Assembly: GCA_036172245.1 (NCBI GenBank)
Contig: JAYWIR010000018.1
Span: 1,860,001-1,924,000, forward strand
Length of the DNA stretch: 64,000 bases
Direction of reading: 5' to 3'
Origin: Raillietiella orientalis
Lineage: Eukaryota
The notes under the pieces: model-generated
Databases searched by the model: none
The model's input: the letters and a program-made list of their open reading frames with translations, nothing else
What the model was told of the DNA's origin: nothing
Part shown: one piece after another, positions 1-64,000 of the stretch
How the letters are laid out: every line of letters starts with the position of its first letter
Numbering within the stretch: the first letter of the stretch is position 1
Program-made: the position numbers and the translations under genes

Positions 1-590
1 TCTATCACGGAGAATCCTGAGTGTGGGTTTAGAATAAAGTAATTCACCGGGAGAAGAGAAGATGAGGAATGCAAGACAGGGACACGAGACTTCACGTCCT
101 AACCTGTGCCACAATGCACCAGGACTGGCAGACCCTGAAAAGGGTCATAGGGCTGCCGAACACCTCGAAGGTAAAAGTTCTAGCCGGGATGTTCGAGGGA
201 AGCGGAAACATTCCCCTCTGCAACCCTAATGGTAAGGACGATCGTCGCCCTATTCATCACCGCCATACTAATAAGATGGTGGAAGATGGGGACCGTCAGT
301 ATAACCGTATCTTCCATGGGAATCCTGCGAGGAGTCATCCAAAAGGAGATGGGCATAAGGAGCTGGGACAAGTGCCTGCCTGGACGTGCCGATGCATCCT
401 GAGAAGGATTGAGGACAACGTCCGCGCACAGCCAACGCCCAGTCCTCCTCCCTCCCAAGTGCAGTTACTCCCAGAAGTGAAACTTGAAAGTGAAACCCAG
501 TAGTTTTTCTACTTCGTTTTTCAATGAATGAGTTTTATAGTATGAATGGTAAATAAATTTACCCTAGCCCTCGTGGGACCGGGGAAACTC
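1..590 (+). mobile_element. Degenerate 3' end of a non-LTR retrotransposon (ORF2 C-terminal zinc-finger region plus short 3' UTR)
   Basis: ORF 69-503 begins (R*G)MQDRDTRLHVLTCATMHQDW. This fits a decayed C..C...(E/D)T..H....C....W motif typical of non-LTR ORF2 ends. AATAAA lies at 552-557, followed by a switch to AT-rich sequence. Confidence 0.4.
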
Positions 591-2910
591 AAAGTACGTT
601 AACAGGGAAACGTTTAATAACAGTGCGTTTGCACTGTTATTAAAACTGATATTCGAAAAGGTCTTTTATTTTTTATTTTTTCCTTTAAGAAAGACGAAAT
701 CGAGCTAAGAGCAACAGGATTAAAAAACATCAATATTTAAAACACTAAGGACTTGATAACTGCATATGTACCAATGTGTGACACACATGACGAAGAAAGC
801 TCAGCAATTATCTGTTACTTTCGGAGGATGAGCGTTTTTATTATAATATTTTATGAACGCACATTCGAAGTCTCAACTGGAAATTCGCACAAAAGTGATT
901 ACTCGCTATCTCGTTAGGAAATTTTCTGAACTAAGTTTACATGGAAGAATATTTTGCTCTTTAGGGATTACTTTTGATCTCTGTGCTCTCTTTAATGCTC
1001 GTTTTTCTTGAACCATAATCATACCATATTATTTAACATCTGTAATAAGGGTATTTGAAAGCACCTCTGCATATCAGCAATAATCAGATATTGAAAAGAA
1101 TTGTTCAGCCATCGATTTTCCCATGGAGAAAAGAAAAAAAAAAAGTACAAGCATATATCATAAAATCCATCTTGGAATTTCATAGAAAACAACTTGCATT
1201 GAAAAGGAGAAAAGTAAACACATAGAAACTCATAAAAGAACAGTAGATTAGCCGTTTCACTTTAGAGAGATGGAAGGTTTTCAGGATTTATTATTTTGTA
1301 CTATTTACATCTCAAGTTCTTGACGTGCTTCCGATGAATGAGAGTGTAATTCAATATGTGTGCATTTTCGTGAATGTCAAGGAGAGTTTCTGCAACTCTT
1401 TCGCATAAAATTTTGACACTCCTTTTAGCACAGTGATTTGCAAATGACCAAGATGATTCATACGATTTACAGCGTTCCCTTCACAATTCGGGTACATTCT
1501 CCAATATTCAGAAATATTCCAGTATTTAGAAATTTGAATTCCCATAATTTGTTTATTGAAAGAATAATACAAAGCACGGAATTTTGTTCAGCTAATTCCC
1601 CAGCCTCTGATAGAATTCCAAAGAATGTTCCACTACTTTTAAACCAAGTAATATTTGATATCATGAAAGGCTAAAGTTTCAGGAGGTTGCACATTGAGAA
1701 ATTATTTATTTATTTATTTTTTTACCGTAAATTGGTTATACAAAAGATCTATTTTTTTTGCTGACTCATTTATTTTCTATAATCAGCGTAGAAAATAAGT
1801 AAATAATGGTTATCAATATGACTTACGAAATACACGGTAGGCAAGAGATTGATTATCGGACAAACGAAAATGGGGCAACATATTTTATGTGGTACTTTAT
1901 CTTTTTTTGGAAAAAGGTTCACCCTCAGCAAAGATGCAACCCACCAGCGAAGAGTAGCAGTTAATTGGAGAATTTTGTGAAAAAATTCAAGGCGTTAGGG
2001 AGAAAAGCTCCCAAGAGCATCAAAAGAAATCACATGATCGAGGAAAAGTTATATAGAAAATGCTTTAAATAGTTTTAAAGACATGGTAAATGAAACCAGG
2101 ACTGAGGTTAAATTTATGTTGTAGAGGATCAGAGCGAGGATGAGGGAGAGGGTGAAACTGTAACAGATTTAATATCTCGATTTGCATAGAATGATTATGA
2201 GATAATTACGGTAATGATGCAGAAAACTGAGTGCAGCATTTTTCCCTCCTCCTTTATTGGTGCACCCCTCGTTGAAATTAATGTTCTGGAAGTATATTTG
2301 GTTTTCAACTTATGGAATGGGAAAATAGAACGCAGTCACAATATATTCATGTTATATTTCCTTGAAGGGTAGTTCAACTTGTATTGCATTCAGAGAATAC
2401 AAAGTTGATCCTTTTTGTCAAAGATAGCGGCAAATAGAATGGAAATCACACGAAACCCGTGTTTTTCAACTTTAGCAATGCATGAATTGTCACGATCCGT
2501 AATAGTGACTTGGATGATGCATTCTTTAGTAAATATGTTGAGCAACTACATTGCATTTTTCATTCGTACTATTGCACGTGCTATTTCTGCAAACTTGTAA
2601 TTCTGAAGCAAATCGAAAACCTGGTGAGAAACAATTCGAAAAACAAAAATTCATCTCCCTTCAGTTTGTAACCAAGATTTTTCACGTAATTTAATCTAAA
2701 ATATTTATTTTGGTGGGAAGAACACGATGACAATTCTAATTTCAAGGTTTTTGAAACGGAAATGTTAAATGGGAACGCAAGACAGCATTGCCTGCGTGCA
2801 TGTGTGACTGGCAGCCCACGTGTAGTTTTTAAGAACGGCTTTCCTCTCGCGTGGCAAAAAGCGTAGGCTTCCAGCGTCAGTGGCCTCGTTGCGGCGTTCC
2901 CAGCGAAGAC

Positions 2911-5389
<2,479 letters not shown>

Positions 5390-5392
5390 TTG

Positions 5393-5398
5393 AATAAA
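5393..5398 (+). promoter_or_regulatory. Polyadenylation signal of Sec61-beta
   Basis: AATAAA immediately after the TGA at 5387-5389; a second AATAAA follows within ~15 nt. Confidence 0.6.
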
Positions 5399-7665
5399 AA
5401 AATTCTGAAATAAAATAATGTTTAATTATTAAAAGTTTCGTTTATATCTGTGGAGATTACTTTGTAAATAAGAAGTTCAAATCAGGCCTCCCAACTCACC
5501 AAAGTTGTGCCATAAGCATGTAGTTATGAGTGCAAGCTGTGTTTGTCAAGCATTGGAATTTCTTATTACGAAGGGTCGTTCACAGGTTCATGGTAGGATG
5601 TGCGTGGCTCGTGTGTCGAGTTTCCAGGTTGACTATTAGCCACAAAGAGCTGGATGGTGTCAGTCTGGATAATAGACTCTTTAGTTCGTAACTGCTTTTG
5701 GTTTACATTTCTCTATTCCTGCAGATTTAGCAGAAGAAGCCGCGTTGCTGTTCTTGACACAGGTGTTTTGAGTTTTCATTGCAGTTGTGAACTCCAAAGT
5801 TGAGCATCGTTTTTGTGTGAGTAGGGTTTCCAGAATTGTGAAACATCTGTAAGAGCCTAAAAGCATGTGAAAAGGATTTCATCATCTCCTCCTCCTCAAA
5901 TGTAAGATGTTAGGTGGTACTTGACCGTGATGCATATGTATTTGTGTGCCGAGGTGTGGCGTAGGAAATCCAACGAGGTATTGTTTACCCTTTCTCAAAT
6001 GTACTAACCAAAAAAAAAAAAAAATTTCTTTCATTCAGACTACGCGCAAAACATTCATTCATAAACTTTAATTACGTTGTGGCGTGGTTACTGGTGACGC
6101 AGAAATTTAGCAAAAATAAGTTGGTTTACGTGCATATCGCTGAATAATGTTAAGAATTTCAGGCTTTCGTTTTTATGCGTTCCCCACGTTGATTGCCGGC
6201 ATTTTCTGAACAGACTCCAAACAAATCTTTCGGTAGGTTGCCCTACACTTCCGTCTCATGTCGGAAATCAAACATTTGCCTTTTCTTGAATTTGTTAGGT
6301 CTTTTGTTATTTTGGATTTCGTTTCAAGATTAATTTTCCATAAAAAATATCCACCCCCTGCACTTGATTTCGCAATAATTTTTTTTTTGGCATTGATCAA
6401 AATTTTTTTTGGTCACTTTTCCAATTCTGTTTTTTTTACTGCAGCAGTTTAAACATCTTTTGACTTCCTGACTTCGCGTAAAACTTTGGTGCTAATCGTT
6501 GCTAACTTAACCTTTAGACGTACGTAAAATGAAATTCCCTCAACAATTTCGTTTGGATGATAGTTTTCTCTTTGGTCCTCAATCTCGAATAACGGAAGGA
6601 AACTTACAAGTAATGGTTTCTTATAGCGATGTATTTGTTCCCTTATTCCGCTGAGTAATTGAGAGAAATTTTCTGTGTCTGGAAGAAAAAAATCTACCTA
6701 CTGGCAAATCTGGCCAATGTACCTGTTCGTTGTCCAGCATATACCACCAGGGAAAAAAAAAAAAAAAAATGCTACACAATGTCTTGTGTAAAAATGCTGC
6801 TTGCTTTCGCAAAAGGCAGTGAAGTGGAGTGACGCATGAATTTTTCATTTGTATTGAGAAAAAAGCACGGTTTGAAGAAGAGTAAAAGGGTTATGGATGT
6901 GTACACAGCGGACACAGGAAAGCATCGAAATTGATGCAAAGAAGATGTTGGTTCTTTGCATCAATACGAGATGGGAAGCAGATACGAGTGTCAAACTAGA
7001 TAGGTCAGCCGGGTCGTTCCCGTCGCGAACGCCTCCAGGGCTCGAGATTCTGCTGGTTTTTTTTTTTTTTTGCTGCAAAGTTCTGCTGCAAAACCCTCAA
7101 GAAGTCTCCGGTGCACAAAAAGCATTGCGTGGGGCTTTCATACGGAACTGAGGGAGGACCTCAGCCAGTACCGAACTTTGTTTGCAAAGTTAAATGGAAG
7201 ACTCGGGTAATTAACGCTTGCTGCAAATCAATCAGTCACTGGCAGACTCAAGGTGCGTCTTGAGAATAACTGAATTGGAAATGCAGCCATGTACGCACTT
7301 TTGAGTACACATAATTGATTGAAATAAACGACGATGTTTTATAACAAATTCGCTTCATTTTGCATAGAACACGTCGACAAGTAAAACTATGTAAAGTTAC
7401 TATACTGGTGATCTTCATTTAAATTTACACGTATTGAATAGTATAAACATGCAAACAAGTATAAAGTTCTTCAATCCTCAGATACTTATCAAAATGATAC
7501 GTCGGCATCTTGGGAGGAAAACATGATCTTGGGTCAAAATCACGGTCCCATCCTGCACGTCTGAATTTTTCTCGATCCATTCTAATGATTACGATCTTGC
7601 AGTATGCTTGTATGCGCGTTTGCTTTGGCTTTTGTGACTCTGAATGACAAGTGGCAGCCCCCTCT

Positions 7666-7697
7666 CCCCCCCCCCCCCAAAAAAAAAAAAAAAAAAA
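7666..7697. repeat. Compound homopolymer C13-A19
   Basis: Read directly from the sequence. Confidence 0.9.
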
Positions 7698-10074
7698 TCA
7701 ATGACGGACACATCTTTCCCTCCCCGCTCCCTTCTTGCACGTTGTGCACACATGAACACCAGTTTGCACGATTCGGTGCACTTTTTCATGTTTTAATCGT
7801 CCACTCGGTACCTCACACACTTTTGAGTGTCAAGATCTCGGCGCGAAATTCCAGTGCATCAACTGCGACAGAGGTAGGCGGCCACGTAGTCAAGGTAGCG
7901 AGAGATGAGCCGATTGCCGATGAGTAAGGAGAGTGGAAAAGGCTGAAAGCTGCACAGAAAATCCCATTGAATTCTTCAGCATCCAGCGAAAACGTTTTCC
8001 TAGTTATCAGGTTGTGCGTAGGGAAAAGAAAAAAAAAATCTACATGGCAAGGCATCATCATTTTCCATCCTAATATTAATGGACAGTAAACTGCGTTGTA
8101 TGCTACTTGGTGTGCTTGGAAGAGAAATTGGAAGTGATGTTGAAAAATTCGGCCGCACTGAGTGCGCAGCGACTTCTTTCCAAAGACTGAAGAAACAGAT
8201 GATCATTACACAGATGTTGTTTTGGTTTTGAGTAATTTTTCACCGAAGATCGTGAAGGGATATCTCCGTTAACGGTTTCCAAGTTGGCTTCGTTTATTTT
8301 AACGTGGCACTTCACATCGATTTTTTTTTTTTATGTGCGTTTTTGCTTCAAGCAGCTTTACTCTCAAAAGTTTTACATCTTGAAAGGAGGAGCTTCTAGC
8401 TTTTATGGGAATTTGATCCAAAGGGAAGCAAAGCGGCCGCCCTGCCCTCTGGGAATGCTCACAAACCTTTCTCATACACTCAGGGCCATGTGTTGCACAA
8501 TAAGCAAATATGCAAACTGCATGGAATGAGGCAAACGCACGTCTATTCCTGCGAGGGTGTTTGATAAGCATTTTTATTTGTCAATGGAATGCTGATGACA
8601 CGTGGACGTTATGTCGGTGTTCGGGTCACCTGGAACTTATCGTTCTTATCAGTTGATCGTGCTGCTCACAATTTTACGAAATTCCTTGGCAATCAGAACT
8701 AGTCAGTCAAAAAAGGGAAGAAAAAGCTTCTGAGGAGAGCTCCTTTGAAAGATACACTTTCACTTGATTCGAGACTGATTTCACATACATGCAAGAGCAG
8801 TCATTCATGCCTCCGGCTATGGATGTTGAATCGTATTCTGAAATATTAGGACAGTCTTGTATCAGGACAGTCTCGCAGATCACATTGAACTTCCTCATGG
8901 CTATTTCAGGAGAGAATTTTTGGTAATTCCATCTATTTTGAAAGGAAACGAACATGGTCTCGCGCAAAACATTGGAACAGTGTTTCGTCTTTTTCTTATA
9001 ATTAATCCTTTTGGCATTTATGATGCACAGGTCAGACAGATTTCGAAGTCGGTATGAGGAATTATTTCCCATTATGAATGAAAGGATTAGCCTGTTGGTT
9101 GGTTGCAGTTCCGTCTTCTCAATGTTCTGTTGTAGAAATTCTGTGATGGGTTTCCTAAAGATAAGATAAAACTCCTAGTAGAAATCGATGTGACTGAAAG
9201 AGAAGTGAAAACCTTGAAGAAACTGATACTATAAAGTTATCTGAAATGCGTATGCTTTGTGATTTTGTCATTTGATGGATTAGTTTTCAAAAGTTTCGGT
9301 TTCACATGGAGGGGGGATCACTTTATTTTATTTGCTTAAGAATAGCATAGACGAATCGAGACTCAGTGTACACGTGCTGTACCTATGTAAAAGAATAAAC
9401 ACACGGAAAAGTCATATCAGTATTTTGAAATTATGCTCGATCAGACCACTTTGGAAATTCAGACAGCTACTAAACCTCCAGAAAAATTTGCATGTACTAA
9501 CATAGCCCGTATGCAATTTTTGTACCCAGCTCAAGGACGTTTGTATTGTAATACCCGCTTATGGGAGATTTGAAGTACACTCTTGGGCTGTACCTATACA
9601 AAAATTGGAACGCAAGGTAGGAGTGAAAAGCAGTAAAGTATATAAGGTGAGCATTTTTCAAAGCATCTAATCCGTCACTAATAGAATCACATTTTATTTG
9701 ACTCTTACTAATCGACTGTGAAACGCACCATTGAACAGCACACTTTATTTCCTTTTTTTTTTTTTTAATGTGGAACTTTCTGTTTTGAAATCTGCAACTT
9801 TGACACGCCGAAGCGTAGCATTTTGTAGAATGCTCTTGGAATATCATAACTGCAATCAAAGTATGTAGGAAAGAAAGCAGACATTGAAATAAATACCAGA
9901 CTTTAAGTATCACTGCAATTTTAAATTTTATAGTTATCAACATCATTATTACCCTTCGGAATAGTAGCAGTATTGAAGTTTCAGTAATTCAATAAATGAA
10001 TATTAATACATGATTCGATCTTTCTGGATTTTTATGCAACCACAAAGTGGAATCGAATCTCATCTAAACATTGA

Positions 10075-11327
10075 GCCATGATGCAAGAAGCGAATGGCTG
10101 AGCGGGGAACTCCATTCGAAGACCCCACTGCGCCAACGATACCCCGCCGGACTCCGCTCCACTAATCAGGACGGGGAGGAAAGGGAAAAAGTACCGAAGA
10201 ATTCCAAGTGGAGTCAAAAAAACACAGCTAAGCCAGAAAAAAAAAAACAGCAGCTAAGTTTTGTCCCTTCGCCAAGTCGAAGCCTTCATCCGTTCGGCGG
10301 GATACAAAACACGGATTCTGCGTGCGAGCGCAGCAGACGACCGTGCGGGAGAGCTCATTCCTTCCTGCCACCATCCATGCCCCAGGGCCACAGAGCGAGC
10401 AAACCCCAAAACACACCCGAGTCGCAAATCTTCCCGAGGTGCAAGAACTTAAGGCGCCAGGCGGAGGTCCACAGCGCCATTCGAACCATCAACAACCAAA
10501 GGGTGATAAAGACAGCAGAAGGAGGTGACTCGTTCACATTGCTTTCAAATGTGATCACATCTGGGACGACAGCTCCCAGCAAAAGACCGCAACAGCTCAT
10601 CAAACACGGGATCACAAAATGCAGGTGACCTTCAATTCAACCTACTCTTAAAAGGTGTTCCTCCGCCATTCAAACACAAGGTGCATTCCCTTCTCTTCGC
10701 CTTCACATTCAGCAAAAGAGCTGTTACGCTTATCTTTCTCCTGATCGTTATCTAGGGAATTTCGGGAACACTCATGAGAGGATTTCTCACGAATTCTTCG
10801 TCGCCACAGACGAGAAGACAACAGCGAAACGAAAACAAAACGAGAAGTACCCATCACCCACGCTTCCGCGTTGTGCTTCTCGAGATTCACCTTCCGCTGT
10901 CCAACTCGTATGCCCAAGAAAAGTCCCTTTCGCATAGGAAGAACCAAAGGTGCTTTAACCGTTCCGTGGACCCGTGCCCTGCAAGGATGTCTTCCTTCTT
11001 GCACGTGAGGACGGCACGCAGATGCCAGTCCAGCACTCCTCCAAGACTTGTCAGCGTGCTTTTCGAAATCGGACAATGCCACAGGCATCTTCTGCTTCTT
11101 TGACCATTCGGCTGCACGCTCAAATGCCACAGGCGGTGCACTCAGTAACTCCAAGGAGGAGAAATAAAGCCACCGAGCGAAAGAGATGACGACAGTTTGA
11201 GGACCGATCACGCAGCAGCTCATCTCCAGGGACATGCAGGCGTAAAAATAGTAATGCTACTGGTCCATCCTGAGGCCAATGCATGAGGAGCTTCAGATTA
11301 GGGCCTTCAAACCGTAACAGAAGATAA
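10075..11327 (-). mobile_element. Old decayed interspersed repeat, probably a non-LTR remnant, upstream of PCYOX-A (copied upstream of PCYOX-B)
   Basis: Segment GCACGCAGATGCCAGTCCAGCACTCCT recurs at ~11014, ~35400 and ~36834. TGACCATTCGGCTGCAC recurs at 11101 and ~12245. Minus-strand translation includes RCLWHCP, reminiscent of the non-LTR H.LW.CP motif. Confidence 0.3.
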
Positions 11328-11756
11328 GGACTCCTAACGTCACAGCATAAGAAACAGGAAATTCGCTGACGTGGTTACGGGGAATCAGGTATACAGAAAG
11401 ATATGTTTTTTACATGAGAAAAGCAATCAGCATATACATCATTAATTACTCAAGTACTCATCTTTTCTGTCCGCCTTTTTCTTACATCACTCTTCGTGAA
11501 GATCGCTTCCTCCTTTCCGAATTTACGCGAACTTCGACTCCCGTAAGAAGCGAATAATCCATGTGTAACTCGAGCTCTCATTCCACCTGCTGGCAAAGAA
11601 ATCTCTCGTTCACAAAGCTTGGCGACCACAGTGCGGACTTCCTTCAGGGGAAGCGCGAACGCATTCTGCGAAGAACGGCGTCAGGGACCGCTCATCTTAA
11701 CCCCTTTCTCTGTCTTCTAGCAGTGTATTCCAAGTGCTCCCGGAATAATGCGACAC

Positions 11757-14700
11757 ATGAAGCTGCAATCCGCCACAATTGTGCTGCTTGTTTTGGCAAT
11801 CGACAAACAAACAGATGGCTTCAGTCATGCCGCAGGAGAGGGTACACGTGTCCCTAAAATAGGTAAAACCGAGTTTTAGGGAAGTTTGAACAATTTCCAC
11901 GGCTCCCCACAACAGCCATAATAGGTGCGGGGATTGGCGGCACCTCAGCTGCATATTATCTAAACAAAGAATTCAATCAAACATTATGCATAGACATCTA
12001 TGAGGCTCAAGAGGTAGGGGGACGCTTAGCAACTGCAGAAATCGACGGATCCAATTTCGAAATGGGAGGATCAGTAATTCACCCCAAGAATCGCTACATG
12101 GTGGAACTCGCCAAAATCACGAAGTCGGGTGAGCCGAACTTCCATTCCATTCCTGCATGCCAAGGCGACAAGAGCGTTTCCGTCACGATCCTCACTGCAC
12201 CGCAACACATTCGAGTACCTCCGAGCGACCTCGGCCAGGTAGCGTGACCATTCGGCTGCACACGCTGAAAGCGAGCTCCACCCTACTTGGTGGTGCGCAT
12301 ACTCGCATTGCGAGGAAGAATCCAGCGAGACGGGCATAACCCCTGACCAAGGACTGCCGTCCCCCGCGTTCCCCAGTTCCGGATACACCGTGCGTCGACG
12401 TACTGCAAACGCCCGCCGCGCAGTCGAAGGAGCATCAGCAGCGCTCGAGAAGATGCGGAAACGGAAAGCGGGAAAATGGCGCTGGCTGGCGCGCGAAGAC
12501 ATCGAGCACGTGCTCCGCTCGCGAAAGAGCTGGGCTCACACTCATGGACGGTGGGCTGCATGCTGAGGAGGAAGACTGCCCGCTTGGTGACCATGCTGCA
12601 CGCGTTACCGCCGCGGCTGAGGTAGCTTGCAGGCTGCTCGTTGACGGCAGCGTCATTCCTCTTCCCACCTTTCTCCTTCAACTCCCTGGAACGGACTCTC
12701 AAGTCGTGGGTTCGCAAACGAAAGCTGCGATCGCCACGATGAGCGGCGCGGTTGGGGCGGATTCGGCCGGCGTTGCGGCGTCTGCGCGAAGGCCGAGTTC
12801 GTCTTGTGGAAGCGGTCGCTGCGGCCAGAGGGGCCGTGCGGAGCGCTTGGCGCGCGCCGCTCGCCTTGCGAAGACGGCACCACCCTCCCTGACGACTGTC
12901 GCGATCCCGTGGGCTGTGTTGGTGCATCCTTTCGTGGGATGATGCGCTCCCGCAACGCCCACGGCGCTCGATACACGGCGTTAGCGATACTCTTATTGCC
13001 GACACGCGAAGCGTCGCTGCGGTGCAGTGATGTTCGCAGTCGGTTTTCCATAATTGTGAAGCCTTGCTCGGCAGCTGCTGGCTGCTTACGGTCTCTCTGT
13101 CTTCCTGCTCCTGCTTCCTTCACCTCGTGAGCAGGGGATTGAAAAGATATCACCATCAGACAACCGCACTTGCGAGTTGGAGCATGTGGTTACCGTTACA
13201 TGGACATGTGTCCCAGATGCGATCGCGTGTGTAGCGAGGTATAGAAGGGAGCAAGCCAAGGGAGGTACGAAGAACCTTGTTGGACTGCTTCGCACAAGCG
13301 GCGGGAAATTTTTGGCGAAGAATGGTTCTCTGCTGCGCAAGAGGATTTCGAAGGAAAGAACGAAAATGATTGGTACTTCCTCTTACATGAAGAGAGTGGT
13401 TGTCGCGTGGGAGCGTTGTCAGCAGGTCAGGAGATGGGGGGGATGCAGAGAAAGAAACAAGAAAGAGCCTTGTGCTGGCAGCAAGTTCCCATCCTTGGTT
13501 GCGCACATCCAAGGGAAGATTTAGTGAAGAGACAGAAATGACGGCGTTGCTGATCCTGGATGGACTGGCATTCCTAGCAGCACTCTCTGCTCGCTCCCAC
13601 GACTTGCAGCTCAGGATGTCCGGGAGCACGTGAGTGCCTTCCGTCGAATTTCCCCTTGAGGACCAGGTACGCAGCTTGCGGAAGTTAAGACAGGTCCACA
13701 TGAGGCGGGAGGTTTGCAGAAATGCCAAGTATGGGCGCAATGGGGTCGCTATTTTAACTTCGGGACGGAATTCTTGAACACTTTCTGCCGCTCAAAGGGC
13801 CGCTGTTGGGGTATGAGGCGAACGCAGTGCGACCCGGTTCAACGTGACGTAGACTAGGAGCGCGAAAAGAGAGGCTCAGAGTTAGAACAAGCGAACATGT
13901 CGAACGCCGAATCCGCAGAAAATCCATCTCTTTCTGTAAAACATTGTAGACCATTTTTCAGAAATGCTTGACGACGACAACCCTGGAGGTTTTGGTTTGT
14001 ACAACGCCATGACACCAGTCTTTCAATCAAGCTCGTCGGAAATCAGAAACATGCTCCTTCTGCTTTGGAGATACTGGCTAAGTCCCATGTGGAGCCAGGA
14101 ACTGGTGAAAGAGGCATTAAAAGATTTCTCCCAGTAGGTAGCCATTTACCAGTAGTTTGGTTTCCCTGAAAATTCAATGGTTACGCGACACGTCTTTCTG
14201 ACCATTCTCGATAGCACATACCGCGATCTTCCTACATAGTGCTAGCCACGAAAAACGGCAGCGCTCTTTCTCAAACACGAATCAGGATACTATATGTCCA
14301 CGCATTCTGCTAACGAGGCACTCCTTTCCCGATGGCGCCAATTCGGATCCGAAGTGCCAAAGGAAGACAGGATTCAAAATTTAGACGTCGTGGCAAGTGG
14401 AAGAAAACGAGCGCGATCTCCGTCGGCGCATCACATCCAGCCCTTCCGTCCGTCAACTCACGGCATTCGAACCGCAGGGCAAGGCGAAGGCTCACGAGGT
14501 GACCCCCGGGCCCTTGCTCTCCCTCACCCACGTTCGCGCGGAAATTCGCCATAACGTAGTGGAAGCCCACAGAGTCCGCTTCCGGACGAATCCCTAGAAG
14601 GAAGCGCTGCTCACTCGTGAGCAGACTTGCGTCTCTACGGAAACGGACGCACGCACGCCGACAGCCCGGCAACCGAGGTGTGCGTTTGAAATGCGTTCTC

Positions 14701-17700
14701 CCGCCGACTCGCCTCCTGCAACGCAAGATGGCTTGCCAGCGTCCTCTGCAAATGAGCAGCTCCGCCTTCGACCGAACCAACTCGGGAAGGCGCGCCCCGA
14801 TGGACACCACTTGCTTCCAGCTTCGCGGACACTTCGTGTGCCCTGCACCTGTGCACTCGCGCATCAACGAACCGCGCAACACCCAGAAGGCACGAGCTAC
14901 GTGCGAACAGGCCCCCGGGGTTTCGTCGAACGGATCTCCAACGCGAACGCAGCACGGAGGAAGCTTCTACGGATACAGCTCGTCCGAAGCAACAGATCGA
15001 CCGTGGACGGAACGAACGGAAGATTGGATGGCGCAGTTGCTCCACGTGGAAAGAAGGACTGAGCGAGCATGTCGGCTGTGTGGGCACTCCGTGTCTCTTC
15101 GCATATGGGACGCAATCCTCCGAGCGTGTGATACACCGATTTCGCAAAGAAGGCACGTGGCTCCGGGACTGCAGCGGCACTGGCGCACCACGTGCGACGG
15201 GAAAACAGGAAGGACGGCCTCCAAAAGCACCACGACTAGCCCACCGCTTGCGCCAGCAGAGACCTCCACCGAAAGTGTCGGAGCGATTTCCCCTCGAGAA
15301 GACGTTGACAGGCGCAATCGGAAGTACCGCCACGGGAAACGCGCTCCTGTTCCTGGATGAGGGCAAGGTGCTTGGGCACTCGCACGCCCGCTCCTTTCCC
15401 CCAATTCGAAGTAACCTTTCCCTGGCAAAGGCCATCTTAGGAGCGCTAAGAATTCACTCCCTCCCCCGCAAAGTCCTCGAGTCGAGCCGGATGGATTGCG
15501 TTTCCTTTCAGTTTCCCCTAACGATCCTGTCTAGCGATGCCTCCCGCAGATTGGGAAGAGCAAGTGGACCGAAACAGCTTGGAAGACGGCTGACCCTCCC
15601 CGCATCCAAAGATTCAGTTTGTGGAGTGATGAAATTCGGTGCCGTGCGAAGAGCAGACGTGGATTTGGGGGAAGAATGGTTCTCGTTTCCGAGGAACATG
15701 ATGGTCACGGCTTGGACAAAAAGACCGTGGGCTTCCTGCCGCCATCCTGTCAGTGATTCCCTTCGCTCCTGCGCGTGGCGCATAGTCTCAGTCAGGCATC
15801 TCCTTCCTCCGACTTTGGCGCTACTCGATCTGTAACCCGTTGCAGGAACGCAAACGATTTCTGATTCCGCCCAGATTACGAATTGCCCGGGACAATCTTC
15901 TTTCCAGAATCTACGATTATCAGGATGCAGGAACTGGATTCCAATCCCTGAAGGAAATGGTGCAAATCTGGGGAAAACATCTGAGACACGCCGTGGAGAC
16001 GAACGTACTGACTGGTTTCTTGGAAGAAGGATTGAGTCGGAAGTTCATTGAAGAGATGGTACTCGCCACTCTCAGAGTAAACTACGGACAGGGATTGGAC
16101 GTGCACAAATTTGTGGGTGAGTGAGGGTTGACTGGTGTTCTCCTTCGCACGCTTTTCTTTTCTGCGACGAGTGCGGTTGGGTTCTTGCGGCGCGGTTTCC
16201 GGTTTGGTTCCGTCTTGCGGAAGTTGCTGCACGCGAGCGTTTCCCCGGTTGCTGAGGAAACTGCGAGTGATTTCGGTGAGACGATGCGTGGTTTTCTGTT
16301 GCATTGCCTTCCTTCCAGTAGGGCGAGATGCAGGTTTGGTACGTCGGGGCGCGTGGTGTTCCTTGCACGGTGTCCAGTGCTTGTTCGCACGCACTAGGAC
16401 GTGTGTGCGGCGGTGTCGAATGCGGGACGTTGCCTTCAACGGGCGCGCATTCTCGCAGAATGGGGGTGAGATCCGGCCTGTGACCTGGATTGCGGGGATG
16501 CAGCACTCCGGCGTGACTCGGAAAACGGCTCACTCCAGAGCTTTTGCGAACCTGGCGGATTCCGATGCGCACTCACGTGGTAGCCACGAAGGTGCGCGCC
16601 TTCCGCGGTCAGCGTTCTGCACTTTCCGTGCTCCTGTGCCGTTTCGCAGCGCGTGTTCGGAGATGCGCGCCCGGAGAGGCGATCCAGGCTGGGTGTTGCA
16701 GAGTCTGCAGCGCCTTCAAGTGGTCACGTAGCGGCTACGGCACTTGGAGGAAAGACGAAGGGAAGACCGCGACGGCTGCACGTACCCTCGGTCGTTGTGT
16801 CCGTCACGGTTGCGCACGCGCGAGTGCGCCGATTGGTGGGCGTCGTTTGCAGGGGCGAAGGTGGCAGAGCGCGAACGCAATCCGAGTCGGGAAAGGATGC
16901 GCCGACGTGGTGGTCGGTCCGCGAGTCGGTTCTTTTTGTCCGCACGCGGGAAGCGAGTTATCCCCCTTGTCGGCGCAGGGATTGCAACGGATGGGAAACG
17001 TCCTTTGGTGTTTTCGTAAAAGGAAGATTTCAGGGCACCGAGGTTCTCTTTTGGCGGTGGTTGCAGGCCAGTGGGCATCCTGGGGTTGCTGGTTGTGGAA
17101 TCAGTGAAGACGGGAACGCATAGCGAGACTTTCGGGAAAGAAGTTTCCCGAAGGTTCGCTTCGCGTTGCTGAGCTGAGCACCGCGGCGTGTGCACGATTA
17201 ACGTTCGGTGTTCGGGTGCCAACGTTGGGTGTTCAGCGTGTTCGTGCTTCGGACACGATGACGCGTGCATCTGCGATGCGGCGAGAAATGCAGGGGAGAC
17301 GTGGTGCCCGTAGTAGTGCGGGCAGATGGAGATGCTTTTGCGACGTTGAGCGCAGACGAGGAAGCGGGAATCCTGACGGCGAGAGCTGGTGGTAAGTGTG
17401 CACTTCCCGGGGCGGGGCTGGGGTTCTTCTCTGTGCCGAGTGCAATTGGCGCGCCTTTTTTGAAACGCGCGTTCTCCGCGTGATGTCTTTTCGATTAGCA
17501 TCTCTGTTTTTCAGGTTTCGTTTCCATGTCGGGATTCGAAGGCGATCTGTGGTCGGTGAAAGGAGGGAACAAGAAGATTCCGGAGAGACTACTATCTATC
17601 TCGAAAGCGAGGCTGATACACGGTCTGGTCGTTGCTATAGAAAAAGTAGAATCGAACAAATACCAAATACTGTATGAGGCGACGGGAACGCAAAGTACAA

Positions 17701-18254
17701 AGAAAAGCGCCGAGATTTACGATGTGGTCATCTTTGCGGCACCCATCTTCGAGAACCATCAGCGAGTCTCGTTACAAGGAATAAGAAATCCCCAAAGACA
17801 CATACAGAGATATCACAAGACCGTGTCGACCCTGGTGAAAGGTCGCTTCAACGCCGATCTTTTCAATGCGAGAGAGGATGATACCATCATTCAATTGAAC
17901 AGCAGCGTGTTTTTTAATTCGATCAGCAAAGTGCACGGTGTAGATGGAGAAGAGGCGTCGGATGTTTGGAAGATTTTTTCCAAGGAGTCACTTCCAAAAA
18001 GCTCCTTGGAAAGTCTGTTCTCGGTCATCGAGGATTGGAAATCCCGTGAATGGTTCGCTTACCCGGAGTACTTCGTCGACCTGCAAGGCTGGGACTACAG
18101 CTTCCAAGTTGACGACGGCTTCTATCACATCAACGCGATCGAGTGGCTGGCTAGCGCCATGGAGATGAGTGCCATTGGTGCGCGGAACGTTGCCCTATTG
18201 GCACGCAGCTACTGGAACTCGCAGCTTTCGCACGACGAGCATATCGGACGCTGA
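11757..18254 (+). CDS. PCYOX1: Prenylcysteine oxidase 1-like, paralog A, ~479 aa; exons 11757-11862, 11916-12128, 13962-14133, 15908-16116, 17515-18254
   Basis: Signal-peptide-like [17 protein letters not shown]-binding [94 protein letters not shown] junctions with phases 1,1,2,1 give 1440 nt in frame. An alternative in-frame ATG lies at 11748. AATAAA at 18288. Confidence 0.92.
13032..13925 (-). mobile_element. ~0.9 kb segment present in intron 2 of PCYOX-A but absent from B and B'; probable decayed retroelement fragment
   Basis: Alignment to copy B breaks after GGTGCAGTGAT (13031/39099) and resumes near 13926. The minus-strand ORF has NLPLDVRNQGW, weakly like the non-LTR LP..VR...W region. 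Confidence 0.35.
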
Positions 18255-18573
18255 CAGAAAGAGAGGTGCGCGTGTGGACCGGGTGTGAATAAATGCAGGT
18301 CTCGAGGCGCCATATGCCTTCATTGCTCTCAGGCCTCCCGCTTTCTGGTGACTCAGATCTTTTCTTTGTCCTGCCTCCTTAGCCCGCTGCTCCCCCGACC
18401 GCTACTTGCAACGGTAGTGACCTCCGAAAGCGACGCAGGACTCAGTGGTCTTGGTGATGTATTTACACATGTGGACGCCTATCCCGGTAGGGGGTGCGAG
18501 AGCACTTCATGTTGCCGGATCACGGATGGAAGAAGGAGGAAGATCGGAGAAAAAACTCTTCAGTGGGGTCCAC

Positions 18574-21500
18574 TCAGGACTCCCAGACCGTGCGTTCGGT
18601 CTTCTTCCTCATCGCCGGCAGCATCCGTAAGCACCCGAAGAGAAGCACGAAGACCTCCATCATGGATATGAAGCTGCCTCCCAGGCTGAGGCTGACGATC
18701 CCTCCGATGTCGCCTGGGAAGGGAAAGAGGGAGGGATTGGCCGCAGCCCCCGTCCGTTCCACGTAAACTATTCTCCGCGCGCGCTCGAGGCATTGTGGGG
18801 AGCGCATGGCGCCCGCGCGGGTCCATTTCGCAGATGCAAGGAAGGCCCGCGCGCGCGAGCCTGCCTTGCGTGGCGAGGACGTGTCCCTCTGGCCGCTTGG
18901 AGACGCGAGTGGGCGCGACGCATCCCGAAAGCAACCGTTCGGGCTGCGGGCTGCGGGCCGGTCAACGCGCGAACCGTGGCAACCGGGACTGGCGAACGCA
19001 CTCCGGGTACTCCGCAGAGAGGCGCATCGTCGGGGTCGGGGATCAAAGAGCGTCCGGGAGTCTGCAGCCTGAAGGAGTGGGCTATCCCCGAGCAGGAGCG
19101 AGCTCTGCTTCTCCCTCGATTCCCTCTCTGGCTGTAGAAGGAGGAAGGGGAGCCCGCGGACGGAACTGGCAGCAGGACGAGAGGGGCAGCTTTCCGAAGG
19201 TACGTGAGGGCAGGGAATCCCGACGCACCCGAGGGCCAGCCGCACAGCGGGGGTTCCCGATCTCTCCTTCCTCCTTGCGGAGGACGGCGGCCCACCTTTC
19301 CGCGACGAGCAACGGGTTCACGGAATGAGGAGCGGGGGGCCAGGTCGGCAGCGGGCGCGGACTGCTGAAATCCAGACGAGGAAGCGGAGAGAGGGAGAGA
19401 CGCAGAAATGGGAGAGGTGTGTGGGATGGGAGGGGAAGGTCGCGCCTCCGGGGTCGCCTCGCCGCGCTCACTTAGCGTGGTCAGGAACTGCTCCTGGCTG
19501 AAGATGATGTCGGTGGTGTCGTGCATCCGGAAGTACACAGTCACGTCGGTCGGGATCTCCCTGGAAACGGGAACCGAGGGTGAGAGAGAGGAAGCTCCCG
19601 GGGCGGCTCCGAAGCGGAAACGGAACTCGCTCCTCCAGCCGCTCAATGCGCAAACGGGTGCGCTCCCTCCACTCGCCTTCTCGCAGGCCGCGTCGAGGGG
19701 GAAGCTGTTCGCGTCCGGACGGAAATCGCCCGGAAGCTGCAAGCTACGGGACGTGTCTCACGCTCGCGGCGCCGCTTCCAGCAGGAGCCGCACCGTGCGC
19801 CCGAGAGCGCGCGGTGGCGGCCGCGGCTGCGTGGAGAAGCCGGAAGCGAAGCGGCCACCCGTTCGGTCGGTGCGCTCCATGACGCGCCATGCTGACTGCG
19901 CGCGCGCAGCCAGGCGGGAACCCCGCGCTGCCGGCGGAAAGAGTCAGGGCCGCTCCGGGAACGCTACAGGATTCCTCCTAAGGCAGCGGAGCCCCGATCA
20001 TCCCAGAGACCTACCCTTGCGGTGGCCGCACACGCCCAAAGGAGTCCCTCAAGGGACTTTCCAGCACCTTCCCGGTGTACAGGGAGCGCATGCACCCGTC
20101 CGCGAAGAAACCTGGAAGACAGGAGAACTCCGTTGCCATCGTCGTTCAGGGAAAGCTCCTCACAGTCTTTCTCTCCTCCGTTCCCCTCTTGTCCCGAAGT
20201 GCAGCGCGTGCCAAAGCTGGAGCGACTCCTCCGGGGCGTTGCCACTCACCAAACGGGACAGTCAGCGCACGCGGGCTCTCGTTGTCCATTTTGGAGCGGG
20301 CGGGATGTGAACCCCCCTTCGCGGCAACTGGGGCGACCGGGGACCGTCTCGCAAAAATATGCTTTCCGAGGTCCCGGGCCGTCCTGGACAGGAAACAGGG
20401 ATCTCCGAACCCCGCTCGATGCGGCGCTTCTCTGGGAATCCGCGAACGACTCATCGATGTTGCGCCCGTCGAATCCCCTGTCCACGCGACCACTGGCTGC
20501 TTGCCTTGTCTAGGCCGTGCCGAGACCCATTCTCCTCCCAGAATACGGCTAGAGAAGAAATCGGCAACCAGGTGCGTCCTTTCTCCCCACCATTCGCTCC
20601 CTTTTCCTCGTCGGAGATGCAGCTCCCTTGGAGCGTTCCCGTTCCACGTTCTCCCCTTTTCCCGAGTTCCCGCCGCCCGTGCGTTCCGATGAGCGCGCGC
20701 CGTCTCACGGGAACGCCTCAAGCCCTCCTCGTGCACCCACGCGCGGCAGCACCAACGAGGTAGGGCGAGGCCCCCGAAGTCCACCAATGCAGGCCCACCC
20801 TCCGACGCAGCCCGTCCGAAAATCTGTCTGCGTTGCATGAACCGCGCTACGCCGCACCATGGGGGCATGCGCGCGAGCTCCCCCAGAGGGTGATCCCTGC
20901 CGCTACGAATGCGCGGAGGAGTCGATGCCGTCTCCAGCCCAGACCGCATGCGGACGATACGCCGCCTGGACGACCTGGCTAGGGTCGCTGCAGCGGCAAC
21001 TGCAACGTGCCGAGCATGGCCTCCGGTCTCATCTGTCCGCAAGTCATCCGGCTCGCGAGCGACTGCGCCCGGACCGAGGCAGCTCCGGGACATTTCGCCC
21101 TCAAGGATGCGAGCCGCCGGCCCGCGAGGTGCATTTCGCACGCTCCGGGCAGCACGAGCAGTTATCAACCGCTCCGCGGAGGACGGGAAGATGGAGAAGA
21201 TGCCTCCCCCACCGGTGCCTGGCAGGCATCGGCGAAGCTCCCCCTCTGTGCTGCGCGCACCGGCGCCAAGGGAATTTTGCTGTCGCGCCCCATCAGGCAC
21301 CTGGGACTCGCGCGGGAGGTGGGCGCGGAGCGGGGAGGAAGGAGTCCGTTGGATGGAACTGTCGCCTCCGTCCGCTCCCTGGCTGGCGAGGAAGCGATCA
21401 GGGGTCCACGGGGGGCAAGCCGCGCGCTTCCGGAAGCTGCGTGTGGATTCATCCCTGGCTGCGCCTTTCGCCTCTTGCGGCCGTCTGCCCGGCAGTGTTT

Positions 21501-24500
21501 TGGCTCCCGACGACCCGCGCTCGTCCCCTCGGAGGTCGGGGCGATGGAACGGTGCGCGACGGTTCAGCGACGGCGGGATGATTCGGAGACGGCGGTTCCC
21601 CTCTTCCGACCCAACACAGCGGAGGCGCAAGGGAAGGCTGCTGCATACGGGTGAGAACGGATGGTGGCATGCCACGAGGAGAGCGGGAGGAGAGGGCAGG
21701 AGCTCCTCGGAAGAGAGGCGAGACGCACCGTTCATGGTCCTGCAGCTGGGATAGGCTTCGGCTTCCACCATCTTCAGGATGTCTTCCGGACCGCAGACAG
21801 GGAGGGAGGCGTTGCCCATCTCGGCATCCTCGAACGCCAACAGGGATCGCGTGTGGACGGCTGGAGAGAGAACAGGACGAGGTCCCCACCTTGGGAGGGA
21901 CTGTCCTGCGCAAAGGGCCGCGCGGAGAGAACTCGCGTGATCCGAGGATGCGCGAATCTATCCAGAGGGATGGGAAGGCGGCGAAGGGACACAGAGGGCA
22001 CCGACAGCCTCCCTCTCCCTTAACGTCCTCTGCTCCCGTCTGCCGAAGGCGCGTCCCTTGCGGAGGTTCCTTCCCGCGCTTGTGCGGATCCCGAAACCGC
22101 CACTGGAGGAAAAGTTCCGCGTGGGACCGTTCGCCCACCAGGACCACGTCCCGGAAGGGACAGGGACGGAATAAAGAATCGGGAAGAGCGTCGTCTAAAC
22201 AACGTGCAGGCTCGCGGACAGTCGCGAGGGGCAGCTTCATCTCACCTTCCTTGGCGGCGAAGAGCGGGACGCAGCCGTGCGCCTGCAGCACCAGGCGCTG
22301 CCACTCCTCGTAGGACACGTGACGACCGCTCACGACGCTGCGCAGGTACCAGTTGGAGCCGTCGGAGCAGCGGCGGGGCTGCCTTTCGTGGATGTACCGA
22401 GAGTGTTTCTGGAGCACAGGAGAAAGAAGGACGCGTGGTCGGCGAGGGGGAAAGGATGAATGGGCAGAGCTGGGTACGCAGGGGAGGAGGAGGATGAATG
22501 GATGGGGAACGGGCGGGTCCCGGGAGAGATACGCCGACAATGAAGCGCGTCGCTCTCGACCGCTGAGGAGGCGTCCGAGGGAGCGGATCAGAGGGATGAA
22601 CCGCCGGCCTGCGGAAGTGCACGGGCAAGTGAGGTGCTTCGCTGCAAGGTCGAGAGCACCGGAGAGCCGCTGCCATCGCCTTGGAAACCGCTCCTTCCTT
22701 ATCCACGCATTAGCTGCGCGTTCACCCATTTCTGCCCTCTCGCAGGCTGCTCGCCGCCATTCCCGAGTCTTCCGAGCGGATCGGTGGTCAGCGGACGGGG
22801 AGATGCCCGCTGGAGAGCGCGACGGACACCGTCGACAAGGATGACGCGGTGACGCTGCAGGTGGTCCGCATCCCCGCTGTCAGGGCACGTGTTCTCCTTC
22901 AGCGGTGCCCAACGTATCCGCCCCAGGGGCAGCCGTCCATCGCTTCCCGCAACCAGGATCGCGGCTCTGCGGTGCTTCCAGGAGAGAAAGGCGACAGATG
23001 GAAGGAAGCTACGAGGCGGAGGGCATTCACGCGTCAGGGCGAAGCGACGATCTTTAGCGACGACGGACGGACTTTTTGTACCGCGAAGAAACCCACTGAA
23101 CGTAAGGGGAGTTGCCTTGCGCCGTCGCGCATGCACGTCATCGGTCAAAGGCCCCTCCGTCCGACGTCCCGTTCCTGTTCCTTCCTTCTTCCAGGAGACC
23201 CTCCGTTGCTCGCGGGCTTCCCTGTCCTCCAGGAGTTGCAACGCCGCCTAGGCGCGTGCTTCCTCAACAAATCCGGAGTGCGGGAGTCGCGTGGTCGGGG
23301 TTCCCTGGTCACGCTTTCCCCTTCTGTCCGCACCGCCACTTGCGCTCACCGTCCGTGCGCTGCCGCCTTGCTACGCTGCGAAGGACGGACGCATGCAGTC
23401 GCGTTCGCTTCCATCGCCCAGGGAGGCGATGGCGGCTCGCGCGCGAATGCGTGAGGCGTCCTCGTACGCCTCCTTGTCTCGCTCTTCTTCCTCCTCCTTC
23501 CTTCTTCCTTCTCCGCCACCCATCACCCCCCTCCCTTTCCTCTAGCGCGTTGCCGAGTTTTGCGCGCCTCGGCCATCTGCCTCCCCAGCACGCAAAGTCT
23601 AGTGCCGCCGTCATTCTCCCCGAGATGGCAGCGAGTGAGGCCGTCCCTTGCACCGGCATCTCTTCTCCCGATCCCAGAGGCCTCCCTTTCCGCCCGCGAC
23701 TGGCTGCCGCTCACCACGACGACCTCGTTCCACATGCCGCGGGCAATGGGAATCCGGGTCTGGGTCAGGCAGTGAAACGGCATGTCCCTTCCGTGGTCGG
23801 CAAAGTACACGAAGAGATACGACTCATCCGGGAATGGGTCCAGGAAGTCGCCGTCGATCCCTGAAGAAGCGAGCGGTAGCGAAAGCCGAAACAGTTAGCG
23901 CCAGGAAGGAACGTCTGTTCCCCGCGCTCCGATGCTCACATCCGTCTGGCAGGTAGCGCAGCCGAATGGAGAAGCGCGACTTGCCGACAGGGACCTGGCG
24001 CAGCAGCCGCGAGCTACGGGACGAGAAGCACTTGGAGGATGGGGAGAACTCCTCTTCCTGGAACACCTCGTCGCAACACCGTTCTCCCGTAAGCAAGGAG
24101 AGGTTCGGCATTTGGCAGGACTGGACAAAGTCCCTGCAGCTGGCAGGAGAGAGCGCTTGATCGGCTGAAGCGCACCCCTCTCACCTGAGGGTGATACCGT
24201 CCAGGATGTCCTCGACGGAGCCGCCCACGCGTTTTCGGTGTTCGTTCCACCATGCCTCCAACAGCTCCCGCCGCTTCCAGTCGTGCAAAAGAGACGGGCG
24301 AACCTTCTTGCCCAGGATCGCTAAGGCGACGTAGCTCAGCTGCGACGAGTTCAAGTGGACACCTGGAGCGAAGACGTCCGGAGGGCGTCGAAGTCCTGCA
24401 GGCGTTCGTCCACCCTTGCGCACGCGTTTCTTTCCTCCCCGCTTCCCGTGCCGCTTGTTGCGCCACCTGCTGGAGTGTAGCGCGGGTCGAAGCGTCCGAC

Positions 24501-27500
24501 TCCGGCCGCAGGGAAACGGAGACGGACTGCCAAGGAGGAGTCCCGCGGCGTGCGACCTGTGGAACGGCCGCGCGCATCCGGGGATCCCGGTCGACCTGCG
24601 AGAGCGATGCTTCGGGTGTCTCCGGAGATGCACCTTCCTGGTCCTCAATGGAACCACCCGCACCCCGCACTCTTCCGGGGGATGGCGGGAACTAACAACG
24701 GACTATTTTCGGGAAATCCGCGAGCTGCCGGAGCCTCCTCGTCCGAGTGAGGCGGGAGAGAGTCGGGTCGGGCGACCCACGCCCCGCTTCATACCGGGAA
24801 AGCCGACGCCGCAAGAGAAGAAACCTCGGCGTCTGCTTCTTTCGCCGTCCTGGAACGGACAAACGCCCCAGCGGGAAGAGGAGGACATTCGGACAAGGGG
24901 ACGCTCCCTGAGGGACGCGGGTTCGGGTCGTCGCGTGCGGGACGCGTCGAGAATCCGGAAATTCCCCCCCTCGCTGGAGGGCATGGAAGGAAGTTCATCA
25001 CCAGGCGACCAGTCCTCTTGCAGGAGAATCCGCCGATGCACCTGCTCTCTGGAGTTTCCTCTCCATCATAGGTGGTTCCCGTATGCACTGCTTCCCCCAC
25101 CGGAGGAGGAGTGTGTCCCCTCTCTCCAGAGCATGTTCAGCTTCACCCGGACCACACCAGCCGAGGTAGAAGGAGTTGCCATCCAGCAGGAACCCATACA
25201 TAGACAGGGGCCACCGTTTCTTCCCAAGGCGGCCACGTTGCCCACCTCTTGGTCCCCTCCGCGAACCTCGGCAGCGTCCTCTGCAGGTAATGCACACCGA
25301 CCGCGAAGCCGAACGTGGAGGTGGCAGGACCTGGCATACGCGTCGTCGGCTTGAGCAGTCGACTGCACGCAATATCCCCCTCCCCCTCTCCTCTTGCCCA
25401 CCCGAGAGAGTTCGAAGGAAGTGCCGCCGCACGCTGCATCCGCAAATGCCTTCCCGTGCCTCCCCGGACCGCCGCTGCTCCTTCCCTCGTCGCCCGTCAC
25501 GCGACTGCCACCGCGCGATTGCCGTCCGTCCGCCGCAACTCGGCGGAGGCGCCGGAAGAGAGGGCACCGCAGGCGCACGAGATTGCGCGGCGGAGGCAGC
25601 TGAGCGGAGCTTTCTGTCTTCCGTCCGCGTCTCTCCGCGAGCGGGAGCGGCCAGTGCACCAACCTCTCCTTCGGAGAGCATCCCGTCTCCGGTCGAGACT
25701 TCAGTGGGAAGCTGGTCTTTCTGGTGCACGTACAGCAGGAGCGCAATACTTGCGAAGGACAGGAATAAGGGACTGCACCTCCAGGCGGGGCCGCGATTCC
25801 CCCCGACGGAAGCGCGACCCCGTCTGGCGAGCACGGCCGTCGGATCGGCTCCCCAGATGGCGGGTTGTGCGGGCAGCGGGGGCGGCGGCAGACAAATTGT
25901 CCACGACTCCTCGGGCGCCATCTCCGTACAGCGGCAGCATCACTCCCGGAAAGGGAGAAAGGACGCGCTGCTCATCGCGCGAGGACCGCCTCGCCAGCAG
26001 TGCCCCCTTCTGCCATTCTCCCATTGTTCCACTTCCTTGGTGCTCTGCCGGGCAGTCTCTCCGTCTTCCTGCACCTCACCACCGGGATCGAGAGGCTCGT
26101 CGCGCGGCAGGCATCTCCCCTTCCGCAGGAACTCGAAGCCGCCCCCACCTCCTGTTCCCGGTCGATCCTGGTGGCGAAGCGGAAACTCGAGAGAACGCGG
26201 GATGCACCTTTCCCGGATAGACATCCGAGCGCCTATGGCCGATCTCGAGAAGGGCACGCCGAAGCGCGCCTGCCCAGCAAACCTCCAGCCGGGTCGCAGT
26301 TATCTCCTACCGTCACTTGGCCGACCGGCGTTCCTTCTCCACCGACGTGGAAGCCGTTGCCACAGGCAGCGAACTTTCCGCTTGCCTCTCCCGCCAGGGT
26401 CGCGCCCGATCGAGGCGTCGCGGTCAGTGTCCTGCTCCTGCCGGCAGGCTTCCGATCCCAGCTGCCCCAACGAACTGCGTCCGCTGCAGGGCACGCGTGC
26501 GTCCGTCCGGCCGGCCATCGACGTCTCACGGTCCGTCCCGGCGCCGTTCGGCGCGCAGTCGCCCGCGCGGCGATTCGCCAGCAGAGCGCGCTGGCGACGG
26601 TCGCGTCGGCTCCTTCGCACGCAGGGCGCCGGACGAGATGCGGCCGACCACGAGCGACCGACATGCGTGTGGGGCACAGAATCCGCGGTGCCACTTTCGT
26701 GTCCGCACCTGCAGTCGGCTAGCGCGAGCGCGGGCGGCGCTACCCCGCGCAGGATGGCGAGCGGTGCATACGAAACGCAGACCGTGCACACGCCATGCCG
26801 CGCCACGTTCGCTTCGCTGCCGTTCACAGATTGGCTCCCTGGCGCCGGACGAAAAGTTTGCGCGCGACCTTCGCGGACCTGCATCGCCGGCGGCGTAGCG
26901 CACTCGCTCGCCCAACGAGTCAGCAGGGAGGAGGGGCCCTCCAAAGTTCGTCCACCCTTTGGTGCCGAATGGTGGCGCGCAAGAAACGCGACGAGACAGA
27001 CGGATGGCACGCAACAGAACGGCGGGAAGACAGTGCCATTCAACGGGGGGCGTGGCAAGCGGTGCCTGTCGGACCGCCCGCGAAGTTGTCTGCGCGTTCT
27101 CGGCTGTTTAGGCGGCAGCAGCGCCGGCGACCGCGGGACCTGCGTGCGCTATGCCGCCTGCGCCCTCCGTGTACGGAAGAGGAAGAACGGGAAGGAGGAA
27201 TGCGACCGCGCTGTGGCCGCGCGACGGCACCTCCGCCTTCGCCGGTACCCATCGTCCCGCACGCACGTGCCGGTCAGCGATCCGGCAGGTCTCTTTTGAA
27301 TTGGGTGTGGTTGAACCACCGGTCCGACCACAAGTTTCTCTGTAATAAGTTTGTTGAAAAAGTAGCGCTGCGGCGCACCCTGGCGCAATTCCCTAGCACA
27401 CGGATTGGCGGGCAGTCGGGGCAGTCGAACCGCCGAAGCCTTTCAAGGGCGGGTAGCTTCGTTCTATTCCGAGGAGGGACGCTCTCACACGTCACGAATA

Positions 27501-30441
27501 CGGGTCGCACCGGTTGTTGGCATTCCCGTCGCGTGCAGTGGGCGAACGGGCGAGCAGTCGACGTGAGCCTGATCGTGATCCATGCTTTGCCCTGCGCGAC
27601 AGCTCCTCGGTGGAAAGGCAAAAAGAGGACGCACGCGAACTGAAACCCGTCCGTCGGTGCACCTCGGCCAGCAGCGCGCGTGCCCACTGGGAAGCGGGGG
27701 CGGAGGACCGGTCTCGTCACCCAGGGGCCGCTCTGCGGGAGTCGTGTCAGCCGCACGAGCATTCCCGGAGAGGGTAGAATGCTTACGCCAGGCGAGGACA
27801 GGGGATCTGTGACTCAGTCCGTCCTCCCTGGCAGCTCCTTGCTGTTCGCTGAGCTCAAGAGTGCCGCCGCCTGCGAAACGCCAGCGCTAGCGGACTGAGC
27901 CGGTCGCCAAGGGGCGCCCTCTGCCATCGCCTCCTAAGCGGGAACACCCCGCATCGGACATCCTGCATCCACGGACGTGGGAACGGCCAGTCCCGCCGCG
28001 TACAAGAGTGCAGAAGCTACTTGTCTGGGGATGCCGTCGAGGTGGCGGTCGCATCCGTCTGCGCCGCCGGAAGCACGCACGAAGAACGGAAAGCCAGTTG
28101 TCCCGGGCGCCCATTCCCGGTCCGCAAGAAAGCAAGCAAGGAGAGAGGAAGAGGGAAAAGGAAAACAAAAACAGCTGAACGCTTCCGACGCCGCTGGTCA
28201 GGTGCCGTCCACGCAAACACAAAGTCTCCGAGCTCGCCGATTTCCCGGCTGCTGCAGGCAATGCCCGGGTGTTTCCGAGTTGTCGTTCGCCGCCGCTGCC
28301 TGCCGCGCGCGGCGGCGTCCACGATCGCCACATGGCTCGGGGCGGACGGGAGCCCAACTGCTGCATCGGGCGCTCTGCGTCGGCTGCTGCTGCTGCTGCT
28401 ACTCGCCCGCTTTCGGGGGGAGGCCGCGTGCCCTGAGATCTTCCGCTACCGCTGTGTCGGCGGCCCCCACGCTCTGCGCATCACGTCAAGCGGTCAGCAT
28501 CGACGACGCCTTCCTTTCGATTCGTCGCCTGGAGCCGTTCTGATGAGCATCTATATTCCCTTGCAGCATGCGGATGGCGTCTTCTCTTCCTCGCGTACTT
28601 CCCTGACGTCTCCTCTTCCACCACTCATCCTCCCGTGCGACAGCGTTCTCTCCGCGAGTGGACTCACGGACAGTTGCCGACCTGGGACCCCGACCCGCGA
28701 ACGCACCTCCAGCTCGCCACGACACCACGCCGCAGTCCGCGTGAAGGACTGCGCAGCTTCCTTGCGGGCGAGCGAGTCTCGAAGATGGGAACTCCCGGCT
28801 CGCTCTGCTGGCTCCAGCAAGCCTACCTCGGAAAGCGGTCGCGTGCGAGACTCGCCGCCCTAAAGAATCGACCTTCAGCCGTTCCTGGTGCGCGGCGCCG
28901 TTCCGCGAAGCACCTGCACCCGGCGGATGCGCCTCCCTCTTCCGGAACCCCGGAGGCCGCTCGGGGCTTTCCGCACCGCGGGAGGAGGCGGCAGCGTGCG
29001 CGTCAAGCCCATCTTCGCCGTGGCATTCTCCTCCACTTCCTTCCGCGTCCGCCCGCCCTCCCTCGCTTCGAAGGCGCTCGTCGGCCGGCGGCTGTCCGAG
29101 CACGGAGCGATTGCCGAGGGGAGGTCTGTGCTAGGCTGGCCAGCAGTGGCCGCAGACCCGCTTAGCCCCATCCCCTTCCCGAAATGCGTTCCCGGACGCA
29201 GAACGTTCCGGAAGCGGAGCGGACGATGGGGAGCGCGCGAGCGACGTCGGCGCGGCGAGCCGGCAGCGGGCGAAAGAGGAGACGGTTCGCCCGTCCCGGC
29301 CGCCGGGGTGCTCCCTAGGCGCACGCCGCACATCGAGCTGGAGTCTGTGCGAGAGCCCTGGGCCGTCCTCTGCTTCCGCGCGTTCCCGTGGGAACTCCGC
29401 TCCCTCCCCGATCCAGGTAACGGGAGAGGCGCCCTACTCCGGTCGCCGGGCACCCGATCCCAGTTGTCCTAACGAACTTGGGATGGTCGCTTGAATTATT
29501 CATCGCGCGTTGGCAGCGCGACGACGGTCGTCAGGGCGATCGACCATTTGCCTGGGCATGCGGCGCGGGCGTGCGGAAATCTTGCAGTGGGCGGACTGGT
29601 GGGAAGGGGACGTCTGCGTGAAGGGCGGGTCGCTGGAGCGGGAGATGCAGGGCGGTTGTCGACGCTGCTCTCGACGCGCAGGCGCGCGCGGATGGGGTGG
29701 AACGACACGTGCCGCTACCGGCGCCTCTCGACGCGATGCCCGCGATGCTTCCCCGAAGCGCCCTGCATCCCCGCGACGGGTTCGACCGGTGGGCGCTGCG
29801 TGGAAAATGCGCTGTGGCTTCTTTCGTGGCCGGGCACGGGGATGGTGGGAGTACGCCCGCGTTACCCGCGGCAGAGGACTCCGTCGGTTCCGGGTGCGCC
29901 CGCGGCTGGCACGGAACGCGGGTGCCTGCCTCGCTGCATTCGGGCGCGCATCGTTTCGCAGGATGCGAGCGCGGTATCGGTTGCCGACGGCACGCGACCG
30001 CGATCTGTGGGTGTCGCTCACGCAAGCCGAAGCATTGCGTGAGCAACCGACGCCTCTCGTCGCGAGGGTCGCTTTGCTCCAGCGTCCCTACCCCACCTGC
30101 ACCTCCCGGTGCGCGCGGGCGTGGCTCCCCGACTCACTCGAGTTGCCGTGGAGTATGACGGGCACCGACGTGCAGACGATGACTTCGGGAATCGCCACGT
30201 GCGAATCGCGGTTTTCGCTGTGGTAGATGAACTGGGCGTTCTCGTTCACGCTGGAGATGTGCAGCAGCGACTCGTGCACGCAGAAGATGAGCGCCGACGA
30301 GACCACGGCCAGCCAGAGCAGCTTGCACCTCACGCTGGTGGACCGGGAAATGTGGCCCAGACCGTGGAACGTGGATCGCTGCAGAAACTCGTGGAAGTAG
30401 GCTGACAGCTCCTTCGAAGCGGGAAGAGGCACCTTGGCCAT
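18574..30441 (-). CDS. DEG/ENaC (amiloride-sensitive sodium channel, pickpocket-like) subunit, ~472 aa; exons 30441-30138, 24362-24185, 24139-23940, 23860-23715, 22408-22246, 21860-21729, 19743-19677, 19560-19472, 18713-18574
   Basis: N-terminal HG motif FLQRSTFHGLGHI; TM1 KLLWLAVVSSALIFCV; post-M1 IPEVIVCT; SCRDFVQSC...CCDEVF...KCF; HGCVP...LPVCGP; DVTVYF; TM2 LSDIGGIVSLSLGGSFISMMEVFVLLF with a GxS filter. Nine exons join in phase to 1419 nt. Exon 19743-19677 needs a GC donor and is the least certain. Confidence 0.85.
19964..20150 (-). mobile_element. Decayed ORF1-like fragment in an ENaC intron
   Basis: GRVHAL...LEGLLWACAATARVGLWDDRG resembles GTVHAM...YNKLFSGMAAARVTAHDNGG of the ORF1 at 52.7 kb. 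Confidence 0.3.
22700..23100 (-). mobile_element. Decayed ORF2 C-terminal fragment in an ENaC intron
   Basis: SVAFLSWKHRRAAIL...WAPLKENTCPDSGDADHLQRHRVILVD parallels TSALPLKWQESALLL...WGAVEPKCVRFGERESLPHLIVD at 54.3 kb. Confidence 0.35.
25351..25500 (-). repeat. Short repeat shared in inverted orientation with 52445-52594
   Basis: The reverse complement reads ...CCTTCGAACTCTCTCGGGTGGGCAAGAGGAGAGGGGGAGGGGGATATTGCGTGCAGTCGACTGCTCA, matching 52528-52594 with few mismatches. Confidence 0.85.
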
Positions 30442-33229
30442 TCCGGAGCCTGCGGGCGTCCGTGCTCGCACGCTCCGGCCTACTCGACTGCCGTTCCGGG
30501 AAGCGCGTGGTACGGACTTCCCCTTGTCCCCCCCCCATCCCCACACCCCGTCGGAGGTGCGGTGCGTGCGCGCAGCGCGGAGTCCTCGTGAAAAATTGAC
30601 GAGACCGCCGCATTGCGAGGCGGTTCCCGGCACCGTGTTGGCATGGAGGCAAGGCGGAGCCGAAACGGAAGTCGCCGTTCGAGCGCGGAGGGGCAGCGGC
30701 TGGAACAGCTCGCGGGATAGCCAGCCGCCCGTCCGTCGTTGGGAGTAGAGAGCCCAACGCACCAGCGACGGGAATGGTGTCTGGCCGCGGAGGTGCAGGA
30801 GGAATTCGCCGCTTTCCGGATGCTCCCGGCGCTAGAGTGCTTTTTCTCACGGGCAGCTTTCGGAGCGTTGCTGGGACGGCAGGAATTTTGTCTACTTGTA
30901 GATGCTTTCTGGTCTCGCGGCAGGGTGGCCACGCAAGGAGGCAGGGCGCGTTTTCTATTTGCTGTTTTTTCTCCACAGTTATCCGAGTGGTGGCTTTCGG
31001 CTGCCTTGGATGGACGGGATGGTGAGTTGCGCGCCGTATTTCGTTCGCGAGGGAACCGTGCTAAGGCACTGCGACTGGAGAGTGGCAGTGGGAATGTAGG
31101 AGGTCTGGAATGCTCATGCGTCTTGGTGGGAAGGGCACGAGCGCAGGCACCGTGAATAGCCGCGCTAGTTGGTCAGTCCGACGCGGAAGGTGGGCGACAG
31201 CAGTTCTGCCCTCTCCAAGGAGCTGGTATCGGAAACGAGCGCGCGTGATGCGCGGCGTGGAGGAGGAAGAAGAAAAAAAATGGCCCAAGGCAGCTTGGCA
31301 GCCGAGTTTCGTTCTCCCGCTTTCAACTCTTTCTCCGGCTTGTGAAACGCTGTCCCGGGATGCTGCTCTCGGAGACGGAGTCGCTGAACTCCGCCGCTAA
31401 ATGGAAAGCTGCTGGCTAAGATGTGTGAGAGACCGTGCGTCTGCGCGACGGGCGAATCGCATCCACAAGAGAGACAAGTGAGAGGAATCTCTCCCGTGCA
31501 TCTGCAGTCGCCACCGCGAGTCAAACTGCGTCCCCGGCGCCAGTAGACACGCCGACCTAGTAGTGAACGGCGGATTTGAGAAACAACAACTTGAAAACAG
31601 TGGGGATAGAGCAGCGTCAGTCCAGGATTCTCCCGGGCGGCACAACACCGAATGGACCATCGAACCACCCGACCACCGCCGTCTTCCCTCACCGGTGAGA
31701 CCGCGCTGACAGCTCTTTGGGATGCAACGCAGCAGAGGAAAGAGAGCAAGCTGAGGTCCTCCCTCCCACAGAAGAGCTCCCGCCTTGCAATCTTGCTGAG
31801 TCCCGGATCCAGGGGACAGCACCAAACGAGTCAACAAAAGGCGACAGAGTTCTCCAACGTTCAACTCCCGGGACACGGTGCATCGGTTTCGAGATGAATG
31901 GGGCCCCTCCGATGAAGAAGGTGCCCCCTTGGACCGAAAGAGCTGGGTGCACCGAGGCGGCGGATCCCTGGGTATCACCTTTCGGCATTTCCGTTCCCTT
32001 GCAAAGGACGAACTGCGCTTCCGAGCTAATGCCAGGGTCAGCTTCAGCTAGCGGGTCCGCCCGCTTCTAGGCTTTCCCCAGACGGAATCGGAACAGGCCA
32101 GTTCGTACGACCTCCATTCCTCCTATAGAATATCCGTGCGATGAAAAGGAGAAAGAGAGAGGAGGGGATGGTTGCCCGACTCGTTTGGTTGCTCTCTGTG
32201 CTCATCGTTCTTGTGACGTCTCCTCTCTTGAGAGACGTTCTTCCGTCGTCTTCTTCTAGTACGTGTTTCCGAATTTTCCAGAAGATGGCAGCAGCGGAAT
32301 GTTTTCAGAGGCGTTTTCCCCAATGTGGGGAAAACGCCTCTGGCCAGTATCCTCGCCCTCGGAACATTCACGGTTACCCTGAAAGCACGAGTGTGATTTC
32401 GCGGAAGACCGTTTGCTGCCTCTGGCAACGTTTCGTCTCGTCCTGACGGGCATTCCGGTCCCCCGCGATCCATGAGTCTTTGCTGAGCCTCGAGGTCGAC
32501 TGTTTCCCTTTCCGTCTTCTTCAGCTCACTCGTTCTTGGTCCGCACTACTTTTGCTGAGCAGACGCGGTTCGGATGTTCTCCTGGAGCCTGTCCCGACCG
32601 TTCCTTCGGCGCCCCGGAGATCTCCGCTGGATGCCTCGCTTTGTTGGCTACCAACTCGCCTGCAGCCAGGCGCATCCTGTACACTCGTCCGAGGAAAAGG
32701 ACGGGAGCTCTCTCTTTGCGAGGTGAGCCGGGAGAGCTTGCCTTAGAAAAAGAGGAGGAAGAGGAGGAGAAAGCGGGACACATGAACCTTCATCCCATCT
32801 GGCTGCTGTTTTCTGACCGCTCTTCTTTCAGATTTTTGCAGTGCCTCTGATTATGATTTATCTTCTCTAACTAATCGCACCCCCTGCAATGGTCGCCGTG
32901 GTGGATGCCATCCGGTCAGTCGACTGTGAAGCTGCAGCAGCGCTGGCCGATGTTCACAAGGAACCTCTCTTCACTTGCTGTTGCACTCAAGTACGCCGCT
33001 GGTCCGGGCAGGCGGCGAGTCCACTCCTTCTAGCGCCCTACAGCCAGACTCGCCCTATAGGAAACAGGAGGTTATGAAGGTCAGGTGAGCCTCCGGCAGA
33101 TCTCGTGAATCCCTCTGAGTTCCCCTGGGTTAGTCGTCAGTGCGAAGATCAACCGGGAAGACAGCTCAATAGGAAGACATAGAACCGAGGACGGACTTCT
33201 GCAACTATCCCGGAGCAGCAGCTGCGCGT

Positions 33230-33800
33230 CTGGTGCCACCAGTTGCACTTCTCGTAAATTGTATTGCCCTCCGACCCTTGTGGTTGCGTTATGCAACGGC
33301 CCTTGGTGCACCGACGGACAATCACAGGGACATGATCAAGCCCCTCTTCGTGCGCGATGCCCTTTGGCCTGCCGCATCCCTAGCAGCTCTTTGCTGCCTA
33401 CGCGGGATTGTGGCGTCCTGGAGCTACGCGACAGAAGAACGGCATGAGAGGGACGCATCTGCTTCGCCCTGCACTTCCTGCAGACGGCAGCAAGATGGCC
33501 TCACCTGGGGCATACTCGGATGGAACTTGCCGACATCCTAGAAAGGATGCAGAGGACGCCTTCCAGAGGACAGTGATCCCCTCCCGTGCCCCCCAGAGTT
33601 ATTTTTCTTACTGATTTTTATTTTATTTTTATTTTTGTTTGCACCCTCCATCTCCGCTGCCGAGGCCCACTTCGTCGGCCTGCGTGCCCGTTACTCAACA
33701 GGTTCCGGACATTTTTGTACGATGTAGGGTTGACGACCCTACACATGTATGTTTATTATTTTTATAATAAACGCCCTGGCGTTACTGAGTGTTAAACCAG
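33230..33800 (+). mobile_element. 3' end of an L1/Tx1-like non-LTR element, same family as the 49-55 kb fragments
   Basis: PLFVRDALWPAASLAALCCLRGIVASWS matches LLFVWDALRPAAALAAVCCIRGIVAAWS (53948-54778 minus). It shares CAGTGATCCC(C/T)TCCCGT at 33571, a T-rich UTR and AATAAAC at ~33766. Confidence 0.8.
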
Positions 33801-35894
33801 TTGCGTTGCGGGGACTCTTTGGTGGCTTCTCGCCCATTCCACTCGCCTCCCTGCCGCCTTCGTGCCGAGGGAGGATGGCAACACGAGGAGGCACTGCCCG
33901 CACGCTTGGTGCTTTTCATTTCCACGGTCCTTCGCGTGGCTTTCCTCTGCTTTTGGGAGGAAATGGATGCGCGTCGTGTTTCGGTCGGTTGCAAGTGGAA
34001 CACGGAGCGGTTCTCCAATCCACAAACCCGTACAATGTCGTCCACCGCGACAGCACTCAGAGAAGAGCAGCTGCCCAGCATTCTAAATGTTGAACTCAGA
34101 AAGTTCGGGTGGAACAGAAAGAGGGAGAGGGAGCGAATCGACCGAGAAATCTCTCCCGTTCGATCGTCCGCAGAGACGGATGGGATGCACGCAGCCTCCT
34201 TAGACGCGAAACGGAGAGAGAGGCCGATAGTCCGCCTGACCCAGCTACCCACCCCCTTTCCCCGCGGCAAGTCGCTCTCGAGCACCAACTTCTTCCACCT
34301 CTTCTGGAACGAAGTCCGAAAGAACGGGGTAGCTGCGACATCCTCGACTCTTCAGCGACGCAGCAGCGTTCCGGAAACTCCCGTGCTCTTGCCAAGCAGC
34401 ATGAGCGCGGTCTGGAATGCGCAAGTAACGCTAGAACTTCGGAGAGCGGATGCGCACGCGCTTTCCGACGGGTCGCGGACGCAGAGCTCCAAAGACACAG
34501 GCCGGAACGCATGCGACGGTTACTTGGGAGCGGGGGGAACAGCGTCCGTCTCCGAAAAGACGAGAGTGAAGCAAGGGCAGCAACGATGAGCACTCTCGAG
34601 GGAGGCAGCCGAGGATACCACGCACAAACGCGCTTTGCGCGTTCCTCGGTTTGTGAAGCGGTAGAAGAATTCCAGCTGCCGCCTTTCTGGGGGCGAAGCG
34701 AACGCGTTCTGGTCCTTCGGCGCCTTTGACTCCGCCGCCGTGGCTCCTCATCGAGGGAAGGAGTCGGGTGTGTGTCGAGCCCGAGACCTAAGAGTGCTGG
34801 GCGGGTCGCTCTTCATGCAGACCCTCTTGTTCCGAGCGCAGTCACATCCCTTCGTCGCGGTGAGGAGAGCAGGGAGGGCTCAAGACGAACGGGGCTCGTT
34901 TCCACGGAGGGAAGCGCGCGAACCGCGCTTTGTGGCAACGGTCCGTGTTGCAATAGGAGGTGGCAGTGGTGCGAGGCCACTGGCAGGCAGATGCAACTCT
35001 TCACCACAGGGTGGTGTGCGGGGGGGGGGGAGGCATGCTCAGATCCTGGAGTAGCCAAACGAAAGAGGGAAGGAGGAATGGAGTTTCGAAGTGACGAAAC
35101 ACGCTGCGTCGCTGATGTCGAAAGTTTCACTTGGCAACGGCAGCGTTGCGCGCAATCTGAGAGAATGAGTTGCTGGCCGCACTCGGGAAGCGCAACGCTA
35201 TCTCTGCCGTCTTTGAGATCCGGTCTCTCCGCACTCGCATGAAGAGTCTCCGATAGAGCCCTGCATCCAGGATGTGGACTCTTACTTGACGGTAGTTTTC
35301 CTGAAACCTTTAGCTCGCGGTGAACATCACTTTTCTTTCGAAATGCATGCTCATCGAGAGAAGGCCACCGAAACAACGCCTTTAGCGATAGAGTTGTTGG
35401 CACGCAGATGCCAGTCCAGCACTCCTCAAAGCCCTGCCAGCATGGAATCACCCACTGCTACATGAGGCTGGTCCAGCATCCTGCAGCAGAAAGGGGAGAT
35501 GAGAAATACCACATAGAGAAAGTGGTCGCGATACGTTTCAGAGCAGACCCTTAGTCCCAGGAGCTCTGCGGAAAAGCAACAAGCGGAATCAAATGGTGAG
35601 CTAAGGTCAACTATGCACCTCTAGCGAGAGGGAACGTGGGTACCGACTTTTGGAGCCAGGTCGATGCTGCTCCTACTCACCGAAAAAAAAAAAAACGAAC
35701 CTTTCCCGTGACGAGGGAGGGTGGCAAAACGAGGAAGCAGCGCACTCACTCCCGGTGCTCTTTTTTTCCAGTGAACTTTGGGTGGATTTCCTCTGCCTTT
35801 GGGAACACAGGATCATGGGGTGCGCGTCGGGCTTCGATCAGTTGCAAGCGAAACACGAAGCAGTTCTTCAGAAACGATGCAGGAAACTACGGAG

Positions 35895-38800
35895 GCCGTG
35901 ATGTAAGAAGCGAATGGCTGAGCGGGGAACTCCATTCGAAGACCCCACTGCGCCAACGATACCCCGCCGGACTTCGCTCCACTAATCAGGACGGGGAGGA
36001 AAGGGAAAAAGTACCGAAGAATTCCAAGTGGAGTCAAAAAAACACAGCTAAGCCAGAAAAAAAAAAACAGCAGCTAAGTTTTGTCCCTTCGCCAAGTCGA
36101 AGCCTTCATCCATTCGGCGGGATACAAAACACGGATTCTGCGTGCGAGCGCAGCAGACGACCGTGCGGGAGAGCTCATTCCTTCCTGCCACCATCCATGC
36201 CCCAGGGCCACAGAGCGAGCAAACCCCAAAACACACCCGAGTCGCAAATCTTCCCGAGGTGCAAGAACTTAAGGCGCCAGGCGGAGGTCCACAGCGCCAT
36301 TCGAACCATCAACAACCAAAGGGTGATAAAGACAGCAGAAGGAGGTGACTCGTTCACATTGCTTTCAAATGTGATCACATCTGGGACGACAGCTCCCAGC
36401 AAAAGACCGCAACAGCTCATCAAACACGGGATCACAAAATGCAGGTGACCTTCAATTCAACCTACTCTTAAAAGGTGTTCCTCCGCCATTCAAACACAAG
36501 GTGCATTCCCTTCTCTTCGCCTTCACATTCAGCAAAAGAGCTGTTACGCTTATCTTTCTCCTGATCGTTATCTAGGGAATTTCGGGAACACTCATGAGAG
36601 GATTTCTCACGAATTCTTCGTCGCCACAGACGAGAAGACAACAGCGAAACGAAAACAAAACGAGAAGTACCCATCACCCACGCTTCCGCGTTGTGCTTCT
36701 CGAGATTCACCTTCCGCTGTCCAACTCGTATGCCCAAGAAAAGTCCCTTTCGCATAGGAAGAACCAAAGGTGCTTTAACCGTTCCGTGGATCCGTGCCCT
36801 GCAAGGATGTCTTCCTTCATGCACGTGAGGACGGCACGCAGATGCCAGTCCAGCACTCCTACAAGACTTGTCAGCGTGCTTTTCAAAATCGGACAATGCC
36901 ACAGGCATCTTCTGCTTCTTTGACCATTCGGCTGCACGCTCAAATGCCACAGGCGGTGCACTCAGTAACTCCAAGGAGGAGAAATAAAGCCACCGAGCGA
37001 AAGAGATGACGACAGTTTGAGGACCGATCACGCAGCCGCTCATCTCCAGGAACATGCAGGCGTAAAAATAGTAACGCTACTGGTCCATCCTGAGGCCAAT
37101 GCATGAGGAGCTTCAGATTAGGGCCTTCAAGCCGTAACAGAAGATAACGACACCTGACACAACTTACACACGGCTGCCAAACGTACACACATCTCATTTC
37201 GCGACACATCACGCTTTCAACAGTTTCCTCCGCACGCATCTTCAACCTTGTTGCCATTTCATCTCGTCGTCACGAGACCGCCAATACAAAACAACGAAGC
37301 GCAACCTCCATTCCTGGTTGCGGAGACCTCGAATTTTCACAAACGATCGACATAACAGCCACACATATTCCTCCAACACGACACTAATGGGAAAAATAAT
37401 GATTCAAAGAGAGAGTCCTGGGAATCCCACCTCCAGCATAGCAAACAGACACGTTGAAACGACTGCTCGCAATTGAAGGATCCATTTCTCAGTGTATAAG
37501 ATGATACCCTCATGTGCTCGCGCATTCCTCACTGCTGTTCATCTGTTTCCCACATCGCCCTTCGTGAAGATCGCTTCCTCCTTTCCGACTTTACGCGAAC
37601 TTCGACTCCCGTAAGAAGCGAATAATCCATGTGTAATTCGAGCCGTCATTCCACCTGCTGGCAAAGAAATCTCACGTCCACAAAGCTTGGCGACCACAGT
37701 GCGGACTTCCTTCAGGGGAAGCGCGAACGCATTCTGCGAAGAACGGCGTCAGGGACCGCTCCTCTTAACCCCTTTCTCTGTCTTCCAGCAGTGCATTCCA
37801 AGTACTCCCGGAAGAATGCGACACATGAAGCTGCAATCCGCCACAATTGTGCTGCTTGTTTTGGCAATCGACAAACAAACGGATGGCTTCGGTCATGCCG
37901 CAGGAGAGGGTACACGTGTCCCTAAAATAGGTAAAACCGAGTTTCAGGGAAGTTTGAACAATTTCCACGGCTCCCCACAACAGCCATAATAGGTGCGGGG
38001 ATTGGCGGCAGCGCAGCCGCTTATTATTCCCGGCAGGAATTCGGTGAAGACGCCAAAATAGACATCTATGAGGCTCAAGAGGTAGGGGGACGCTTAGCAA
38101 CTGCAGAAATCGACGGATCCAATTTCGAAATGGGAGGATCAGTAATTCACCCCAAGAATCGCTACATGGTGGAACTCGCCAAAATCACGAAGTCCGGTGA
38201 GCCGAACTTCCATTCCATTCCTGCATGCCAAGGCGACAAGAGCGTTTCCGTCACGATCCTCACTGCACCGCAACACATTCGAGTACCTCCGAGCGACCTC
38301 GGCCAGGTAGCGTGACCATTCGGCTGCACACGCTGAAAGCGAGCTCCACCCTACTTGGTGGTGCGCATACTCGCATTGCGAGGAAGAATCCAGCGAGACG
38401 GGCATAACCCCTGACCAAGGACTGCCGTCCCCCGCGTTCCCCAGTTCCGGATACACCGTGCGTCGACGTACTGCAAACGCCCGCCGCGCAGTCGAAGGAG
38501 CATCAGCAGCGCTCGAGAAGATGCGGAAACGGAAAGCGGGAAAATGGCGCTGGCTGGCGCGCGAAGACATCGAGCACGTGCTCCGCTCGCGAAAGAGCTG
38601 GGCTCACACTCATGGACGGTGGGCTGCATGCTGAGGAGGAAGACTGCCCGCTTGGTGACCATGCTGCACGCGTTACCGCCGCGGCTGAGGTAGCTTGCAG
38701 GCTGCTCGTTGACGGCAGCGTCATTCCTCTTCCCACCTTTCTCCTTCAACTCCCTGGAACGGACTCTCAAGTCGTGGGTTCGCAAACGAAAGCTGCGATC

Positions 38801-41800
38801 GCCACGATGAGCGGCGCGGTTGGGGCGGATTCGGCCGGCGTTGCGGCGTCTGCGCGAAGGCCGAGTTCGTCTTGTGGAAGCGGTCGCTGCGGCCAGAGGG
38901 GCCGTGCGGAGCGCTTGGCGCGCGCCGCTCGCCTTGCGAAGACGGCACCACCCTCCCTGACGACTGTCGCGATCCCGTGGGCTGTGTTGGTGCATCCTTT
39001 CGTGGGATGATGCGCTCCCGCAACGCCCACGGCGCTCGATACACGGCGTTAGCGATACTCTTATTGCCGACACGCGAAGCGTCGCTGCGGTGCAGTGATC
39101 TCTGCTTTTCTGTACAACATTGTGGACCATTTCCAGAAGCGGTTCCTGTTCGAGATATGAAAACGATCTCACTGTACGACGGACACAAGGAGATCTTCGA
39201 AACTTCCGCTTGGAAATTGGTCAACTTCTTCACTATGTTATGGAGATATGGCTGGCGCATAGTTCTGGTCAACAAGTTGCTGGAAGATGCCTTGAAAGAG
39301 TTCGAGAAGTGAGTATGTAGTCAGTAACGTTTTCTGCATGACAGTGAAAAACGTTCCTCTGACCAATTGTCCACCGGAAACAGATTGAAGATATCGCAAG
39401 CTCCTTCCAAAGGGCTACGCCACGAAAAACGGCAGCGCTCTTTCTGAAACACGAATCAGGATGCTGTATGTCCACGCATTCTGCTAACGAGGCACTCCTT
39501 TCCCGATGGCGCCAATTCGGAACCGAAGTGCCAAAGGAAGACAGGATTCAAAATTTAGACGTCGTGGCAAGTGGAAGAAAACGAGCGCGATCTCCGTCGG
39601 CGCATCACATCCAGCCCTTCCGTCCGTCAACTCACGGCATTCGAACCGCGGGGCAAGGCGAAGGCTCACGAGGTGACCCCCGGGCCCGTGCTCTCCCTCA
39701 CCCACGTTCGCGCGGAAATTCGCCATAACGTAGTGGAAGCCCACAGAGTCCGCTTCCGGACGAATCCCTAGAAGGAAGCGCTGCTCACTCGTGAGCAGAC
39801 TTGCGTCTCTACGGAAACGGACGCACGCACGCCGACAGCCCGGCACCCGAGGTGTGCGTTTGAAATGCGTTCTCCCGCCGACTCGCCTCCTGCAACGCAA
39901 GATGGCTTGCCAGCGTCCTCTGCAAATGAGCAGCTCCGCCTTCGACCGAACCAACTCGGGAAGGCGCGCCCCGATGGACACCACTTGCTTCCAGCTTCGC
40001 GGACACTTCGTGTGCCCTGCACCTGTGCACTCGCGCATCAACGAACCGCGCAACACCCAGAAGGCACGAGCTACGTGCGAACAGGCCCCCGGGGTTTCGT
40101 CGAACGGATCTCCAACGCGAACGCAGCACGGAGGAAGCTTCTACGGATACAGCTCGTCCGAAGCAACAGATCGACCGTGGACGGAACGAACGGAAGATTG
40201 GATGGCGCAGTTGCTCCACGTGGAAAGAAGGACTGAGCGAGCATGTCGGCTGTGTGGGCACTCCGTGTCTCTTCGCATATGGGACGCAATCCTCCGAGCG
40301 TGTGATACACCGATTTCGCAAAGAAGGCACGTGGCTCCGGGACTGCAGCGGCACTGGCGCACCACGTGCGACGGGAAAACAGGAAGGACGGCCTCCAAAA
40401 GCACCACGACTAGCCCACCGCTTGCGCCAGCAGAGACCTCCACCGAAAGTGTCGGAGCGAATTCCCCTCGAGAAGAGGGTGACAGGCGCAATCGGAAGTA
40501 CCGCCACGGGAAACGCGCTCCTGTTCCTGGATGAGGGCAAGGTGCTTGGGCACTCGCACGCCCGCTCCTTTCCCCCAATTCGAAGTAACCTTTCCCTGGC
40601 GAAGGCCATCTTAGGATCGCTAAGAATTCACTCCCTCCCCCGCAAAGTCCTCGAGTCGAGCCGGATGGATTGCGTTTCCTTTCAGTTTCCCCTAACGATC
40701 CTGTCTAGCGATGCCTCCCGCAGATTGGGAAGAGCAAGTGGACCGAAACAGCTTGGAAGACGGCTGACCCTTCCCGCATCCAAAGATTCAGTTTGTGGAG
40801 TGATGAAATTCGGTGCCGTGCGAAGAGCAGACGTGGATTTGGGGGAAGAATGGTTCTCGTTTCCGAGGAACATGATGGTCACGGCTTGGACAAAAAGACC
40901 GTGGGCTTCCTGCCGCCATCTTGTCAGTGATTCCCTTCGCTCCTGCGCGTGGCGCATAGTCTCAGTCAGGCATCTCCTTCCTCCGACTTTGGCGCTACTC
41001 GATCCGTAACCCGTTGCAGGAACGCAAACGATTTCTGATTCCGCCCAGATTACGAATTGCCCGGGACAATCTTCTTTCCAGAATCTACGATTTTCAAGAT
41101 GCAGGATCTGGATTCGATTCCCTGGAGCACATGGTTCAAGTCTGGGATAAACATCTGAGATTTGCCGCTGATGTCGACGTAGTAAATGGTTTCTTGGAAG
41201 AAGGATTGAGTCGGAAGTTCATTGAAGAGATGGTACTCGCCACTCTCAGAGTAAACTACGGACAGGGATTGGACGTGCACAAATTTGTGGGTGAGTGAGG
41301 GTTGACTGGTGTTCTCCTTCGCACGCTTTTCTTTTCTGCGACGAGTGCGGTTGGGTTCTTGCGGCGCGGTTTCCGGTTTGGTTCCGTCTTGCGGAAGTTG
41401 CAGCACGCGAGCGTTTCCCCGGTTGCTGAGGAAACTGCGAGTGATTTCGGTGAGACGATGCGTGGTTTTCTGTTGCATTGCCTTCCTTCCAGTAGGGCGA
41501 GATGCAGGTTTGGTACGTCGGGGCGCGTGGTGTTCCTTGCACGGTGTCCAGTGCTTGTTCGCACGCACTAGGACGTGTGTGCGGCGGTGTCGAATGCGGG
41601 ACGTTGCCTTCAACGGGCGCGCATTCTCGCAGAATGGGGGTGAGATCCGGCCTGTGACCTGGATTGCGGAGATGCAGCACTCCGGCGTGACTCGGAAAAC
41701 GGCTCACTCCAGAGCTTTTGCGAACCTGGCGGATTCCGATGCGCACTCACGTGGTAGTCACGAAGGTGCGCGCCTTCCGCGGTCAGCGTTCTGCACTTTC

Positions 41801-43479
41801 CGTGCTCCTGTGCCGTTTCGCCCGGAGAGGCGTTCCAGGCTGGGTGTTGCAGAGTCTGCAGCGCCTTCAAGTGGTCACGTAGCGGCTACGGCACTTGGAA
41901 GGAAGACGAAGGGAAGACCGCGACGGCTGCACGTACCCTCGGTCGTTGTGTCCGTCACGGTTGCGCACGCGCGAGTGCGCCGATTGGTGGGCGTCGTTTG
42001 CAGGGGCGAAGGTGGCGGAGCGCGAACGCAATCCGAGTCGGGAAAGGATGCGCCGACGTGGTGGTCGGTCCGCGAGTCGGTTCTTTTTGTCCGCACGCGG
42101 GAAGCGAGTTATCCCCCTTGTCGGCGCAGGGATCGCAACGGATGGGAAACGTCCTTTGGTGTTTTCGTAAAAGGAAGATTTCAGGGCACCGAGGTTCTCT
42201 TTTGGCGGTGGTTGCAGGCCAGTGGGCATCCTGGGGTTGCTGGTTGTGGAATCAGTGAAGACGCGAACGCATAGCGAGACCTTCGGGAAAGAAGTTTCGC
42301 GAAGGTTCGCTTCGCGTTGCTGAGCTGAGCACCGCGGCGTGTGCACGATCAACGTTGGGTGTTCGGATGCCAACGTTGGGTGTTCAGCGTGTTCGTGCTT
42401 CGGACACGATGACGCGTGCATCTGCGATGCGGCGAGAAATGCAGGGGAGACGTGGTGCCCGTAGTAGTGCGGGCAGATGGAGATGCTTTTGCGACGTTGA
42501 GCGCAGACGAGGAAGCGGGAATCCTGACGGCGAGAGCTGGTGGTAAGTGTGCACTTCCCGGGGCGGGGCTGGGGTTCTTCTCTGTGCCGAGTGCAATTGG
42601 CGCGCCTTTTTTGAAACGCGCGTTCTCCGCGTGATGTCTTTTCGATTAGCATCTCTGTTTTTCAGGTTTCGTTTCCATGTCGGGATTCGCAGACGGTCTG
42701 TGGTCGGTGAAAGGAGGCAACAAGAAGATTCCAGAAGGACTTATATCTGTCTCCAATGCTACCCTCATTAGGGATCCTGTTCTTGATATCTCAAAAGATA
42801 GTACTAGTGGACTTTACTATTTGAATTCTCATCGTCTGAATGAAAGTCGCGTTGTGCAAAGTGGAAGTTACGATATTGTTATCCTGGCAGCTCCCTACAC
42901 GACTGAACACCATCAAATTAATTTTAGGCAACTGACTGCCCCACGACAAATGCGATACCACGCAACTGTGACCACCATTGTAAAAGGTGATTTGAACGCC
43001 TCTCTTTACGGCAAGAATCCTAAAAACGTGGTTGTCCAGTTGAGCCGCAACGCCAGCGAATTGAATTCCATCATCAGAGTGCATGACGTAGATGGAGAAA
43101 ACCCGGCAGCATTTTGGAAAATTTTCTCTCAGAAAGCTCTTCCAGCGAAAGAGATAAAGGATTTGTTTCCTAACCACAGTGGCTCCACTTCTTGCCGATG
43201 GTGGGCTTATCCTGAGTACTCCCATTTTCCGAAGCAGTTGGATTACAAGTTCGAGCTGGACAGTGGACTGTATCACGTCAACGCAATTGAGTGGCTGGCT
43301 AGCGCCATGGAGATGAGTGCAATCGGCGCTCGCAACGTTGTGCTATTGGCACGGGACTACTGGAATCGGCCACGTCGGCACATGCGGCCCATTCGACGCT
43401 GAAGAGATGCGGTGCGGGTGTGTACCGGATGTGAATAAAGGCAGGTCCCGAGGCGCGATGTTGCTACATTCCTCTCAGG
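35895..43479 (+). repeat. Segmental duplication unit B (direct repeat of ~10075-18333)
   Basis: See unit A. Identical spurious ORFs recur in the ORF track at constant offsets. Confidence 0.95.
37825..43402 (+). CDS. PCYOX1: Prenylcysteine oxidase 1-like, paralog B, ~478 aa; exons 37825-37930, 37984-38196, 39137-39308, 41082-41290, 42666-43402
   Basis: Exon lengths 106, 213, 172, 209, 737 (the first four equal those of A; exon 5 is one codon shorter) with the same phases. Motifs [26 protein letters not shown] and [20 protein letters not shown] are present. The frame is open throughout; AATAAA at ~43434. Confidence 0.92.
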
Positions 43480-46400
43480 AGCGCACCCGACGAGTGGAAC
43501 GTCTTCCGACCTGCCGCCAGCTCACCACAAGCAGGTGCGAAGGAGGGGAAAAACGCTTCGTTCTAAAGAAAGGGCGACGCTTTGCAGAACCATCATCGTT
43601 CGCAGGAGCGAACCGTGCGCTCGACTGGAGAGAATCTCGAACAGGAGCGGAGGTTTCGTCTGCGTAGGCGGGCTCGCCAGGGGAACACAGGGTTTCGCAC
43701 TGGGGACTGGCGGTCTCGATGACGGAGGCAGTCGAGGCCGACAGAATGCGTCCCTGAGGGTAGCACAGGCTGGGGGGGGGGGGGATATTCACCAAACTTT
43801 GGCTTTTCTCTTCGTGCACGGACCGCATAGGCAGCGCATCGAGTGCCATCCGGAGGCGTAGCTGGTGGACGCGGGGCAGCAGAAGAGAAAAATCGAGTCG
43901 AAGACCCCGAGAGCAATCTCAGGCGAACCAGCTGACCAGCCTGGGCACCAATCCCCTCTCTCGTTTCCACGCTCATGGCAGCAGAGTGGTAGGGCAGCGG
44001 CGGCGCTGCACTGCGCATCTTAGCGACCGCCAAGCACCTAAAAGGGAGGCAGGCCTCGTCCGAAGGTGGACTGAGGCGTGGACCCTTGTCATCTTATAAC
44101 GTCCGCATTCCTTCCACCTCAAACAACCACGCTATCCGGGGGGAAGTCATGGGTGGTTTGCACATCGCGGGAAGGGTCGTCCTGAAGCTGCGGAATGGAT
44201 GCGCCGCTCATCCACGGAGGCTCGACGCAATCATCGATCATGAACGGCTCTCATGATGATGAGCCTGCATTCCCACACATGGAAAGCAAGGACGCTCGGG
44301 AAAGGAATCCTCTCTCCGGGAACCAAACGAAGGAAAGCAGGGGAGTCAGGAAATGCAGGGAACTGCGCGACGGAAATCCGCACGCTTCACACTCTTTCCC
44401 GTTGCAAGAATGGACCGTGCGAGCGGCGGCGGCATCCGGAGAGCGGCGAATTCCTCCTGCACCTCCGCGGCCAGACACCATTCCCGTCGCTGGTGCGTTG
44501 GGCTCTCTACTCCCAACGACGGACGGGCGGCTGGCTATCCCGCGAGCTGTTCCAGCCGCTGCCCCTCCGCGCTCGAACGGCGACTTCCGTTTCGGCTCCG
44601 CCTTGCCTCCATGCCAACACGGTGCCGGGAACCGCCTCGCAATGCGGCGGTCTCGTCAATTTTTCACGAGGACTCCGCGCTGCGCGCACGCACCGCACCT
44701 CCGACGGGGTGTGGGGATGGGGGGGGGACAAGGGGAAGTCCGTACCACGCGCTTCCCGGAACGGCAGTCGAGTAGGCCGGAGCGTGCGAGCACGGACGCC
44801 CGCAGGCTCCGGAATGGCCAAGGTGCCTCTTCCCGCTTCGAAGGAGCTGTCAGCCTACTTCCACGAGTTTCTGCAGCGATCCACGTTCCACGGTCTGGGC
44901 CACATTTCCCGGTCCACCAGCGTGAGGTGCAAGCTGCTCTGGCTGGCCGTGGTCTCGTCGGCGCTCATCTTCTGCGTGCACGAGTCGCTGCTGCACATCT
45001 CCAGCGTGAACGAGAACGCCCAGTTCATCTACCACAGGAGCGGACGATCGGGAGCCGCGCGCGCGCTACCCGGGGCGTGCAGGTGCGGTAGGGTCGCTGA
45101 AGTTAAGCGACCCGCACCCAAAGCGATCCTGGCGACACGAGGCGGGAATCCACGGCTTCGCCTCGCTCCCGCTGCCGGACGCCGGGAAGAGCGCGTGCGA
45201 TGGACGAGTGGTGGAGCCCTAGTCCGCCGACGCCTCGCGCGGGTCACCCCGCTACGCGCCGTGACGCTGGCACGCCGCCCCAGCCACAACTCGCAGCGCC
45301 TTCCGGATCAGCGGCTTTCGCGGGTTGCCCTCCCGATCAGGGTACCAGCGGGTGTACCGATCCCCTCCTCCCCCTGCTCCTCTTTCTTCCCCTCCCCTGG
45401 CGGAACTTTGTCCCACGTGTATGTCGCACGCACCGTTGCGCTGCACGGCTCGCGTGCGTCGCCTTGAGTGAGCGACGCACGCAGCTCGCGGTCCCGTGCC
45501 ATTGGCGAGCGATTCCGCGCTCCAATCCGGCGAGACGACGCGCGCCCGAATGCAGCGAGGCAGGCACCCGCGTTCCGTGCCAGCCGCGGGCGCACCCGGA
45601 ACCGACGGAGTCCTCTGCCGCGGGTAACGTGGGCGTACTCCCACCATCCCCGTGCCCGGCCACGAAAGAAGCCACAGCGCATTTTCCACGCAGCGCCCAC
45701 CGGTCGAACCCGTCGCGGGGATGCAGGGCGCTTCGGGGAAGCATCGCGGGCATCGCGTCGAGAGGCGCCGGTAGCGGCACGTGTCGTTCCACCCCATCCG
45801 CGCGCGCCTGCGCGTCGAGAGCAGCGTCGACAACCGCCCTGCATCTCCCGCTCCAGCGACCCGCCCTTCACGCAGACGTCCCCTTCCCACCAGTCCGCCC
45901 ACTGCAAGATTTCCGCACGCCCGCGCCGCATGCCCAGGCAAATAGTCGATCGCCCTGACGACCGTCGTCGCGCTGCCAACGCGCGATGAATAATTCAAGC
46001 GACCATCCCAAGTTCGTTAGGACAACTGGGATCGGGTGCCCGGCGACCGGAGTAGGGCGCCTCTCCCGTTACCTGGATCGGGGAGGGAGCGGAGTTCCCA
46101 CGGGAACGCGCGGAAGCAGAGGACGGCCCAGGGCTCTCGCACAGACTCCAGCTCGATGTGCGGCGTGCGCCTAGGGAGCACCCCGGCGGCCGGGACGGGC
46201 GAACCGTCTCCTCTTTCGCCCGCTGCCGGCTCGCCGCGCCGACGTCGCTCGCGCGCTCCCCATCGTCCGCTCCGCTTCCGGAACGTTCTGCGTCCGGGAA
46301 CGCATTTCGGGAAGGGGATGGGGCTAAGCGGGTCTGCGGCCACTGCTGGCCAGCCTAGCACAGACCTCCCCTCGGCAATCGCTCCGTGCTCGGACAGCCG

Positions 46401-46851
46401 CCGGCCGACGAGCGCCTTCGAAGCGAGGGAGGGCGGGCGGACGCGGAAGGAAGTGGAGGAGAATGCCACGGCGAAGATGGGCTTGACGCGCACGCTGCCG
46501 CCTCCTCCCGCGGTGCGGAAAGCCCCGAGCGGCCTCCGGGGTTCCGGAAGAGGGAGGCGCATCCGCCGGGTGCAGGTGCTTCGCGGAACGGCGCCGCGCA
46601 CCAGGAACGGCTGAAGGTCGATTCTTTAGGGCGGCGAGTCTCGCACGCGACCGCTTTCCGAGGTAGGCTTGCTGGAGCCAGCAGAGCGAGCCGGGAGTTC
46701 CCATCTTCGAGACTCGCTCGCCCGCAAGGAAGCTGCGCAGTCCTTCACGCGGACTGCGGCGTGGTGTCGTGGCGAGCTGGAGGTGCGTTCGCGGGTCGGG
46801 GTCCCAGGTCGGCAACTGTCCGTGAGTCCACTCGCGAGAGAACGCTGTCGC
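38128..46851 (+). repeat. Left arm of a large inverted repeat (may extend further left; its partner is cut by the window end)
   Basis: Position x pairs with ~102126-x to 102128-x throughout (43402/58725, 41014/61114, 38130/63998, 46386/55740). Confidence 0.97.
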
Positions 46852-49214
46852 ACGGGAGGATGAGTGGTGGAAGAGGAGACGTCAGGGAAGTACGCGAGGA
46901 AGAGAAGACGCCATCCGCATGCTGCAAGGGAATATAGATGCTCATCAGAACGGCTCCAGGCGACGAATCGAAAGGAAGGCGTCGTCGATGCTGACCGCTT
47001 GACGTGATGCGCAGAGCGTGGGGGCCGCCGACACAGCGGTAGCGGAAGATCTCAGGGCACGCGGCCTCCCCCCGAAAGCGGGCGAGTAGCAGCAGCAGCA
47101 GCAGCCGACGCAGAGCGCCCGATGCAGCAGTTGGGCTCCCGTCCGCCCCGAGCCATGTGGCGATCGTGGACGCCGCCGCGCGCGGCAGGCAGCGGCGGCG
47201 AACGACAACTCGGAAACACCCGGGCATTGCCTGCAGCAGCCGGGAAATCGGCGAGCTCGGAGACTTTGTGTTTGCGTGGACGGCACCTGACCAGCGGCGT
47301 CGGAAGCGTTCAGCTGTTTTTGTTTTCCTTTTCCCTCTTCCTCTCTCCTTGCTTGCTTTCTTGCGGACCGGGAATGGGCGCCCGGGACAACTGGCTTTCC
47401 GTTCTTCGTGCGTGCTTCCGGCGGCGCAGACGGATGCGACCGCCACCTCGACGGCATCCCCAGACAAGTAGCTTCTGCACTCTTGTACGCGGCGGGACTG
47501 GCCGTTCCCACGTCCGTGGATGCAGGATGTCCGATGCGGGGTGTTCCCGCTTAGGAGGCGATGGCAGAGGGCGCCCCTTGGCGACCGGCTCAGTCCGCTA
47601 GCGCTGGCGTTTCGCAGGCGGCGGCACTCTTGAGCTCAGCGAACAGCAAGGAGCTGCCAGGGAGGACGGACTGAGTCACAGATCCCCTGTCCTCGCCTGG
47701 CGTAAGCATTCTACCCTCTCCGGGAATGCTCGTGCGGCTGACACGACTCCCGCAGAGCGGCCCCTGGGTGACGAGACCGGTCCTCCGCCCCCGCTTCCCA
47801 GTGGGCACGCGCGCTGCTGGCCGAGGTGCACCGACGGACGGGTTTCAGTTCGCGTGCGTCCTCTTTTTGCCTTTCCACCGAGGAGCTGTCGCGCAGGGCA
47901 AAGCATGGATCACGATCAGGCTCACGTCGACTGCTCGCCCGTTCGCCCACTGCACGCGACGGGAATGCCAACAACCGGTGCGACCCGTATTCGTGACGTG
48001 TGAGAGCGTCCCTCCTCGGAATAGAACGAAGCTACCCGCCCTTGAAAGGCTTCGGCGGTTCGACTGCCCCGACTGCCCGCCAATCCGTGTGCTAGGGAAT
48101 TGCGCCAGGGTGCGCCGCAGCGCTACTTTTTCAACAAACTTATTACAGAGAAACTTGTGGTCGGACCGGTGGTTCAACCACACCCAATTCAAAAGAGACC
48201 TGCCGGATCGCTGACCGGCACGTGCGTGCGGGACGATGGGTACCGGCGAAGGCGGAGGTGCCGTCGCGCGGCCACAGCGCGGTCGCATTCCTCCTTCCCG
48301 TTCTTCCTCTTCCGTACACGGAGGGCGCAGGCGGCATAGCGCACGCAGGTCCCGCGGTCGCCGGCGCTGCTGCCGCCTAAACAGCCGAGAACGCGCAGAC
48401 AACTTCGCGGGCGGTCCGACAGGCACCGCTTGCCACGCCCCCCGTTGAATGGCACTGTCTTCCCGCCGTTCTGTTGCGTGCCATCCGTCTGTCTCGTCGC
48501 GTTTCTTGCGCGCCACCATTCGGCACCAAAGGGTGGACGAACTTTGGAGGGCCCCTCCTCCCTGCTGACTCGTTGGGCGAGCGAGTGCGCTACGCCGCCG
48601 GCGATGCAGGTCCGCGAAGGTCGCGCGCAAACTTTTCGTCCGGCGCCAGGGAGCCAAACTGTGAACGGCAGCGAAGCGAACGTGGCGCGGCATGGCGTGT
48701 GCACGGTCTGCGTTTCGTATGCACCGCTCGCCACCCTGCGCGGGGTAGCGCCGCCCGCGCTCGCGCTAGCCGACTGCAGGTGCGGACACGAAAGTGGCAC
48801 CGCGGATTCTGTGCCCCACACGCATGTCGGTCGCTCGTGGTCGGCCGCATCTCGTCCGGCGCCCTGCGTGCGAAGGAGCCGACGCGACCGTCGCCAGCGC
48901 GCTCTGCTGGCGAATCGCCGCGCGGGCGACTGCGCGCCGAACGGCGCCGGGACGGACCGTGAGACGTCGATGGCCGGACGGACGGACGCACGCGTGCCCT
49001 GCAGCGGACGCAGTTCGTTGGGGCAGCTGGAATCGGAAGCCTGCCGGCAGGAGCAGGGCACTGACCGCGACGCCTCGATCGGGCGCGACCCTGGCGGGAG
49101 AGGCAAGCGGAAAGTTCGCTGCCTGTGGCAACGGCTTCCACGTCGGTGGAGAAGGAACGCCGGTCGGCCAGGTGACGGTAGGAGATAACTGCGACCCGGC
49201 TGGAGGTTTGCTGG
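44432..49214 (+). repeat. Inverted duplicate of the ENaC 5' flank, exon 1 and part of intron 1 (source 26274-30823)
   Basis: 44432-45037 pairs with 30823-30218 (sum 75255). ~45460-49214 pairs with ~30030-26274 (sum 75488-75489). Confidence 0.95.
44814..45037 (+). pseudogene. Truncated DEG/ENaC exon 1 copy lacking the exon 3' part and splice donor; no downstream exons seen
   Basis: MAKVPLPASKELSAYFHEFLQRSTFHGLGHI...NAQFIYH is identical to the intact gene. SENRDSHVAIPEVIVCTSVPVILHGNS and the GTGAGT donor are missing. Confidence 0.85.
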
Positions 49215-49231
49215 CGCAGAAGGCGGTCGAT

Positions 49232-49700
49232 TTTCACCCGGATTTCTCCGTGTCGTTTATTTAAAAATAAACTTTACAATATTAATTTCAGCGGCTTCAG
49301 CAATGCTGCAACCACGCCCGAAGAACCACGGAGCCTGCCGGGTCGCCGGTTCGCAGACCGGTACGGTCCACTAGGGCAACAGGGGAAGGGGGAAAAAGAA
49401 AAAGCTAAACAAAAAGAAAAAAAGAGTGGGAGGGTACGGGAAGGGATCACTGTTGCTGCTGGGGCCGCATCATCCTTCTCAGGATGCCGGCAAGCTCTTG
49501 CTGCATTTGAGAATCCAGGTGGGGCCATCGCGATGTCCTCCTCAGGTATTGGGAGGCGCCATGGATGGCAAGGCGGTCGACTGCGTCAACCAGGAACTCC
49601 TGGAGCTCCTGGAATGCTTCGGTCTCCCGGTGCACCTCGTGGCCTATTTGCGCGCATGCTGACGCCACGCGCTCACCTTCATCTCTTTCAGCGGCTGCCA
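49232..49700 (-). mobile_element. 3'-terminal fragment of an L1/Tx1-like element
   Basis: The ORF ends YLRRTSRWPHLDSQMQQELAGILRRMMRPQQQQ* (compare FLQRATGWSQLGRMKEDLEGILQRM). It is followed by CAGTGATCCCTTCCCGT, a T-rich UTR and TTTTAAATAAAC. Confidence 0.75.
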
Positions 49701-51655
49701 CGTGTACGGCGTGCCGGTGCGGCGGGGCATCAGGTAGGGAGACAGTTTAAGTCCGTTGCTCTTCAGCATCTTCTTTGAGTTGGTGCTGAGGTCGTACAGG
49801 CTGACGCTGGCCAGCCTGCCGAGCTCATGTCCAGATACGCCGTCCGTGGCGGCCTATGCCGATGACCTGCTTTATTTTACTCATGACCACCCCGGCGTCC
49901 ACTCTCGAGGATTTCTTCGAACTGATTCGGCGGGGAGCGGGCATGAGCGTAAACCGGAGCAAGAGCGTGGTCGTTCCTGGTGGTGCTGCGTGGTAGGGGC
50001 AGTCCGACTGGATCCGCCAGGGGATCCTGACCGCTACGTCTTTCCGATACTTAGGCGTCCCGCTGGGGAACATCAGTCCAGTGGAAGCGTGGTCGGACTG
50101 CCTTTAGAAGGCTACGAATGCTCTAAGCCCATTCCACCTTGGCAGTTTCCTCCTGCCAGAGCGGGCCTAGGTTTGGAACACCTTCGTTGTTCCCCTCTTA
50201 CGCTCCCTGTTTTTGTTTGTCCGTCCCCCTACTCGGCCAAGCTCCAGGCCTATAGCCTGTTGAGAAACTCTCTGTGGGGACTCGCGAAGTCCAGGATCCG
50301 CCTCAAAGACTTGGCGGCTCCGCGTCGGGATGCCTGCTTGGGCACCCTGACGCTGGAGAGAATCGAGCTGCAGGTGCAGTTTCGAATGTTGGCCCTGTGT
50401 GCCAACCTCTGGTCTACTCCGTGGTCCACAACTCGTGGAGTGCTCCCGCGCGCCTGCTACTGCGGCGCTGCACCAGCAGCGAAGGATTTCTCTCGCTGCT
50501 GCCGCATACGAAGCGCGCCACGAGAGGCTTCGGTTTCCCCTTGAAACCGCTTTACTGTCTCCTGGTAGCCCACGCATGGATCTCCTGCCGCCCAACGAAC
50601 TTTGACGCCTGGAGGCAGGAACCATTGCATGCCTGGGCAAAGCAACAGGATGTTTCCCTCTTGGAACTCCGTTGTGCCAACCTCTCTCAGTACTGTAAGG
50701 TGGATGAGGTCTGGAACAGCCAGGAGAAGTGGACTCGCCTGGCCGTCACGTGCTGTGGTGCGCTGTCAGCCCTCAGGGCAAGTGATGACAGCTGTCTACC
50801 GGCGAGATGGGAGGTCGCCTGCACCATCGTAGGAGCAACCCGACCCATAGGTGGCTGGAGGACTTGCGAGCTGGCAGACGCCGCCACGCCTCGCCACATC
50901 TCGAAGGGACTCCTTCGGTGGAGCAAACTCTTGAATGTGCCTCCCGAAGAACTTGTGGTCCCTCCCTCGTGCTCGAACACTTCTGTGTTCCCCTTATTGT
51001 GGAAACAGGATGTCATCCTGCTGGTGCATTGGGGTTTTTATTCCAACCAGCGGACGAACCGTGTTTCCGGGGGAGTTGCCTCCCCGAACTGCAAAAGGTG
51101 CGGAGAAGTGGAAACGCTCCCGCACCTGCTCTTGGACTGCGGTGTCCTCCAAGGACTGTGACGGAGGCTGGCATCAGCTCTCCTGCACCGGGGGACACCG
51201 CAACAGACTTGATGCGCCGCTTCTTCACGCCAGGCGGCCTGTCCTTGGGTGCTGTCATCTCAACGGTCTGTTGCACCCGCGCCATCGACAGGGCCCACCG
51301 AGAGCTGGAGAAGCAGGCGATTCGACGAACAGGCCACCGGAGTAGCCAACGAGAACGTGACGTCGGCTGCCGAGCGGGCCAATCTTCCGGAAAACGTGAG
51401 GAGCGAGATCTCCGGCATCCTCGCCGGTTCTGAAGGAAAGGAACGGCCGAAACCAAAGACCCCTGTCCCCTACCCTCCCCATATTTTTATTTCTATTTTT
51501 TTATATGTGTATTTGTGGTCCCTTCCCTCCCGTTCCGGACTTTTGGTTTACTGACCTGCTTGTCGGGGATCCTGTCCTTCGTTTTTTCTGTGTCCTTTGT
51601 CCGGGAACCCTGTTCCTGGATAGTTTAGTAATAAACTCCCGGCGCACCCAGGTGG
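49700..51655 (+). mobile_element. 5'-truncated, inactivated L1/Tx1-like non-LTR retrotransposon (RT core to 3' end)
   Basis: GIR*GDSLSPLLF (QG motif destroyed by TAG at 49735-49737); AYADDL at ~49852; FRYLGVPLG ~50040; RLKDLAAPRRDACLG; intact CKRCGEVETLPHLLLDC ~51089. Several frameshifts, a T-rich UTR and AATAAAC at ~51630. Confidence 0.9.
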
Positions 51656-52140
51656 GAACAACCGACCCCCCGCGATCCTCTCGATCTCCTGGACGTCTCT
51701 TGAGATGATCACGTGGATTTCCTGCAGCAGGGCCCGGTCGAACTTGCGCAGGGTTTCGGCTGTATCTCGTCTGTTGCAGTCGTCGCGCAGCCCGTTGACG
51801 TTCCAGCAGGCTATGCGAATCCGACGGCGACAGGCGAGCCAAAGTGTTACCCCTGGGAACTTGGCAATGCGGCTTTCGCCACCTGATCGGGCAGGACACT
51901 TGGAGGGGGAGGAGGAGGTGCTTTGCGCACCGATTCTCCCTCCTCCAGGGGGGTAGATTCTTCGGCACGATGCATGGAGGGTAGGGATTCTCACCCACCT
52001 GTTCCCCCTGCTCCATCGGGGTCGATTCCTCAGCAGAGACGCCTGGAAGAGCAGGGGTCTCGCTCAGCTGCTCCCCTTCCTCCATGGGGGTGGCCTGCTG
52101 CTCCATGTCGGGCGTGTGGAATTTCCTGCCTCCGTTCTCA
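51656..52140 (-). mobile_element. ORF1/ORF2 junction fragment with the N-terminus of an APE endonuclease
   Basis: IRIACWNVNGLRD...LLQEIH gives the NVNG and QE.H motifs of non-LTR APE domains. It is preceded by an acidic PMEEGEQ/PMEQGEQ repeated ORF1-like tail. Confidence 0.85.
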
Positions 52141-52144
52141 CGCC

Positions 52145-52441
52145 CCGGCAACGGCAGTAGAATATTTCTTCGATTCCCTGAGCCGCGGGACGGGACTGCG
52201 GGTTAACAGGGCAAAATCGTCGGTGGTGGTGGTTGGTGCGACGTGGGTTGGACAGCCTGACTGGATCCGTTTGGGGATCCCCACGGCCAGGTACCTGAAG
52301 TACCTTGGCGTTCCGCTGGGGGACTTCTGTCCGTCAGAAACCTGTTCAGGCCATCTCCAGAAAGTGGAGTTGGCGGTCGCCCGTTCCTGGAGGGCAAGTT
52401 CCACTTGCCGGAACGGGCCACGGTATGGAACGCGTTCGCGG
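52145..52441 (+). mobile_element. RT C-terminal fragment of the same family
   Basis: TGLRVNRAKS...YLKYLGVPLG, then FHLPERATVWNAF, paralleling FLLPERAAVWNAF at 55.2 kb. Confidence 0.85.
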
Positions 52442-52594
52442 CGAGGGACGACGGCGACGAGGGAAGAAGCAGCGGCCGTCCGGGGAGGCCGGGAACGCAT
52501 TTGCGAATGCGGCGGGCGGCGGCACCTCCTTCGAACTCTCGCGGGTGGGCAACAGGAGAGGGGGAGGGGGATATTGCGTGCCGTCGACTGCTCA

Positions 52595-53715
52595 CGCCGA
52601 TGAACACCCCCCTTATCGTGAACGGCCGTAAGGTCTTTCCTGTGACGGTGGACAAATCCGTTGTTGTCCACCTCACAGGGATTACTCTTCGGAAGGGATG
52701 CACCGCGGTTCATGAAAAACTGACAAAATACGGTACCGTGCACGCGATGTGGCCGAAACCCGGTCTTTTCGAGAGCTACAACAAGCTCTTCAGCGGGATG
52801 GCTGCAGCGCGTGTCACAGCACACGATAACGGTGGGCTTCCCCACAAGTTAAGCGTCAACGATGAGAAAGTTGACGTTTGGTACGTGAGTAAGCCCAAGT
52901 ACTGCAGGCATTGCGATGCCACCGGGCACCTCAAAAAGAGGTGCCCATACGTCGAATGTCACTACTGCGGCGAAAAAGGCCACCTTAGGAAAGTTTGCCC
53001 TAAACGCGCCCCCCCGATGCCCCCTGCAGCGAAAAAAGCGCAGGCAAAGCGGGCGGTCAAAGAAGAAATAAGAAAAGCAGAGAAAACTGGGCGAAAGCAG
53101 CCGCCGGTTCCTCAACCTCCCCAAGAAACGGCGGAGAAAAAAATCTCGGAGGAAAGTGAAGAGGAGGAGGAGGGATGGCGATTGGTAAAACCCCAAAAAG
53201 TAAAAGAAAACAACCCTATAGAAAAAGAGCCTCCGAAAGAGGGAAAAATCGCGACCGGCGGGAAGAAAAAACCGAAGCCGCGCCGCGAAAACCTCCCGGA
53301 ATGTTCGGTTGCGTTAGAACGTGTGGAGGCAATCGTTGCCGCCACCAGGGGAGCGACCCTCCCCCTCGTTTCCGCCGAAGCCGCGACGACCGAAGGCGAA
53401 CCCTCTGTGCGATCAGAGGGTGAGCAGCTCGACGAGCTCGGCGAAATCGAGGACGCGGAATTCGAGCAGGCAGCGGTGGAACTCGTGGCCGAAATCCTAG
53501 GCCGCGAGACCTCGTCGCGTAAGGCCGTGCGCAGGCCGGCGGCGGAGAACGCTCCGCAGCCTGAAAATGCGGACCGGGATGCCGGAAATACATCCTCCTC
53601 AGCGGAGCCGCCTCCGAAGAAAGCCGGACGCAAGTCCGCAAATTCAAAGAAGCGCACCCCGCGGAATAAACAGGAGGAAACACCGGCAACCGACGGTGAA
53701 GACGGCGGCGATGCC
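52595..53715 (+). mobile_element. ORF1 (gag-like) fragment with an RRM-like region and two CCHC zinc knuckles
   Basis: CRHCDATGHLKKRC and CHYCGEKGHLRKVC (CX2CX4HX4C) at 52903-52998, upstream LTKYGTVH, and a long charged low-complexity tail. The frame is open across the fragment. Confidence 0.88.
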
Positions 53716-55273
53716 ACCCGGGTACTCACCCGGGTACTCCGCGATGTTTATTTAAAACTTCGCATTGGTCAACAACATACGTGGTACAAGGCCCCACTAA
53801 CGGTCATGCAACACCGGACCTGCCGGGACGCCGGGACGCAGCCCGGTGTGACTCTCCTCGGCAGTGGATGGGGATGGAGGAAAAAACAAAAATAAAAATA
53901 AAATAAGAAAAACAAGAACAAAAAGTGTTTGGAGGGACGGGAAGGGATCACTGACCACTGAGAGAAGGGTCCATCCTTTGCAGGATGCCCTCGAGGTCCT
54001 CCTTCATTCTGCCCAGCTGGGACCAGCCGGTAGCTCTCTGCAGGAAGCGAACAGCATACGGGATGACGTCCGTTACGTTGCAATCTTCATCTTCGGCATC
54101 ACTCCAGGCCGCCACAATACCACGGATGCAGCAAACTGCTGCCAAGGCTGCGGCTGGCCTCAGGGCGTCCCACACGAAGAGAAGACTGTGAACGTCTCTG
54201 GGGTTGCCGCCAACCGGTATCCCAAGGGTCGTTCCAAGACGATCCCACAGAATCCGGAGGGCAGGGAAGTCAACTATGAGGTGGGGGAGGGACTCCCGTT
54301 CCCCAAACCTAACACATTTGGGTTCGACCGCTCCCCAGGTCAAGTGGTGTCGGCGGGCATTGCAGGGGAGTCCCCAGTGCTGCAAAAGGAGAGCCGACTC
54401 CTGCCATTTCAAGGGGAGGGCGGAAGTGTTCATGAGCACCGGGAGCCACTTCAGCTGTTCAATGGGAACATCGAGCAGCGCGCCCCAGCGCAGAAGTCCA
54501 TGGGTAGGCGTACTCGGGGTCGCAGCGTCAGTCAGCTGACCCGTCTTCCACTCTCCCTGCTTCTTCTTTCCGGAGATGGTTGCTTTAACCTCCCACTTCG
54601 CCGCAACATCGCTGTCCTGATCTTCCACTAGGGAGGCCAGCGCAGCAGCGAGGGGGGTTCTACCTGACCACGCTCTCTTCTTTGGATCCTCCAGGATCTC
54701 TCGGAGCGTGCAACTCTGTAGCACCCAAACAGGAACCGTCGTTCCTGTTGGGCGCGTTGCATGCCGCACTGTGCCCACGTGCGAACGGTTTCCTGCAACC
54801 AGGCACTACCGTTCGCGGGGCGACAGGTGATCCATCCGTGTTTTTTCCGAACCAAGGCAGCCACCCTCCGCAGATGGAGCCCACATCCGTTGATGCGGGA
54901 GCGATGGAGTGAAAGAAAGGACGTGAGTCCCGTCTTGCCGGTGGCTTGCTTGACGAGAAGGCGTGCAGGGACGCACCAGGAGGTGCACCACAACTCCGGC
55001 ACAACGGCCATCATTCGAAACTGGAGCTGAAGATCCAGCCGCTCCAACGTCAAGAAGCCTAGACCGTCATCCCGACGCGGAGCGCACAAGTCCTTCAAGC
55101 GGACTAGGGCCCTCCCGTTGCCCCAAAGGGCGATACGGAGGAGGTTCTTGGTCCTCTTTTTCAACAGGACGGGAACGCGGCAAACAAAAAGCAGGGGGCG
55201 GAGGATAGGAGCCGAAAACGCGTTCCATACCGCGGCCCGTTCCGGCAAGAGGAACTTGCCGGAACGGACCGTG
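53716..55273 (-). mobile_element. Post-RT to 3'-end fragment of an L1/Tx1-like element (frameshifted)
   Basis: RLKDLCAPRRDDGLGFLTLERLDLQLQFRM; decayed finger CVRFGERESLPHLIVDF; stop at 53948; CAGTGATCCCTTCCCGT; T-rich UTR; TTTTAAATAAAC at ~53750. Confidence 0.88.
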
Positions 55274-57088
55274 GCGACAGCGTTCTCCCCGCGAGTGGAC
55301 TCACGGACAGTTGCCGACCTGGGACCCCGACCCGCGAACGCACCTCCAGCTCGCCACGACACCACGCCGCAGTCCGCGTGAAGGACTGCGCAGCTTCCTT
55401 GCGGGCGAGCGAGTCTCGAAGATGGGAACTCCCGGCTCGCTCTGCTGGCTCCAGCAAGCCTACCTCGGAAAGCGGTCGCGTGCGAGACTCGCCGCCCTAA
55501 AGAATCGACCTTCAGCCGTTCCTGGTGCGCGGCGCCGTTCCGCGAAGCACCTGCACCCGGCGGATGCGCCTCCCTCTTCCGGAACCCCGGAGGCCGCTCG
55601 GGGCTTTCCGCACCGCGGGAGGAGGCGGCAGCGTGCGCGTCAAGCCCATCTTCGCCGTGGCATTCTCCTCCACTTCCTTCCGCGTCCGCCCGCCCTCCCT
55701 CGCTTCGAAGGCGCTCGTCGGCCGGCGGCTGTCCGAGCACGGAGCGATTGCCGAGGGGAGGTCTGTGCTAGGCTGGCCAGCAGTGGCCGCAGACCCGCTT
55801 AGCCCCATCCCCTTCCCGAAATGCGTTCCCGGACGCAGAACGTTCCGGAAGCGGAGCGGACGATGGGGAGCGCGCGAGCGACGTCGGCGCGGCGAGCCGG
55901 CAGCGGGCGAAAGAGGAGACGGTTCGCCCGTCCCGGCCGCCGGGGTGCTCCCTAGGCGCACGCCGCACATCGAGCTGGAGTCTGTGCGAGAGCCCTGGGC
56001 CGTCCTCTGCTTCCGCGCGTTCCCGTGGGAACTCCGCTCCCTCCCCGATCCAGGTAACGGGAGAGGCGCCCTACTCCGGTCGCCGGGCACCCGATCCCAG
56101 TTGTCCTAACGAACTTGGGATGGTCGCTTGAATTATTCATCGCGCGTTGGCAGCGCGACGACGGTCGTCAGGGCGATCGACCATTTGCCTGGGCATGCGG
56201 CGCGGGCGTGCGGAAATCTTGCAGTGGGCGGACTGGTGGGAAGGGGACGTCTGCGTGAAGGGCGGGTCGCTGGAGCGGGAGATGCAGGGCGGTTGTCGAC
56301 GCTGCTCTCGACGCGCAGGCGCGCGCGGATGGGGTGGGCTGACACGTGCCGCTATCGGCACCCCTCGACGCGATGCCCGCGATGCTTCCCCGAAGCGCCC
56401 TGCATCCCCGCGACGGGTTCGACCGGTGGGCGCTGCGTGGAAAATGCGCTGTGGCTTCTTTCGTGGCCGGGCACGGGGATGGTGGGAGTACGCCCACGTT
56501 ACCCGCGGCAGAGGACTCCGTCGGTTCCGGGTGCGCCCGCGGCTGGCACGGAACGCGGGTGCCTGCCTCGCTGCATTCGGGCGCGCGTCGTCTCGCCGGA
56601 TTGGAGCGCGGAATCGCTCGCCAATGGCACGGGACCGCGAGCTGCGTGCGTCGCTCACTCAAGGCGACGCACGCGAGCCGTGCAGCGCAACGGTGCGTGC
56701 GACATACACGTGGGACAAAGTTCCGCCAGGGGAGGGGAAGAAAGAGGAGCAGGAGGAGGAGGGGATCGGTACACCCGCTGGTACCCTGATCGGGAGGGCA
56801 ACCCGCGAAAGCCGCTGATCCGGAAGGCGCTGCGAGTTGTGGCTGGGGCGGCGTGCCAGCGTCACGGCGCGTAGCGGGGTGACCCGCGCGAGGCGTCGGC
56901 GGACTAGGGCTCCACCACTCGTCCATCGCACGCGCTCTTCCCGGCGTCCGGCAGCGGGAGCGAGGCGAAGCCGTGGATTCCCGCCTCGTGTCGCCAGGAT
57001 CGCTTTGGGTGCGGGTCGCTTAACTTCAGCGACCCTACCGCACCTGCACGCCCCGGGTAGCGCGCGCGCGGCTCCCGATCGTCCGCTC

Positions 57089-57312
57089 CTGTGGTAGATG
57101 AACTGGGCGTTCTCGTTCACGCTGGAGATGTGCAGCAGCGACTCGTGCACGCAGAAGATGAGCGCCGACGAGACCACGGCCAGCCAGAGCAGCTTGCACC
57201 TCACGCTGGTGGACCGGGAAATGTGGCCCAGACCGTGGAACGTGGATCGCTGCAGAAACTCGTGGAAGTAGGCTGACAGCTCCTTCGAAGCGGGAAGAGG
57301 CACCTTGGCCAT
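57089..57312 (-). pseudogene. Second truncated DEG/ENaC exon 1 copy (mirror of 44814-45037)
   Basis: Same peptide and same deletion breakpoint after FIYH. Confidence 0.85.
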
Positions 57313-58724
57313 TCCGGAGCCTGCGGGCGTCCGTGCTCGCACGCTCCGGCCTACTCGACTGCCGTTCCGGGAAGCGCGTGGTACGGACTTCCCCTTGTCC
57401 CCCCCCCCTCCCCACACCCCGTCGGAGGTGCGGTGCGTGCGCGCAGCGCGGAGTCCTCGTGAAAAATTGACGAGACCGCCGCATTGCGAGGCGGTTCCCG
57501 GCACCGTGTTGGCATGGAGGCAAGGCGGAGCCGAAACGGAAGTCGCCGTTCGAGCGCGGAGGGGCAGCGGCTGGAACAGCTCGCGGGATAGCCAGCCGCC
57601 CGTCCGTCGTTGGGAGTAGAGAGCCCAACGCACCAGCGACGGGAATGGTGTCTGGCCGCGGAGGTGCAGGAGGAATTCGCCGCTCTCCGGATGCCGCCGC
57701 CGCTCGCACGGTCCATTCTTGCAACGGGAAAGAGTGTGAAGCGTGCGGATTTCCGTCGCGCAGTTCCCTGCATTTCCTGACTCCCCTGCTTTCCTTCGTT
57801 TGGTTCCCGGAGAGAGGATTCCTTTCCCGAGCGTCCTTGCTTTCCATGTGTGGGAATGCAGGCTCATCATCATGAGAGCCGTTCATGATCGATGATTGCG
57901 TCGAGCCTCCGTGGATGAGCGGCGCATCCATTCCGCAGCTTCAGGACGACCCTTCCCGCGATGTGCAAACCACCCATGACTTCCCCCCGGATAGCGTGGT
58001 TGTTTGAGGTGGAAGGAATGCGGACGTTATAAGATGACAAGGGTCCACGCCTCAGTCCACCTTCGGACGAGGCCTGCCTCCCTTTTAGGTGCTTGGCGGT
58101 CGCTAAGATGCGCAGTGCAGCGCCGCCGCTGCCCTACCACTCTGCTGCCATGAGCGTGGAAACGAGAGAGGGGATTGGTGCCCAGGCTGGTCAGCTGGTT
58201 CGCCTGAGATTGCTCTCGGGGTCTTCGACTCGATTTTTCTCTTCTGCTGCCCCGCGTCCACCAGCTACGCCTCCGGATGGCACTCGATGCGCTGCCTATG
58301 CGGTCCGTGCACGAAGAGAAAAGCCAAAGTTTGGTGAATATCCCCCCCCCCCCCCAGCCTGTGCTACCCTCAGGGACGCATTCTGTCGGCCTCGACTGCC
58401 TCCGTCATCGAGACCGCCAGTCCCCAGTGCGAAACCCTGTGGTCCCCTGGCGAGCCCGCCTACGCAGACGAAACCTCCGCTCCTGTTCGAGATTCTCTCC
58501 AGTCGAGCGCACGGTTCGCTCCTGCGAACGATGATGGTTCTGCAAAGCGTCGCCCTTTCTTTAGAACGAAGCGTTTTTCCCCTCCTTCGCACCTGCTTGT
58601 GGTGAGCTGGCGGCAGGTCGGAAGACGTTCCACTCGTCGGGTGCGCTCCTGAGAGGAATGTAGCAACATCGCGCCTCGGGACCTGCCTTTATTCACATCC
58701 GGTACACACCCGCACCGCATCTCT

Positions 58725-61700
58725 TCAGCGTCGAATGGGCCGCATGTGCCGACGTGGCCGATTCCAGTAGTCCCGTGCCAATAGCACAACGTTGCGAGCG
58801 CCGATTGCACTCATCTCCATGGCGCTAGCCAGCCACTCAATTGCGTTGACGTGATACAGTCCACTGTCCAGCTCGAACTTGTAATCCAACTGCTTCGGAA
58901 AATGGGAGTACTCAGGATAAGCCCACCATCGGCAAGAAGTGGAGCCACTGTGGTTAGGAAACAAATCCTTTATCTCTTTCGCTGGAAGAGCTTTCTGAGA
59001 GAAAATTTTCCAAAATGCTGCCGGGTTTTCTCCATCTACGTCATGCACTCTGATGATGGAATTCAATTCGCTGGCGTTGCGGCTCAACTGGACAACCACG
59101 TTTTTAGGATTCTTGCCGTAAAGAGAGGCGTTCAAATCACCTTTTACAATGGTGGTCACAGTTGCGTGGTATCGCATTTGTCGTGGGGCAGTCAGTTGCC
59201 TAAAATTAATTTGATGGTGTTCAGTCGTGTAGGGAGCTGCCAGGATAACAATATCGTAACTTCCACTTTGCACAACGCGACTTTCATTCAGACGATGAGA
59301 ATTCAAATAGTAAAGTCCACTAGTACTATCTTTTGAGATATCAAGAACAGGATCCCTAATGAGGGTAGCATTGGAGACAGATATAAGTCCTTCTGGAATC
59401 TTCTTGTTGCCTCCTTTCACCGACCACAGACCGTCTGCGAATCCCGACATGGAAACGAAACCTGAAAAACAGAGATGCTAATCGAAAAGACATCACGCGG
59501 AGAACGCGCGTTTCAAAAAAGGCGCGCCAATTGCACTCGGCACAGAGAAGAACCCCAGCCCCGCCCCGGGAAGTGCACACTTACCACCAGCTCTCGCCGT
59601 CAGGATTCCCGCTTCCTCGTCTGCGCTCAACGTCGCAAAAGCATCTCCATCTGCCCGCACAACTACGGGCACCACGTCTCCCCTGCATTTCTCGCCGCAT
59701 CGCAGATGCACGCGTCATCGTGTCCGAAGCACGAACACGCTGAACACCCAACGTTGGCATCCGAACACCCAACGTTGATCGTGCACACGCCGCGGTGCTC
59801 AGCTCAGCAACGCGAAGCGAACCTTCGCGAAACTTCTTTCCCGAAGGTCTCGCTATGCGTTCGCGTCTTCACTGATTCCACAACCAGCAACCCCAGGATG
59901 CCCACTGGCCTGCAACCACCGCCAAAAGAGAACCTCGGTGCCCTGAAATCTTCCTTTTACGAAAACACCAAAGGACGTTTCCCATCCGTTGCGATCCCTG
60001 CGCCGACAAGGGGGATAACTCGCTTCCCGCGTGCGGACAAAAAGAACCGACTCGCGGACCGACCACCACGTCGGCGCATCCTTTCCCGACTCGGATTGCG
60101 TTCGCGCTCCGCCACCTTCGCCCCTGCAAACGACGCCCACCAATCGGCGCACTCGCGCGTGCGCAACCGTGACGGACACAACGACCGAGGGTACGTGCAG
60201 CCGTCGCGGTCTTCCCTTCGTCTTCCTTCCAAGTGCCGTAGCCGCTACGTGACCACTTGAAGGCGCTGCAGACTCTGCAACACCCAGCCTGGAACGCCTC
60301 TCCGGGCGAAACGGCACAGGAGCACGGAAAGTGCAGAACGCTGACCGCGGAAGGCGCGCACCTTCGTGACTACCACGTGAGTGCGCATCGGAATCCGCCA
60401 GGTTCGCAAAAGCTCTGGAGTGAGCCGTTTTCCGAGTCACGCCGGAGTGCTGCATCCCCGCAATCCAGGTCACAGGCCGGATCTCACCCCCATTCTGCGA
60501 GAATGCGCGCCCGTTGAAGGCAACGTCCCGCATTCGACACCGCCGCACACACGTCCTAGTGCGTGCGAACAAGCACTGGACACCGTGCAAGGAACACCAC
60601 GCGCCCCGACGTACCAAACCTGCATCTCGCCCTACTGGAAGGAAGGCAATGCAACAGAAAACCACGCATCGTCTCACCGAAATCACTCGCAGTTTCCTCA
60701 GCAACCGGGGAAACGCTCGCGTGCTGCAACTTCCGCAAGACGGAACCAAACCGGAAACCCGCGCCGCAAGAACCCAACCGCACTCGTCGCAGAAAAGAAA
60801 AGCGTGCGAAGGAGAACACCAGTCAACCCTCACTCACCCACAAATTTGTGCACGTCCAATCCCTGTCCGTAGTTTACTCTGAGAGTGGCGAGTACCATCT
60901 CTTCAATGAACTTCCGACTCAATCCTTCTTCCAAGAAACCATTTACTACGTCGACATCAGCGGCAAATCTCAGATGTTTATCCCAGACTTGAACCATGTG
61001 CTCCAGGGAATCGAATCCAGATCCTGCATCTTGAAAATCGTAGATTCTGGAAAGAAGATTGTCCCGGGCAATTCGTAATCTGGGCGGAATCAGAAATCGT
61101 TTGCGTTCCTGCAACGGGTTACAGATCGAGTAGCGCCAAAGTCGGAGGAAGGAGATGCCTGACTGAGACTATGCGCCACGCGCAGGAGCGAAGGGAATCA
61201 CTGACAAGATGGCGGCAGGAAGCCCACGGTCTTTTTGTCCAAGCCGTGACCATCATGTTCCTCGGAAACGAGAACCATTCTTCCCCCAAATCCACGTCTG
61301 CTCTTCGCACGGCACCGAATTTCATCACTCCACAAACTGAATCTTTGGATGCGGGAAGGGTCAGCCGTCTTCCAAGCTGTTTCGGTCCACTTGCTCTTCC
61401 CAATCTGCGGGAGGCATCGCTAGACAGGATCGTTAGGGGAAACTGAAAGGAAACGCAATCCATCCGGCTCGACTCGAGGACTTTGCGGGGGAGGGAGTGA
61501 ATTCTTAGCGATCCTAAGATGGCCTTCGCCAGGGAAAGGTTACTTCGAATTGGGGGAAAGGAGCGGGCGTGCGAGTGCCCAAGCACCTTGCCCTCATCCA
61601 GGAACAGGAGCGCGTTTCCCGTGGCGGTACTTCCGATTGCGCCTGTCACCCTCTTCTCGAGGGGAATTCGCTCCGACACTTTCGGTGGAGGTCTCTGCTG

Positions 61701-64000
61701 GCGCAAGCGGTGGGCTAGTCGTGGTGCTTTTGGAGGCCGTCCTTCCTGTTTTCCCGTCGCACGTGGTGCGCCAGTGCCGCTGCAGTCCCGGAGCCACGTG
61801 CCTTCTTTGCGAAATCGGTGTATCACACGCTCGGAGGATTGCGTCCCATATGCGAAGAGACACGGAGTGCCCACACAGCCGACATGCTCGCTCAGTCCTT
61901 CTTTCCACGTGGAGCAACTGCGCCATCCAATCTTCCGTTCGTTCCGTCCACGGTCGATCTGTTGCTTCGGACGAGCTGTATCCGTAGAAGCTTCCTCCGT
62001 GCTGCGTTCGCGTTGGAGATCCGTTCGACGAAACCCCGGGGACCTGTTCGCACGTAGCTCGTGCCTTCTGGGTGTTGCGCGGTTCGTTGATGCGCGAGTG
62101 CACAGGTGCAGGGCACACGAAGTGTCCGCGAAGCTGGAAGCAAGTGGTGTCCATCGGGGCGCGCCTTCCCGAGGTGGTTCGGTCGAAGGCGGAGCTGCTC
62201 ATTTGCAGAGGACGCTGGCAAGCCATCTTGCGTTGCAGGAGGCGAGTCGGCGGGAGAACGCATTTCAAACGCACACCTCGGTTGCCGGGCTGTCGGCGTG
62301 CGTGCGTCCGTTTCCGTAGAGACGCAAGTCTGCTCACGAGTGAGCAGCGCTTCCTTCTAGGGATTCGTCCGGAAGCGGACTCTGTGGGCTTCCACTACGT
62401 TATGGCGAATTTCCGCGCGAACGTGGGTGAGGGAGAGCAAGGGCCCGGGGGTCACCTCGTGAGCCTTCGCCTTGCCCCGCGGTTCGAATGCCGTGAGTTG
62501 ACGGACGGAAGGGCTGGATGTGATGCGCCGACGGAGATCGCGCTCGTTTTCTTCCACTTGCCACGACGTCTAAATTTTGAATCCTGTCTTCCTTTGGCAC
62601 TTCGGTTCCGAATTGGCGCCATCGGGAAAGGAGTGCCTCGTTAGCAGAATGCGTGGACATACAGCATCCTGATTCGTGTTTCAGAAAGAGCGCTGCCGTT
62701 TTTCGTGGCGTAGCCCGTTGGAAGGAGCTTGCGATATCTTCAATCTGTTTCCGGTGGACAATTGGTCAGAGGAACGTTTTTCACTGTCATGCAGAAAACG
62801 TTACTGACTACATACTCACTTCTCGAACTCTTTCAAGGCATCTTCCAGCAACTTGTTGACCAGAACTATGCGCCAGCCATATCTCCATAACATAGTGAAG
62901 AAGTTGACCAATTTCCAAGCGGAAGTTTCGAAGATCTCCTTGTGTCCGTCGTACAGTGAGATCGTTTTCATATCTCGAACAGGAACCGCTTCTGGAAATG
63001 GTCCACAATGTTGTACAGAAAAGCAGAGATCACTGCACCGCAGCGACGCTTCGCGTGTCGGCAATAAGAGTATCGCTAACGCCGTGTATCGAGCGCCGTG
63101 GGCGTTGCGGGAGCGCATCATCCCACGAAAGGATGCACCAACACAGCCCACGGGATCGCGACAGTCGTCAGGGAGGGTGGTGCCGTCTTCGCAAGGCGAG
63201 CGGCGCGCGCCAAGCGCTCCGCACGGCCCCTCTGGCCGCAGCGACCGCTTCCACAAGACGAACTCGGCCTTCGCGCAGACGCCGCAACGCCGGCCGAATC
63301 CGCCCCAACCGCGCCGCTCATCGTGGCGATCGCAGCTTTCGTTTGCGAACCCACGACTTGAGAGTCCGTTCCAGGGAGTTGAAGGAGAAAGGTGGGAAGA
63401 GGAATGACGCTGCCGTCAACGAGCAGCCTGCAAGCTACCTCAGCCGCGGCGGTAACGCGTGCAGCATGGTCACCAAGCGGGCAGTCTTCCTCCTCAGCAT
63501 GCAGCCCACCGTCCATGAGTGTGAGCCCAGCTCTTTCGCGAGCGGAGCACGTGCTCGATGTCTTCGCGCGCCAGCCAGCGCCATTTTCCCGCTTTCCGTT
63601 TCCGCATCTTCTCGAGCGCTGCTGATGCTCCTTCGACTGCGCGGCGGGCGTTTGCAGTACGTCGACGCACGGTGTATCCGGAACTGGGGAACGCGGGGGA
63701 CGGCAGTCCTTGGTCAGGGGTTATGCCCGTCTCGCTGGATTCTTCCTCGCAATGCGAGTATGCGCACCACCAAGTAGGGTGGAGCTCGCTTTCAGCGTGT
63801 GCAGCCGAATGGTCACGCTACCTGGCCGAGGTCGCTCGGAGGTACTCGAATGTGTTGCGGTGCAGTGAGGATCGTGACGGAAACGCTCTTGTCGCCTTGG
63901 CATGCAGGAATGGAATGGAAGTTCGGCTCACCGGACTTCGTGATTTTGGCGAGTTCCACCATGTAGCGATTCTTGGGGTGAATTACTGATCCTCCCATTT
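58725..64000 (-). CDS. PCYOX1: Prenylcysteine oxidase 1-like, copy B' (5' part outside the window); exons >64000-63932, 62991-62820, 61046-60838, 59461-58725
   Basis: Mirror image of paralog B. Visible exon translations are identical to B and splice sites are intact. Confidence 0.9.

Follow-up and report, generated by a model that had tools for sequence, protein, structure and literature searches.

For snake-venom phospholipase A2 genes, accelerated evolution of exons beside conserved introns has been proposed, a model that rests on raised replacement change. For the human RHD and RHCE genes, a two-locus conversion model with selection was reportedly developed by Innan in 2003. In the primate red/green (L/M) opsins, which lie 24 kb apart, the introns are homogenised and divergence peaks in exon 5, according to the passages of a review that deal with these genes (PMC3924837). 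The same passages present the 'peak of divergence' model of Teshima and Innan (2008), and describe the colobine RNASE1 duplicates, whose non-coding DNA is less diverged than their coding DNA, which is explained by a combination of conversion and selection on coding differences. Within the prenylcysteine oxidase (PCYOX) family, human PCYOX1 and PCYOX1-like share 43% identity, and their genes are located on chromosomes 2 and 5 (J Biol Chem 2024, PMC11530802); the available portions of that article make no mention of sequence exchange between the two.

The DNA analysed here, referred to as the window, is a stretch of 64,000 nt from Raillietiella orientalis (GCA_036172245.1, contig JAYWIR010000018.1, positions 1,860,001-1,924,000, forward strand). 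It contains two PCYOX genes, A and B, on the same strand and at a spacing of 26 kb. Each gene consists of five exons separated by GT-AG introns, and the frames are open in both copies, in agreement with a preliminary description of the locus (Table 1). A tblastn search of the whole window with four PCYOX proteins matched only A, B and a third copy, C. The exon 5 frames match the Pfam family Prenylcys_lyase (PF07156) with E values of 2e-60 (A) and 8e-56 (B), exons 3 and 4 match it too, and NAD_binding_8 is matched with E values of 1.7e-10 (A) and 6.2e-11 (B). Both copies carry the motifs GAGIGG (GxGxxG) and IDIYE (acidic strand), and the A exon 5 frame matches PDB entry 9fxq with an E value of 2.8e-40. 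The equivalents of Tyr221, Val234 and Tyr433 of PCYOX1 are identical in A and B (in RVNYGQ, GFVSMSG and AYPEY, respectively; the chain index plus 20 gives the numbering of the PCYOX1 structure paper). According to the portions of that article available (PMC11530802), these are active-site residues that were tested in PCYOX1, and Tyr221 is essential. Among 116 columns of the family with a conservation of 80% or more, A alone deviates at 6 and B alone at 4. By their sequences, A and B are members of the prenylcysteine oxidase family with an N-terminal FAD Rossmann domain, and both look functional, with open frames, strong Pfam matches and retained active-site residues.

Table 1. Coordinates of the PCYOX copies, islands of divergence and near-identical segments in the window
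Feature	Position	Counterpart in B	Strand	Description
PCYOX copy A	11757-18254		+	484 aa; gene model, open frame, GT-AG introns
Copy A exons	11757-11841, 11880-12128, 13962-14133, 15908-16116, 17515-18254		+	
PCYOX copy B	37825-43402		+	483 aa; gene model
Copy B exons	37825-37909, 37948-38196, 39137-39308, 41082-41290, 42666-43402		+	
PCYOX copy C	58725-64000		-	Inverted near-exact copy of B; window end cuts intron 2
Copy C exons 3-5	62991-62820, 61046-60838, 59461-58725		-	Exact copies of B exons 3-5
Upstream island, non-coding, before start codon	11335-11490 (156 nt)	37155-37558 (404 nt)	+	A and B sequences unrelated
Exon 2 island	11943-11989	38011-38057	+	24 differences/47 nt; 6/16 residues identical; pS 0.59
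A-only block, intron 2	13031-13926 (896 nt)		+	No B counterpart; exactly at left edge of exon 3 island
Exon 3 island, with intron flanks	13927-14246	39099-39420	+	pS 0.75, synonymous sites saturated
Exon 4 island	15919-16012		+	25 differences/94 nt; 18/32 residues identical; dS 0.39, dN 0.30
Exon 5 island, remainder of exon 5 and ~78 nt of 3'UTR	17539-18333		+	pS 0.61-0.83 mid-exon
Shared segment S0, upstream of gene	10085-11310	35905-37130	+	9 substitutions/1,226 nt
Shared segment S1, 5' region, exon 1, intron 1, exon 2 start	11492-11942		+	14 substitutions/451 nt (3.1%)
Shared segment S2, remaining exon 2 and 5' part of intron 2	11990-13030		+	1 substitution/1,041 nt (0.1%)
Shared segment S3, intron 3 and exon 4 (nt 1-11)	14247-15918		+	15 substitutions/1,672 nt
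Shared segment S4, exon 4 (3' half), intron 4 and exon 5 (nt 1-24)	16013-17538		+	14 substitutions/1,503 nt and one 23-nt indel

The copies were compared by self-BLAST and MAFFT alignment, with identity calculated in 100-nt windows. The comparison shows that A and B form a mosaic, in which five segments with 99-100% identity per 100-nt window are set apart by five sharp-edged islands of divergence. This bears out the preliminary description, which had reported near-identical introns together with diverged exons; in addition to what had been described, near-identity extends to 1.2 kb upstream of the genes (10085-11310 in A), and a non-coding island lies upstream as well. In the shared segments, which take in intron, upstream and some exon sequence, 53 of 5,893 aligned bases differ (0.9%). 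The divergence of the individual segments is unequal (0.10%, 0.73%, 0.90%, 0.93% and 3.10%), with a spread of about 30-fold (chi-square 32.2, p = 1.7e-6). The longest identical runs of the coding alignment, of 137, 128 and 81 nt, were equalled in none of 20,000 shuffles. None of the 22 intron reading frames of at least 100 aa has a Pfam match, a search of the window against Rfam gave no matches, and no tandem repeats were found in 10000-19000.

The islands correspond to a block upstream of the start codon, 47 nt of exon 2, exon 3 with its intron flanks, 94 nt of exon 4, and exon 5 from position 17539. Neither the A nor the B version of the upstream block has a second copy in the window or terminal repeats. 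The exon 2 patch was located where it had been described; given the background rate, 24 or more differences within 47 nt have a probability of 1e-36. The patch maps to the first Rossmann helix, in its C-terminal part past the GxGxxG motif. Exon 3 is diverged throughout, as noted before, with 15 of 58 residues identical and a length of 172 nt in both copies. Switch points had been placed inside exons, and this is correct for exons 2, 4 and 5; the exon 3 island instead extends into both flanking introns, by 35 nt upstream and ~113 nt downstream of the exon. The 35 nt of upstream intron are ~85% identical, and the ~113 nt of downstream intron are ~62% identical and gapped. These flanks are homologous and yet anciently diverged, as expected if the island diverged in place. 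The A-only block that adjoins this island has no other copy in the window and no repeat ends. A possible 2-nt microhomology (AT) can be read directly from the sequence at this length difference.

Exon 4 has the two-part structure previously proposed, with the island followed by identical sequence up to the exon end at 16116. Exon 5 proved to be mostly diverged, also in accordance with the initial reading: beyond its first 24 nt, which are identical, the same residue occurs in 109 of 236 aligned codons. The pS values are lower at the start (0.23) and at the end (0.50) of the exon than in its middle (0.61-0.83), the ~78 nt of 3'UTR are about 83% identical between A and B, and no A/B homology is detectable past this island. 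Altogether, the islands contain 342 of the 482 aligned codons. The islands follow the coding sequence: at least three of the four internal ones touch coding DNA, which occupies 9.9% of the span (simulated p = 0.010), and the exact island geometry arose in 23 of 200,000 simulations.

The coding sequence displays a strong contrast in age. The 342 island codons have a dS of 1.30 and a dN of 0.52, versus a dS of 0.021 and a dN of 0.003 in the 140 non-island codons, of which 139 encode identical residues. The pS values range from 0.30 to 0.75 across the islands, with 0.59-0.75 in those of exons 2, 3 and 5, against 0.02 outside. Synonymous sites in the islands are thus at or near saturation, supporting an old A/B pair. 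In a tree of exon 5, A and B are sisters (SH-aLRT 99) on long branches of 0.40 (A) and 0.84 (B), and the islands therefore stem from one old duplication in this lineage. A search for orthologs in related species with the A exon 5 protein and with the A/B exon 5 alignment recovered none, the best relatives having 47% identity. The preliminary description had considered the pair old and the remainder of the gene recently homogenised, and both claims are upheld, the latter by the low dS outside the islands and the 0.9% divergence of non-coding DNA. Island dS as low as intron divergence, which that description had taken as the mark of a recent duplication with rapid amino-acid change, was clearly not found (1.30 versus 0.9%). 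Homogenisation was also repeated: the 0.1%-3.1% spread among segments, together with the intermediate levels in exon 5 and the 3'UTR, indicates several conversion events of different ages rather than one. The dN/dS values of the islands lie between 0.4 and 0.8; the two small islands in exons 2 and 4 have values of 0.65 and 0.78 and, taken together, do not differ from 1 (Fisher p = 0.53).

Copy C, which had not been mentioned in the preliminary description, runs from 64000 down to about 58650 and is related to B over a long distance, as positions 38128-46855 (B and its flank) and 64000-55269 (C) are 99.74% identical by self-BLAST. Several further recent segmental duplications with 98-99.7% identity surround the genes in the same comparison. 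The first exon of a DEG/ENaC-type channel is co-duplicated beside B and C. A protein search with this exon for the rest of the channel gene gave no matches, and, of the 56 reading frames on the minus strand between 18.3 and 31 kb, only that first exon matched the channel family. The possibility that A and B are two haplotypes of one locus misjoined in tandem was rejected because their outer flanks, past 10075/35895 and 18333/43479, are unrelated.

The mosaic is best explained by long-lasting interlocus gene conversion between old tandem paralogs, from which the islands escaped; we assign this reading a probability of roughly 0.6. A and B would have exchanged sequence by interlocus (non-allelic) conversion over a long period, probably from their origin on, with each event overwriting a stretch of one gene with the other and resetting local divergence to zero. 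Upstream DNA, introns and protein-conserved parts of exons would in this way stay almost identical, and five blocks would have left the exchange early and subsequently diverged to ancient levels. Strong divergence or a length difference in a block would stop tracts entering from identical flanks at its edge, producing sharp borders. Theory predicts that divergence fades gradually with distance from a selected site, and the abrupt borders observed here thus require the extra assumption of such a barrier. B and its downstream flank would later have given rise to the inverted copy C. A spliced (cDNA) copy is excluded as the source of conversion because the intron flanks of exon 3 belong to the island.

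We infer from these features that exchange has continued since the duplication, with selection acting on islands and a barrier effect at their edges. The 47- and 94-nt blocks would be easily overwritten by a spanning tract, and their survival is likeliest through selection against chimeric proteins; with identical DNA on both sides, these two islands provide the best argument that selection keeps islands apart. The exon 5 block is situated at the margin of the duplicated unit, and selection may have played no part in its escape. This island and the two that abut large length differences could reflect mechanical barriers, with no selection needed. Against long exchange stands the span itself, which is unusually long if it was enough to saturate synonymous sites, and the dN/dS values give no positive evidence of selection for divergence. 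The earlier proposal that the islands map specificity-determining regions finds no support in the three tested active-site residues, as A and B do not differ at Tyr221, Val234 or Tyr433, and islands covering 342 of 482 codons do not amount to a fine map.

Other histories account for parts of these observations. An unlikely one is that a stretch of ~7.4 kb was recently copied from one gene over the other, or duplicated, and the islands were then imported or restored by short tracts from a third, diverged PCYOX paralog outside the window. The sizes of the 47- and 94-nt islands match typical short conversion tracts, and a recent large copying event fits the local habit equally well, given the abundance of neighbouring segmental duplications with 98-99.7% identity. 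However, the exon 3 island ends in intron DNA on both sides and the exon 4 island starts only 11 nt into its exon, where a diverged donor would have no homology to resolve the tract. Five separate frame-preserving imports are also less parsimonious, unequal segment ages are unexpected from one recent copying event, and the tblastn search recovered only A, B and C within the window. We regard as more improbable an exaggeration by the assembly, in which introns that truly differ by a few percent were made near-identical by polishing with cross-mapped reads. This would generate sharp borders exactly where divergence is too high for cross-mapping, and the near-perfect inverted copy C and other 99% repeats indicate a region that is hard to assemble. 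Such an artefact would only sharpen a real contrast, since introns of the same age as the islands could not be aligned and would be beyond the reach of polishing. In addition, the assembly still contains 53 scattered differences, the 23-nt indel and the A-only block of 896 nt, and the island sequences of both A and B code for valid, conserved protein.

A single complex rearrangement, with repair or replication switching repeatedly between two old paralog templates, would leave sharp junctions and agrees with the possible 2-nt AT microhomology at the 896-nt length difference. Approximately ten in-register switches would be required, several of them in DNA without homology, and the 30-fold spread of divergence among shared segments would be left unexplained, making this a very improbable origin. 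Finally, a recent duplication followed by accelerated exon evolution under positive selection would leave the introns alike by virtue of their youth. Introns more alike than exons, a B branch twice the length of the A branch, and the fairly high dN/dS of the small islands are in line with this scenario. Synonymous change in the islands, on the other hand, equals or exceeds replacement change, and intron DNA beside exon 3 falls to ~62% identity with indels, which point mutation cannot produce when neighbouring kilobases remain at 0.1-1%. With an island dS of ~1.3 against 0.02 elsewhere in the coding sequence, a recent duplication with fast protein change is ruled out, and, barring a mutation process directed at exon blocks, the synonymous data of the islands already refute the accelerated-exon explanation, which retains a practically negligible probability.

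Long-lasting conversion with escaped islands can be extended to a bolder version that we consider rather unlikely, namely that exchange was unbroken since a duplication of saturation age and that the islands are selection-kept modules of a neofunctionalised pair. The modules may then include the upstream block, possibly as regulatory DNA, and the surface of the first Rossmann helix. A further module may be formed by a hairpin and the third and fourth helices, in PCYOX1 perhaps a membrane patch beside the entrance of the substrate tunnel; the remaining modules would be the next helices and the C-terminal substrate domain. For the faster-evolving B/C type, this might mean a new substrate or partner, and a candidate partner might be the DEG/ENaC-type channel, in analogy to PCYOX1L and ASIC1a of mammals. 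If unbroken exchange is correct, the locus would be among the longest-lived and sharpest cases known of homogenised introns with distinct exons.

Should the conversion reading be true, the pair would constitute a natural experiment on the time span and the fineness of scale over which a gene can be partitioned by conversion and the forces opposing it, with blocks down to 47 nt staying anciently different amid kilobases kept identical. It would also offer a coarse, assay-ready map of swappable and non-swappable parts of a prenylcysteine oxidase. The locus carries a warning for annotation and dating, because intron or whole-gene identity would date the duplication as very recent and the islands reveal its old age.

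The known systems resemble this locus to different degrees. The paralogs of venom phospholipase A2, like A and B, have introns more alike than exons, but the model proposed for them does not fit a pair with saturated synonymous sites in the islands. RHD/RHCE and, as portrayed in the passages on them, the RNASE1 duplicates share with A and B a non-coding DNA that is less diverged than the coding DNA; they belong to other families and to vertebrates, and the contrast is far weaker (for the RH genes, reportedly so). The vertebrate PCYOX pair belongs to the same enzyme family and, judging from the portions of the article available, shows a similar divergence (43% identity in human versus 49% in exon 5 here), whereas A and B are an independent duplication within their own lineage, arranged in tandem and mosaic. 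The closest parallel is found in the opsins as the review's passages present them: paralog spacing is similar (24 kb, against 26 kb for A and B), repeated conversion has homogenised the introns, and divergence is confined to exon segments, which is read as selection restricting conversion. In the same passages, the opsin peak is centred on a few known tuning sites, whereas the PCYOX islands comprise 342 of 482 codons near synonymous saturation, include an upstream block and end abruptly. The pattern is of the opsin/RH kind, probably the outcome of a known process, here in a new family and in an unusually extreme form.

Self-comparison of the window reveals three copies of one prenylcysteine oxidase (PCYOX) gene instead of two, here called A, B and C. 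Pfam NAD_binding_8 and Prenylcys_lyase match the reading frames of the copies (exon 5, E 2e-60 in A and 8e-56 in B), which also match PDB 9fxq, the solved ancestral PCYOX1 structure. The gene models consist of five exons with canonical GT-AG introns and open frames, and encode proteins of 484 (A) and 483 (B) amino acids. The closest proteins in a large collection, from aphids and a spider, are only 47% identical, and a quick tree places exon 5 of A and B within insect sequences, at a precise position that is weakly supported. The two are sisters in this tree (SH-aLRT 99) on branches of 0.40 and 0.84, respectively; they stem from one old duplication inside their own lineage, and B has evolved about twice as fast as A. 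Copies B and C, with their downstream flank, form an 8.7-kb inverted repeat of 99.74% identity (38128-46855, plus strand, versus 64000-55269, minus strand), in which B and C have identical exons 3-5. The arms lie about 8.4 kb apart and the window ends inside copy C; the repeat is a genuine palindrome of recent origin, or else an assembly artefact of the fold-back kind.

Table. PCYOX copies, shared segments (S) and diverged islands (I) of A versus B, with divergence of the coding parts. Positions are those of the window and, for S and I, of copy A unless marked; the spans of A and B give the extent of their homology.
Feature	Position	Strand or site	A versus B	Codons	dS or pS	dN
Copy A	10075-18333	+
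Copy B	35895-43479	+, 26,068 nt beyond A
Copy C	64000 down to about 58650	-, truncated by window end
S0	10085-11310		9 substitutions/1,226 (0.73%)
I1	A 11335-11490, B 37155-37558	upstream of gene	156 versus 404 nt, unrelated sequence
S1	11492-11942		14 substitutions/451 (3.10%)
I2	11943-11989	inside exon 2	24 differences/47 nt	16	pS 0.59
S2	11990-13030		1 substitution/1,041 (0.10%)
I3	A 13927-14246, B 39099-39420	exon 3 and intron flanks		58	pS 0.75, saturated
S3	14247-15918		15 substitutions/1,672 (0.90%)
I4	15919-16012	inside exon 4	25 differences/94 nt	32	dS 0.39	0.30
S4	16013-17538		14 substitutions/1,503 (0.93%)
I5	17539-18333	starts 24 nt into exon 5, ends where homology becomes undetectable		236	pS 0.63
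All islands				342	dS 1.30	0.52
Non-island coding				140	dS 0.021	0.003

In a three-way alignment of the copies, windows of 100 nt along the shared segments of A and B show 99-100% identity, with a total of 53 substitutions in 5,893 aligned bases. The preliminary description, in which near-identical introns alternate with diverged blocks in the exons, agrees with this alignment almost number for number. Exon 3, within I3, is 172 nt long in both copies, with 15 of 58 residues identical; of its intron flanks, the upstream 35 nt are about 85% identical, and the downstream stretch of about 113 nt is gapped and about 62% identical. The left edge of I3 is directly abutted by 896 nt present in A only (13031-13926). 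The island pattern is not due to chance: at the background rate, a 47-nt stretch would carry 24 or more differences with a probability of about 1e-36, and the three longest identical runs of the coding alignment were reached in none of 20,000 shuffles. The islands also track coding DNA, which makes up 9.9% of the span and is touched by three of the four internal islands (simulated p = 0.010). Simulation reproduced the precise layout observed, in which two islands sit entirely within exons and another surrounds one, in 23 of 200,000 runs.

Divergence of the coding parts was estimated with Nei-Gojobori counts. Outside the islands, 139 of 140 residues are identical. In the islands, dS is far above the divergence of the shared segments, introns included, which upholds the old pair proposed in the preliminary description, excludes a young duplication whose proteins changed rapidly, and refutes accelerated exon evolution. 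Along exon 5, pS rises from 0.23 over the opening 30 codons to 0.61-0.83 in the middle and falls back to 0.50 over the final 30. Divergence is intermediate at both ends of this exon, as it is in about 78 nt of 3'UTR. This initial part of the two 3'UTRs (18255-18333 versus 43403-43479) is about 83% identical, including the AATAAA signal, while the adjacent coding synonymous sites differ by about 50%; an older conversion tract or conservation of a 3'UTR element could account for the similarity. The shared segments themselves differ in divergence (chi-square 32.2, p = 1.7e-6), and S2, with one site differing between A and B, matches the B/C duplication (0.26% overall) in age. Ages that range from about 0.1% to saturation are as would be expected from repeated conversion tracts, rather than from a single duplication or replacement.

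The gene-conversion reading of the A/B mosaic is well supported. A third PCYOX paralog may instead have donated the islands, but this less probable origin would place the tract ends in DNA without homology and does not account for the differing ages among the shared segments. A single rearrangement with multiple switches is unparsimonious. Conversion via a spliced copy is ruled out, because the diverged intron flanks of exon 3 belong to I3. Over-polishing of the assembly could have sharpened a real contrast between A and B, but could not have created it, since truly ancient introns would be unalignable; moreover, scattered differences, the 896-nt block and a 23-nt indel all survived in the assembly.

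Under repeated conversion, A and B would have been in continuous sequence exchange since their origin, with a few blocks dropping out early. With flanks that stay continuously homologous, an island border could fall anywhere, introns included, and the diverged yet alignable intron flanks of exon 3 would belong to an island that diverged in situ. Sharp borders would result if tracts initiated in identical DNA halt where homology collapses or where the copies differ greatly in length; large length differences coincide with I1 and with the left edge of I3. Such a barrier alone would not protect the 47-nt and 94-nt blocks between identical flanks. As one tract could span and overwrite them, selection against chimeric proteins appears to be the best explanation for the survival of I2 and I4. 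The dN/dS there, 0.65 and 0.78, is statistically indistinguishable from 1 (p = 0.53). Exchange should be weakest at the margin of the duplicated unit, where I5 is located, and this island needs no selection to be retained.

Both proteins look functional, as judged from their sequences. The FAD motif is kept and the frames are open. The PCYOX1 structure study (PMC11530802) mutated three active-site residues, Tyr221, Val234 and Tyr433, whose counterparts by alignment are present in both A and B. The two copies retain conserved family columns to a similar degree: of 116 such columns, A alone departs at six and B alone at four. The islands were mapped by alignment onto the predicted fold of the aphid homolog P0002 (50 aligned sequences; pLDDT 89.3, pTM 0.88). 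In this model, I2 lies beyond GxGxxG and covers the C-terminal portion of the first Rossmann helix; I3 corresponds to a hairpin and the third and fourth helices, I4 to the next three short helices, and I5 to the remainder of the substrate domain. The homogenised parts encode the signal peptide, the FAD-binding strands, and the segment with the essential tyrosine (RVNYGQ) and Val234; their family-wide conservation is 0.68, versus 0.51-0.60 in the islands. A figure legend in PMC11530802 states that helices alpha3 and alpha4 of PCYOX1 contact detergent on a hydrophobic patch by the tunnel entrance. If that numbering matches the helix count used here, I3 may encode this patch, which offers a lead. 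Selection keeping the islands, and islands as specificity regions, are plausible readings; because the islands span 342 of 482 aligned codons, they could map specificity no more than coarsely.

A second duplicated segment (26270-30833, plus; 49219-44422, minus; 55269-57704, plus; 98-99.3% identity) is present as two inverted repeats flanking copy B and a third copy adjoining copy C. A DEG/ENaC-type channel gene (Pfam ASC, E 5.4e-9) is represented by three copies of its first exon, which encodes the HG motif and the first membrane helix, at 30445-30157 (minus), about 44815-45037 (plus) and about 57311-57089 (minus). The three are identical up to ...FIYH, after which the 30-kb copy continues coding to a GT donor; near 45 and 57 kb, an unrelated 418 nt replaces 184 nt of that copy. 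Further exons of this channel gene were looked for and none were found. Mammalian PCYOX1L is reported in a 2025 paper (PMC13155533) to bind ASIC1a, a DEG/ENaC-type channel, and by this analogy the proximity of the two genes here may not be accidental. G+C content is 58-63% in the shared intron segments (12129-17514), only 45-49% in coding DNA, 62-68% between the genes (18000-31000) and 35-40% in the first 10 kb, with an abrupt jump near 10000, where A/B homology starts; GC-biased conversion is one possible cause of the skew. The roughly 12 kb that separate copy A from the channel exon (18300-30000, 62-68% G+C) contain many long open frames on both strands. A Pfam search of these frames returned no match except a 67-aa frame scoring slightly below the cut-off (25500-25700, minus; DUF6197, 24.0 bits versus 24.6, E 5e-5), which is probably due to chance given G+C-rich surroundings full of long chance frames.

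In the full-text literature, with subscription journals outside coverage, no paper was found that pairs 'prenylcysteine oxidase' with 'gene conversion'. The PCYOX pair is an opsin-type conversion pattern in a new family, and an unusually clean, extreme example that is worth follow-up given relatives and reads. In the primate red/green opsins, a pair separated by 24 kb, it is established that interlocus conversion homogenises introns while exon differences stay. According to the review PMC3924837, this pattern is formalised as a peak of divergence that surrounds sites under selection, a treatment reportedly associated with Teshima and Innan (2008) and Innan (2003). The review also describes colobine RNASE1 duplicates whose coding DNA is more diverged than their non-coding DNA. 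Like the opsins, A and B combine introns probably homogenised by interlocus conversion with retained exon differences. The A/B locus differs in degree, with saturated islands versus 0.1-3% elsewhere, abrupt borders, an island upstream of the gene, and islands over most of the coding sequence.
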